DNA of 64,000 bases, from positions 40,238,001 through 40,302,000 of the forward strand of contig NC_042998.1 of NCBI RefSeq assembly GCF_006345805.1, read 5' to 3'. Both the position numbers and the translations under genes were made by a program. Of this stretch, positions 1 to 64,000 are shown one piece after another. The first letter of the stretch is position 1; every line of letters begins with the position of its first letter. This DNA is from Octopus sinensis. Taxonomy: Eukaryota. Under the pieces are notes generated by a model. That model made no database searches and was not told where the DNA came from. It saw only the letters and a program-made list of their open reading frames with translations.

Positions 1-226
1 CCTAAGTGGACATTAAAACTGAGAAAAAAGCCATGTGTTCAGTAGAAACAACTGTAATGAGATAAGGGGGAACAATTCAGTTATAGGGGTGGTTGTAAAA
101 TTAATGATATTTGTGAGTGTATGTATTGCTTTAAGAAGTTAAATGATGTTTTTATGTATAGCACTTTAAGTCCATTAAAGTTTATATATATATATATGTC
201 ATATATATATATGTGTGTGTGTGTGT

Positions 227-890
227 GTTAGTTAAGTTAGTTAATTAATTAATTTTGGGGCTCAAAAAGCAAAAAGCAAGGCCATGTAGGGGGACATGGA
301 GTTATGTACAGGGTGGTGTTCATGCCACTTGTGGTCAAGGGAGACTTTGAACCGAGCGGTCGTCAGCATCTCGTCTGGCAGCTTATTCCATGGATCCATA
401 ACCTGGACGGAGAAAGCCCCTCTCCTTCGATTGAGATGAAATCATCGCAGATAGAGCTTTTTGGAATGACCCCCACAGCTGATGCTCTGGAGCAGGAGTG
501 AAGAACAGCTCTTTCGAGAGGTTACACTTTCCGCTTATGATGTTGTGAGCAAGAATGAGATCTCCGCGTCGTCGTCGTTTTTCTAGAGAATAATGGTCGA
601 GCGTCTTCAGCCTTTCTTCATAAGACAAATTCTTGAGACCAAGAACCATGCGGGTAGCCAGCTTCTGGACTCTTTTGAGATGCTGTATGTCTTTGAGGAG
701 ATAAGGAGAAGAGGCTTGAATCCTGTACGCCAATATGGGTCTCACCAGCGTGACATAGAGCGGTAGGAATATGGCTGCTGTGAGCATTCCGAATGACCGT
801 CGAATCAAGAACAGAACTCCGCGTGCTTTGTTGGCAGCATGGACGCACTGGGCCGAAGGCGAAAAGGAGGAATCCACCAAGATACCCAGG
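227..890 (-). mobile_element. CR1-clade LINE, 5'-truncated 3' fragment (RT C-terminal region plus short-repeat tail)
   Basis: ORF 383-943(-) contains LGILVDSS..QC..AANKAR, LYVTLVRPIL, RVQKLATRMV, LSYEERL and RRRGDLI, typical of the C-terminus of CR1 ORF2. Ends in a (TAAC)n-like tail at about 227-250. Confidence 0.85.
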
Positions 891-946
891 TGTGTGTGTG
901 TGTGTATGTATATATGTATGTATGTATATATTTTTCCTCTCACACC

Positions 947-1001
947 GTCTCTGACGAAGGGATATTATTATTAATTGATATTCTAGAAACAGCTGTAAGA
1001 C
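947..1001 (+). ncRNA. Minimal type-I hammerhead ribozyme motif
   Basis: GUCU-CUGACGA-[stem II GGGAUAUUA/UGAUAUUCU, first pair A.A]-GAA-ACAGCUGU-A|AGAC. Stem I GUCU/AGAC; GUA cleavage triplet. Confidence 0.7.
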
Positions 1002-1868
1002 CTTCTATATATAAATGCTCTAATATCTACACAGCCTAGGTTTTTTTATCTCATTACGGAAAAAAAAAAAATTCATATCTGTATATATATATAAATAAAA
1101 AAGAGAGAAAAAAAATCAATGTACTATCTACTCCTTACCTGATTTTGGTTTATAAGTTGCGGAAAACATTTTAATGTTATAAGGAAAAAATTTATTTTAG
1201 AAATAGAGATTATTCTTGTTTTTAGTTTTAGTTTGTTTGACAGGTGTTGAAAGTCTCTTTTGACTTGTATCAACTTCTTTCAAATCTTTTGAGTGTAAGC
1301 AATGTGACTTCTGTCATGCAATTTCCATATTCAACATAGTACCCGCATAATAGCACTTTCATGCCACTTTGTTTTCAGTGCCATTGAAGGCAATGGCATT
1401 ATTATCATTCTGTATACACTTCTCAATGATAGCTTGGTTTTCTCAAGCACACTGGCTCGCAATCCTGAAAGACTCAAACCTCTGATCCTTCTGTTGCAGA
1501 ATATGGGCAAACTAGTTTCTCCTCTAACTACTTGATGTTTTTCTCTGCTACCCACTTTCTTTCAGTTTACATAAGCCTGCCTTGTCTTCACTTTTATAGC
1601 CATATCTACATCATTATTACATCACCATCACTCTCCCTTTGGTTGAAACCTTGCACCATAAATGAAAGTAAAGAAAACTAAGTAGAATATAGGGTTTTTT
1701 TCAACATATTTTGAAGCTCATCAGTTAAAAGAAATGAAAATACAATAATGTTTAATGGAATGAGAGTTGACAAAGGCTCTACACCATTAATTACTTTTAA
1801 GTTTATTTCCAAAACATAATATATAAAGATAGGCTTTTAATTTCATTACTCATGCATATATATATATA

Positions 1869-2264
1869 CTAGTAGTATAGCCCGACGTTGCTCAGGTTTG
1901 TTTTCTTTTCGACCCTTTAGAATCGGAATTTTTGAAAAGTAAAAATTTTGCATTATGTAACTTGTTATACTCTTTAAGTGAATATTTTTCTGGCTGAAAT
2001 ACACTGAAAAATGGCGACACAGCAGTAAAAAAATCATAAAAAATAGGGATTTTCATAGAAAAAAAGCACCTTTTTGATGTAAATAATTTTTGGTGTTAAC
2101 ATGGTCCGATTTGAATTTTTTCTTCTATGGAATGAAGAGTAAGCCTTCTTCTATCATACTCTCAATTTTGGTCAACTTGCGCCGCAGGGTCTCGGAGGAG
2201 ATAGTGTTAGTTGAAGGCTACCAAACCTGCCACACACAGACAACTTCAGCTTTATATATAAAGA
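1869..2264 (-). mobile_element. Non-autonomous Helitron
   Basis: The - strand starts TCTTTATATATAAAGC and ends with the hairpin cctgagcaacgtcggg, then CTAG followed by T. Confidence 0.65.
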
Positions 2265-4218
2265 CTGGATGTGTAGTAATTAATGCACTCTAAGCAAAAA
2301 GGAACTCCCAGCTTACTGAATGAATTTCTGTATGCTACTGCAATTACTTAAAATCAAAAATAGCATTAACATAGATTGTTTGAGACTGTGTAAAGGGAAA
2401 TAGCTACCATTAAGTTCACAAGGCACCACCTACCCTGTCATAACAGAAGCAAGGTAAAAGTCTTCAAAGAAGAACTATGTGTGGTGTATGAAAACATCTG
2501 AAAGAATTTCAGAGAAAGTAAGCTACAAAGTTGCCATTAATCCATAAGCTAAAATTGCAGCTTGAAAATCCACCGTATTAAAATTATGAATGTTGCACCC
2601 TGCATTCTAGAAGAATGAGGATACTGAATAAAGTAGTCAAGATGCAATATGGATAAACAACGTACATCACTTTCAAGGAGTGATACTCCTTTTATAAACA
2701 GTTGAAAAATGACAGAGTGGAAAACCACTCTAGAGAGACCTGATAGCTAGATGCATCTATAAGAAGGCTTTGTCAACTTGTTCCTAGAAACAGTGGTTAG
2801 TATCATTAACAACAGTGTTGTCTAGCAGGGGTCAGACAACAATAGTGGCTAAAATTAGAAAAATTTAATTGCATGTCTAAATATTATGTTTAAACGATAA
2901 ACATGCTGTGTGGATGAATTAACAAGGGGATTACAAGGGTTCACTAAACATGCAAGAAATAGTAACCAAATCTTCCTCAAAATATACCCACTAATCCTTA
3001 AAAAAAAAGGACACACTGGTTTGGTTAGTGTAGTTCTAGACTCTTAGTCTTCACATCTATCAAAAAAAAAAAAAAAAGAGAGAGAGAGAGAAAAAGGAGC
3101 ATTATGGATATTGTTGAATCACCTTAATCATAGATCTGATGAAGGTTGACTTTGAAGCCAAACTGGTGTAGAAATTAAAACTTGAGTACTTCTAAGACAC
3201 TATACTAAGCATGGTTACAGTCCATGACAGAAAAAAAAATATGTGCGTGTGTGTTTATGTGAGTGAAGGGAAGATGGTGATGGTTATATAGATAAAATAT
3301 TTCTAATTGTGAAATACTAGTATAGGTATATTGGCTCAACGTTTGGCAGTGCTTCTTTGGCACAGAATTAAGGGATAACGTTCCATATTTGGAATAATTT
3401 GTATGTAAGTGTATGTAGTTGGTTTAAACAAAAATGCATACACACACACACACACATGCACATACACACACATGCACATACACACACACACATGCGGACA
3501 TATGAAATTCATGTGTGTAACAACAGAGTATCTTGTGCTTCTTTACAACAAATCTATTCCCGAGCCAATTATTTGGTGTCAAACAACTTAACTTTGGCTA
3601 ATGATCAATAACGCTTTGTATCAAAAGAACAAGTTGAAGTGAAAATTTACAAATATAGAAACATATTAAGAGGAGAAAATAAGAATAAACATTCATGACT
3701 CAATTAGAGCCAAACCCCGAAAACAAAAATAAAACACGGTAAATAAATGAAATTTTAAATATTTCATATTCAAAACAGGCATTTGTTTGCATCTGCTTGT
3801 CAGTGAACTGCTAAATATACTTTGAAGGAAAGACAGCTTTTAAAAAAGTGGAAGAATATTTACATAATTGAATTTTCAGTGTGTAACTTAAATAGTTCAT
3901 ATGTTAGAAAAAAAAATCAATGAAAACAAACAAAAAAACCCCCCAAAACAATGTGAGAACACCTTTACAGAATTCACAAAACACCACCAGGAGAACAGAA
4001 CTATTTTATTATGTTGGATATTTACTAGATTTCCTCAAAATAATTAACAAAACAGAACATAAACAATGAGCATAGCTATTTTAAAAAGAAAACAAAACAG
4101 CAAAAATTAGAGAAAAGACTTGCTTAAAAAAAAAATCTTTGTCAGATTTGGGTAGAAGATTAGCAATTAACAGAATGCATTTTTTAGTAATATGTTATAA
4201 ATGTAGTACTGATAACCC

Positions 4219-4610
4219 AGTGGAGGCGTAATGGTCCAGTGGTTAGGGCAGTGGATTCGCGGTTGTAGGATCACAGTTTTGATTCCCAGACCAGGCGTTG
4301 TGAGTGTTTATTGAGTGAAAACACTTAAAAGCTCCATGAGGCTCTGGCAGAGGGTGGTGGCAAATCCTGCTGTACTCTTTCAACACAACTTTCTCTCACT
4401 CTTCCTGTTTCTATTGTACCTGTATTTCAAAGGGCCAGCCTTGTCATACTCCATGTCACGCTGAAGCTGAATCTCCCCAAGAACTACGTTAAGGGTGCAC
4501 GTATCTGTGGAGTGCTCAGCCACTTGTGCATTGATTTCATGAACAGGCTGTTCAGTTGATTAGATCAACTGGAACCCTCATCGTCATAACCGATGGAGTG
4601 CCACTAACCA
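4219..4610 (+). mobile_element. tRNA-derived SINE (octopus OK-like) with 11-bp TSD
   Basis: tRNA-like head with A-box (tggtccagtggttagg) and a degenerate B-box. ACTGATAACCC is duplicated at 4208-4218 and 4611-4621. Confidence 0.8.
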
Positions 4611-6731
4611 ACTGATAACCCTATTGAAGGCTTCCAATACTGGTAGGGAGTTAGTTATCCTCTGACTAAAGACCTGACCCAAATACTTGCAACAGAATGG
4701 ACTTCACTAAAGTTACCAAAGATCAAGTTTGGCGGTGTTTAATTGGGCAATAGAATAAATGTATTACATTCATTGAATTTTGCCCAGTATTTTCTTCAAG
4801 ATTATATTCTGTATCAACTAAAGATTAATTGGTGTCTTTTTTTTTTGTTTACATAAAAGAGTAAGATATAACATTTATTGTTCCAAATACTCTGAACACT
4901 CAAGTACTTTAGGCACCTACCAATAAACAAAATTTCCAAATATTGATAGTTAAAACTTTAGTATGACAACATGGTATTACTGGGGTGTTGGGCTCACAAT
5001 CACAATTCCTGAACAAGGCAGTGTGTTATGTCTTTGAAGTAGGCACTTCATTTCATTTTGCTCCAGTCAACTCTGCTGAAAACATATACCAGCCTAGTTA
5101 TGATGCAGCTGTCCCTCATTTGAGTTGCCATGTCTTCGATGTTTCACTGGATCAAAGGTGAGAAGGCTAAGAGAGTGCCTATGTCCACCACCAACAACAT
5201 AGGCACCTAAAGCAATTATTGAAAGTTTGGTACTTCCAATGAAGTTATACTCATTCGTGAATGATGGCTATGGTTTTTATGACAATTGAGTTCTCTCAAG
5301 TTAGCTCTTATCCTCTCCACCCTATCTCTCTCTCTCCCTGTCTCCCCTTTTTTCTTTCTCAGTTACTCATACACATACCCATGGGTACCCTAGCATATGG
5401 AAATATATGATAACCTATGGCTGACTAGCACTCAAGAGTTGTCAATATAGCTTTGTTATGAGATCCAACTAACAGAAGCAGTTAGTGACACAGTGTGTTA
5501 TTTCTGGTTTAAATCTTAACAGCTCAATCAACTTAGTTGTTAAAGTACTGACTAAATTCCAAGAAATTAATGAACGAAGAATTTAATTTACAAACTATAT
5601 AGTATGTCAGTATATTATGGTAGTTGAGATGTCAACTCTACAGATGAAATACTAAATTAAGATTCTCAAAGAACTAACATATTATTTATAGAGACATAAT
5701 TAAGTAAGATTTAGGTTACGCAGGATATTAATCCAAAAGATAGACAGATTCCAGAAAATTTAGGCATTTTTTTGGTGAGGTGAGGTCTGAATCAGGTATA
5801 TTTAGCAAATTATTTACTTTCAAGACAAAAAGTGAGCTTTTGACAATGGACACAGAGCAATGGTGGTGGTGGTAGTGGGGGTTTAATGTTGTTTTCATTC
5901 ATTTATCTAAGGAGGGGGGGGGGGGGGCAGTGTCTGTAATTTTTGTGCAGATGAGTTAGTATGTTAATATTCTATTGGAATTAGTGGCAAATGAAAGCAA
6001 TTTTTAATTTGAATTGCTGCAGGTTAATAATTGTAGAGAAATACAAGAGTTGGATTAGAATTCAAAAGAATTGGAATTGAAGCAGACATTAAGTGTGGTG
6101 GATTTAATCATGGGTGTCCTGCTTATAGAACTTGGTTGAAAAGAGGTGGGTGGGTGGATTCCACAAGCTTTACAGAAGTAACTCTTACCAAGGGACCAGA
6201 AAACCTGGTTGCAAAATAGGAGATGAGAGAGGATATGCTAGCTGTGTGATGCACAAATTTGTCTTGTTTTCCTCATTGTCATCTTACATGCATTGCATAG
6301 GCAAGTGGTTAATTCTTTGGTTGTGAATGGAAATTTCCTCCAGGTGTTGAAGACAATGTTCTTTGACTGCATCATCAATAGTCTTGGCAACAAATAGTGT
6401 AAGCATACATAGGAAGTATGATATTGCATGGTAGAGGGGCATGAAGCATGCATTAGTAAGATAATGGACATTGAATGCAGGAGATCTGAAGAGGCTGAAG
6501 AGAAATGAGGCAAGCATGATCCATTGGATGGATAATTTTAACATGAATTAGATCACAAGTGCCCTGAGAGAGAGACTAGGCGTTATAGATATCAATATAT
6601 GACAGAAAGAGAGACAACTATACAGCCCTCATTACCCATTCATCACATGTATGAACATGTGATGTGAATGGGTGATGAGTGTTGGACAAAAAAGTACAGT
6701 GGAGAAAAATGTTCAGGAGATATTCATAGGG

Positions 6732-7022
6732 GCTGACCAAAGCCTTGCGAGTGGATTTGGTAGACGGAAAATGAAAGAAGCCCGTCGAATATATATATAT
6801 ATATGTATGTGTGTGTATGTGTTTGTGTATCTGTGTTTGTCACCCCAACATTGCTTGACAACCGATGCTGGTGTGTTTATGTCCTTGAAACTTAGCGGTT
6901 TGGCAAAAGAGACCGATAGAATAAGTACTAGTCTTACAAAGAATAAGTCCTGGGGTCGATTTGCTCGACTAAAGGCAGTGCTCCAGCATGGCCACAGTCA
7001 AATGACTGAAACAAGTAAAAGT
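6732..7022 (+). mobile_element. Major tRNA-SINE family, 5'-truncated copy
   Basis: Closely matches the copies at 24807-25190 and 38897-39323 (gaccaaagccttg...gactgaaacaagtaaaa), with an internal TA/TG microsatellite. Confidence 0.8.
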
Positions 7023-7914
7023 GTAGGAAAGGAAGGAGTGATGAAGTCAGATCTCAGGAAGCTGGACTTCACATATGTGATGACAAAAGACCAAAATGAG
7101 TGGCAATATTACTTGGGTACTGTGTTGAGAGAGACACTGAGAGGCACCAAAGTAGCTGTGTGTTTTTGTGTGTGAGAGAGAGACAGAGTATGTGATGAAT
7201 GTCTAATCAGGACTAATCAGGAGTGGGAGTGGAAGTTAGCAGCGTAGTGGGGGTAATGCTAGCTGGTAAGTGAGCAATGAAAGTCAATAAAGGAATGATG
7301 GTAGGGGGAAGAGGAGATGGAAGGAATGTTGATTAGCAGTACATTGGGGTAAAAAGACAGAGTGTAATAGGTATCAGAAGAATCTGATGCAATCTTTTTT
7401 TACTGAAGCACTGTGATATTAGGAAGAGAACCGTGAAATATGTGGTGGCAGAGGGAGCATTGAATATGGACAAATCTGTTTGCTCTTACACACACACATG
7501 TATAATACACATATGCATGCCTATAAAAAGAGGTAAATGAGTCTCCATTTGTTTTTGGCAATGAGTATTTCAGTTGTTCAACCAAGTGAATTACTTGCTT
7601 CTATTAGTGTGTAAGTGGCTGAGTATATCAAAAACACAGGCAAATTAGTGTGACATGGTTTGTGACAAGACTAACCCTTTGAATCACAGGTACATCTGAA
7701 GCCACCTGATGGGCTTCCATACAATTTTACTCTATCCAGTGTTATTCATTTACAAGAAGCCACTCCACTCCTTAGCTTCATCTGAGTCCACCTTGCCCAC
7801 AGTGCAGGCTTTAGTACTGATTATAGGCTTCACTTAATGACTAGTGGGCAATAATCCATGCTCCATTAAACCCATTAGAGTCATATGCTCAATATTAGAT
7901 TACTCCTCAAAGCT

Positions 7915-8018
7915 TTGTGTATGTGTACAAGTGCACGTGTGTACATGTATGCATGTAAGTACATATATGTATACATATATGTATATTTATATATTTTATA
8001 TATATGCATGAGTGTATG

Positions 8019-8062
<44 letters not shown>

Positions 8063-8130
8063 ATATATATATATATATATGCATGAGTGTATGTATGTAT
8101 GTGTATAAATATATATATATATATGTATAG
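7915..8130. repeat. Compound (TA)n/(TGTA)n microsatellite
   Basis: Directly visible. Confidence 0.9.
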
Positions 8131-9767
8131 GTATATAGTGTATATAGTTTATAGAGGATTTATTTTGACAAGATACAAGGTCACAATTGGAATTAGATCA
8201 GACCTAGTTAAGTAAATGAATTTTGGTATCTTACAGAGATGTATTATATTAACCCCGGAAAGATGAAAGGCCAAGTTCACTATGATATTAATTGAACATA
8301 TATTTAGAAGGATACTATCACATAGTGCATATAAAGTTTTGAGTGTGCATCTATTGTGTCGTGTGTTTTATAAAGCTGGCATCTGTAAGTGTTAAAAAAA
8401 ATGATAAAAAACATTTAGTGATGAACAGAAGGTTCACACTAATCTTAATAAGATGCTTGACAAATAGGAGTTTTATTTACAAAACATGCGAGAAGAAAAC
8501 TGAATAAAATCAAAATATCAACAGCAAGAGAGAGTTGATTTGGTTACTTTAATATTTTAAATTCAGATGCTTAACTGAGTTGATGAGTTTTATGTTGATG
8601 TAACAAGTGGGTAAAATAATGTATATGAAATAAAATTAAAAAAAGATTAATATGGCTATTGATACAAAGAGTAATCCTCACTTCCTAAAGTCTTCTTGAA
8701 ACAATGTAAGTGTAGGATTAATTTAATCGTCCTTATCTTATAACTCAGAATCCTAAATAGCTTATAAGCTCTATTACATTTTCATTTAAATCTTTCAATG
8801 CTAGATTTAAATCAATTCTTTATGCAAGAAGATTTATATTTCATAAGTTTTCATAAAACTCAATTCAAATTATTTTGTAACATGTTAAAAGTGATTTGGA
8901 CGTATGTGATAAAAAGAAAACAAAAATCTGTTGTTTCATAAAGATTACATAAAACAAAGAGTTTCCATGAAAAAATAAGCCATTTTGTATTAACAAAAAC
9001 AGGAATCAATTACATTAATAAGTGAAGACTACCAGAAATTTGATCTGCTTGGGATTTTCTCAATTTCTTTTCAAGTTTCTAAGAATAGTACAAAGCCTAA
9101 TGGAAAACACACATTATATACAATACTAATATAGCTGTGCCATTAAAAATGAAGGAATTTTAAAAGAAATAAACTGCTAATGGTATGTAATAAATACATC
9201 AACATAACATACATTCCATATATTTAATGTAGACTTGTATAGTAAAATTAATTAAATTCTCATCAAAAATAGTTTGAAGGATTGAATGAAAATAAAATAA
9301 ATATAAGGTAAAGTTATATATTAATTGATTTAGCATTTTATTGAGGTTAAGACGATAAAAACTTTATTTAATTCCTCAACTAATATTTTATTAAAGCACA
9401 GGTGATCTTGTATCATCAAAAATGAGAATGATACATGCAGGAATGCAAAATGAAAACTGCTCAGAGAATAGTTAGTTAGTTCATGTGTGATTGACATTCT
9501 CGACAACGTCCTTTGAAAATTTCTATCACTAAAAGGAGTTGAACATATGTTCCTTTTTATTTGTTCTACCACTAAACTGCATTAATAATTTAGTAGTACA
9601 GAAGAAAAATGAATAATTTAGTAGGACAGAATAAAAATATGTATGTGTGTGCATGCGTGCATGTTTTCTTCCCAGTTTAGGGAAGAAAAGAGAGAAATTA
9701 GAAAACTAAATTAAGACATGAGATATTTTCGTTTACTTCTGAAGTTTCACTGTTTATGTGAGTCAGT

Positions 9768-9965
9768 GTCATCATCATCATCATCATCATCGTTTAACAT
9801 CCACCTTCCATGCTAGCATGGGTTGGACGATTTGACTGAGGGCTGGTGAACCAGATGGCTGCACAAGGTTCCAATCTTGATCTGGCAGAGTTTCTACTGC
9901 TGGATGCCCTTCCTAATGCCAACCACTCCAAGAGTGTCGTGGGTGCTTTTACATTCCACCAGCAT
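9768..9965 (-). mobile_element. RTE-type 3' end with (GAT)n tail
   Basis: Reverse complement of the aggaagggcatccag...ggacgttaaacgatgatgat module seen many times in this window. Confidence 0.7.
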
Positions 9966-10522
9966 GGGGGCTGTGAATACATATTTCTCAAAGATACCAG
10001 AATTGAAACAGCAAAAATTTCAAATTTTATTAAAGTGTAATAACCTATAACATAATGAATGCATGTGTGTGTGTAAAAATGTATACACATATGCATGTGT
10101 TAATGTATTTCTGTGACACTGAGACTCTCTCTCTCTTCCTGCCATTTCATTCTTCTGTCTTCTTTGTAAGGAACTAGAGAGATATATTTTGTATTTAATG
10201 TGGTGCTTTAAATTAAGTTAAAAATTTATCAATTGAATTGAGTTCTATATTTGTCCCTCTGCAGTTGATTAAATAAGTCTATGTAATACAAAGCAAAAAT
10301 GTCTATGAACCTATCAGGTTGTTGGTTAACAACTCTAGATACCATTTTCGCATCATGAGTTTAGAAATATCATTAATCTCTTTCTAACTTAACTGAATTC
10401 ATAGGAGTGAAAATTGAAGTTTAATTACTCAAGGGGGGATCTTAAAACTAATTTATAGATCACTGCCAAATATATCTCTCAAATAAGTTAGCTGCTTGTC
10501 TGACAAGCAAAAAGACATAATA

Positions 10523-11195
10523 CAGTGGAGCCTCAGTTTACAAATTTAATTCATTCTTGAAGGCTGTTTGTCACCTGAAATTTCCAGATAGTAAATTCAA
10601 GAAAAACCACAGTGATATCAAGCAGGAATGTGCACTGAGCAAAAGCTAGGCAGTAACTGATGCTCTCCCTCTGATCCTCTGAGCTTGTCACCAACTGTTG
10701 GTGCTGGCTTGCATGTTCATTACTCAAGACACTGTTTGTCACCTGAGATGTTTTATATTTGAAAAATTGCTTGTAAACTGATTTGTTTCCACATAAAAGT
10801 GCTCGTGCAGTGCAATGTAAAAGTGCCTGTGTGATGCTACGTAAAAACACCTGTGTGGCATCACGTAAAAGCACCTGTGTGGCACCATGTAAAAGCACCT
10901 GTGTGGCACCACGTAAATGTTCCTTTGCGACGCCATGTAAAAGCATTCATGTGGTGTTACATAAAAGCCCCTGTGCAGTGCCACGGGAAGCACCCAGAAC
11001 ACTCTGTAAAGTGGTTAACATCAGGAAGGGTGCTCCAGCAGCAGAAACCATGCCAAATGAGATAGGAGTCAGGTGCAGCTCCCTAGTTTACCTGCTCTGG
11101 TCAAACTGTTCAACCCATGCCAAAATGGACAATGGACATTAAATGACGATGATGATGATGATGATAATAAGTGTTCATAAAATAAAGTTACACTG
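10523..11195. mobile_element. Tigger/pogo-like MITE remnant interrupted by an RTE-type 3' fragment
   Basis: TA|CAGTGGAGCCTC left end and degenerate ...gttaCACTG|TA right end. Confidence 0.45.
10790..11168 (+). mobile_element. RTE-type 3' end with an internal 24-bp tandem array and (GAT)n tail
   Basis: About 8 degenerate copies of gtaaaagcacctgtgtggcaccat, then the aggaagggtgctccagc...ggacattaaatgacgatgatgat tail. Confidence 0.7.
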
Positions 11196-12284
11196 TATAT
11201 TGATGTTTAAAATACCAAGATGCCTCATATACTGAAGTGTTATAATGAAATACTGACTTATTATTTAAGCATGAAATTTCTATAGAAGTGGGTGATGGGA
11301 TAGTGTGACGTAGAGGCATTTCCCCAAGAACATTAGTGATGTAAGTGAAGTGTTTACTAGCGCAAATTAAAACTGGGTCATAGTCTCAGGTCACAAGGAA
11401 ATTAATGTCGCATAACAGCATCAGCCATTTTGTAACTGTAAAATAGTGAGTGATAATAACATAGGGCCCTATTTAATGAAACATTTCATACAGATGTTTA
11501 TTATAAAACATCTGGAACACTGTCTCTCAAAATATACTTTTATCACCCGTCTGTTTCATTGAAAAGTTTTATCATCATATGGCTATTAGTAAAACTATTT
11601 TACTGCCATTACTATCACCACAACAACCACCACCATTACTATCATCATCATCATCATTAATTATAACAGAAATGAATGGAAGATTATTCTCTTTTCTATC
11701 TTACAATTATATTTTTCTATTTCTAGTATATATTTATGTGTGTGTGTGTGTGTGCATGCGCACATTATATATACTTTGTAGTGTCTTAGGAGAGTCACAA
11801 TGCCAATAAAAATAACACACACTCTGGTTCAATTCTACTCCTTTATCATTAGTCAATTGATTAAATATCTATCCAACTAACTAATCGATCATTTGTTTAA
11901 CTTATTCGTTAAACAATCAGTTGCTTATTTTGTTTTTTGTTTAATGTAAAGTAAAAGTACAAATAGGCAAACAACTGGTATGAGGTTAGATTGTGACATT
12001 TATATATATTTATCATGGGGTTTGAGTTGTCATATGAGATCATAAGGAGGTAGTCTCTTACAGCTGTTTCAATAATAGATGAACAGATGGTGCATTTCCC
12101 TGCATGCTATCAGCAGTTAACCTTATAGTAGCAACCTATCCTATAAAAGGTCAGAATGGTTAGCAGTATGTATTTAAAAACCAAACACAAATAAAGGTAT
12201 ACTAACTAATGCAGACCATAAATTCTTGATTTAATAAAATTATCTCACAGAGGCAATGTCATATAACTAGCACTTGAGCTGGTG

Positions 12285-12619
12285 GAATGAAAAAGAACCT
12301 TTCGAGCATTGGGCTTCATGGAGGCAATGACAAATGACCAAGACCTTTGGCAATATGTTGTGCTTGAATAGAAGACTTATCAAGCCAAGTGAGATCATAG
12401 TTGTGGCAGATATTGGTGTCATGTAACTGGCGCCTGTGCTGGTGACACATAAAGGCACCCATTACACTCTTGGAGTGGTTGGTGTTAGGAAGGGCACTGA
12501 GCCATAGAAGCCATGCCAAATCAGACTGGAGTCTGGTGCAGCCCCTCAGCTTACCAGCCCTGGTCAAACTGTCCAACCCACGCCAGCATGGACAATGGAT
12601 GTTAAATGATGATGATGAT
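12285..12619 (+). mobile_element. RTE LINE 3' fragment
   Basis: Similar to 22570-23181 and ends in (GAT)n. Confidence 0.65.
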
Positions 12620-14364
12620 CTCTCCTTCCAGTGATGGTAGACCAATCTGCTGGTGGCAAATAAGAAAAGTAACAATCTCAATAAACAAGAATTCTCCAAA
12701 ACTGATACATCATTAAGGACAAGACAATCTAATTGTCTGAAGACAGGGGGACAGCTGTAGACACAAGTCTTTACCTCAATAGGTGTCAGATTTTTCCAGC
12801 CATCCAAATTGTAAACACCATTTCACTGATGTATGTTTTTAGTGCCTCACCATCAGATACATTATTTTAAAAACTGTGTTTGATAAAATTGGAAGATACC
12901 AACGTATCTAACCAAAACAGCAATGAACCAACAGTGGAGCCTGACTTGCTTGAAATAATAGCCAAATTGCCTTCAAATTACACCACCAGAAGGAAAGAAG
13001 ACATTAAATAATGTAGCCCTATGTAAAAAGATGGGATGAAATACTTTTAATCATGGGTCTGCTAAATCAAAGCAGATCTGAGATTAAACAATAATCAAAC
13101 AACAAAAGTCTAACAGAATTCTCACATAAATTGTGTGAATAGATGTTGTATAGCAAAAGCATTTATATGAAGCATTTAGATCTACAGAACTTGCTAAGTT
13201 TATCATTCTATTTTCTCTATACTATTTGAAACATAAAAGATCTTTTACACTCAATTTTATTCAGGTAGTTAATTGCAGTGTGTGGTCCTCAGAGACAAAT
13301 AAAAATAAGTTGGTGTATATTAGCATCGAATTAGTTTGAAACTAAATGAAAAGTTAACCCAGTCAAGCTGTTTTGAACCAAAGAAACATTGACTCTCAGT
13401 GTAAGCATAAATTTTGAAGTTACTAATTAATGCAAAACATTTGAGCAAGTAGATGAAGCTTTTTATTATACAGAAAATGATATTGATGAGATGTATAAGA
13501 GTATACATATCTTTATTTTTTTTTCTTTTAGCTTTTATTTGTTTCAGTCACTGGATTGCAGCCATGTAGGGACACTACTTTAGGGAGTTTTAGCTGAATA
13601 AATTGAACCCAGTACTTTCTATCATCCTATCTATGCTCTAAACCTCATTCCTTGTGACACATCACCATCACCTCTCTCCTGCTGCCTCCCTCTCTCTCTC
13701 CCTTGCTCTTCCTTCTGGCTGGGTAACTATACATCTCTATAGCAGCACACCTGTTTCTCTCCTCTTTCTTTTTACCACTCTCTCCCTCTATCTCTTCTGT
13801 CTTCCTCTCTCTCTTGTCCGGGTAATCATGTACCTCCTCTTTAACAAGACACCTGTTTCTGTGTCTGTCTCTGTCACACTCTAATCTTTCATCATCTGAC
13901 ACAAGATCACTTCCTTGAATTCCCCCCTCTCTCTCAAAATTACTTGTCTTGCAAGTTACTTGGTGACCCTGTCAGTACTGGTGCCACATAAAAAAGCATT
14001 CAGTCCACACTGAGAAGTGATTGGCATTTGGAAGGGCATCCAGCTGTAAAAACCACACCAAAGTTGACCTTGCCAGTGCTAGTGCCATGTAAAAAGCACT
14101 GAGTCCACTCTATGGAGTGGTTGGTTAGGAAGGGCATCCAGCCATAAAAACCATGCCAAAACAGACACAGTAGCCTGGCTGGCTCCTGTCAAACTGTCCA
14201 ACACATGCCAGCATGGAAGACGGACGTTAAATGATGATGATGGTGATGATATTATCAAAATGTAAATTTTTGTTAAACATTATTATAATACATATTAAAC
14301 ATATGTGATTATAAACAAAGCTGATAAAATGGTTTCTCATTATACAGGTAGGTCATATAAGACC

Positions 14365-14601
14365 CTTCTTGAGTCATATAGACCAATGGGGCTGGTTTTC
14401 CTGTTTCCAAGGTGCATATATCCTCCCTTGGATGGAATGCCATTTCATTGTAGGATTACTCATTTTGGCCAGCTGAGTTGACTGAAGGAACATGAAATGA
14501 AGTGTTTTGCTCAAGAACACGTGTTGCCAGGTACAGGAATTGAGACCATAATCTAATGATCATGAGTCCAACACCCTAACCACTAAGCTATGTGCCTCCA
14601 C
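14365..14601 (-). mobile_element. tRNA-derived SINE
   Basis: The - strand starts tggaggcacatagcttagtggttagggtgttggactcatg, similar to the head of the SINE at 4219. Confidence 0.6.
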
Positions 14602-15248
14602 ATAGGCTGATCATATAAAGATGACTAATATTAAGTCATAGAACTCCGTGATATATTGCCATAATGGTTCTCCAGTATTCTTAATATTTAAGCAAAAAGC
14701 ACTGCTTTTCTAAATATTTCCTAATGAATATTTTGTTGTTACATAATTATAAAGGGTATCATAATTATATTGCCCAAATCAATAGCTGACTGTAGATTAA
14801 CCTCAATTTGGTGAGGTTTTAGTTTAAATATTCTAATCTAAGCATCTTTGAGGCCATTAAGTTATTGAAATTTATACATTAAAATTCTTTGCACGCAACA
14901 TCAAAATATTCAGCTCTTATATGACGAAATCACTTGCCTTTAATGTGTCTTTCAAATTCACACTCAACATCACTATCAGAACATACTCAGCTCATTTTCC
15001 TGGAGTTATTACAGATTTACTATTTTTACCATTCATGTTTTAACACTTCATACAATCTTTTTTAGCACTCATTCAAGCTTTATTTTCCTAAGTATGTATT
15101 ATGCTATACCATTAAGACATAACTATTTCAACTAGATCCAGAACAATCTTTAAGCTTAGACTATTGGTACTATTAGTTTCTGCAGAACACTTATTTTCAC
15201 TTGTTAATTTAGTACTGTTCTGTCAACATATTATTTATGCATCGACTG

Positions 15249-15640
15249 AAGGTGGTGAGCAGGCAGAAATGTTAGCACGCCGGGCGAAATGCTTAGCAGT
15301 ATTTCGTCTGTCGCTATGTTCTGAGTTCAAATTCCGCCGAGGTCGACTTTGCCTTTCATCCTTTCGGGGTTGATAAATTAAGTACCAGTTATGCACTGGG
15401 GTCGAGATAATCGACTTAATCCGTTTGTCTGTCCCGTGTTTAGCCCCTTGTGGGTAGTAAAGAAATATGTATTTCATCTGCCACTACATTCTGTGTTCAA
15501 ATTTCGCTGAGGTCGACTTCACCTTTCATCCTTTCAGGGTTGATAAATCAAGTACCAGCTGGATCCTGAGGTCGATGTGATTGACTGTCCCCCTTCCCGC
15601 AAAATCCAGGCCTTGTGCCTATAGTGGAAAAGATTATTTA
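15249..15640 (+). mobile_element. SINE with a Nin/Deu-like central domain, partly tandem-duplicated
   Basis: gccgaggtcgactttgcctttcatcctttcggggttgataaattaagtacc occurs twice (about 15336 and 15505). Degraded relatives lie near 42330, 51000 and 55740. Confidence 0.7.
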
Positions 15641-16444
15641 TGCCTCAACTGTCTGTACTGATTACACTGTGCAAGTTTTTTTTTTTTTTTTGCATTTGGT
15701 CAGTAAGTGTTATTTCCTATTTGCTTCTATCTAGTAATCAAAGGAAATTACAACTATTCTCTTCAAACTTTGCTTTTTGTGTCCTATTTTGAAACTGACC
15801 TATTATTTTCTATTACATTTCAGACAGATTCAGTGCTGAGTTACTGAAGCAGAAATATCATTATAGCGAAGATTCTGCTCAATACCACATATTTACTTGT
15901 GAGTTGCTTGACCTTAACCACTTGAACTTATCCCTTAGTGGCTGACAATGTGTTTCTCTGATCATGAGCAGTAGTAATGGAGTATGATAGCCATGTGTTG
16001 AGAAAGATTCTTTGGAGTTTGAATAAATGTAACACAAGCAAAGTCTGAAGGAAATATTAGTCATTTTTCATACTTTCTAGGGGTAAGCAAATAGGAAGTA
16101 ACAGTTACTACCCAAGAACAAAAATTGTTATCAATCTGGTTGGCTCAAGTTGCAACCCACTGTCATATAGATTTGGACATTTCCTATCAATACAGAATTT
16201 AGTATTTGCCACAATTTCTAAATTTCAAGTTTCACCTGTAATTCTTCAGTAAGCTTTGCAATGAAAACAATGGAAACTGCATAAAGACTCTTTCTTTGTA
16301 ACAATATACTGAATCTCATAAATAGTGCTAAAATATAACATGAGAAATAAAAGAGTAAAATTTAAGAGATAAAGTTGCTGATGCTAATTTTAGTACTTCC
16401 AGCAAACCCTATGCATATTGGGAATAACTATCATATATAACATA

Positions 16445-17355
16445 TCTACTACATATATGGGAAATTCTGTCTGTGGGTCTGTTTGTGGAGTTGTTAGCTA
16501 ACTCCTCCTCCATCGTTTTATCGATTTTGATGAAACTTGACATGTGAATAGAATTCATATCTGGAAACCTCATGGCATACTCAGATTGTTGACAAAAATC
16601 GATAACAGGGCCCCTGGAAGGGATCCTTATATATATCTAATATATTTTATTTTAAAAGCCAAGAGAAATAACCCATTCGCCCCTGGAAGGGATCCTTATA
16701 TATAGCCATGGGAAATAACCCATTTATTTCCCTAAAATATCTGGTATAAATCAAATTGAGTATACTTATTTCTTAGTATTTGAATTGTTAGAGTTATTTT
16801 TGCAATTTATCCAGTACAAACCTTAAACAAGTAAATAGTATTTCCCTAAACAATAGACCCACTTATTTCGGTTAGTGACTTATTCATGAATATACTAACA
16901 CTAGTGCCCCTGAGGGTAATATTCTCTGGGAACGCATAAAAGTCCTTTTCAGTTATTTACTTTGAATTGTTATTATCTCATATCTGATTAGCTTGTTATT
17001 ATGTAAAATGCTTCATGATTTTAGTATACATACCTTATTAGTATTTCCTCCTATGTTCTACTCTAGGAACGCATTAAAGCCCTTTTTGGGGCTACTTTAT
17101 TTGAATTCTTACTATTGGGTAATTAATTTCATGTTATTACATAACTAACTTCACAATTTGGGTATTCATAACTTAATGGGAATTCCTAAAAACAAGATCC
17201 TGTATAAGACAGTTTGGTATTCTCTGTAAATGCACAAAAACCATTTTAAGGGCTACATACTTTCTATTGTTGTTATTGGATTAGCAAAGCAATTATGAGA
17301 ACGGAACCAAGAGATAAGCCCCGCTTTCCTGGGAATTATCTGGTATGTCAGCTAG
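16445..17355 (+). mobile_element. Non-autonomous Helitron with internal repeats
   Basis: A|TCTACTACATATA 5' end. 3' end is a degenerate hairpin (cctgggaattatctgg) then CTAG|T. Internal repeats: gcccctggaagggatccttatatata x2 and ctct(g/a)ggaacgca x2-3. Confidence 0.7.
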
Positions 17356-17489
17356 TATCTATATATATATATGTAGATATATATTATAGAAAGGATTATA
17401 ATTCAAGATGTATCCTTGTGAAGCACATCTGCACATTCCAGTTATCAAATATACATAAGTATGTAGATGTTTTGCTTTAAATCAGAAAA

Positions 17490-18225
17490 TCATACATACT
17501 GGTGAAATTTGGAAACGACAGGCTGGACTACTTGGCATTTGCGTCAGAAGCTCCAATATGAACATTTCAGAGCATTTCGGTGTCAATCTGAGGACATGTA
17601 CCAAGAGAGATAAAAAATCAAACATCCAGTCAATATCATGGTATTTGAAGTGATCACTAGTGATGGTGAGGTTATGCCTCCATTCATCTTCCCACATGGT
17701 CTCAAACTCAATACAGAGGCCTACATCAAGTGCCTGAAGGAGGTAGTGCTGCCCTGGGTCAAAAGGGTGGCTGCTGGAAGACCCTATGTCTGGCAATAGG
17801 ACTCTGCACCATGCCACACAAGCCAGAGAACCCAGTCATGGCTGCCAGACAATTTCTGCGACCACATCACCCCTAACATCTAGCCACCTAACTCCCCAGA
17901 CTGCAACTCCTTTGATTATTATATGTGGGGCACAGTTAAGTGAAAGACTAACAAAACTCCTTGTAACACCAAAGATGAACTAAAGGCAAGCATTATGGCA
18001 GCAGTCACCAACTTAAACAAGGAGACCATCCAGAAGAGTTGCAGGAGATTCCAAAGTCATCTGGAGGCCGTGGTTGAAACCAATGGCGATTTTATTGAAT
18101 AAATTTACTCTTTAGTATTTCAAGATATTTTAATGTAATTTTGATGAATATATCTGTTAAAATGAGATGTCAGTGTTATTTTCATTTTCATGTAATTTAG
18201 ACAACAGTTTATTCACTGCACCCTG
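17490..18225 (+). mobile_element. maT (DD37D) Tc1/mariner transposase remnant with right TIR
   Basis: Translates WQ*DSAPCHTS...I*PPNSPDCNSFDYYMWG, with 37 residues between the 2nd and 3rd catalytic D and two in-frame stops. Ends ...cactgcaccctg|TA. Confidence 0.85.
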
Positions 18226-19012
18226 TATATAAAACTAACTAGCGAGTTCTATGTTTGTAAATAAAATGTAGCATCAAATCCCCAGGCAATCTGTTTTATC
18301 TGAGTTCATCAATTCTAATTATTATCTCAAAATTTAAACCCTGTAAAATTTTCCTTTTTCTAATATGCGCTATTGCTTTTGCAGATAATAACAGCACCAG
18401 CAAGTTAATAGAAAAAAATCAGATGTAAAATAGATTGACAATGATATATATTATATCAGTTGAATAAAGTTAAAACATGGTCTGGTTTTCACATTTTTTA
18501 TCATTGTATTTAAAAATATCTTTTTACAATACTGAAGTGTGTTAAACATTAAAAAAAATATTTTATAATGTTCATAAAGTTCAATTAGCACTTTCATATG
18601 TTCATAGTAATCATCAGATTCCAAAATGTATATAACTGACAGTTGAGTTCTTGGCAACTGTAGTAAAATGACTGACTTCTTCCTTTTTATACCTCTTAGA
18701 AGGCTCGAACAAGCTGAATTTTTCGAATACAGTCTTGATCAAAACGCATGCAGATTCGTCAAAACTGTATTGTGTGTGTACATACGTGAGTGTGTTTGTG
18801 TGTATCCTTGTCTTGATATCATGCAATTGTCATAAATGAGGGTTATCACACCAGTGATATAATTCATTTCTAGTCTTCCCTAAAAACATTAGGTCATGGG
18901 GAAATATTACCTTGCTAGGAAACAGATGAGGCTTGGTAACAGATAATCAACCTCAACAAATTCTGCCTGAATCGTGCAAGCATGAAAAAGTGGCCGTTGA
19001 TGATGATGATGA

Positions 19013-19057
<45 letters not shown>

Positions 19058-19906
19058 CCACTTGATAAGATTGATATTTAAATATATTATCCTTATTTAT
19101 AAATATATATATATGTATATATCTAAGTCACAATATATATGTATATATATTTAAATCACAATATATGAATTCAAGTAATCAAGTAGTACTCAAAAAAGCT
19201 CCTTAATGTATCATTCTACAAAACAGAATATATAATACGATGCAAGAGAAAATTATAAGGAAATTTCATCAAACTATTTCTCTATCATTTGTGACTTTAT
19301 ATATATGAATATTTATATATATGTACATATACACACATGCAAAGAGTTGTCATTAACTTTTTTTTAAATGTGCTACTACTTCATTACGATATTCTAGCTC
19401 TGCAAAATTTCTCTTTTTTTTTTTCCACCAGGAAATTCCCTTTTGGCCTATCTTCCTTTAATACTCCTTTAACATGTGAGCCCTTATTTGCCTTGTCAGT
19501 ATATAAACACTCCACATCAACAATCTATTCTTGAGTACACAACAGTTTATTGACATTATTGTATTGACTTCTAATGCCTATTTGCTTTGTCCAATAGTTG
19601 TCATGTTTCTCTGCTTGTATGCGTATACATGTGTGCATATAAAAGCCCTTGCTGTAGACAAAGTGTAAATGCCCTCTTAAATCTACCTCTTCAGCTTTTA
19701 GATAATTGTACACCTTCATATCTTTCCGTTATACATTGAGCGTTTCAGTAAATACACAAATGGTGACCAGATAAAATACATTTCAAAATATAACCTTATT
19801 ATTTAAAATAAGTTCAAAATTCATTGTTTATAAAGTTACATAAGTAGTACTTCTGTAATTTTTCCATGTTGATATGGGCTTAACGAGACTGCTTCTCTCC
19901 ATGAGG

Positions 19907-20033
19907 TAATCAATATCTTTATTCCAGTTAAAAAAAGTTAATGACAACTCTCCACAAGTTAATCAATATCTTTATTCCAGTTAAAAAAAGTTAATGACAA
20001 CTCTCCACGAGTTAATCAATATCTTTATTCCAG
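19907..20033. repeat. 53-bp tandem repeat, about 2.4 copies
   Basis: Unit taatcaatatctttattccagttaaaaaaagttaatgacaactctccac(a/g)agt. Confidence 0.9.
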
Positions 20034-21721
20034 TCATGGCTATGTGATAAGAAGCTTGCTTCCCAACCATATGGTTCCAGATTCAGTCCCACAGCATGGC
20101 ACGTAGAGCAAAAGTTGTAAATGATTGCCACTGTCATACAAGAAGTGTCATTCATTTCCAATATTCTGCAAGAATGTCTGGCCATGAGGAAATGTTGTCT
20201 TGCTCAGAATCCAGTGAGAGTTGGCAACTGGAAGGGCACAGAAAAGTGGACACCAAAATGATGATAATGGGGATGACGATGATGATGAAGATGATTCCTG
20301 GTCTTTTAATGGTCTGACTGCCCCAGTTCAAAATTTTTTTAGCTTGCTTCTGTTTCACAAACTATAAATTTACAACTACATTTGCTCATTTAGCCATTAA
20401 CATTCACTATTGTTAAATACACATATCAGTTTTGAAGGTAACATATGAAGCTTCTAAATCGATTTTTTAGCTTTACATTTATAAACACACCATCAAAAAT
20501 ATATACTTATTTAATTGCTTTCAAGTTCTATGGCTGTGTGGTTAAGAAGCTTGCTTTGCAATCCCATGGTTTTGGGTTCAGTCTTACTGCACAACACTTT
20601 GAGCAAGTGTCTTTTACTATAGCCCTGAGCTGACCAATGCCTTATGAATGAATTTGGTAGATAGAAACCGCGTGGAAGCCTGTTGTGAGCTCTCTCCCTA
20701 TATTACATTAATTCACCACATTCCCATGAACCAAACTTTATTGTATCATGCACTATGCTTGTCCCAACCTAATCCTGCAGCCCAACACTGCTTTATAATA
20801 TTTCTCTTGTCCTCCCCCTGCCAACTGTGTCATTACTATCCTTCCACTCCTCTATATACCTGTGTTCACCACTTACTGCACTGCCCTTCCTCTCTTCTCT
20901 GTCTTCTACTCTCCCTTTAGATTCTTGTGAACTCCTTACCCACTTAGCCTGTCCAATCCTCTGACTCAACTTACATTCACCTCTTTGTACATCTTCACCA
21001 CCATTTTCTCTCTCTCACTCTTTCTCTCAATTGACTGAGGTAGCCGTGTACCTCCTCTACAGCAAGGCACCTCTATCACTGTTAATCCTCACATTGCACA
21101 GCACAGCACAAAACCACCTCTCTGAATACCATTCCCCCTCTTAGTAGAGTGGTCTTTGTCATGTGAGTTATTTGTTCACCTTACCAGTGCTGGTGTCACC
21201 CAAAAAAGCACCAAGTATACACTCTAAAGTGGGTGGTATTTGGAAGGGTATCCAGATGTAGGAACTATGCCAAAAACAGACAGTAGAGCTTGGTGTAAAT
21301 CCTCTTGCTCACCAGCTCCTGTTAAACTGTCTGACTCAAACCATGGAAAATGGACATTAAATGATGATGATGATGATATAAGTGTGTGTGTGTGTTTGTG
21401 TCTTAGTTAATTTCAACCTCCCACCAACAGCTTGAAAACTGGAGTTGGTTTGTTTAGCTAGTGGCTTGGCAAAATACACTGATAGAATAAGCACAAAACT
21501 TAAAAACAAAACTCTTCAACACAGTGCCTCAGCATGGCTGCATTCCAATGACTGAAACAAGTTGAAAAAAAAAAAAGAAAAGATAATAATTTTGTACTTT
21601 CATTGTTCTGCAGTGTAACCTACCAATATATTTAAGAAAATCCACCTTTTGCATACATATATATATATATGAATATTAATGAAACAGCACTATACATGTG
21701 TGTGTGAATACACACACACAC

Positions 21722-21766
<45 letters not shown>

Positions 21767-22030
21767 GTATATGTCTATATATACATATACATACATATAT
21801 ATATGTAATGAATATGAGGGGTTTAGTTCACTGATGATCTAAACCAATAGGTACGCTGTGTAAGTGGTCATCCATTAGGTTCCAAGTTCACAGCTAAAAT
21901 AAGAGCTAGGGATCTGTAGTAGGCTATTGAGTCAGCAGGTATATATCAAAGAAAAGGAAAACAGAACCAAGGCAGGACAAGCATCTCAAGTCATTTGGAA
22001 TATTTAATTAGAATAAGGGTGAGTCAAAAA

Positions 22031-22294
22031 AGAAGTAGAAGTAATGTCTTACAGCTGTTTCTGGGAAAGTCCCAGACAGAGCATTTACAATGAATAGAAG
22101 AAACCGCCATACTCTCTAGAACAAGATGAACTGTGAATTTTATTCTCCTATCTACTGTTCCATTCTTCTGTCTGCTGTAAATTCTCCATCTGGAGCTTTC
22201 TTGCATACACACCTTGTCTCTGATGATGGAATACCCAGTGTATGGGGGTGTTGAGAGATCCCAGAAACAGCTGTAAGACATTACTTCTACTTCT
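22031..22294. mobile_element. Hammerhead-bearing fold-back element (Penelope-like pLTR remnant)
   Basis: Perfect 36-bp inverted arms at 22031-22066 and 22259-22294, overlapping the hammerhead at 22215-22280. A (TA)n tract lies at about 21720-21805. Confidence 0.65.
22215..22280 (+). ncRNA. Type-I hammerhead ribozyme motif, canonical core
   Basis: UGUCU-CUGAUGA-UGG...CCA-GAA-ACAGCUGU-A|AGACA. Stem I is 5 bp, stem III is palindromic, triplet GUA; predicted cut at 22275/22276. Confidence 0.8.
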
Positions 22295-22371
22295 CTTTTT
22301 TTGATCCACCTTTAATCAAATATTCTAAATGACCTGAGATGTTTGTCCCACCTTGGTTTTGTTTTCCTTTT

Positions 22372-23181
22372 TCTTTTAATGTGCCCTGAGAAAAGTTGGA
22401 CATAAGAAGCATCAGATATGGTGTGCAAGAGAGACGACTGCACTGGGATCGTCATGTGATGCGTATGGATGGGGATGGCTGTGTAAAGAAGTGTCACACT
22501 CTAACAGTGGAGGGAACTGTGAAAGTGGTAGACTCAGGAAGACAATAGCAGAGGTAGACCCAGAAAGGCATGGTGAAGCACGACCTTCGAACGTTGGACT
22601 TCACAAAGGCAATGACAAACGACCAAGATCTTTGGAGATATGTTGTACTTGAGAAGACCTGGCAAGCCAAGTGAGATTGTAGTTATGGCTGATGTCAGTG
22701 TTGCATAACTGGCCTGTTTAAAAGCACCCTTCAATCGTTGGCTGATATGCCATGATTGTGAAGACCTGTTGAACCAAGTGAAATTGTAATTGAGGCTGAT
22801 GCCATGTAAAAACCAGCATTTGAGAGTAGCCAATGCTAGTGCTGCCTGACTAGCATCCATGCTGGTGGCACATAAAAAGCACCATTTGAGTGTAGCCAAT
22901 GCCAGTGCTGCCTGACTGGCATCCATGCTGGTGGCACATAAAAAGCACCATTTGAGTGTAGCCAATGCCAGTGCTGCCTGACTGGCATCCACGCTGGTGG
23001 CATGTAAAAAGCACCCACTACACTCTTGGAGTGGTTGGCATTAGGAAAGGCATCCAGCTGTAGAAACCTTGCCAAATTGGATTGGAGCCTGATACAGCCT
23101 TCTGGCCTGCCAGTGCTCAGTCAAACCTTCCAATTGATGCCAGCATGGAAAACAGACGTTAAATGACGATGATGATGATGG
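22372..23181 (+). mobile_element. RTE-clade LINE 3' fragment with a 66-bp x3 tandem repeat in the 3' UTR
   Basis: Degraded translation ..KLDIRSIRYGVQERRLHWDRHVMRMDGDGCVKKC..VEG resembles the RTE ORF C-terminus (RRLRWFGHV.RM). 66-bp units at about 22826-23010; (GAT)n tail. Confidence 0.8.
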
Positions 23182-24806
23182 TATATATAGGCAAATTGAA
23201 AATGAAAATATAAATAAAAACAAAAGCAACAAAAGTCACAAGGATGTACACATTGAATGTAGTAGGTTGACACTCAGTTTAAGATGGTAAAAAGAGAGGG
23301 TGTGTGTGATGTTTTGATTGTGACTCTTCATCAGGAGGAGGAAAGAGGATTGGTCTGGAGAGAAGGAAAGGAATAGTCCAAGAAAAACACTCTCTTTAGT
23401 TAATCCCAAAATGTAGGTACTGAACAGATAATGTATTTACATACTCGTGTATTCTATTACTTGTTTCAATTTAATATGAAAACCAACAAAAAAAAATAGA
23501 AGATTTATGTGAATAATATTTCTCTGACTGAGAACAACGAATCAAGATAATAAAAAATGGAGATAGTGCTGAATTGTTGGCAGTTTTTATACAAATTATT
23601 AAATGACTAAATTTTTTCAAATGCTACTGAGGTTTATCAAATGATAATGGTGTGGTAGAAATTGGCAAAACTTCTTTCTCAATCTTTTCTGTTGAATCAG
23701 ATCCGGAAGTTTGAAATTTAGAATTTGTATAAAAGTTAATAAAAAAAAAACTCTCAAAAAAAATTGAAGGAGTAATAAAGTATGGTAACTTAAAAGGACA
23801 ATACAGAAAGTCAGTAATTTCCTTCAGTTGAAACACTTTTAAAATTATATGGAGTTTGGCCAGCAGAGACGAAACTTGTGGAACAAATGAAAGAAAGAAA
23901 CAAATTTGTAAAAACTTTTTGCAAGAAATTCTGTATACTTAACTTCATTGATCAGGAAACTAAAATAACACTGATGACACATAATAAATTAAAAAAAAAC
24001 CCCATTAGGTTACTTTCAATAAATCTTTCCTCAAACATTCCAACTGGCTCAATGCCAACCAGATTGCAGCTAGTTATTTTTGTCACGAGTTACTGCATTT
24101 TGAGACAAATATCCAGTTTTGAAACTAACTGTAAGTTTCAAACTTCGATTAAGTTTTTATTAAAAAAAAAAAAGAAGTCAAATTTAAAAAAATTAAAAAT
24201 TCCACTGTTAAGTGAAAAATTTCTCTCACAGAAACTTAATCTTAAGTTTAAAGCTTTTATGAATCTCATATCTAATTTTTCCAATCATTTCTAAGTAAAA
24301 ATAGATAAAAATGAAACCATTATTATTGATCTATATTGTGCATGCATGCATGTATGCACACACACACACACACAACATAATTATCTCTTCCCATTTTGTC
24401 CCAAGATACAGCGATATAAACTGTCCATCAACATTTGTAAACATGTTCTATGCTTGTAAGTTATTTTTTCTTATTTATTTTTAATATCCACTCATGAATT
24501 GGATGGCTCTGTCATTCAAATACTGCAGTATGTGGATCACATTATAACTAATCAACTAATCATAAGTTGGAATGATTGCTGAGGTTAGACAAGAAGAATA
24601 AGATATTCCTTGGAGCTGGATGCAATATGAATAAGAATCAAGTTGCCATGTGTGTATACACACTGTATTATTTTTATAGTTAAACAGTATCAAGTGATGT
24701 TTATCATAACACTGACACTTGAGAAGGACAATTAATATAATCTCATGTATGTGTAAGTGCATGCACACATACACACACATTCAAATAATGAATATGCCTA
24801 CTATAT

Positions 24807-25190
24807 AGGCGTAGGAGCGGCTGTGTGGTAAGTAGCTTGCTTACCAACCACATGGTTCCAGGTTCAGTCCTACTGCGTGGCACCTTGGGTAAGTGTCTTC
24901 TACTATAGCTTCGGGCCGACCAAAGCCTTGTGAGTGGAATTGGTAGACAGAATCTGAAAGAAGCCCGTTGTATATATGTATGTGTGTGTGTGTGTGTGTT
25001 TGTCCCCCCAACAACGCTCAACAACTGGTGTGTTTACGTCCCCGTAACTTAGCAGTTCGGCAAAAGAGACCGATAGAATAAGTACTAGGCTCACAAAGAA
25101 TAAGTACTGGGGTCAATTTGCTTGACTAAAGGCGGTGCTCTAGTATGGCCGCAGTCAAATGACTGAAACAAGTAAAAGAGTAAAGAGTAT
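24807..25190 (+). mobile_element. Major tRNA-SINE family, full length
   Basis: ggcgtaggagcggctgtgtggtaag head, B-box-like ggttcagtcc, internal (TG)n and (gtaaaaga)n tail. Confidence 0.85.
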
Positions 25191-26029
25191 GCATTTTTTA
25201 AAAATATAAAACAATAGACAACCATTTTGTATAATGTGGTATTTGGGGTTGAAAACCCCTTATCAAACAGAAATAGATACTTAGAGCAGAGCTGAAAGTA
25301 TTCAGAAGCATTCTTGTAGAAATGCAAAGCCTGCAATACCAAAGCTCACAAGGCAACTAGCTATTTTGCTAATATATCCTTTGCTTCACAAACATTTAGT
25401 GAAAGAGAACTGGCTTTCACCAAATATATAGCTTCTACTATAGTTAAATGATAATTTGTATAGATAATGTATGTTGGAGTGGATTTGGTCTTTAATGCCA
25501 TCTACTTGGGTGAAAACAATGAACTTTATTTTTTGGTCTTATTAGACCCCCTTCAGTGAACAATATTTGATTCAGTTGGTATGATTAATGCTCAATATAT
25601 TTAGAATAGATATATAATAGTGGTACTGATTATGAATATCAACAATGACTTAAACACAAATGTGGTAGAATCTCATAATATACTTGAAAAACATTGATCA
25701 ATTGAGATTTTTGAAGTAATTAGAAAAGAAATACTCCTTCAGAGGGTTTTTAAACTCTAAAAGCAAGGGAGCTAATTTCAATAAGATCAGCTGATTGAAA
25801 TGTTTGGACAAAATAGACAAGGCATATTGTAGCATTAAAGTTATCTTCATATCTTTTTGTTTCTGATTTTAAAGACTTTTTAAAGGAGTTTTTGTCAACT
25901 AATTACTTAGATAATCTCATTTTATAGACGTTTATCAACTCACTATATTACATATGTAAGACCTAGCCATATTTGCCTGAGGCATGAAACTCTCCAATCA
26001 TAATCGACATTACTACATTGAATACTCTC

Positions 26030-26200
26030 TAAGCACCCACTACACTCGCGGAGTGGTTGGCGTTAGGAAGGGCATCCAGCTGTAGAAACACTGCCAGATC
26101 AGACTGGAGCCTGGGGCAGCCCCTGGCTCCCCAGACCCCGGTCGAACCATCCAACCCGTGCTAGCGCGGAAAACGGACATTAAACGATGATGATGATGAT
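26030..26200 (+). mobile_element. RTE-type 3' end, young copy
   Basis: CpG-intact version of the aggaagggcatccagctgtagaaac...gatgatgat module. Confidence 0.75.
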
Positions 26201-27656
26201 ATATATAGACACAAGTATAGCTGATTAGTAAGGGGTTTGCTCCCCAATCACATGGTTTCAGGTTCTGCTCCACTGCATGGCACCATGAGCAAGTGTTTCT
26301 ACTATAACACTGGCCTGACCAAAGCTTTGTGAATAGATTTGCTAAATGGAGACTGAAAGAAGCCCATTGTATGTATGTATGTATAGATCATCATCATTAT
26401 CATCATCACCATCATCATCCTCTAATGTCTGTTTTTCCATGATGATGTGGGAAGAACAGTTTGACCAGTTGGCAAGCTGCACTAGGTTCCAGTCTGCTTT
26501 AGCATGGTTTCTACAGTTGGATGCCTTTTCTAATGCCAACCACTCTACAGTGTGCGCTGGGTGCTTTTAATGTGCCACCAACATGAGTGCCTGTATGTGG
26601 TACTGGCACAAGTGATTATAATGTGACATAATTTTACTGGCATACTTATATGTGTATGTGTGTGTGTGTGTGTGCATATGCTACTGTCTTCTTGCTTTCA
26701 ATCTTCTGTGAAAACTTTATCTGGTTATGGGGAAATATTAGCTTACTTGATAACAGGTGATGATTGGCATAAAGTAAGGGCATCCAGCCACAGAAACTCT
26801 AGCTCAAGAAAATTTCATCCAACACAAGCAATCATAGAAAAGCGGACATTTAAACGATGATGATGATGATGATGATGATGATACTTAAAAGAAAAGAAAA
26901 ATGCAGAAGATGAATGAAGAATAAAAGTGTGTGTGTGGGAGGTTAAGTAATACGGGTTAAGGAAAGTGAAACTATTTTCTTTGAAAATATTTTAGATAAC
27001 TAGGAACAAGTGCAAATCAACTTATGATGAAGAATGTAAAATCAGTGAAAATATGAGAAAATTTTAATACTTATAAGATATTAAGATTTGAATTTGTAGA
27101 AGGATTAGCAATTTGAGGTTGAAGCACAAGATAAAGATAATAAAAATGATAAAAGTTTGACTATGTTAACAGTATAGAATTACAAGACATCCCACATGAT
27201 GATTTTGAGCATCTTTAGAAAGTTTTTTATTATGAAGGTATAAAACAGTTGTAGGTATATAAAGTCTGAAAAAAAGGTGGGCGATGATCAGGGGTTTACT
27301 CAAATGGCAGATGGAGAACTAAATAACAACAGTGGAAATGAATTCTTATGGTTAAAGTGATTTTTTTTTCTAAACCATGTGAAAACTCTTAATGTTCATC
27401 GTTTCTAATGGATTGATTTGATGTGTGTGTATGTGTGTGTGTGTGTGTGTGTGTGTAGCTAAAGGATTCATTAGAATCTAGGCATGTCAACATGGAAGAC
27501 ACCTGAAATGGCTTGGTACAATAACATAGGGTTCACAGTGAAGTAAAATAATCATGAAGGTATCATGTGTTAGTAGCGAACTGTAGATATGTAAGTACCA
27601 AATCCAATTTAAACTGGATCTAACTCAGGACTGGTTCTTGGTGAGGTACAGGCATA

Positions 27657-27934
27657 AAAGAAAACACAAATGGGGTTCAAAGTTTATGACAGCTGTTTTG
27701 GTAGAATTTTATTGATGTATTCATTGATTACATTATAGCATGTAATCTACCATCTTCAGGTAAAATTTTAAACAGGTATAAACAGGTGAGATGATACCTT
27801 GATGACAAATCCAACTAACATATTGGATACAAAATTTTATCTGAAGACGGTGGATTGTATGCTATAAAGTAATCAATTAATAAAATTCTATTGAAACAGC
27901 TGTTGTAAATTTTAAACTCCGTTTGTGTACTTTT
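27657..27934. mobile_element. Hammerhead-bearing fold-back element with one ribozyme motif per arm
   Basis: Diverged inverted arms of about 105-110 bp (about 27657-27769 and 27831-27934). The + arm reads CUGAAGA...GAAACAGCUGUU; the - arm reads CUGAAGA...AAAACAGCUGUC. Confidence 0.7.
27836..27909 (+). ncRNA. Type-I hammerhead ribozyme motif (decayed stems)
   Basis: UUUAU-CUGAAGA-C-GGUGGA...UCUAUU-GAA-ACAGCUGU-U|GUAAA. Confidence 0.65.
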
Positions 27935-30900
27935 ATATATATATGTAAATAAAGAGAATAAGGCCTAGTTTAGACGAAATATCATCATGTAAACAATATT
28001 CTAATACTTTAGATTTTCTAAATTTTACTATAGGGCCATACATTTTACTACACAATTATAGAGTCCCTACGGTGTCTCTCAACCTGCTAGAAATAATAAA
28101 CACATTCTTTCAAATCAGACCATAGCATCTTAAAAAGAACGGACTCATTAGGTAATGTTATAAAACAATTCGGGTTGTCATATCTAAAACGACTTTAATT
28201 ACTACGACTTTCTTCAGAGGTTTACTCAATGAAGATTGACAAAATATACCAGGCCCGGGTATAAGTGAAATCACCACCCTACACACAATTTATTAATGAG
28301 AAGACAAAACAGAGAGCATCTATATACTTCTTTCTTCACCATAGTTATGAACCAAGTTTAAAAAGTTTGAAACCATGTCTTTATTAAACATGGTAATTTG
28401 TCCGACCTCTTGTTCATTCCTCAGACTCCCCCTACCCTTATGAGAAAACCCTGGTCTAAATAAACAACATAAAACAATCAATGCTTAACTTTTTAACGAT
28501 ACACTTGACAATTTTTCGGCAATACAGTATCGATTAGTCTTTATTATAATTCCCTAATGAGTTTCCATCATATTCATGTATCTACTGTATATATAAATAT
28601 CGAAGGTAGAAAAACTATTTAGAAAAAATCGCCTTGTTTTTATGTTTTAAACCATATAATCAATCATTCCCATACTTCGCAAATAAATTTTGATTTAAAA
28701 CCACTTGGGAGGAAATTTGCAGAAAAATGCAAATTTACTGCTTACATAGAATGAAAATAAATAAATACTTTCAAAACAAGTTCCATCACATTATTATTCC
28801 TTGAAAAGTGTAACAGTGTTAACATTTAAAAGGAAGGCTTAAGAAATATATAGATAGTTGGAAATTTTCTTTTTTTTTTTTTCTTCTTAAATGCACTGTT
28901 AGCCTAGAAACTCCTGATCCCTATTCTTCAATGGGTATACAAACGTGTCCAAACTCGTATAAACTTCACTATTATAAGATTTGCCGATGCAGACCACCAT
29001 CAGTTTTCATCAAACTCTCACTCTCTTTAAGTATAATAGATATAGTCTTGAATATATAGAATAGAAAGAAACAAAATTCCATCAGCAATTGAAAACAGAG
29101 TGGATACACGTATATGTGTATATAAGTGTGTGCGTGCTAATGACTTTTGGTTTATGCATGCATTAATAAATTCTGATATCCATCCTAAATATAAACATTC
29201 ACTACCGCCCTTCAAATGTTGACCCACTGTTAGTCTGCATCAATGGCTTTGACAGGGTAAATTGACAGCTATGCAACCTCACCTTTCCCACTTAAAGTAC
29301 TCTCATACTCCACGTTATATCTCTCACAAGCACTAAGCACACCCAGTTATCAAGTTCCCCAGGGTAGAAGGGCCTAGAAAAGCCAAGGGCAACATCATCT
29401 CTCCAGACTGCAAAAGGACACATTTTTATCTTATCTTTTAAGCCATTTGCAAGCTTAGTCCGCATAACTTTAAGTGGTCGAAATCCACTTCTTTGTTCGG
29501 GTAGGATGCAAGTTCGGCTATTGCAAGTTTGTTTTCTTGCTTTGATGGCATTTTAAACAGAAGCCAGGGAATTATTAAACAGCTGTACCAAACATCTAAA
29601 CAGTTTTATAGTTCTACTATATTACAAACGGTCCCCTTGACACATATTTAATTAACCCTAGAGGTGTGAAAACTAAATCTATATAGTCGAGAATTAAAAC
29701 AGCAGTCTGAGTAAGACAACACTAGTGTTTTCTCGTTGACTTGGGTTTCCAAGTCGAAGTAAACGGCGTGTAGAATGTTCATGGGTTGAGAAAGTCTCAC
29801 ATGCATTAAAAATACAAATGTACTTGTATCTTGTATTATAGTGTCAAAAGAGGAATCGAAATCGAGTGACGGGCACGATTAGCGGAAAATTCATCAACTG
29901 CCAAAGGTGTTCGCCATATTAGTGTGTTTAATATTTAAAGAGGAAACTACTTAAACGGTTACATCCATTTACAGATGCCAGCAGAAAGTTTACAACGTTG
30001 AAATCGTTATCTCACCGGTGTGCTTACGCTAGATACGTGCACTATAGGCAGCTTAATTAGAAAGTCGACATAGGCCGTTATAAAAGCAAACTTGCAAGCT
30101 ATTATTCTAGTACGCAACCAATGGATTACGAATAGATTACTATGATTATACGATAGAAGCCAGTTTCTTGGCTTTTGTTTTAGATATTAGCCCAAATCCG
30201 ATGTAAATGAAAATAAACATACATATCGTGTATTTTATCGAAGAATAATCTTAAGTAACACGTGCATTTGTATGGCTAAAACGTGTGTATTCATAAATTG
30301 GTCAAGAAATTAAATATACGTTTGTCCGAATAAAAGCATAGTTTTGAGAAATATAATCTTAAATTCATTCATTTTTTTTTTCATCTCTCAGAAAATATTT
30401 ATTCAGATTCTGAAGTCTTACGCACTTTCTTTACTACCAAAATAATTCATCTTACAACATTCGAGACTAATTTACCTGTATCGAAATAAGTAAGCTGCTA
30501 ATAGTTTATTTCATATTGATCAATGTTAATATATATTGAAAATACCAGTGAGAATCAGATAGTTTTCTTTGTTTTAATTACGTTCATACTACGCTTTTGT
30601 TAGTATTTTTATTTATTTATTTTTGTTTGCAACTTACATAATTGGTACTTAAACATCGTTGCTTGTCAAAAGCTTTGTTCAAATGATGCCATTCACATAA
30701 CAGTATTTCAGGTTGTTTCAAACAAATCAGAATCTGTCGATTACAATAGATGTAGAAATACTATAAACTTTGTGAAATTAACTGGTACAGTGCATCGCGA
30801 TCTCTTTCGCTTCTACACACACGCATTATGTATATACAATCGAGATAACAGGTGAGATATTACATACAGAGAATTGATAATCAATTCATTTGACAATTCA

Positions 30901-31093
30901 GAAAGGTTGACTCTAATGCGTGGGAATCTGTGTTGACATTAGGAACAGGACAAGCTATTTCTCTATAAAAGTAATTATAGTGATAGAAAAATTGACATTA
31001 TTTGTTTTATCGATTTACTTCTTTTTCTTAGGTAAACAGAATAAGTTAACTGTTGCATTTACAACAACAATAATAATAATGTTTCTAACTTAC

Positions 31094-31601
31094 CATCATT
31101 AGAAGCTTTTGTATGGGTTAAACGCAAAACATCCTTATGCGTCCAACCGGCTTTGGATTTATAACGTGTTGCATTCTCAGCTAGCTGCTTGGGATCCTTG
31201 GAATTGTACCAGGAACTAATGGTCTTTCTCTGAAGTTTACCCCATCCTTTAGAAGGGTTGTTTAAAGTCTGAGAAAAGGCTATAAATGTGAATAAGTCGG
31301 TCGGTAAAGTACAAACCTCAGCCAAAGCCTTGTAGGCATCTCGCTTTGCTATTTTATCAGAACTCCGTGTACAGAGGGCCAGACAAAAAAGCAATGGGGT
31401 TTTACGAATCGATTTACCTTCTTTGGTATATGCAAGTACCTCTTTGACAACTTCTTTACCTTTCCCATCTTCAATCAGTTTTGAAATAGTTGGAGCGCTT
31501 TCTTTTTTGAGGATTTGTTCTCCAAATTCATATAAAGGCCCTTCAGTTCCAATAGACAAGAAACGATTTAGTTTCCACAGGTCATCCGCTTCTATACTCA
31601 T
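31094..31601 (-). CDS. RO60: RO60 (60-kDa SS-A/Ro ribonucleoprotein, TROVE domain), first coding exon
   Basis: LNRFLSIGTEG, PLLFCLALC, EVCTLPTDLFTFI, GWGKLQRKTISSWY and RYKSKAGWTHKDVLRLTH match the Ro60 N-terminal HEAT region. The exon ends at GATG|gtaag (phase 1) after ..KASND. An in-frame TAA lies 10 codons upstream of the ATG. Confidence 0.93.
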
Positions 31602-31749
31602 TATTCCTTTCTTTTCAGAACCCTTATTTTAAAACACTGAATTCAGAAAAGGTTTTCTATGTCTAATAATTTTAACAAGCCATCCAGCAACCAGGCTAGC
31701 ACTGCCAAACAAAAGCTGATGTGAAACGAGTATTATTTAACAATAAAAG

Positions 31750-32300
31750 ATCTTGAACAGCTGAGCGAGAAGCTAAACTGCTTCCGTTTTCCAATATCGG
31801 CGCCAGACAAAATAGCTGCAACTCTTAAGGGCACGTGTTGTTTGTCTTCTTACAAGCCTCCACCTTGAATCACACTTGTTACCTGAGGGAGTTGTCTCTG
31901 TTTTTACTACTGAAGTAATCAAGTTAAAAGCCGAAGATCACGCTGGGAAAAAATTTGATGCTATTTTTATATGTTGCTGCCTTTTTTTCTTCCTTACTTC
32001 TTTTGATTTTATTTATATTTTACTGTTTTAAAGCATGTTTATGGTCGAAAATGGCCGCCGGAGTATTGCAACTATGAGTCATGAACACAAAATAAGAAGC
32101 TAAGTTGCTAGGAAGAAGTCGGTGATCTGTCGAAGTCAGTGATTAAGTGTTAATTGCCGAGAGGCGAGTACGTTGCGCCAAAACAGTTGACAGGAAATCA
32201 AATAAAACTACCAACTGCACGTATTTATAATTCCAACGATGGCAATTTGGCGAAAGTGGTAAAAAAAAAGAAGCTGACAACTTAAAATGTCTTGCACCGG
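31750..32300. promoter_or_regulatory. Probable RO60 promoter region (CpG-enriched)
   Basis: Local CpG enrichment, ETS-like cttccg near 31780, E-box CACGTG near 31831 and YY1-like AAAATGGCCGCC at 32048-32059. Confidence 0.4.
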
Positions 32301-33302
32301 GTGGAGAGAGGATGCTAAGTAATGAGGATGAGGGGAAACAATCACTGTTATATCTTGGTAAATTTATAGACAAGTGTAAAATATCAATCCACTGAATTAC
32401 AATTACAAACACGAACAAGCTGGACCCGAATATGACAATAGCAATAAACTACAACAATAACATCAATTCAAATATTTGTTATTAATCGATTGTTTAGTCC
32501 TCTTGAGTCATTCGGCTGTTTTCTGCTATAGTAACTTCACATTAAACATATCTAATTATGGCGAATTATTAGCTTTTTTTTGTTAAATTGAGTAATCAAA
32601 AATAAGAAACTATTCAGAACAGGTTTTCTGCTTGATTGTTTCATAGATATAAATGTTTTTCTTCATCAAAAGATATAAGGCTACCCAGCCTCTTTGCTGC
32701 TTTCATACAACTCCAAATCAAGTGGTATTATTACCGAGATGTCTACTATTACAGCAGGAGCAGCAGTAGTAACAACAACAATAAATGCAGCAACTCCCTA
32801 CCATAGTAGTTATTAGACAGCCTTTTAATAGTTATTTCCTCTGGATATTGTGAACTGATGCCCTTTCATTGAAGCTGACAGATCAATGTTAAAAACGTCA
32901 TTATTATATGCTTAAAATAGAAAACAATAATGGCTAATGTCATCAATTTGTGAGAGTAAAAAAAAAACAATCACTTTATTTCTCTTTCGCTTTCGATCTT
33001 ATTTCCCTTGTGGAGGTAGAGGCGGGTGGAGTTACATAAACATCAGAACATCGCGCCAGATACTTAATCATATCTAAAAATATTTATCTTTTTTTTTTTA
33101 AATTTCAGTTCATGTTAACTCATATATTTTGTTTACATAACACACAATATATTTATTATACTTATATGTGTATATATATACTCGGATCGCTACTCTCAAA
33201 CCAAATTAACGGACAGTTTACATACATATATACATACATACGTACGTGCATATGTGCATGTATGTTTATGTTTGTATATATAATATAATATATATATATA
33301 TA

Positions 33303-33512
33303 GGTACTACTTAAGAAGAGTGGTCCCGGTGCGCGCACTTGCATATTCGCGCATCCGCACTAACTAGTCGTGACTAGTCAATCCTACAACGGCTACCTGG
33401 CAAAGTAAATAAAACACGAGAACACAAAGTAAGGATCGACTAGTCACAACTAGCTAGCGCGGATGCACGAGTACTCGAGTACGCGCACCGGGACCACTCT
33501 TCTTAAGTAGTA

Positions 33513-33514
<2 letters not shown>
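33303..33514. mobile_element. 212-bp fold-back MITE inserted in (TA)n
   Basis: 33-bp perfect TIR GGTACTACTTAAGAAGAGTGGTCCCGGTGCGCG, extending imperfectly to about 80 bp; flanks are ata|GG...CC|ata. Confidence 0.8.
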
Positions 33515-33547
<33 letters not shown>

Positions 33548-33548
<1 letters not shown>

Positions 33549-33773
33549 CACCGGAGTAAACACATAAATGTGAAATAAGGTGGAAAAAAGAGTACTCAAA
33601 TACCAGTGATAGAGTAATATGCTTTATTTAAAGCAGCAGAAAATTCAACAAAACCTGTTACTCTGAGTTTCCCGTTGCCGTTCATCGGACAGTTTTTGCT
33701 AGAATGTCCGATGAACGGCAACGGGAAACTCAGAGTAACAGGTTTTGTTGAATTTTCTGCTGCTTTAAATAAA

Positions 33774-33774
<1 letters not shown>
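33548..33774. mobile_element. Hammerhead-bearing fold-back element between two (TA)n tracts
   Basis: Perfect 70-bp inverted arms at 33622-33691 and 33705-33774 with a 13-nt spacer. Each arm carries CCGAUGA-ACGGCAACGG-GAAACUCAGAGUA. Confidence 0.75.
33648..33699 (-). ncRNA. Hammerhead-like motif, U4C core variant
   Basis: GCAAAAACUGU-CCGAUGA-ACG(GCAA)CGG-GAA-ACUCAGAGU-A|ACAGGUUUUGU. Stem I has 10 of 11 positions paired. Confidence 0.6.
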
Positions 33775-33813
<39 letters not shown>

Positions 33814-33818
<5 letters not shown>

Positions 33819-36600
33819 TAACTCTGGTTATGCCCAAACGTCTTCTACATGTCCTCCCGCAATGCAGGGGCAGTGTTACATCTGCGTTACGCACAACAGT
33901 CGGAAGAAGGGAAGAAAGTGCTCTAACTGTAACGATTTCTTCCACCTCTCTTGCGTCAAATCCACTCGACGTATCTTGGAATCCCTGTCCCGGATGTACT
34001 GCCCGAGCTGCCTAACGTCGGGAGGAGAGATAGCCCTCGCGACACTACGGATACAGAGATGCGGCATGGTGGTGATTTGATCCCGCTCAGTCTGGACGAA
34101 GCCTTGGTGTCTCTCTCTCGTCTCAAGCAGTCGGAGAGAATCATCATCAAGATCCTCAACGCAGCGAAGCCCTAGCGTCGTCTATAGGCCATGCACTTGC
34201 TACCAACAACCAGCAAGACTGGAATAAATTATTCAGTTTTGCGACGCTTGTTCTTGGGTTCCTGAGGGCTGGTGAGGGTTCGGTTCCCTCCATAACTTCG
34301 AGGCTTATCTGTAGTGTCACTTTCTTCAGCCACTATTCACCAACCAGCTACTCGCTTGTCTCAGGCTACCCACCGACACCAACGTCGTGCATGCAGGTAC
34401 CTTCCGATTGTGCAAAAAAGCTTCGAGTTCAGGTCAATCGCAAACTAATTGAGGTCGGCGTTTCAACCGTGGTGTGCGTGCTGGCCTCAAGCGACACAGT
34501 GCTCGAACCTACAACGGATGTTCTTACTGATCTCCATCTCAAGTATCCAGACCCTCCTGCAGATATCAGAGATTTCAAAATCCCTGACAGTAACACGGCT
34601 TTGTTCGTGTCCATAGATAATGTGGCTGCTGCCCTGAGATCCTTCTCTGCGAGCAGCAGTAACGGAGAAGATGGCATGCGACCCGGCCACCTCAGATATT
34701 TAATCACGTCACACTGAAGCGGGAGCACGCTTGCCCTGATCTATCACTGTTGTAACAGATTGTCTTCTTCGTGTGAGCCTCCTCCACCATGCCCGAGATT
34801 TCTTCTCAGCCAACCTTGCTGCATTTAAGAAGGGCGGAGGCTGGTAACTTGCCGCCAGAATAGTGTAAACGACCGTGCGAAGGAGAGGAATTTCCTTAAG
34901 CGTACGCTACAGATAGTCCCCTACCAGTCATTTTGTGGAAGACAAAATAGACGATAAAAAAGGTAGACATATCTGTAGCGAAGAAGTGGGTTGGTCATGA
35001 AGCTGGTACTGGGTCACCAATTTGTAGACGTTCGGGTGAACGCCGGGCTGCGTGTTCGAATTACGTCGCGTACGACTGCGTATCACGTCGGGGTCACCAT
35101 TTGTAAACGACCGTGCGAAGGAGTGGAATTCTCCACTGAAACATTCAGCACACTCGTGGCTGCTGACAACAGGATCACTTCTTCCACAAATGTCTCGCAG
35201 TGTAATTCTCTTGATCCGCTCCTTTTTGCGTAGGCTGTCGATAAGTTGCTCAATCAGTCCTCTCACTCCTCAATGTCTGGTACCTGGATGACGCGACCCT
35301 GGGTAATTCGACTGAATCTGTTGTTGAGAACCTTCAGCAGGCCATCCCAGTCCTAAAACTTCGTGGGCTTGAGATCAACCGGTCCAAGTCGGAGGTAATA
35401 AACGTGAACTAAGGTGAGGCTGAATTCCAGGACGCCGAACTCAGGATCCAGCCAGGACGCTGTCTGCATTCTTGGCTCCCCAATCTTCCCGAAAGTCATA
35501 ACAGAGTGCTTGGAGACCAAGGATGTGGACTTGACTAGGATGACTGAGAGACTGCGCCTTATTGTAGTGCACTCGGTGCCCTTCCTCTCGAGGAATTGCT
35601 TTGCCTGCCTAAGCTCCCTTTCTAGCTAGGCAATGCGCCATGTTGCCCTCTCACAGATCACCTCAGCGATATCGATGACACCATCAGGCGCTGTGCTGAA
35701 CTGATCAGCAATGTTAGTTTTGACAGCAGCGGTTGGCAACAGGCTAAATTACTTGTTAAATTCAGTGGCCGTTCCTCATTGGAACTGGCTCTGCCGACCT
35801 AACCAGGAACAGGAGTCAGCTCTAGCCGATTGGACCGTTGAAGACCTTGCCGTCCCCCAGAATACAGATGTTCAACGTAACAGTGACGATATCAAATGCA
35901 AATCTGTCTTCGGGCGGATTGAGACATCCTTAAGCCAGCACCGCATTATTTGCTTCTGTTCCGCTTCGCTGTCAAACAACGGCGCGTGGAATAGTTCGGT
36001 GCCCTCCTTAACAACTAGTACCCTTCTTGATGAATGCATTCGTATCGGAGCATCCCAGCGCTTCGGTATCCTCACGCGTGATCCACACAAAAGCCGATGT
36101 GGAGCGACAGTCGATGAATTCAGCTTACAGCCATAGTGCTGGCCGGTTCCCTCGACACGCCGCTCTGAATAACAAATTGAAGGAACCTCGTCGCGGCTGA
36201 CTTCCTGTCACAGTTGGAGCCAGTAGGTCATGACCGCAAGGATGGTAAGTGCCCCGACGGAATAACCCTAATCCTTAATCTGGGACGCGACATGCTGCGA
36301 TACGTTCTCCGGTTCCAGCCTTGTTGGATCGGCTGAAAACGCGGGTATCGCCGCTCGTAACGTTGAGGAGAGGAAGACAAACAAATACAGGAATCTGACC
36401 GGCCACTATCAGTTTGTGCCAGTCGCCGTTCTGACCTCAGGTGTTCTCGGACCCCGCACTGTTGATTTCTTCCGCAAAATCGGGATAACTGCGGTCCGTC
36501 CGAGAAATGAGCCCTGCAAGGTGAAGTGGCTGTCGCAGCTAGTGTCGCTGGACATTCTCCGTGGCAACGCCTTTGTAATCGTGTTCGCGAGACGCGGCTG
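33814..36600 (+). mobile_element. Degraded CRE-clade non-LTR retrotransposon (PHD finger, RT, restriction-like endonuclease)
   Basis: Fragments across frames: CYIC..KCSNCNDFFHLSC..YCPSC (PHD); SSNGEDGMRPGHL; SQCNSLDPLLF (QQGDPLGPLLF-like); WYLDDATLG; GLEINRSKSE; LGSPI; DGKCPDGITL..WDATCCDT; FVPVAVLTSG; LRGNA. Many stops and frameshifts. Confidence 0.85.
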
Positions 36601-36751
36601 AACACGCTATTTGGTCTGGAGTTTGTAATCTGTTACTCCCTCCAACACTCAGTCTTCTGCTACTTAATACTCCTCTACCGATGATTTTTCTTTTTGTTTC
36701 CTTGGTGAGGCAATTCTTTCTTTCTCGATAATTTGAATTTTTTATACTTTT

Positions 36752-36904
36752 CAAGGGCGGACCCAAAGGGTGGGGGTGGAGCTTGACGGGCACGTTGCCC
36801 CCTCAAGAAAAGAAGTGCGCCCTTCTAAATAATGTTATTATGCTCCTCTCTCCTGGAATTGTATTCCTTTCTCTCCCTTCGAATAATTCCTAGGACCGTG
36901 CCTG
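36752..36904. mobile_element. Small hAT-like MITE remnant
   Basis: Imperfect terminal inverted repeats caagggcggaccca / cctaggaccgtgcctg. Confidence 0.35.
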
Positions 36905-38896
36905 CTTTTAATGCTTTTTCTTTTTTTTTTCTTCCTGTAAAAATATGTAGCTAAATGAAATTTATGAATTTAAAAAAAGAAAAAGAAAAAAAATCGGTGC
37001 TTTAAATTTAAGCAGTTAAATACTAACATCATAGAATTTGCTTTCCTCTCTCGAGAATCAATAAAATTAATATGAGATACATACAGTCGGTTTCAAGCAA
37101 GTGTTTTCCCACTATTTATTAATCGAATTATCATTTCTTACAAATTTTCCTGTCTTTTCTTCTCTTCATCTTCCTAATTTTGTCTCCTCCGTCTTTTTAA
37201 GTGTACAAGCATAATTTATCTACCATCTCAAGGATATCTTCGTTTGATTTACATTGAATAAATTCTTTTAATGCGGTTTAAGTTGTAGCTAACTAGAACA
37301 GCTTCAAATTTAGGATTTAGTTTCGTTAAGAGTTCTCTACCCTGCTACTTTGAAACTTACATGGAAAGTATTACTCATCTAAAATATTTTATACTCTTTT
37401 ACTTGTTTCAGTCATTTGACTGCAACCATGCTGGAGCACTGCCTTTAGTCGAAGAAATCTACTCCCAGGACTTATTCTTTGATATTGCAGCACAAATCTT
37501 TTCTAGTAAAATAATTAAATAATTTTAAAATTTAATCAAAATATCGCATGCAAACAAATCTACTCCGCTAGGATACAGTTTTCTAAATATTTCATTGCAT
37601 GGCCACAACTTTAAGGCTGAAACGTAAAAGAATAAAAGAATGTGTATGTGATTGTGTGTGTGGTGTGTGTACATTCATGCTTACATACATACTTATGTAT
37701 GTATGTATGTGTGTGTGTGTGTGTGTGTCTCGAAGACGACGCATGAGTGTTCAACATTTTGCCGAACAATCTGCACAAATGATTTGTTTATAGTAATCAA
37801 ATGTTTGAGCTGCACATTAGCTCGCTCTCCACATCAAATTGATGTTGTCTGAACAGGTGCACTGTGTACAACACGTCAGGTGTCGAAATGATTACAGAGC
37901 AAAGTGAGATGAAATGTTTTTACTCAAGAATACAACATATTACGCAGTCTAGGAATTGAAACCATGATCTCGCGATTGTGAGTCCAACATCTCAACCACT
38001 AGGCCATATATATATATGTGTGTGTGTGTGTACTCACTGAACTGTTGGTGTAACTATGATGTTCTGGTGATCTAATAAGCAAGCTATCTTTATTTGCATT
38101 GAGTTGTGAATACACAATTTTATTGTATAATACATTGCTTGCATATTAATGCAAACATGTAAACATAATTTTATTCCCCACTGAAATTATTACTACATGA
38201 AGGTTACAAAATAGCCTTAATCATAAAGATGTCAGCTAGTTGTGGTTAACTAAATATATTCATCTCTCATAACTCCAATGGTTTATATACGCCTTGTGAA
38301 GTAATTTAACTGATTGGATCTTTTAGATTTCAACTGCATTACATTTCTCTGTATTGGATTATTAGGTAATCTGATAGCCAAGTCCGGCATAACTCACTGC
38401 AGAGAGTTATTTTCTGCATAATTATTTCTGGCATTTTAGCGCGCCAGAACGAGAACTTTTGAAAAATAACCCCAAGTGTAATTAGTAGAACTGTATACAT
38501 GTCCAATCTCATGCGGACATCCCGTGTATAGTTCTTCAAATTATATTTACAATGACAATCATGCTGAGGAGTTACGGACGAATTACGTAAGTGAAATTGT
38601 GTAAATGTTGATAGTGAAACATGCCCATGATTAATCTATATTTTTGTTATTTCTTATTTGTCATGCTCGATTACATTCTGACGTTTGCTGAATTTTCTTG
38701 AGAACATTTCTTAGTGGTAAGACCATAGCGGATCTACTTCTAGCATAAGGGTTGTCCACGTTGTGGTCATCCCTCTTATATCTATGTAATATAATTCTCT
38801 GCAGCTTCAGATTTGTATATGCTATACCACTGGTTTTAAATTGATATTAATCAAATTAATATTCAATTTTTCACCGTCATTTTAAAATTTTAATTT

Positions 38897-39081
38897 AGGC
38901 GCAGGAGTGGCTGTGTGGTAAGTATCTTGCTTACCAACCACGTTGTTCCGGGTTCAGTCCCACTGCGTGGCACCTTGGGCAAGTGTCTCCTACTATAGTC
39001 TTGGGCCAACCAAAGCCTTGTGAGCGGATTTGGTAGACGGAAACTGAAAGAAGCCCGCCGTGTATATATATATATATATAT

Positions 39082-39129
<48 letters not shown>

Positions 39130-39322
39130 TTATGTTTGTCCCCCCAACATCGCTTGACAACCGATGGTGGTGTGTTTACGCCCCCGTAACTTAGCAGTTC
39201 GGCAAAAGAGACCGATAGAATAAGTACTAGGCTTACAAAGAATAAGTCCTGGGGTCGATTTGCTCGACTAAAGGTGGTGCTCCAGCATGGCCACAGTCAA
39301 ATGACTGAAACAAGTAAAAGAG

Positions 39323-39323
<1 letters not shown>
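38897..39323 (+). mobile_element. Major tRNA-SINE family, full length
   Basis: Same sequence as 24807-25190, with an expanded internal (TA)n. Confidence 0.85.
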
Positions 39324-39353
<30 letters not shown>

Positions 39354-39475
39354 GACATTTATATAAATGTGTGTATGTATGTATATAATATATATTTGTA
39401 TGTATATATATATATCATCATCATCATCGTTTAGCGTCCGTTTTCCATGCTAGCACGGGTTGGACGGTATATTTG

Positions 39476-39524
<49 letters not shown>

Positions 39525-41129
39525 ATAATATAAATAATATATAAATATATGCATATATACATACATATATGTACGTACCTACATCTATATGTATATATAC
39601 ATGCATATATGGGTACAGGACATAAAAAAAAAAACGTTGAACACAATGAGAAACGAAAACATAAAAACAAAAACATGGAAACGTACTATTTTTCAAACAA
39701 TAACAGGATTCTTTCAGTTTCCATCAACTAAATCCACTCGCAAAACTTTGATGAGCCCAAATACAAAACACTTGCCCAAATTCCTACATAGTAGGATTGA
39801 TCTCAGAACCGTTTAGTTGGGAAGCAAACTTCTCAACCACACAGACATGCCTTTACACACACACACACACACATACTCAAAACTTTTCCCAGTTGATTCA
39901 ATTCAGCTTGTTTATCTCACTTATGATATTAATGCACTTACAAAAGTTAAAAAGAGTTGCAGTTTGTCGTTCTCTTTGATAGTCACATACGCCATACTTA
40001 TAAGGGAAAACATATTTTTAAAACTATTAGGTTGATTGATTCACTTGCAAGATCAAAGTAAATCAATCTCCAATAACACAATTTGAAATGAAAACAAAAA
40101 TAAAATCATAGCAGACGACGTACGCGCGAGTGAGAGAGGAAGTGAGAGAAAGAGAAAGAGAGGGAGGGAGAGACATGGTCCAACAAACACTTTCTGTTAA
40201 TAAACTGTTTAAAGTTACTTCCCTTGATAACTGTTTTTCTAAAGAAATATTTATTCTCAGTACATCGGTCACATTACACAATCTTTCTTTTGTTGATCAC
40301 TCTGACCTTTGTATTCTGTAGGTCCTTCTTGTTTCATAGGGTGTGTATTTAGGCGCAGTTATTAGGGATAGCAACACTATCAGTATTACATGTGTGTGTG
40401 TGTGTGTGTTTCTTTTTGTTTCTCTGGAATTAGGTGGAAAGGGTAGCGTATTTAAGGTGGTTTTTAATGTAGATGAGTACAGATGCGTAAGGGTAATTTC
40501 AAATGAAGTGATAGGGACTGTGTTTTCTGCATCAATGATTTGTACTCTTTGACTGTCCAAGTCGTCTTTCATTTTAAGTATTTTTAATTTATCACGAGGG
40601 AGATAGTGGCTAGGGTAAGCGTACGACTTGCGACGTGGAAAGAGTGTAGCCTAGACAGGGCTACGATGATGAATCTAATATATTGTCTGTACATTATAGC
40701 CCACCACATACAGTACCAATAAATCTTTTATGTCGTGTAGGCATGCTTTCGAAACTTGCTTCCCAACCATGTGGTCTTGGGTTCAGTCCTATTGCACAGC
40801 ACCTTGAGTGTCTTCTACTTATAATCTGGTCAAACTAAAGCGTTTGACCCGGTCATAAAAACAACAAAAAAAAAAAAGCGTAATAGGTGTAAAACAACTT
40901 CCTCTAAACGAATATGACAAAAACATGCGCGCTCGCGAAGGGGGTGGGGTGGGGGAGAAGCCTCGGGAAAAATAAAAGATACAATTTCCTGAAATAGCTT
41001 TATATAAATATATCTGTATGATGGCCTTCATCTTGCACATCTTTCAATGTAAGTAGCAACTATGTCGTATTTTTTTAAATATATTCCAGCAAAGATGGGT
41101 GGGTTGGTGGTGGTGGCATTCAGCCATTA

Positions 41130-41545
41130 GTGGCAGCCGTGGCTATGTGGTAAGAACCTTGCTTCCAAACCACATGGTTCCAGGAAAGTGTCTTCTACTA
41201 TCGCTTTGGGCTGACCAAAACCTTGTGAGTGGATTTGGTGGACAGAAACTGAAAGAAGCCTGTCATATATATATATATATATAATATATATATATATAAT
41301 ATATATATGTATATATTTATGTGTGTGTCTGTGTTTGTCCCCCCCTCCCCGGTGCTTCACAACTGATGTTGGTGTGTTTATGTCCCCGTTACTTAAATGG
41401 GGACATAAACGGGTGCAGTTCGGCAAAAGTGACCGACAGAATAAGTACGAAGCTTACAAAGAATAAGTCTTGGGGTCGATTTTTTCGACTAAAAGGTGGT
41501 GTCCCAGCATGGCCACAGTCAAATGACATAAACAAGAAAAAGAGA
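41130..41545 (+). mobile_element. Major tRNA-SINE family, diverged copy
   Basis: Homologous to 38897-39323. Confidence 0.75.
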
Positions 41546-42242
41546 AAAAAATAAAAGAGAAAAGAAAATAAAGGGGAAAAGAGAAAGAAAATTCACAGCA
41601 ACAATGCTCTTCTCAGTATGTGTGATGTCCCTGTTAAGGCACTCTTTTGCACTTCCTGCATGGATGGTAAGCCAGGGATCATTCTTAAATAATTTTCCGT
41701 TATCATTATCATTGAGTGAGAGAGCAGCACATGCTACCAAAATGACACTGGGAAACCATTACCAATGTACCCATCATGACTACCCATCTGATAAGGGTAC
41801 ACCAGACACATACATCACAACCACGTGTGTAACATGGTGATCTTATATCAAGATAAACAGTGCATGACCTTGCAGGTGGAGCCCAGTTAGAATTTTCTTC
41901 AGGTCGAGTTGCCCATCCTGCTCAAAAGGTTTAAGGATGATGAATGAAACACCCATGTTTTCAGAGGTGAATTATTCAAACCCCAAAGAATTCCTTGCAA
42001 CACATGGCCATGATGTTCCCCCATTACTTCTGCTCATGATCAGAGATGCACATATCATCAGCCACTAAGGGACATGCTCAACTGGTTATGGTCAAACAAC
42101 TGACAAGCAAATCTCTGGTATTGAGCAGAATATTTACTGTAGCCCATCTTTTATACCAAGACAAAACAATGTACATGATAACACTTCCAATAAGTTAAGA
42201 TCAAAAGCCATGAGAGTCACTGCCTGGTATTGCATCAGGGCA

Positions 42243-42273
42243 GTTATTGTTGTTGTTGTTGTTGTTATTGTTA

Positions 42274-42308
<35 letters not shown>

Positions 42309-42320
42309 ATTATTATTATT
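42243..42320. repeat. (TTG)n/(TTA)n trinucleotide microsatellite
   Basis: Directly visible. Confidence 0.9.
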
Positions 42321-43059
42321 AAGGTTGCAAGCTGGCAGAACCAATGACACGTTAGACAAAATACTTTGTTGCATTTTGTCCATCTTTACATTCTGAAATC
42401 AAATTCTGCCAACATTGACATTGCCTTGCATCCTTTTGAGCTGATAAAATAAGTACCAGTAAAGCACTGGGCTTGATGTAATTGACTTCCTCTCCCCTCA
42501 AAAATTGCTGGCCCTGTACCAAAATTTGCAACTATTATTATTATTAAGAGTATGGATAGTAGAATTAATATCCTGTTAGACTAATGCATTGTACATGTTA
42601 TGATCATATGCTGGTGTGAATTGTTCTACAATATGAATTGGAAGTAGCTCGAGGTTTATAAACTAAATTGAACACACATACAGGTGTGTGTATTGTTAGT
42701 TTGTGAGTCAGCTGCGTTTTATGTTCTCTTGTGCCTAAAATGTATGTATGTTTGATTTTATTTTCTTTAAGGCTTTTTTAAGTTTGTGAAGTTTACCAAG
42801 CTTTGAAATATTATTCTTCAAGTGATTTTTGAAATCTTTTATTTTTCTGAGATTTGAGATTTCTTTAAAAAAAATCTAAAATCTTTTCACCTTTTCTTGT
42901 CTTGCCTGTAACTGCTTTTAGCTTCCTTTAATTTATTCAGTTACAATATTTCATCTACCTTCTTTACCTTCATAACCTCTCTTACTAACGGTGTTACCCT
43001 TTTGTCTTAATATACTTTATGTTCCGAGTTTAACTCATACTGTAACTAGTTTTACATTT

Positions 43060-43680
43060 CCTGTGCTTGAGAAGACTTGGCAAGCCAAGTGAGACCATAA
43101 CCCTTGGCCTATGCCAGTGGTGTAACCAGCCCACTTATGCATACCTTTCCTTCATTGGATACTAAACTCTGCTTGTGAAGACCTGTTGAGGCAAGTGAAA
43201 CCGAAATCAAATTCGATGACAGCACTGCATAATTGGCATCCGTGCAAGTGAAGCGCTAAGAGCACCATCCGAGTGTGATCGTTGCCAGGGCTGCTGACTG
43301 ACTTCTGTGCTGGTGGCATGTAAAGAGCACCATTTGAGCATGATTGTTACCAGCGTCACCCTACTGGCACTTGTGCCGGTGGCATGTGAAAAACAACATT
43401 CGAGCGAGGTCGTTGCCAGTGCTGCTGAACTGGCTCCTGTGCAGGTGGCACATAAAAAACACCATTTAAGCATGGCTGTTGCCAGTACCACCTGACTGCT
43501 GGTGGCACGTAAAAGTGCCCACTACACTCTCAGAGTGCTTGGCGTTAGGAAGGCCATCCAGCCGTAGAAACTCTACCAGATCAGAATGGAACCTGGTGCA
43601 GCCATCTGGCTCACCAGTCCTCAGTCAAACCGTCCAACCCATGCCAGATGGGAAAGCGGACGTTAAACGATGATGATGAT
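43060..43680 (+). mobile_element. RTE LINE 3' fragment with tandem ggtggca..aaaagcacc repeats
   Basis: Homologous to 22640-23181; (GAT)n tail. Confidence 0.75.
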
Positions 43681-43744
43681 CCTTTTGGAGTCAATAAAGT
43701 ACCAGTAAAATATACCTAGTCAATGTGGTTGACCCCCCCTTACC

Positions 43745-43952
43745 TTAACCCTTTAGCATTTAAACTGACCATAACTGGACAAAATATTCTCCCTTGTTTT
43801 ATGTTAAAACTGGTCAGATCAAGCTTCTCACACCTGCTGTATAACATTGTTTTAAAAATAAACAACTATATCATCAAAATCTCAAAGCTACAAGAGAATG
43901 TGAATAAATAAACCTTACATTTGACAGAGTAGTCAGAATTCTAAATGGTTAG
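43745..43952. mobile_element. piggyBac-like MITE remnant
   Basis: TTAA|CCCTTTAGCATT left end and degenerate aattctaaatggttag right end. Confidence 0.4.
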
Positions 43953-43959
43953 AGTTCAG

Positions 43960-44260
43960 CTGTGTTGCTCATACATTTTCCTTACTATATTAATGATTTA
44001 CTTGCTGTCACTCCTAATGATGCTCAATCTTATGCAGATGCTACCAATTTTCACTTTTCCCTAACCTTCTGCACACAGGCATGATTCACAGACCACCTTT
44101 ACATCTAACATCAAACCTGCACTTCCTCCATGAACAGAGGCTTACCACTGGGAACATAATCTTGTCTACTTCAGCAGCACAAAGATATTATCATTACGTG
44201 TATAAAAGAAACAATCTTGTACCTCACCCTCTTAGTCATACTCAAGAACAACATGCAATT
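43960..44260 (+). mobile_element. Old LINE RT remnant
   Basis: Degraded ..YINDL....SYADAT (YINDL..YADDT-like) RT core motif. Confidence 0.45.
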
Positions 44261-44367
44261 TAAACCCTCAAAGTCGTAACAAATACCACACCTCACAATT
44301 ATTGATGATTTCACATATATATATATATATATATAACAATTGCACACCTCACAATTATTGATGATTT

Positions 44368-44420
<53 letters not shown>

Positions 44421-44422
<2 letters not shown>

Positions 44423-44721
44423 CAATTGCAGCGTGGAAGGTGTTTATAAGCCATTTAAGAAACACACAAAATCCGTTAGATTTACTTCAACATTTAAATT
44501 TAATTTGTCAAAATATTTTCGTCGCTTTCAGACCGCGACCTGTTCACTGACAAAGCTTCGTGCTGCATCTGAGATGCAACAAATTAAATTTAAATGTTGA
44601 AGTGAATCTAACGGTTTTGTGTGTTTCTTGAATGGCTTATAAACACCTTCCATGCTGCAATTGTTTTTGTTCCAGCACACGATCTCAGATCAAGTCACTT
44701 GCTATGCAAGTACATCTCCAT
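44421..44721. mobile_element. Hammerhead-bearing fold-back element between (TA)n tracts
   Basis: Inverted arms of about 88 bp at 44421-44508 and 44579-44665 with few mismatches. The spacer holds most of a hammerhead variant on the - strand. Confidence 0.75.
44504..44554 (-). ncRNA. Hammerhead motif, G3:C8 compensatory variant
   Basis: UUUGUCA-GUGAACA-G-GUCGC(GGUCUGAAA)GCGAC-GAA-AAUAUU-U|UGACAAA. Stem I 7 bp, stem II 5 bp, palindromic stem III. Confidence 0.7.
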
Positions 44722-45717
44722 AATATATATATAACATGGCAAAAAATATATACCAAAGACTAGTCTTCTTCAGGGTCAGAAAATACTTTTGCTCTGAACA
44801 GTTGCTCATTCATTACAAGTGAGATCCCTAATGGAATACTGCTCTCATAGATAGAACAACTGCTAATGTACAGAAACAACTTAGAACACATCCATATGAA
44901 AGCCAATGGGTTGATTGACAAAGATTCACTGATATGGGTTAGAAAATTTCGGTCTCTAACTCATATCAACGCTGTCTCTTTACTCTTTCTTCTATTATCA
45001 TTGCTACTACAATTACCTGTGGTCCACAGAATTTGCTTGTTGCATACTACCTTTACCAACATCCATCTGTCTCTCCCTTCCTCATTCCCCACTCTACGCG
45101 TGTATCACTATGACCAATTCTCGTTCAATTCCCCAATCGTCAGGAATTTCGTTTTCAGACGTCCAATTACACATTTAAACTGAATACGAACCGTCTCAAT
45201 CTCACAAGTCTCGGGGGGACACACTAAGATCAAGGATACTGCTTCTTCATGGTGAAACACATATAAATAAGTTTTTTTTTTCCAGTGCCTCTTCGTCAAT
45301 TGTAATTTCTCTTGCGTTCGACATTCAGTATATTACACTAGCGTTTAATATCGTTATTTCAACGAAGTGTATGTTCAAAAGATATTTTTATAAGGAAAAG
45401 TCTAAAAAATTCCTTATTCTTTAAGACCTTTATATATTTCATTTCTTCGTGATGTTAAAAAATATTGTATAATATAAATATTAATTGCCCACGTAGACAC
45501 AAAGTCCTCGTCGATAATTCCAACGGAAAGTGGAATGAAATTGCGTGACATTCATATCTATCTCAGGTATTAACAGTATGAGAAATGTAAAGAGCAGTGA
45601 GCCAAAGAACTTAAATCACAAGCTCAGTCTCGTTAATCGTTTGGTCCATTTACAATTTGACACCACGCTAACGTATTATGAAGAATATTATTAGATGGTG
45701 AAGAAAGTACAAAGTAG

Positions 45718-45821
45718 AGGCCTGGGCAAAGGTAAAGAATACGCACACAGGTTTGTTTAGGGTTAGGGTTACGCCGAAAACGGGTGGTGAGCGTATTCTT
45801 TACATCCATCCATCAAGGCCT
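45718..45821. repeat. Tiny inverted-repeat element containing (TTAGGG)2
   Basis: gtaaagaatacgc (45732-45744) pairs with gcgtattctttac (45791-45803). AGGCCT occurs at both ends, and TTAGGGTTAGGG lies at 45757-45768. Confidence 0.6.
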
Positions 45822-46429
45822 GGACTAACTTTATAGTCAGTTGGTGTTTATGAAATAAGAATCTGGATAATTGTTCAGTTTACGTTCGTAAAATTAAAAC
45901 GTATTGTTGATAATATTGATAACTTACATTTTAGTTTTTTTTTCAGTTCTTGTTTATTTTTTTGAGGCGTACTTTTAGCTGCAAGTCTGTTTTATGAAAG
46001 GAAAGAAGAAAGCACTAAGAAATGATAGCTAGATAACAAGTCAGAAATATAGATTTATATGTGAGAGATACAAATAGTTTTATATATCGAGTAAATAATC
46101 ATTTTCTCGAAAACGAAGCTAGAAATCAGTTGTAAATAACAGATAAAGATGAAGGGGTGACATGAATGAGTGAAGTATCAGAGAACATACTTTAATGTAT
46201 TTAGTTATGTCCTTGTACACTTTTTTTTACGAATGCAAACTGAACAATTACCAGAACTTGTATATATATTACTGAGGTTCATAGTTTGACTAAAGTCCAT
46301 TTCTTGCCCTAATTGCCTTTGCATTGCAATGAGAACCAACAAAAATATTAAAAGCGAAGGGAGGTAATCCCGACTCATTGTTGACACAAACTTAGTGATA
46401 AAACGTCATCAAACATCCGCTTTTGTGAT

Positions 46430-46440
46430 GTCACATGACT
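46430..46440. promoter_or_regulatory. M-box/CLEAR element (MiT/TFE binding site) upstream of V-ATPase G
   Basis: GTCACATGACT (reverse complement AGTCATGTGAC), about 70 bp upstream of the ATG. Confidence 0.65.
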
Positions 46441-46507
46441 AGTCCACTACAGTTGCAGAAGAACTCAAGTACTTCACCTCGCTAATTTTCTTCCAAATAA
46501 ATCTATT

Positions 46508-46589
46508 ATGGCTAGTCAATCTGCTGGAATACAACAACTTTTGGCTGCTGAAAAGAAAGCTGCCGAGAAAGTAGCCGAAGCTAGAAAGC
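46508..46589 (+). CDS. ATP6V1G: V-type proton ATPase subunit G, coding exon 1
   Basis: MASQSAGIQQLLAAEKKAAEKVAEARK, then C|gtaag donor; 82 nt. Confidence 0.95.
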
Positions 46590-49500
46590 GTAAGTTATTT
46601 ACTGTTTTGTCTTGAGAATAAGAACTGATGGTATCTTCTTCGTTTGATATATATCCTCTTGTTTGGACATTGATCCCGAGACGCATTATTGTCGTCCACT
46701 GCATTTGGAACTAAGATACTATATTAGCATTTCATAATTATATAATTTTTCTTCTGTGATTTTCTTTTCATCACAGATTGTTAATTTAGTTTTAATACAA
46801 TAAAACCAAAGAAGATATCATCCTAGCTGTCCACTCCCCTTTTCTCAGTAAGTACTGTCATATGATATATAACCTTCAAATTTGGAATGAATATTTATTT
46901 AGGGAAGATTAAAATTATTTTTCAAAATTATCTCAAACCCATTAATAATTTAGCCAATTTTGGTGATGGTTTAAGTTAAATATTAGTATTTTATCCGCTT
47001 TATTATGTGTGATTTTTAATAACGACTGTAGATTTTTTTAATAATATGAATATCGATGGTATTACAATCGAAGGGCAAGGCCGTATATCGTTTTGCGTGG
47101 GCATTCTTTCAAAGATCATCTGATTTTCTATAGTGGTTGTATCACTTTGAAAAATCTTCACTCTGTCATGGCCTAAAATCTACGTGTATCGTTATTAAAT
47201 TAAATCTAGTAGCTTTCAACCAGCAGGTGTTCTGTTTGGCAGGTGCGTAATTATTTTTTCTTCAATAAAGTATTCCAAGCATATTTTACATTTCTTTTAG
47301 AAATTACGAAAGAAACACTGGAAGGGAAAATGAAAAGCTTCTCTCTCGATAATTTCAATGATAGACTTTGTTTCAGGAACCAGTTAGACTTATTTTGCTG
47401 ATTAATGTCCTGTTTCGTTGATTGGAAATTAAGAATACGATGGAAGCATTAAAAATGTTAAATTTTCTCAGGTGCATATTTACAAATATACTTGAAAATT
47501 GATACATTTTCGAATAACGGTATTTATTTACTTTACCGAAATATTGTGTCCACTTGAAAATACTAATTCTATGTTAACGACAGGCTAAGTCGCTACGCTA
47601 TTTGATACTGACACAATTTTCGGAAGAGACATTAATGATGTTTAGATCCGTCTGTTTTACTATGAAAGACTAAATACGTTTAATTTAAGGTCAAGTTGAA
47701 ATTTTCATAATATTCTTAATGTTATTTTTTATGTTTCGAAACTTTTCAGTATTTCTGTCGCATTAGAAACATTTTCTACTTTATATATTTGTTTTGTCAA
47801 CATCTACACAATCCAATATCGCAAAAACTGTATCGTCTAGACAAAGCTTCTCCAAACCCAGAAAATACATCCGCCTTGATTGATTACTAACCCTCTGCTA
47901 AGCTTAGGAGCAACCTATATTACAGAGTTCTGTTATACAGATAAACATCCTAGAATGCATTCAAATGAAAACCATTTTACCGATTGGCAAGGATTCATTC
48001 ACTAACACACTACGATCAGATATATTGTTTATCTCTCTCTGTTCTACATTACAACAGCCTCAGCTACTCTCAACTAGCCTACTGCTTCCTACTTTGCATA
48101 ACACCTGTTTCATCTTGTCACCCTACTGTGTATATATCTTATCTCCCACACTTAACTTTCTGCCATATCATCCCTTCCCATATTGAAAGTCCTCTAGAAT
48201 TCTTATCCTTTGTCTTGCTCGTTTTCTTGTAGACTGATTTACAGAAATCGAAATTGAACATTAACTGCACTTATCACAGCAGACGGGGTGGGTGGTGGGC
48301 TGCAACGATCATTAGTACCAGTTTTTTTCCTCTAATAAATAAATAAAAATTTTAAAAATTCGAAGTACTCATACAAAAAATCAAATTACATAGTGAAATA
48401 AAAAATGTGAAATTGAAAGATTAGCTATAACCAGCTTTTGATATCCTGTATAAGACTCCACAACTACATTTTTAACCATCCACAGATACCAGAACGTTAT
48501 TTTAACAACATAGTGAAACCACCAATTTTTTTGTTTTAATCCAGAAAACACAAACTCACATGCAGCCCACGATACTTGAAACCTTAGTAGCCTGACTATA
48601 TGCAAATTCTCTGTTAGGTTATCAACTAGGAATGAATCTTTAAGCCTCAAGACCATTGTATAATGACTTTAGTCTCTCTTTCTAGCTTCTGCTAGGAGAT
48701 CTGGGTTGTACAGCTTGTTGTAACAGAGTCCAACATCTTCAAACCCAGCCGATCCCAGAACACTATATAGTGTCTTCTTAATAAATACTATATGCCTCGC
48801 TAATTCAGATTAAAAAAATGCACATAAAAATAGCTGCTGTATCAATAATCTCATAAATTAAAAAAAAATCTATGCTGGAATGCACACCACTAATGATGAG
48901 TGCAGAAAATCAACAGCTCTCATGTTCTGACTCTACTTTGCTGGTCAGAATGTACAGGTGTACAGGAATACTAGATAATGCTGAGAATACTTGTTCAAAG
49001 TACAACACTGCACCCCCATGTGGCTAGCTTGTTGGAGTTGCTTGTTCTCAGCTTGGTGGAAATATGGTATATCTGATTTGTGAATTTCTATGGACTAGAA
49101 GTTTGCTCGTAGGCTGATATAGCATTACATAACAACTGCCACCTTCATCTTCAGTAATATCTGAGTAGATTTTAAACAAAGGTAGCTCCATGTTCTAATT
49201 GTTACTCTTACCATAAAAATCAAGGGTACTGATTTTAAGTTGCTCTTAAGTTATGATGAGCTTCCCTTAACCTTGGTTAACTTAATCGGAATAATTCAAC
49301 AACAATCAAGTTAGAATAACATGGACATTTATAGTGTACTCTTTCTTCATATACTTTGTTCATTTTGATTTAAAAATCAATGTAAGAGCTAATTTCAATT
49401 TGTGCCAAGTTTCTTAGACATAGCCCCAAAAACAAAACCAGAAAACAAACAAAAATCAGTAAAAGTGGATTTTTTATTTGCTAAAAGATAAATAAATAAA

Positions 49501-52004
49501 ATGGTAGTTTATTATAATGAATCATTTTGCATCTTTTGGGATACATTGTATGACTTTTTTTCAGTTGTCTTGGTACTAATTTGGTTCCTATGAGAGCCAT
49601 AATGCTTAGATTACTACAGTTTGAGTCTCAAATGATGTGTTATTGAACTAGATATTAGCAACTTTCAGATATTCAATTATTTCATTTTCTTTAAACATTG
49701 ATTCATTTTACTTCAAATGCAGTTTCTCATAAGTACTAAAAAGCAACTCAAATATCCGTTATCGTATTTACTCTACCTGTTCTAAATGTCAGAAATTCTT
49801 TTGTAATTTTTCTTGGCACTCTTTTATAGCCTTTTACTTTTATATTTCATCATGCATTGGTCATGAACTTCTTTTTTACTATACACTTCCTTGTCATAAA
49901 CAGTTATCCTGCTAGTTAAAATTCTTGACACTATATATTCAAAGAGAAGGTGACAAAGACCTATCTTAACAAATGAAGGCTCTATTTTTCTGTTATGTTA
50001 TAACTTAAAGCTAACTGTATATCTTACATGTACACTTTAAACTCAACACAAATCCTTCATAAAAATCTATCAAGCACACTTGTGGTTTTGTGCTAAGAAA
50101 AAAAGCCATAATGCTATATGTGTAAGTATAAAAACTTATATAATAGAATTTCAAGATGACATATTAAACTAGAAGTATTGGTATTAACTTAACTGTGCTA
50201 GCCATATAAAATGTATATATGCATGCGCACATGCATTTAATGGTATAACACTGGAGTTGAGGACTTGTTACCCATATGAACTTCCCTATACTGATGAACT
50301 ATGCCTTACAACTGAATTTCTTCAACTACTGCAAAAATTCCAAACCTCAAATGATTTAGCAGGAAGGGAAAGAATAAAAGATACAAAAAGTGCAGTAGAA
50401 ATTTTAAGAGACTAACAAAGAATCAGGACTTCACATGTACTAGATTTTCAGGAATAGTTAGTAATAGGGGTATCCTTAATTTTGCTCAGATAGCTCACTA
50501 GTTGTGGCTAGTTTGTTACTTAGGTGACTTAATTGGTATTGTATGTATTGGAAAGGAAAGTATAATTATTAGACTAAGAAAAGAGGCAAAAAGCAGACTG
50601 TATGGAGCATGTTAAAAAAAATATGTACTACAAGTTGTGAAGACATGTACATTGAATGTATAGGGCAACGTAGAGAATTATGATTTATTGGATGTGTAAC
50701 TTTATCTTGCATGGAAAGTAGAATATAGGTAGACATTGTATACTGAAAAGATTACTGCACTTGTATAGATATGGGATATGAATTGATGTAGATGAGTACA
50801 GAGTAAAAAAAAGTACGGTATTGATAGTAAAGAAGTGGTCAAGTCAAGTTTTAGCATATTTGGCCTAAGATGAGAAGAATGGTAGTGTGGTAAACCCTAT
50901 GAAATAAAAGTACATGTGTATACACACACACACACACACATGAAGTTTTGGGTTATTTCTTTATTGCTGGATTCATTGTTGAATTTGGCTTATCTCTGCA
51001 CTCTAAGTTCAAATCTCAGTGAGGTCAACTCTGCTTTCATCCTTTCTGGTTAGATAAACACTACCAGATAAACACTACAGTGAATTGGTGGTAATATAAG
51101 AATATTAAACTGAATGCCTTGCAGTATTTGTTCTGCTGTTTGCATTCAGAGTGCAAATTCTTCCATAACCTGTTTTGGTGGAAGACTTAACCTGTTGCCT
51201 GGTTTAACACCACCACCTGGTGTTTTTGGTGCAGCCCTCTCTATTGCAAGCATTTAGGCCAGGTTTTCAGTTTGAGGATATCTTCTTCCTCCCCTTTCTT
51301 CCACTAGCCTCTGAGGCCCTGTTATAAAAAATAAGAAAAAATTAAAGCATTTAGAAGTTGAAAGGCTGATTAAACCATTTACATACTACAGTGAATAGAG
51401 TATTTAAAAACCAATTTCAAGTAGTACCCATAAAATATTACATGGAAAATTTTGCTCCTGACCATGAGTCATATTTTATCTTCAAAATACTGAATGTGAA
51501 ACCCATGATACTAATTCTGTTTAATATTGGTTTGAAGATATTTTTGTTGTGATATCTTTACTTGATATTAAGAGTGCTTACAATTGTCTTTTTTCTGTTT
51601 TTGGTTGATGAAAGGTTTCTTTATTGGTCCTAGTTCCTAGCTTGTTTGTATGTCTGTATGCGCAGGTATGGCTGTAAAATAATGGAGTTCATTTTCTAAC
51701 CATCAGGTTTCAGATTCCATCCTACCACTTAGTAGCTTTGGATGGACTTGTGTCTTGTGAGTAAAAGTGGTTGATGGAAATTGTACAGAAGCCATTCCTA
51801 TGTGTGTGTGTGTATACACACTCACCCACACCCAAGGAGCCAGAATCAGTAAAAAAAGTCTTGTATAAGTAAAAAAAAAGATATAATTGTAAGCAATCAT
51901 AATACTGAGTGAGGTTGACTTATGTCACAGCAAAAATGTTCTTAAACCAATATTAAGAAGAGTTATACATGTATTTATATCATATTACATATACATGCAT
52001 TGTT

Positions 52005-52380
52005 GTGTGATAAAAAATTTGCTTCCCAGCACCACCCACATGGTACTGGGTTCAGTCTCACTGCATGGCACCTTGGGCAAGTGTGTTATACTATAACCTT
52101 GGCTCAACCAAAGCCTTGTGAGTGGATTTGGTAGATGGATGCTATTAAATAAATATATATGTGTGTGTGTGTGTGTATTTGTTCTTGTGTTTGTCCCCCA
52201 CCAACACTTGACAACCAGTGTTAGTATATTTATGCCTCTGGAACTTGGTTCAGAAAAGAGACTGAGAGAATAAGTACTAGCCTTTAAAAAAATACTTTGG
52301 TTGATTTGTTCAACTAAAATCATTCAAGATGGTGCTCCAGTACGGCCACAGTCTAATGACTGAAAGAAATAAGATATATA
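52005..52380 (+). mobile_element. Major tRNA-SINE family, diverged copy
   Basis: Homologous to 38897-39323. Confidence 0.7.
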
Positions 52381-52860
52381 TGTGCATAAATGTTTATTTC
52401 TGTGTCTTTGCCTGGCATGGTTTTTAGCTATGGTAACAATATTCCTGCAGTTTGGTTGTTTCATCTTGTGAAGTCAAATGGAATATAAATATCTTACTTG
52501 AAAAACAGGTAAAGGTTTGTGACAGGAGGAACATCCAATTGAAGAATATTACTTCAATAAATCTCATCTTACCCATGCCAGCATGGAGAAAATAGATATG
52601 CACACAAAAAAATATTATGAACATGGTATATAAATATTAGTGTGGCACCTTCTACTGTAGCCTTGGGTCGACTAAAGCCTTGTGAGTGGATTTGGTAGAT
52701 GAAAACTGAAAGAAGCCTATTGTGTGTGTGTATGTATATATGTATGTATGTATTATGTGTGCATGTCTTTGCGTCTGTTTGACCTCTCATCACTGCTTGA
52801 CAGCCAGTGTTGATGTGTTTATGACCCGATAACTTATTGGTTTGACAAAAGAGATTGGTA

Positions 52861-54150
52861 CGAGGGGCGTTCAATAAGTAATGCCCCTGACCCACTTCCC
52901 ATTGCAGTAGAGCAACGAAACTTCGCAGTTATTAGTCTTTTTCTACATAGGAATCACCCAGAGTTACGCATTTCTCCCATCGTTTGATGCAGCTCTGGAG
53001 ACCGTTTTTGTAGAAGACTCCAGCTTGGTCCTCCAACCACGGCATGACTTCAGAAATCAAGGCTGCATCATCTGGGAAACGCTTTCCATTCAAAAACAAC
53101 TTCATGGCTGGGAAGAGGTGAAAATCAGAGAGTGCAAGGCCAGGAGAGTAGGGGGATGGGGGAGGAGTTCATAGCTGCACACCTGTGCTTCTGATCTGGC
53201 GACACGCGAGTTGTGGACCAGAGCATTGTCCTGCAGGAGGAGGATGCTTTTGCTGATCTTGCCCCGCCTCTTGATTTTGATAGCTTCTCTTAATTTCTTC
53301 AAGAGTGAAGCATAATAGGCTCCTGTAATTGTGGTACCCTTTGCCAGGAAATCTGTCATCACTACTCCGTCCTGGTCCCAGAAGACTGTGAGCATGACCT
53401 TGCAAGCGGAGGGCTGCACCCTTACCTTCTTTGGAGGAGGTGAGTCACGGTGCTTCCACTGCATTGACTGGGCTGTGGTCTCTGGATCATAGTGATGGAC
53501 CCAGGTTTCATCCTGTGTAATAATTCTTTTGAAAAATTTTGACTCATCTTCTTGGCACATCTCCAAATTCATCCTCAAGCACTCGATGTGTTCTTGCTTC
53601 TGGAAAGGTGTGAGCAACCTGGGAATCCATCTGGCAGACACCTTTTGCATATGCAAATGGTCATGAATGATAGTTTCCACAGACCTGGTACTAATCTTGA
53701 CCTCATGGGCTATTTGGCGAATAGTTATGCGTCGATCTTCCAAAATGGCAGCCTCAACTTGACGGACAGATGCCTCATCAATGACAGAAGCGGGGCAACC
53801 AGATCTGGGAGCTATTTCCACAGAGTTCTGACCATGTTTGAATTCATGATGCCTGCGTTTTACAAGGTCATATGATGGGGCATCATCACCATAAGTTACT
53901 TTCATTTCATTGAAAGTCTCCCGTGGTGTGCGTCCTTTCAAATACAAAAACCGGATCACTGCTCGACACTCAACAGGCTCCATTTCACACTTGACTCAGT
54001 TCAAACACCTGTTAATCAGAAACCACAATTATTTCAGAGCTGTAATTTGCCACTTAATCTATAGAGATATAAATAATTGCACATGCAAAATTTCAGCTAG
54101 ATCAAACAACTGCAAGTGGGTCAGGGGCATTACTTATTGAATGTCCCTCG
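52861..54150 (-). mobile_element. Full-length mariner element (1290 bp, TA TSD) inserted in a SINE
   Basis: TIRs cgaggggcgttcaataagtaatgcccctgacccactt and aagtgggtcaggggcattacttattgaatgtccctcg, flanked by TA. The SINE sequence gagattggTA..TAgaatgaatactagg resumes across it. Confidence 0.95.
52932..53983 (-). pseudogene. Mariner transposase with a frameshift near HPPYSPDLAPSD
   Basis: WIPRLL, ITQDETWVHHY and LLQDNA motifs. The frame is lost at HPP and the C-terminus (..YVEKD*) continues in another frame. Confidence 0.9.
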
Positions 54151-54283
54151 TAGAATGAATACTAGGCTTTAAAAAATAAGTCCTGGAGTTTTGTTCGACT
54201 AAAAACCCCTCAAAGTGGTACTCCAGCATGGCCACAGTCAAATGATTGAAATGAATAAAAGATTGAATAAAAGGGTTAATGAA

Positions 54284-56278
54284 TGAGAAAAGGGAGTGGG
54301 GCAGAGCAGGGTACTTGTTGTAGAAGAGCTATTGGCTACTCACACTTAAAGGAAAGTGAGAATGCTTAAAAATTCAAATTGCTAATAAGTTGGCTTTCTG
54401 AAGCCTAGCTACCATTTAGTGGTATTCTTTTATTTGTTTTGTATGTATATATATATATATATATCATCAGAAAGTGTTATAAGACTGTTCCCTAAAAATG
54501 TATGCCAGCATTTCATATATTATTTATATTTGGGAACTGTCATTTTTGAAATAGTCTATTTAGGAATGTACATAGCAATACCAGTATTTCACAGCTCAAA
54601 AGTATATGAAGGGTCTTTTCATGAAGGCTGCTCCTACTATCTATAATTCCTTTTGAATTTCATTTACCATCTTGAAGCAGTTCCCTTTCAGCTTCAGTTT
54701 CATTTTGGGTAAAAACAGTAAGGCACATGTGATGTGATCACTTTCAATTTGATTATCAAGAGCTTGGGCAAACTTTGTAACAACAGGATATATATTTATG
54801 TTTACTGTGAGAATCTTCAAGATGTGTGTTTAGGCTTTATGTGAAAATATAGCAAATGCCATAATTAAATCACACCATGTGTTTTGCTTGTGATTGGTTG
54901 TTCTGAACATGTTGCAATGACACTCAGCTGGTCTTAAAGCATGCATGCTTTTCAAGCACTGTATTCAGCTTACAAAATGTTTGTCAAAAGTCTGACAAAA
55001 CATTTTAAGGTATTTGGCAGTAGATTTACTGAGTTTTCATGCAGAATTTGATGCTGGCTTGTTGCTTGAAGTTGTCAGCCTTATAAAAACTGCGGAGCTG
55101 TTCTAACACAACATTATAAGACATGAACAGGAGTAGATAGTGTGATGCCTGTTTGCAGACTGACTCAAATTGGCTGACTACCAATAATCATTAACTTTAT
55201 ACAAATACGTTTTTGCCGGCATACAAGTTGGCATAGTATGTAGTGAAAACATTCAAACATCACCACTATCTTTCCAAATCCTGCTGTATTTTACATGGAA
55301 TTTTTGGTCCTCTAAAGTTGTCTTAGTGTATAAGTCAACTTACCTTTTTTGGCTCTAAATTTTGGTTGGAAAAATTTGACTTGTCTGCCAGAAAATACAT
55401 TGTTCATTGAACAGTACAATTACAGCATCTACTGTCTAAAACCTTTCTGATATCTTATACATACATATATGTATGTATATATATATGCGTGTGTGTGTGC
55501 ATACATATATATATGTATGTGTGTGTATATATAATATGTATGTATATTCACATGCAAATACAGGGTTAGAATTATCAGTTATACACAATGCACTCAAAAT
55601 GTTTTCTTATTGATATGCACATCACAAAACATGGTCTCCCTCTGGTTATGATGCAGGTTTGAACAGTAAACAAAGTTGAGGACCTGACAGAATCATTAGT
55701 GATAGGGATGAAAAAACTTTGCAGTATTTATTTTAGCTCTTTGTTCTGCATTCAAATCTTACTGTGGACAACTTTGCTTTTTATCCCTCCATGAGTTGAT
55801 AAAATAATGTACCAGTCAAGTGAAAGCAGGTATTTTACATGGGCAATTACCTACCAAATTCAGTTCAACAACTTACAATAATTGCCTTTGTGACTGACTG
55901 GAAATTCACCAACATCATCATTTAATATCCATGTTCCATGCTAGCATGGCTCAACAGGATCTGATAAATCCTAGGACTGCATCATGCTCCATCATCTGTT
56001 TTGGCATGGTTTCCATGGCTGGATGCCCTTTTTAATGCCAACTACTTTACAATGTGTACAGGGTACTTTTTGCATGCCACTGATACTAGCAAGTTTGCCT
56101 TGTAGCTCACCACACTACAGAGCCCAAGGGGCAGAGGTATGAGAAAAGAGAGTGGGGAAGAGCAGAGTCCTTGTTGTAGAAGAGCTATTGGCTACTCACA
56201 CTTAGAGGAAAGTGAGAATGCTTAAAAATTTAAATTGCAAATAAGTTGGCTTTCTGAAGCCTAGCTATTATTTAGTGG
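54284..56278. repeat. Two direct copies of a segment of about 135 bp (54284-54422 and 56141-56278)
   Basis: Both contain cttgttgtagaagagctattggctactcacactta..ggaaagtgagaatgcttaaaaatt..aataagttggctttctgaagcctagcta. Confidence 0.8.
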
Positions 56279-56519
56279 TCTCTTGTTGGCTCATACAAAC
56301 ATATATGCATGTATAAGATAGTGTGGTGTAATTTTCCAGTTTTTGCTAACACTTCCTTGATAGTTCATATATATGTGGTTGCCATTTCTGCCAGGTCTTG
56401 TTGAAATGAAGAGGTTTTTCCCTGTTGACTCATATTTGCATACATACGTTATGGCTTGGGAGAGATGGGGCTGCTATTTCTAATTAGTCTCCCTAACATG
56501 TAGAAGTTTCTGTGTTGGC

Positions 56520-57604
56520 TCCAGCAGTCCACAAGCTTGCGTATTCACTCAAAGAAGAAGATTTTCAGTTGGTTGTGCAACAATTTATACACCACTTCCT
56601 TCACATCTTCATCCATAGGAAATCAACAACCTTGTAAACCATCTTTGAGTGGTTCAAAGATATGATAGTCAGAAGGGTGGGCTGTAAGCAGGGTGTTCTG
56701 GCACCTCAAAACCCAATTGGTTAATGGTTTCAACAGTTTGGGCAGCCGTGCTTTGTCATGAAAGAACAAAATTTTCTTTGACAATAGGCTTTAGCGTTTA
56801 TTGTGAGTTGCTGGATTCAGTTTGTTGGTCAGCAAAGTACTGTATCTTGCACTGTTGATTGTACACCCCTTTTCCAAGTAGTCTTCCAGTATAGGCCCTT
56901 TTGAGTCCCAAGAAAAGGTTAGAATCACCTTTCCCACAGAAGACTGAATCTTGAATTACTTCGTTGCTGGTGAGCCAGGATGTTTCCACTCCATATTCTG
57001 TCTTTTGGATTCTGCTTCTTAATGATGGACCCACATTTCATCTCCTGTGACTATTCTGCTCAAAAATTCCCCGCCCTCGTTGTTGTAGCAATCGAATAAA
57101 CGTTGGTAGACCTCAAGATGCTTGTGCTCTGCAGCAAGCTCTCTTGGCACCCATCTTGCACAGACTTTATGGATGCTGAGCTCATTGTGGATAATTTGAT
57201 AGGCAGAACCATGACTTATCTGTAGAGAACAAGCTACCTCATCGATGATAACTCGCCAGTTCATCATTACCATCTCTTGAGTTTGTTGAATCTTCTCATC
57301 AGTGGTGGAGGTTGATGGGCATCCCTGTATTGTGCTAAAAGCCTCCAATGAATTTCAGCACCTGACACACCTTCCAACCAGAGAAATTGGATCACTACTC
57401 TTTGTTCTTCTTTGGTGCACATTGCTAGTGGAGCAGCCATGCTTACAAAGTAAAGCCAGAAAGAAAAATGGTGCGATCAGGCTCAAATTTCGATCATGTG
57501 ACCACAATAGTACCAACTATAAGCATGCATGCGCAGAAAACAGTGTTACAGTAATAAAGATATGCTATGGCAAAAGTGCAGATAATTTTTGACTTCCCTC
57601 TTGT
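56520..57604 (-). mobile_element. Degraded mariner element
   Basis: KVCARWVPREL and IVTGDEMWVHH motifs (ORF 57019-57348). TIR-like end gataatttttgacttccctcttgta. Confidence 0.8.
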
Positions 57605-60600
57605 ACGTATATGACACTTATCAGATTTATAAAGTGTACTTTGAGGTGGATTTGGTTGATGTTTCTAGCAGCTTGCGATACCATGCTGTGACTCCCTGCC
57701 TTTTTTTTTCCATCCTTCCTTTTTTACTGTCACTGCATATAACACTTCATTAGTTAAATGATGCGTTGAAGCACTACATAGGTTTATCAGTAGAAGATGA
57801 AAAATATATTTCAAAGAACTTTATTTTTTTGCACACGAATGGAATCTACAAAGTTCAAAAGATTGAAATCTAATGACTGCTTAAAAAGGTTGTTATATGA
57901 AATAGTGATAAAAATGTAAACAAATCAATGTTATAATTCTCCTTCACTTTCTCTCTCTCTCTGTATTTTCTCTTCATGTGTATCTCTCATTCTGTTCCAC
58001 TGTTTTAGAGAGAGAGAGAAAGACTGAAGAAGAAAGAAATACAGTTTAATTTTGCGCAAACACATTTTAGAATCTCTCATTAGTAGTTCACACTACCACT
58101 TTTTTCCAACTGTATGCATTTCTACTTTTCTCTAATACAACTCCATTTCAACTATGTCATTCCCTGATAGGCAGTTGTGTGCGGTTTGAGGGAGATGTCG
58201 CTTTTATTTCTCAAATCATTAAACAAATCTTCCCTGTGAGATGGCAATTAATAGTATACATGCTTTTGTGGATATTAGTTTTGTAGTTTCTGAATACAGG
58301 GCAAACATATGCATAAACCATTCATATTTATATAAATGAATAATAGACATCTTGGTCAAATCTTTATTTGCAATATCTAAATATCTTTGTTTAACTAATG
58401 GTATTAAAATCTCATTCTATTTGACAACAATTAGTACAGCAAAGAAATGAGTGATATAACAATCTTCACCTTTTCTTGTTTCATAAAGCTTTAAGGCTAT
58501 AAAATTCATATAAAAGCAAGAATAAATGCAACAGCTGGTGTTGCATGGCCTACTTTACTGAATTTATTTACAAATACTTAGCCCTATTTTCACCATTTGG
58601 TACTAGTTGCACAAAGCCTATTCTAAATTGGTATCATGATCATTCTTAACAGTTTTTCTTGAATGTCTGCTTTATAAATGAGCTTTCCTTTGGATATTAA
58701 CAATGTATATTCTTTCTCCTTTTTGACCAGCTCTGCATGATGGCTTTGTACTATTTGTTTTTTTATAGTTTACAAAGGTTATACAATCAGCACATTATAA
58801 TTTGAATTCTTTAGAACTCTGACAACAGACGTGGTGTTGACATTACTCCGATTCTAAATATAGTAGTAAATCTATACATTCTTTGGCATTTCTAGTTGAA
58901 ATGAATATTATTAATTTGATATCATTATTAAATAATGTGCTCACTGATTATAAAATTAGAACAGTACTGTCACCTTGTATATTCGTTTTGACAATAGGCA
59001 CAGACATGGAGATATGATAAAGGAGCTTGTTTTGTAATCACATAGTTCTGGGTTCAGTCTCACTGTGCAGCATCTTAAGCAAGTGTCTTCTGCTATAGCT
59101 TCAAGTTGACTGAAGTCATGTGAGTGAAATTGGGTTGATGGTTATGTGCTATAACTGTTCTTGAGTGGTAAAACTATTTTCTCCCCCTACCTTCACAAAG
59201 TCCCTGCTTGTGAAACTTAACATGCTTAGAGGATCTCAGTAAAAATAAAGTTGTTGCTCTTAACATTGTCTTCATATCTATCTTACATGATTAAAGGAAA
59301 GCTATTTTTATATGGATTCCATAATCTACTCATCTGAAGGGAAAAGTATCATCAAATTAGTCCAAAAATGTGTCAATGGGTCTTTCTTTGACTCTCATTC
59401 TATCAGTTCAGTGTAACTCAAGGTTTTGTTATGGCTGCCACAGATTTTCTTCTTTACTTTTCCTGTTACCATTAGCCACACAGATGGTACTGAAAACACA
59501 CTATAGACATCTCTTGACCAAACATGTACTATTTCAATGAACAGAGACTTTGGAAGCAACCTTGATATAAAATTCAACAGCATCACCATGGTCATTACTC
59601 TTACCAAGCAGATACACCTATAACATTCTTCTAATGGGTACATGAGAAGCAGCTAAAACCTTCACGTACTCTATAAGTGCTCGTTCATCATCATCATCGT
59701 TTAACGTCCGCTTTCCATGCTAGCATTTCCATTTCTGTGATGACTTAACATGTGGTCATACATCTATAATATGGCAAATATTGCACCCTCAGGATAGGTT
59801 TTCTCTTTTTTTTTTTTTTTTGGGAATGAAAATATTTCAACTTTAAATACTGGCAGACCTTTTAAAGTAGAAGTGTACTTTCTGCATCTGGGATGGAAAA
59901 GAAAGAAAATTCATTCAACTGATAGCATTACCCTTCAGTTCACTTACATATGTTGTGTCCTTCTGTCTTTGCTACTTAGAACTTGCAAACTATACTAAAC
60001 ATGCTTTAATCTGTTTAATGCATCTACCCCTCATCTTATTATCCCAATTATTTTACTCATATCCGTACTCTAACCCATCAATTTATGAAAGTTTTAGCAG
60101 AACACTAACTGTATCAAGTTCAGCAGACTGATAGGATCTTTAAAATGCAGTTGACATTCCTTCACTCTTTTAGTAAAAACAGTTTGCTTTCATGTTAAGG
60201 GAATACTGAGTAGATGGGCTCAAATTATAGGTTAAGCAACTAGTATTGGCTTAAATTTGAAATACTAACAAACTTACAAAGCATATTCCTACCTTTATGT
60301 GGTAAAATGAATGTAAAATACAGAGACTAGTTTTTACAAATGTCTTCAATCTTTGGCTACTTCTTTATAAAATTTGATAGAGCAGAAATGTGTTAAAAGG
60401 CATTCCAACTTTGACCTTTCCATATTTTTATATACCCAGAACTATAATATTCAGTGTGTCAAGTCCTTTAAGAGAGTAAGATTTTTGTTTTAATTGCAGA
60501 TGATTTTTGAATAAAGGATAGCTATAAAATATTCAGGTACTCAATTCTCACAGACACATCTAGATAAAATATTTCTTTATCTTACTTTGGATTTTCCAAA

Positions 60601-60606
60601 TAGCTA

Positions 60607-61040
60607 TTCTTTTACTCATTTCAATCATTTGACTGTGGCCATGCTAGGCCACCGCCTTTAGTTGAGCAAATCATCCCCAAGACTTATTCTTTATAAGCCT
60701 AGTACTTATTCTATCGGTCTCTTTTGCCGAACCGCTAAGTTATGGAGACGTAAACATACCAGCATTGGTTGTCAAGCGATGTTGGAGAGACAAACACATA
60801 CACACAAACACATACACACAAACACATACACACAAACACATACACACATATACATACACACACACACACACATATGCAAACGGCTTCTTTCAGTTTCCGT
60901 CTACCAAATCCACTCACAAGGCTTTGGTCGGCCCGAGGCTATAGTAGAAGACATTTGCTGAAGGTGCCACGCAGTGGGACTGAACCCGGAACCAAGTGGT
61001 TGGTAAGCAAGCTACTTACCACACAACCACTCTTGCACCT
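60607..61040 (-). mobile_element. Major tRNA-SINE family, full length, antisense in V-ATPase G intron 1
   Basis: Reverse complement of the 24807-25190 family with internal (CA)n. Confidence 0.85.
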
Positions 61041-61112
61041 ATCTGCACTATATTTGCATTGGTATTAACTGTTTCAAATGAATTATCACCTCTTGTTTGT
61101 TTGCATTTAAAG

Positions 61113-61213
61113 GAAAAGCAAGGCGTCTTAAACAAGCAAAAGAAGAAGCACAAGCAGAAATCGAAAGTTTCCGTGCAGAGTCTGACTCGAAATACAAAGA
61201 ATATGAGAACAAG
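61113..61213 (+). CDS. ATP6V1G: V-type proton ATPase subunit G, coding exon 2
   Basis: taaag|GA acceptor; (R)KARRLKQAKEEAQAEIESFRAESDSKYKEYENK, then |gttag; 101 nt, phase-compatible with exons 1 and 3. Confidence 0.93.
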
Positions 61214-62136
61214 GTTAGTGATGTATATGTTTGTATGCATGCTTTGGTTTGATAACTGTATTCATAATAAATTGTCATTTAGGGGACTTTTCAAATAGTT
61301 TGAGATTTGTTGCTTGAAGTGAATAGAACCTGTAGAAGGAGACCTAGGAAGACATGGAATGAAGTAGTGAGGACTGATCTCAAGATGTTGAGCCTCACAG
61401 GGAGATGACATCGAACTGAAATGTCTGGTGATTTGAGGTTCTTGATAAAACCTGCCTACCTCAGCAAAACTGAGTTCTTACAGCTCTGTGATTTATGGGC
61501 TCTCCACCCACACGTTACATTAAACCCTCCCCACCAAAATAAATTACATAGCTTAACATAAATCTGTGACTAAACTAATGGGTTTATATATGATACAAGT
61601 TTAGCAAGACAAAGAAAGATTGAAACTACTTGTAAATAGAACATAGGAAATGGAAAACTGTTTAATGAAAACAAGAAGCAAATTTCTCCTGATAGAATTT
61701 ATATTTTTACCTCTTATAATCAAAATTGTAATATGGATATTTTACAAACATAAGGGTGTGAATTTCATATATGTAAATTTGATGATCAATATTAATGAAC
61801 TGAATTGAACTTATAAATTTCTGACACATGATCCCAAGACTGTGGCATAACAGATGAGAGCATTAATGTTTTGTGCTTAAAATATAGATTTCTTATTTAT
61901 ATGTAAAAATATAACACTTGAAGACAAAATACACCTATAAAAGTTTAAAGTAGATAGAAAAAAAAAATGGTATTTAATATATCTAATGAATTTTTACAAT
62001 ATCAGATTTCTTGATGAAAAAAGAAAATTACTTTTGAAATTAAGACAAATATTCTTTTATTTACTCATAATTTCTTTACTACAGAACTTTTAGAATAAAT
62101 GCTTTTATAAATATAATTATTTTTTCCTTATTTCAG

Positions 62137-62307
62137 GTTCTTGGTTCACGAGGTGATATGGAACAAAGTATTCAAGATAGCACTCAACGGAAAATAGTAG
62201 ATCTTAACAACATGGTGAAGAAGAATAGAGAATATGCTTTGAAGAAACTTCTAGATATGGTGTATGATATTAAACCAGAGTTACATGAAAATTTTAAATC
62301 CTTGTAA
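62137..62307 (+). CDS. ATP6V1G: V-type proton ATPase subunit G, coding exon 3
   Basis: tttcag| acceptor; VLGSRGDMEQSIQDSTQRKIVDLNNMVKKNREYALKKLLDMVYDIKPELHENFKSL*. Total CDS is 354 nt (117 aa). Confidence 0.95.
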   Translation, partial: VLGSRGDMEQSIQDSTQRKIVDLNNMVKKNREYALKKLLDMVYDIKPELHENFKSL

Positions 62308-63700
62308 AATTTGGTCTATTGTCATGCGATTTATTATATAAATTATACTGGATATTATCTTAGTTACCATATATGTTATAAAATTGGTGATAGGCTGAAA
62401 TCAAAAGCCCAGACACTTAAATTGGCTAGGGCACAGAAGAATCATCATGAACATTTTCAACATTTCCATATGCTACCCATTCTTGCAAAAGATGAAGTAT
62501 GCACAGTTCAATTAACCAGCAAAGTTGCATCTGTTAGAATTTGTCTGACGCAGACTGCTCTGCCAGAAATAAAGGAAAGAATGTTCTTTTTTTTTTTCCA
62601 GTTCTTGACCATTATTTGTTTTTCATACTTCATTCATTTCTGGTAGTTTTAAGTCTTCACTAAAAGTGATTCTGAATGCTGTAATTTTTGTTATCCCATC
62701 AGTTTGATAGGAGTGTAAATTTTCAGTTATATCAGCTATATGGGCAATTTAGAAAAAGTAAGACATTATTGGACTTACATTTGACTTGTTTCAAGAAAAT
62801 TAAAAGAAAAATGAAATATATTTCACAATTTTTGTTTTTAATTCATTTTGTCTATTGTTAACTGTAATATATAATGAATCTAAACTTAACTTTCAGCTCC
62901 TGCTTTAATGTGATTCTTCTGCAATAGTAGTTAGTGATTAGATCTAAATGGGCAGTTTTATGAAAATCTGTTTATCTATAAGTTTACAAACCCAGGTTTG
63001 GTTCACAAAAAGTTATGCTCTCAGCCTGTTTGTATTAGTAAACTGATTGTGAGTCTATGTTGTTTTATGGTTCTGATTGACATCTCAACAAAGTCAATTT
63101 AACCTTTCACTCATCAGCCAATAGTCTCAGTCAAGTAAACCTATAAACATATTACAGCTATGACCATTCCATCTGTTTTTGTATATCTAAGATGCTTCAT
63201 TGACCAATTTGCTCTTCTTTCTTGAGATGATACAGTGATGAATTTAGCTGCTTGCTCAAGCAGTTGCATAGAGTATTGTCTCTGGTTCAAATAGCACCAG
63301 TAATTTTAAGGAGTCATCTACTTCAGTCTTTTAGTAGTAGTTTCTGAAATAGATACCTTTTGAGTTACCACTATATTTTATGCAAAATGAGTTTGTAGCA
63401 CTTTGTTAAATTTACAAGTGTCTTTGGGTCGGTACATCACATTTGTGAAAATAATGTTTTGCTATTGAATATGGCTGGGTGGGATAATAGTTTTTTTTTT
63501 TTTTTATTATCTGTTTACTTGGATTGCATTTCATGATGGGGCACTACTTTGAAGGGGTTTAATCAAACAAATCAACCCCAGTTCTTATTTTTTTAGTCTG
63601 ATACTTATTCTGTTGGTTTCTTTTGCTGAACCATTAAGTTATGGCAACATATACAATTCAACGCCAGATGTCAAGTGGTTGGAGGACAGACACAAGTATA

Positions 63701-64000
63701 TCAGGTCATCCCATAAGTTCTGTCCAAATTTTGAATAAAGAAAACAAGTGATCAAATGTTATATTTAATTGGAATTTAATCATCAATGTACTTTCCCTGA
63801 TTATCTATGACTTCCTTCCATCTATTTACAAGCTTTTTAATCCCATCAATGTAAAACTCTTTTGGTTTCAAAACGAAGAACTCTGAAATGTCAGTTTCGA
63901 CCTCCTCCTGGCTTGCAAAAGTTATGTCCCCCAAATGATTCTGTAAACTACAAAACAAATAGTAGTCTGAAGGAGCAAGGTCAGGAGAATAAGGTGGATG
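63701..64000 (-). mobile_element. Mariner element 3' end (runs off the window)
   Basis: HPPYSPDLAPSDYYLFCSLQNHL..FYIDGIKKLVNRWKEVIDNQGKYIDD*, plus TIR ta|tcaggtcatcccataagttc. Confidence 0.85.

Follow-up and report, generated by a model that had tools for sequence, protein, structure and literature searches.

Five loci of the octopus window very probably represent 5'-truncated pseudo-LTR (pLTR) ends of Penelope-like elements (PLEs), each with a family-specific predicted hammerhead, and each hairpin among them likely arose anew upon insertion, when reverse transcription was primed from the two nicked strands at an AT-rich site.

Hammerhead motifs and inverted arms in the window

The window, i.e., the whole 64-kb stretch of DNA that was analysed, was scanned with a type-I descriptor comprising stem I of at least 3 bp, N3-Y-G-A-N-N8-A with 3-8 pairing, stem II, GAAA, a palindromic stem III and NUH. 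The scan returned six matches, all within the five loci at which an earlier note had seen hammerheads (Table 1), compared with a mean of 0.77 and a maximum of 3 in 30 dinucleotide shuffles; a strict descriptor gave 4 matches against a shuffle mean of 0.13 and a maximum of 1. An Rfam search of the window gave no hammerhead match at E ≤ 1. Inverted arms with outward-facing 3' ends were confirmed at loci 2-5. The arms point outwards as the note had claimed of the ribozyme strands, but two intact motifs are present at locus 4 only: the left arm of locus 2 is broken off within stem II, GAAA is mutated in the left arm of locus 3, and a deletion spans the ribozyme core in the second arm of locus 5. 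Three loci proved larger than first noted (about 930-1074, 21815-22380 and 27460-27935), and the extents of the other two (33548-33774 and 44421-44721) were retained. Six PLE queries found no PLE-protein match at E < 0.01 in the window, in line with the reported absence of an RT or GIY-YIG ORF, and no extra copy of any of the five families was found elsewhere in it.

Each locus belongs to a separate high-copy family, F1 to F5. The unlike stems and flanks, which had been taken to mean that structure rather than sequence is conserved, are thus explained by five different parent families and not by one diverging element. A consensus fold by sequence across these unrelated families was discarded as meaningless.

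Table 1 Arms and predicted hammerheads at the five loci.
Feature	Position	Strand	Details
F1, solo 5'-truncated pLTR end, tail-less	930..1074	+	family comparison, descriptor
F1 hammerhead	947-1001	+	stem I GUCU/AGAC, CUGACGA, palindrome ACAGCUGU, GUA
F2 left arm, inverted pLTR end cut in stem II, 3' tail ~120 nt	21815..22066	-	left bound approximate
F2 right arm, tail-less	22101..22380	+	hammerhead 22215-22280 (CUGAUGA, ACAGCUGU, GUA)
F3 left arm, decayed hammerhead, ~200-nt 3' tail adjoining (TG)n	27460..27824	-	left bound approximate
F3 right arm, tail-less	27831..27935	+	hammerhead 27836-27909 (CUGAAGA, ACAGCUGU)
F4 left arm, tail ~70 nt	33548..33706	-	pLTR assigned to a Hydra-clade PLE
F4 left-arm hammerhead	33655-33692	-	CCGAUGA, 2-bp stem II with GCAA loop, ACUCAGAGU, GUA
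F4 right arm, tail-less	33705..33774	+	hammerhead 33705-33740
F5 left arm, tail-less, extends to 5' hot spot	44421..44574	-	
F5 hammerhead	44504-44554	-	G3-C8 core (GUGAACA), G10.1-C11.1, palindrome AAUAUU, UUU triplet
F5 right arm, ribozyme core deleted, 3' tail ~55-60 nt	44571..44721	+	
Hammerhead matches	947-1001(+), 22215-22280(+), 27836-27909(+), 33705-33740(+), 33655-33692(-), 44504-44554(-)		descriptor scan

Parent elements of the families

Judged by its sequence, F4 forms the terminus of a Hydra-clade PLE that is young and retains intact ORFs. All six long-ORF copies retrieved carry frames of 727-766 codons between F4 pLTRs, with RT motifs present; RWK, CxxC and CxH occur in all six, as does a DKT-type motif (exact DKT in five), and the single ORF has a C-terminal endonuclease (EN) and no CCHH. 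The CxCX5C linker is found in 17 of 35 F4-parent copies, and its second cysteine is replaced in 18. Pfam and PDB searches with pieces of the F4 ORF gave no match, the assignment being drawn from these motifs together with an Atlas lead of near-certain score. An F4 pLTR lies about 1.0-1.1 kb downstream in 29 of the best 30 endonuclease matches. The layout is pLTR-ORF-pLTR at 3.44 kb spacing in L166/L167, and inverted pLTR, pLTR, ORF and pLTR in L443. Hydra-clade PLEs as described by Craig et al. (2021, PMC8557442) share with the F4 parent RWK, DKT, the CxCX5C linker, CxxC, CxH, (TA)n targets and a pLTR hammerhead, and the hammerhead given there for Hydra-2_aMil has the same stem I (CUGU/ACAG) and stem III (ACUC-N-GAGU). 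F4 is a different family from Hydra-1_Obim of the same source, whose listed hammerhead and N-terminus differ when compared by eye. It also departs from the clade members covered there in its tail (about 70 nt versus 30-40), in the C4 core of about half of its arms and in its unit of 3.35-3.44 kb with a 1-kb 3' UTR.

F5 is, on sequence grounds, the end of an RT plus GIY-YIG PLE: in its parents L318 and L319, the RT motif YVDD and a GIY-YIG domain above the Pfam cut-off both lie upstream of the pLTR. A C-terminal GIY-YIG, a CX3CxxC linker and CCHH-type residues liken this parent to Nematis/Neptune clade PLEs, and its short linker spacing recurs in the Nematis rows of Craig fig. S2; the clade placement, which draws on the C-terminal half, is tentative. 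A 4-kb F5 tandem, considered as a parent, turned out to be a duplicated genomic block without a PLE ORF.

F1 and F2 are linked to endonucleases only. In two F1 copies (L437 and L438), the remains of a Hydra-type endonuclease, encoded on the same strand, lie about 1.1 kb upstream; three F2 copies (L236, L439 and L440) likewise have same-strand remains upstream. These pieces are degenerate (2 places among 37 F1 loci and 3 of 19 F2 loci) and retain a linker or CxH pattern as in Hydra-clade PLEs; no RT linked to either family was found at the 37 and 19 loci. For F3 we infer a PLE origin, the parent ORF being absent from the expected place in the 38 copies examined. Hydra-type fragments just 3' of F3 tails in L237 and L434 are probably unrelated neighbours, since they are only about 30% alike, and a GIY-YIG family search yielded other PLE families with different hammerheads, none of them parental to F1-F5. 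The PLE derivation suggested in the earlier note is thereby upheld, and the linked RT and GIY-YIG ORFs that it proposed to seek by extending copies were obtained for F4 and F5; F1 and F2 gave endonuclease remnants without RT, and F3 gave none.

Ribozyme cores and predicted folding

The F5 core has G3-C8 in 60 of the 65 copies tallied, with a UUU triplet, and loop 2 varies between F5 subfamilies while the stem is kept (within-family covariation tallied). F1-F5 share with the minimal PLE hammerheads of Cervera and de la Pena (2014, PMC4209133) the extra nucleotide after A9, the palindromic stem III and 3-8 covariation. In both cases a single genome holds numerous families, and dual motifs occur on opposite strands at distances of 100-700 bp; F5 also shares G10.1-C11.1. 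U3-A8 is reported in that study, in contrast to G3-C8 with the UUU triplet in F5, and F1 and F4 differ by the common U4C departure and the often unpaired 10.1-11.1. Calculated stem III self-dimers have energies of -11.1 kcal/mol for F1-3, -7.4 for F4 and -0.2 for F5.

The penalty for adopting the hammerhead fold is 40-73 kcal/mol at loci 2-4, compared with 6.7 kcal/mol at locus 1 and 1.8 at locus 5, where the ribozymes could still fold because the penalty is small. In read-through RNA the two arms of a fold-back would pair with each other, so that most fold-backs are expected to lack ribozyme activity; being on opposite strands, their ribozymes cannot dimerise in one transcript.

Target sites and copy ends

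Copy ends were mapped in position-picked samples of 100 F4 and 99 F5 arms, taken along the initial 80-85 Mb of a single contig. The 3' ends adjoin (TA)3 in 86/100 F4 arms and 44/99 F5 arms versus 2.2% of random window positions, which confirms, at the level of families, the microsatellite association described earlier. Target duplications of 9-14 bp were found at copies, and flank duplications of at least 8 bp accompany 14 of 19 F5 fold-backs outside (TA)n, against 7 of 342 cross-pair controls.

The 5' ends cluster about 10-20 nt upstream of the ribozyme, one narrow window holding the starts of 36/99 F5 and 40/100 F4 arms. Similarity-picked copies had hinted at ends lying at the ribozyme cut; the position-picked samples refuted this, with ends no more than 2 nt from the cut in 3/100 F4 and 0/99 F5 arms. 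Peaks at -43 and -16 were artefacts of a reference taken from another subfamily. Of 17 F5 arms, 15 have an extra G ahead of the start. F4 lacks this signal: among its non-inverted, non-parent arms, a G stands ahead of AG in 2 of 23. The 5' hot spots of the two families resemble 3' splice sites as well, and a search for a possible splice origin of the F5 extra G found no GAG-preceded donor within 3.4 kb upstream in either L319 or L318.

Structure of the fold-backs

All five families have two fixed 3' ends, at sites 55-200 nt apart. Exactly one arm is tailed in 47/47 and 34/35 head-to-head pairs (81/82 in all; F4 and F5), while in the same two tallies 13/29 and 31/43 solo arms are tailed. Paired arms match in subfamily in 32/33, 20/20 and 15/15 cases versus expected fractions of 0.59, 0.50 and 0.56. 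Variants mirrored in both arms number 39 against a control mean of 15.5 (maximum 26.1 of 500) and, in a second tally, 98 against 34.7 (maximum 61.1). One-sided variants exceed mirrored ones (124 vs 39; 165 vs 98), and some of the mirrored class could stem from post-insertion conversion of one arm by the other. One tailed arm per pair, together with the subfamily variants common to both arms, favours double priming on one RNA.

Distinct inner junctions number 35 among 48 F4 pairs and 31 among 34 F5 pairs, and solo arms and long elements, too, terminate at the short 3' end. The non-autonomous families invoked in the earlier note are not needed, since the fold-back is no fixed unit and its ends recur in solos and long elements.

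Proposed mechanism and alternatives

We propose that transcription would begin within the pLTR, some 10-20 nt ahead of the ribozyme, or enter from upstream; the internal start is suggested by the pile-up of 5' ends and, in F5, by the extra G, which resembles a copied cap. The PLE protein would then introduce a nick into each strand of a (TA)n or AT-rich target, with a stagger of about 9-14 nt, as the target duplications suggest, and reverse transcription would begin at the two fixed internal sites. Internal initiation has been demonstrated in vitro for an anole element (PMC11167929). In fold-backs, the near site would be used on one strand and the far site on the other, with a single RNA probably serving both, and the resulting cDNAs would fuse head to head via small overlaps. 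The positions of the 5' ends suggest that the template RNA would be mostly uncut by the ribozyme. A fuller version, in which the two strands are primed by the subunits of a protein dimer, one at the near and one at the far site of a single capped, uncut RNA, always giving one tail per inverted unit, and in which the G3-C8 core has spread to thousands of copies without cleavage setting their ends, is tentative, its chances falling slightly below even. The in vitro behaviour of the anole element, whose start sites did not differ between strands (PMC11167929), counts against the proposed mechanism.

With the same PLE origin, the second arm could instead arise by snap-back self-priming, or by the antisense-template priming proposed in PMC3846280, with the endonuclease then resolving the product at the boundary of the tail. 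This route would account for one tail per pair and for mirrored variants, many arm junctions do have short palindromes and overlaps, and Craig et al. (PMC8557442) attribute the tail to EN-mediated resolution. Simple snap-back, however, predicts that the tailed arm reaches furthest 5', yet among 51 pairs of unequal reach it is the tail-less arm that extends further in 35 (p 0.011); a tailed cDNA cannot yield a further-reaching tail-less arm, which disfavours this version. The occurrence of the short end outside fold-backs also speaks against it, and we regard the route as unlikely, at perhaps one chance in four.

Equally improbable in our estimate is a master role for solo pLTRs whose 5' end coincides with the transcription start: as short non-autonomous mini-PLEs they would retain an internal promoter and use the parent protein, so that many copies would descend from solos. 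The narrow 5' window of arm starts agrees with this, as does the internal promoter of the D. virilis element (PMC2377424); the C4 core, moreover, is present in 41/79 of all F4 arms versus 1/29 of the best endonuclease-linked copies, a query-biased set. On the other side, long copies occur with each F5 loop variant and with the F4 C4 variant (L089, L318 and L167), the upstream-pLTR transcript of a long element yields the same short product, and no solo-specific lineage was shown.

Non-LTR retrozymes copying via circular RNA from ribozyme cleavage would share the type-I hammerheads and palindromic stem III, and retrozymes are thought to derive from PLE pLTRs (bioRxiv 10.64898/2026.07.22.740005). 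The retrozyme-like alternative of the earlier note is nevertheless very improbable: the five loci hold no tandem array of ribozyme monomers, copies being solo or head-to-head with the fold-back ribozymes on opposite strands, the sole 4-kb tandem checked is the duplicated block mentioned above, the 5' ends avoid the cut, and the copy ends are those that pLTRs have in ORF-bearing elements. A MITE-like DNA transposon with long TIRs resembling hammerheads by chance would fit the long inverted arms, target duplications and TA targets, but variable inner junctions, one-sided tails, solo arms and arms contiguous with RT/endonuclease ORFs, with no transposase link seen, make this reading the least probable of all and refute it for F4 and F5.

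Discussion

The layout of inverted copy plus tail has already been described for PLEs, and F1-F5 are candidate new families of that kind. The canonical PLE unit (PMC3846280; PMC8557442, fig. 2), a pLTR with an adjoining inverted, 5'-truncated copy, an optional tail and a TSD, shares with the octopus elements head-to-head pLTRs, a tail at one end, 9-14 bp duplications and solo pLTRs; between the octopus arms, in contrast, the ORF is mostly missing, and the 'optional' tail is a nearly constant feature of one arm per pair. In the Anolis element PAc (Poseidon; Frangieh et al. 2024, PMC11167929), too, the tail is defined by two internal RT starts, targets are AT-rich, the RNA template is uncut, and each strand is cut and then extended. 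It differs in that the F4 ORF begins downstream of the tail and not in stem II, and the mutually exclusive site use in octopus genomic pairs is not reported there.

The elements are ordinary PLE debris, and their value for annotation is that Rfam misses them and that they would otherwise be taken for MITEs or SINEs. The formation of the inverted pLTR and tail and the role of the hammerhead are called open questions in PMC8557442, and the statistics bear on both. The one-tail rule makes a clear-cut prediction for in vitro work with the PLE system already established. In two further clades, the map of 5' ends speaks against cleavage defining the copied RNA. The young Hydra family, with its intact ORFs, is a candidate for the clade's first biochemistry.

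Hammerhead loci in the window

A hammerhead descriptor scan returned six motifs, every one within five loci, while 30 shuffles of the window gave a mean of 0.77 and at most 3, which bears out the five loci proposed in the earlier note; a stricter descriptor retained 4 motifs against a shuffle mean of 0.13. Rfam gave no hammerhead family for the window at E ≤ 1. The long inverted repeats with outward ribozymes described for four loci were confirmed as inverted arms at loci 2–5, but both ribozymes are kept at locus 4 only, and loci 1–3 are wider than had been proposed. The earlier note reported no reverse transcriptase (RT) or GIY-YIG frame of Penelope-like elements (PLEs), and no PLE protein match was found in the window. 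Because the TROVE-domain frame is probably a host-gene exon, some loci may be intronic.

Other features in the window (F4 and F5, families of loci 4 and 5)
Feature	Position	Strand	Description
Open frame beside locus 1	386–964	−	LINE RT-like; presumably the C-terminal part of the RT, by motifs; no Pfam match
TROVE-domain open frame	31062–31628	−	E = 1.4e-13
Second fold-back, directly left of F4	33303–33514		83-nt arms, 88% complementary, GC-rich, within (TA)n; no hammerhead by descriptor; MITE-like or other PLE end
Duplicated flank (~45–50 bp) and (TA)n	~44287–44420		First 9–10 nt of F5 outer end between the copies; looks like aborted priming beside the F5 insertion
Mariner-type transposon	52859–54152		46-nt inverted ends, 297-codon transposase frame

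Abundance and 3' ends of the five families

Copies of the families of loci 1–5 (F1–F5) were searched in the 2.72-Gb genome and 40 candidates were scored per family. First-look candidates numbered 2426 (F1), 498 (F2), 720 (F3), 857 (F4) and 5387 (F5); exact 28-mer matches totalled 3,956 (F4) and 4,570 (F5), against 0 for the reversed controls. F1 and F2 share the ribozyme and differ downstream of it. In all five families, copies end at one of two fixed 3' sites, a short end or a tail extending ~55–60 nt (F5), 70 nt (F4), 120 nt (F2) or 200 nt (F3) beyond it; in F1 some copies carry the tail.

PLE parents

The five loci are very probably PLE ends, and for F4 and F5 the PLE parentage was observed directly. 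Three of 30 tail-picked F4 copies run on beyond the tail, and two copies (L166, L167) are units of an ORF between pseudo-LTRs (pLTRs). Their protein carries RT motifs, RWK, DKT, CxCX5C, CxxC and CxH and lacks CCHH, a set matching the Hydra-clade definition of PMC8557442. Two results count against this assignment: the F4 ORF pieces had no Pfam or PDB match, and the second linker cysteine is substituted in 18 of 35 F4-parent copies. The F4 pLTR lies 1.0–1.1 kb downstream in 29 of the best 30 endonuclease matches and flanks all six fetched long-frame copies, and L443 reads inverted pLTR, pLTR, 727-codon frame, pLTR. The Atlas neighbours of the F4 ORF, PLE-like clusters at 0.98–0.99, provide a lead; compared by eye, the parent differs from Hydra-1_Obim. 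In L318 and L319 the F5 end is preceded by a 1-kb UTR and, upstream of that, by an RT and GIY-YIG frame whose motif spacing is Nematis-like, a tentative clade placement. Hydra-type endonuclease remnants lie upstream on the same strand in F1 (L437, L438) and F2 (L236, L439, L440) copies, in which no RT was found. F3 has the same pLTR layout, and none of the 38 F3 copies examined revealed a parent.

Other arrangements were also seen. An F3 tail is followed within ~130 nt by an unrelated Hydra-type C-terminal fragment in L237 and L434, which suggests that PLEs insert next to PLE ends; F4 and F5 arms adjoin in L016, L137 and L358. Another PLE family (L147, L148, L157, L161, L163, L170, L171, L182) has RT and GIY-YIG ORFs of 780–883 codons and, downstream of them, a hammerhead of the U3-A8 type (UUGAUAA, palindrome ACAUGU); further families (L172, L176, L181) have other cores. 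In L316–L317 (G000:C1:72549000-72568800), a genomic block that includes F5 fold-backs and LINE fragments is duplicated in a 4-kb tandem.

Targets and the one-tail rule

The first 100 pattern matches per family on contig C1 were taken as position-picked samples (100 F4 and 99 F5 arms measured). The 3' end adjoins (TA)3 in 86/100 F4 and 44/99 F5 arms against a 2.2% background, in agreement with the microsatellite association noted earlier. Across all F5 loci, 46 fold-backs with a tail were assessed for flank duplication. Of the 19 that did not lie in (TA)n (a number that includes one locus twice), 14 were flanked by duplications of at least 8 bp, compared with 7/342 cross-pairs.

Exactly one arm is tailed in 47/47 F4 and 34/35 F5 head-to-head pairs of these samples, while 13/29 (F4) and 31/43 (F5) solo arms are tailed. 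Pairs with two tails do occur, but all those seen came from sets of copies picked by similarity (L005, L084) or flanked certain long elements. Inner junctions are distinct in 35/48 F4 and 31/34 F5 pairs, counted before stricter de-duplication. Variants mirrored in both arms numbered 39 in F4 (cross-copy control 15.5, maximum 26.1) and 98 in F5 (34.7, maximum 61.1), one-sided variants being more numerous; a separate count of mirrored variants gave a comparable excess. Subfamily markers were concordant between arms in 32/33, 20/20 and 15/15 typed pairs. The tail-less arm reached further 5' in 17 versus 10 and 18 versus 6 pairs, with 20 and 10 similar (combined p = 0.011). Two 3' ends, variable junctions, the one-tail rule, arm concordance and duplications are direct observations.

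5' ends and ribozyme cores

Only 3/100 F4 and 0/99 F5 arms begin within 2 nt of the ribozyme cut. Starts are concentrated between −50 and −36 in F4 (40/100 arms) and between −60 and −51 in F5 (36/99 arms, an underestimate); both hot spots are 3'-splice-site-like. F5 arms starting at the AG hot spot carry G in place of the parental C in 15/17 cases (21/29 over all loci), and F4 arms showed no excess of extra 5' G. In L1 insertions an extra 5' G is interpreted as a copied cap (PMC11702581), and in the Penelope element of D. virilis the promoter is internal and overlaps with an intron (PMC2377424).

The F1–F5 hammerheads are putative ribozymes. The F5 core is GUGAACA in 54/65 and G3-C8 in 60/65; in the anole ribozyme the C3G/G8C double change gives partial rescue (PMC11167929). 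C4 cores occur in 41/79 F4 and at least 19/37 F1 arms, and U4C reduces hammerhead activity in vitro (PMC3088659). The predicted cost of the hammerhead fold in read-through RNA is 6.7, 40.6, 71.5, 73.2 and 1.8 kcal/mol for loci 1–5, and predicted stem III self-dimers reach −11.1 and −7.4 kcal/mol, with merely −0.2 for F5.

Proposed mechanism and relation to known elements

We propose that the transcript would start internally and that the template RNA would not be cut by the ribozyme; both target strands would be nicked and primed at different sites of one RNA, and the cDNA ends joined. Double priming appears the somewhat likelier course. The proposal fits the scheme of PMC11167929, in which both strands are cut and extended, with two start sites, a predicted dimer and uncut RNA dominant; unlike our proposed use of different sites per strand, start sites showed no strand difference there.

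Retrozymes, the other identity suggested earlier, are defined by tandem units (retrozyme preprint), an arrangement not seen at the five loci. Minimal PLE hammerheads are known, with numerous families in a single genome and dual motifs that lie on opposite strands (PMC4209133), and inverted pLTRs, one-sided tails and TSDs are described in PMC3846280, PMC8557442 and PMC8969392. A repeat annotation of O. vulgaris gives 31 PLE families with recent activity, hammerheads being unmentioned in the available text (PMC13282606), and the giant squid paper reports 235 Rfam hammerheads (PMC6962438). In the literature searched on octopus hammerheads, PLE twin priming and natural G3-C8 cores (Lunse 2017, Repbase and Dfam lie outside this scope), we found no statement of the one-tail rule and no report of a natural G3-C8 core. 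F1–F5 are real, new families within the known PLE-hammerhead pattern, and they show a mechanistic regularity that is open to testing.
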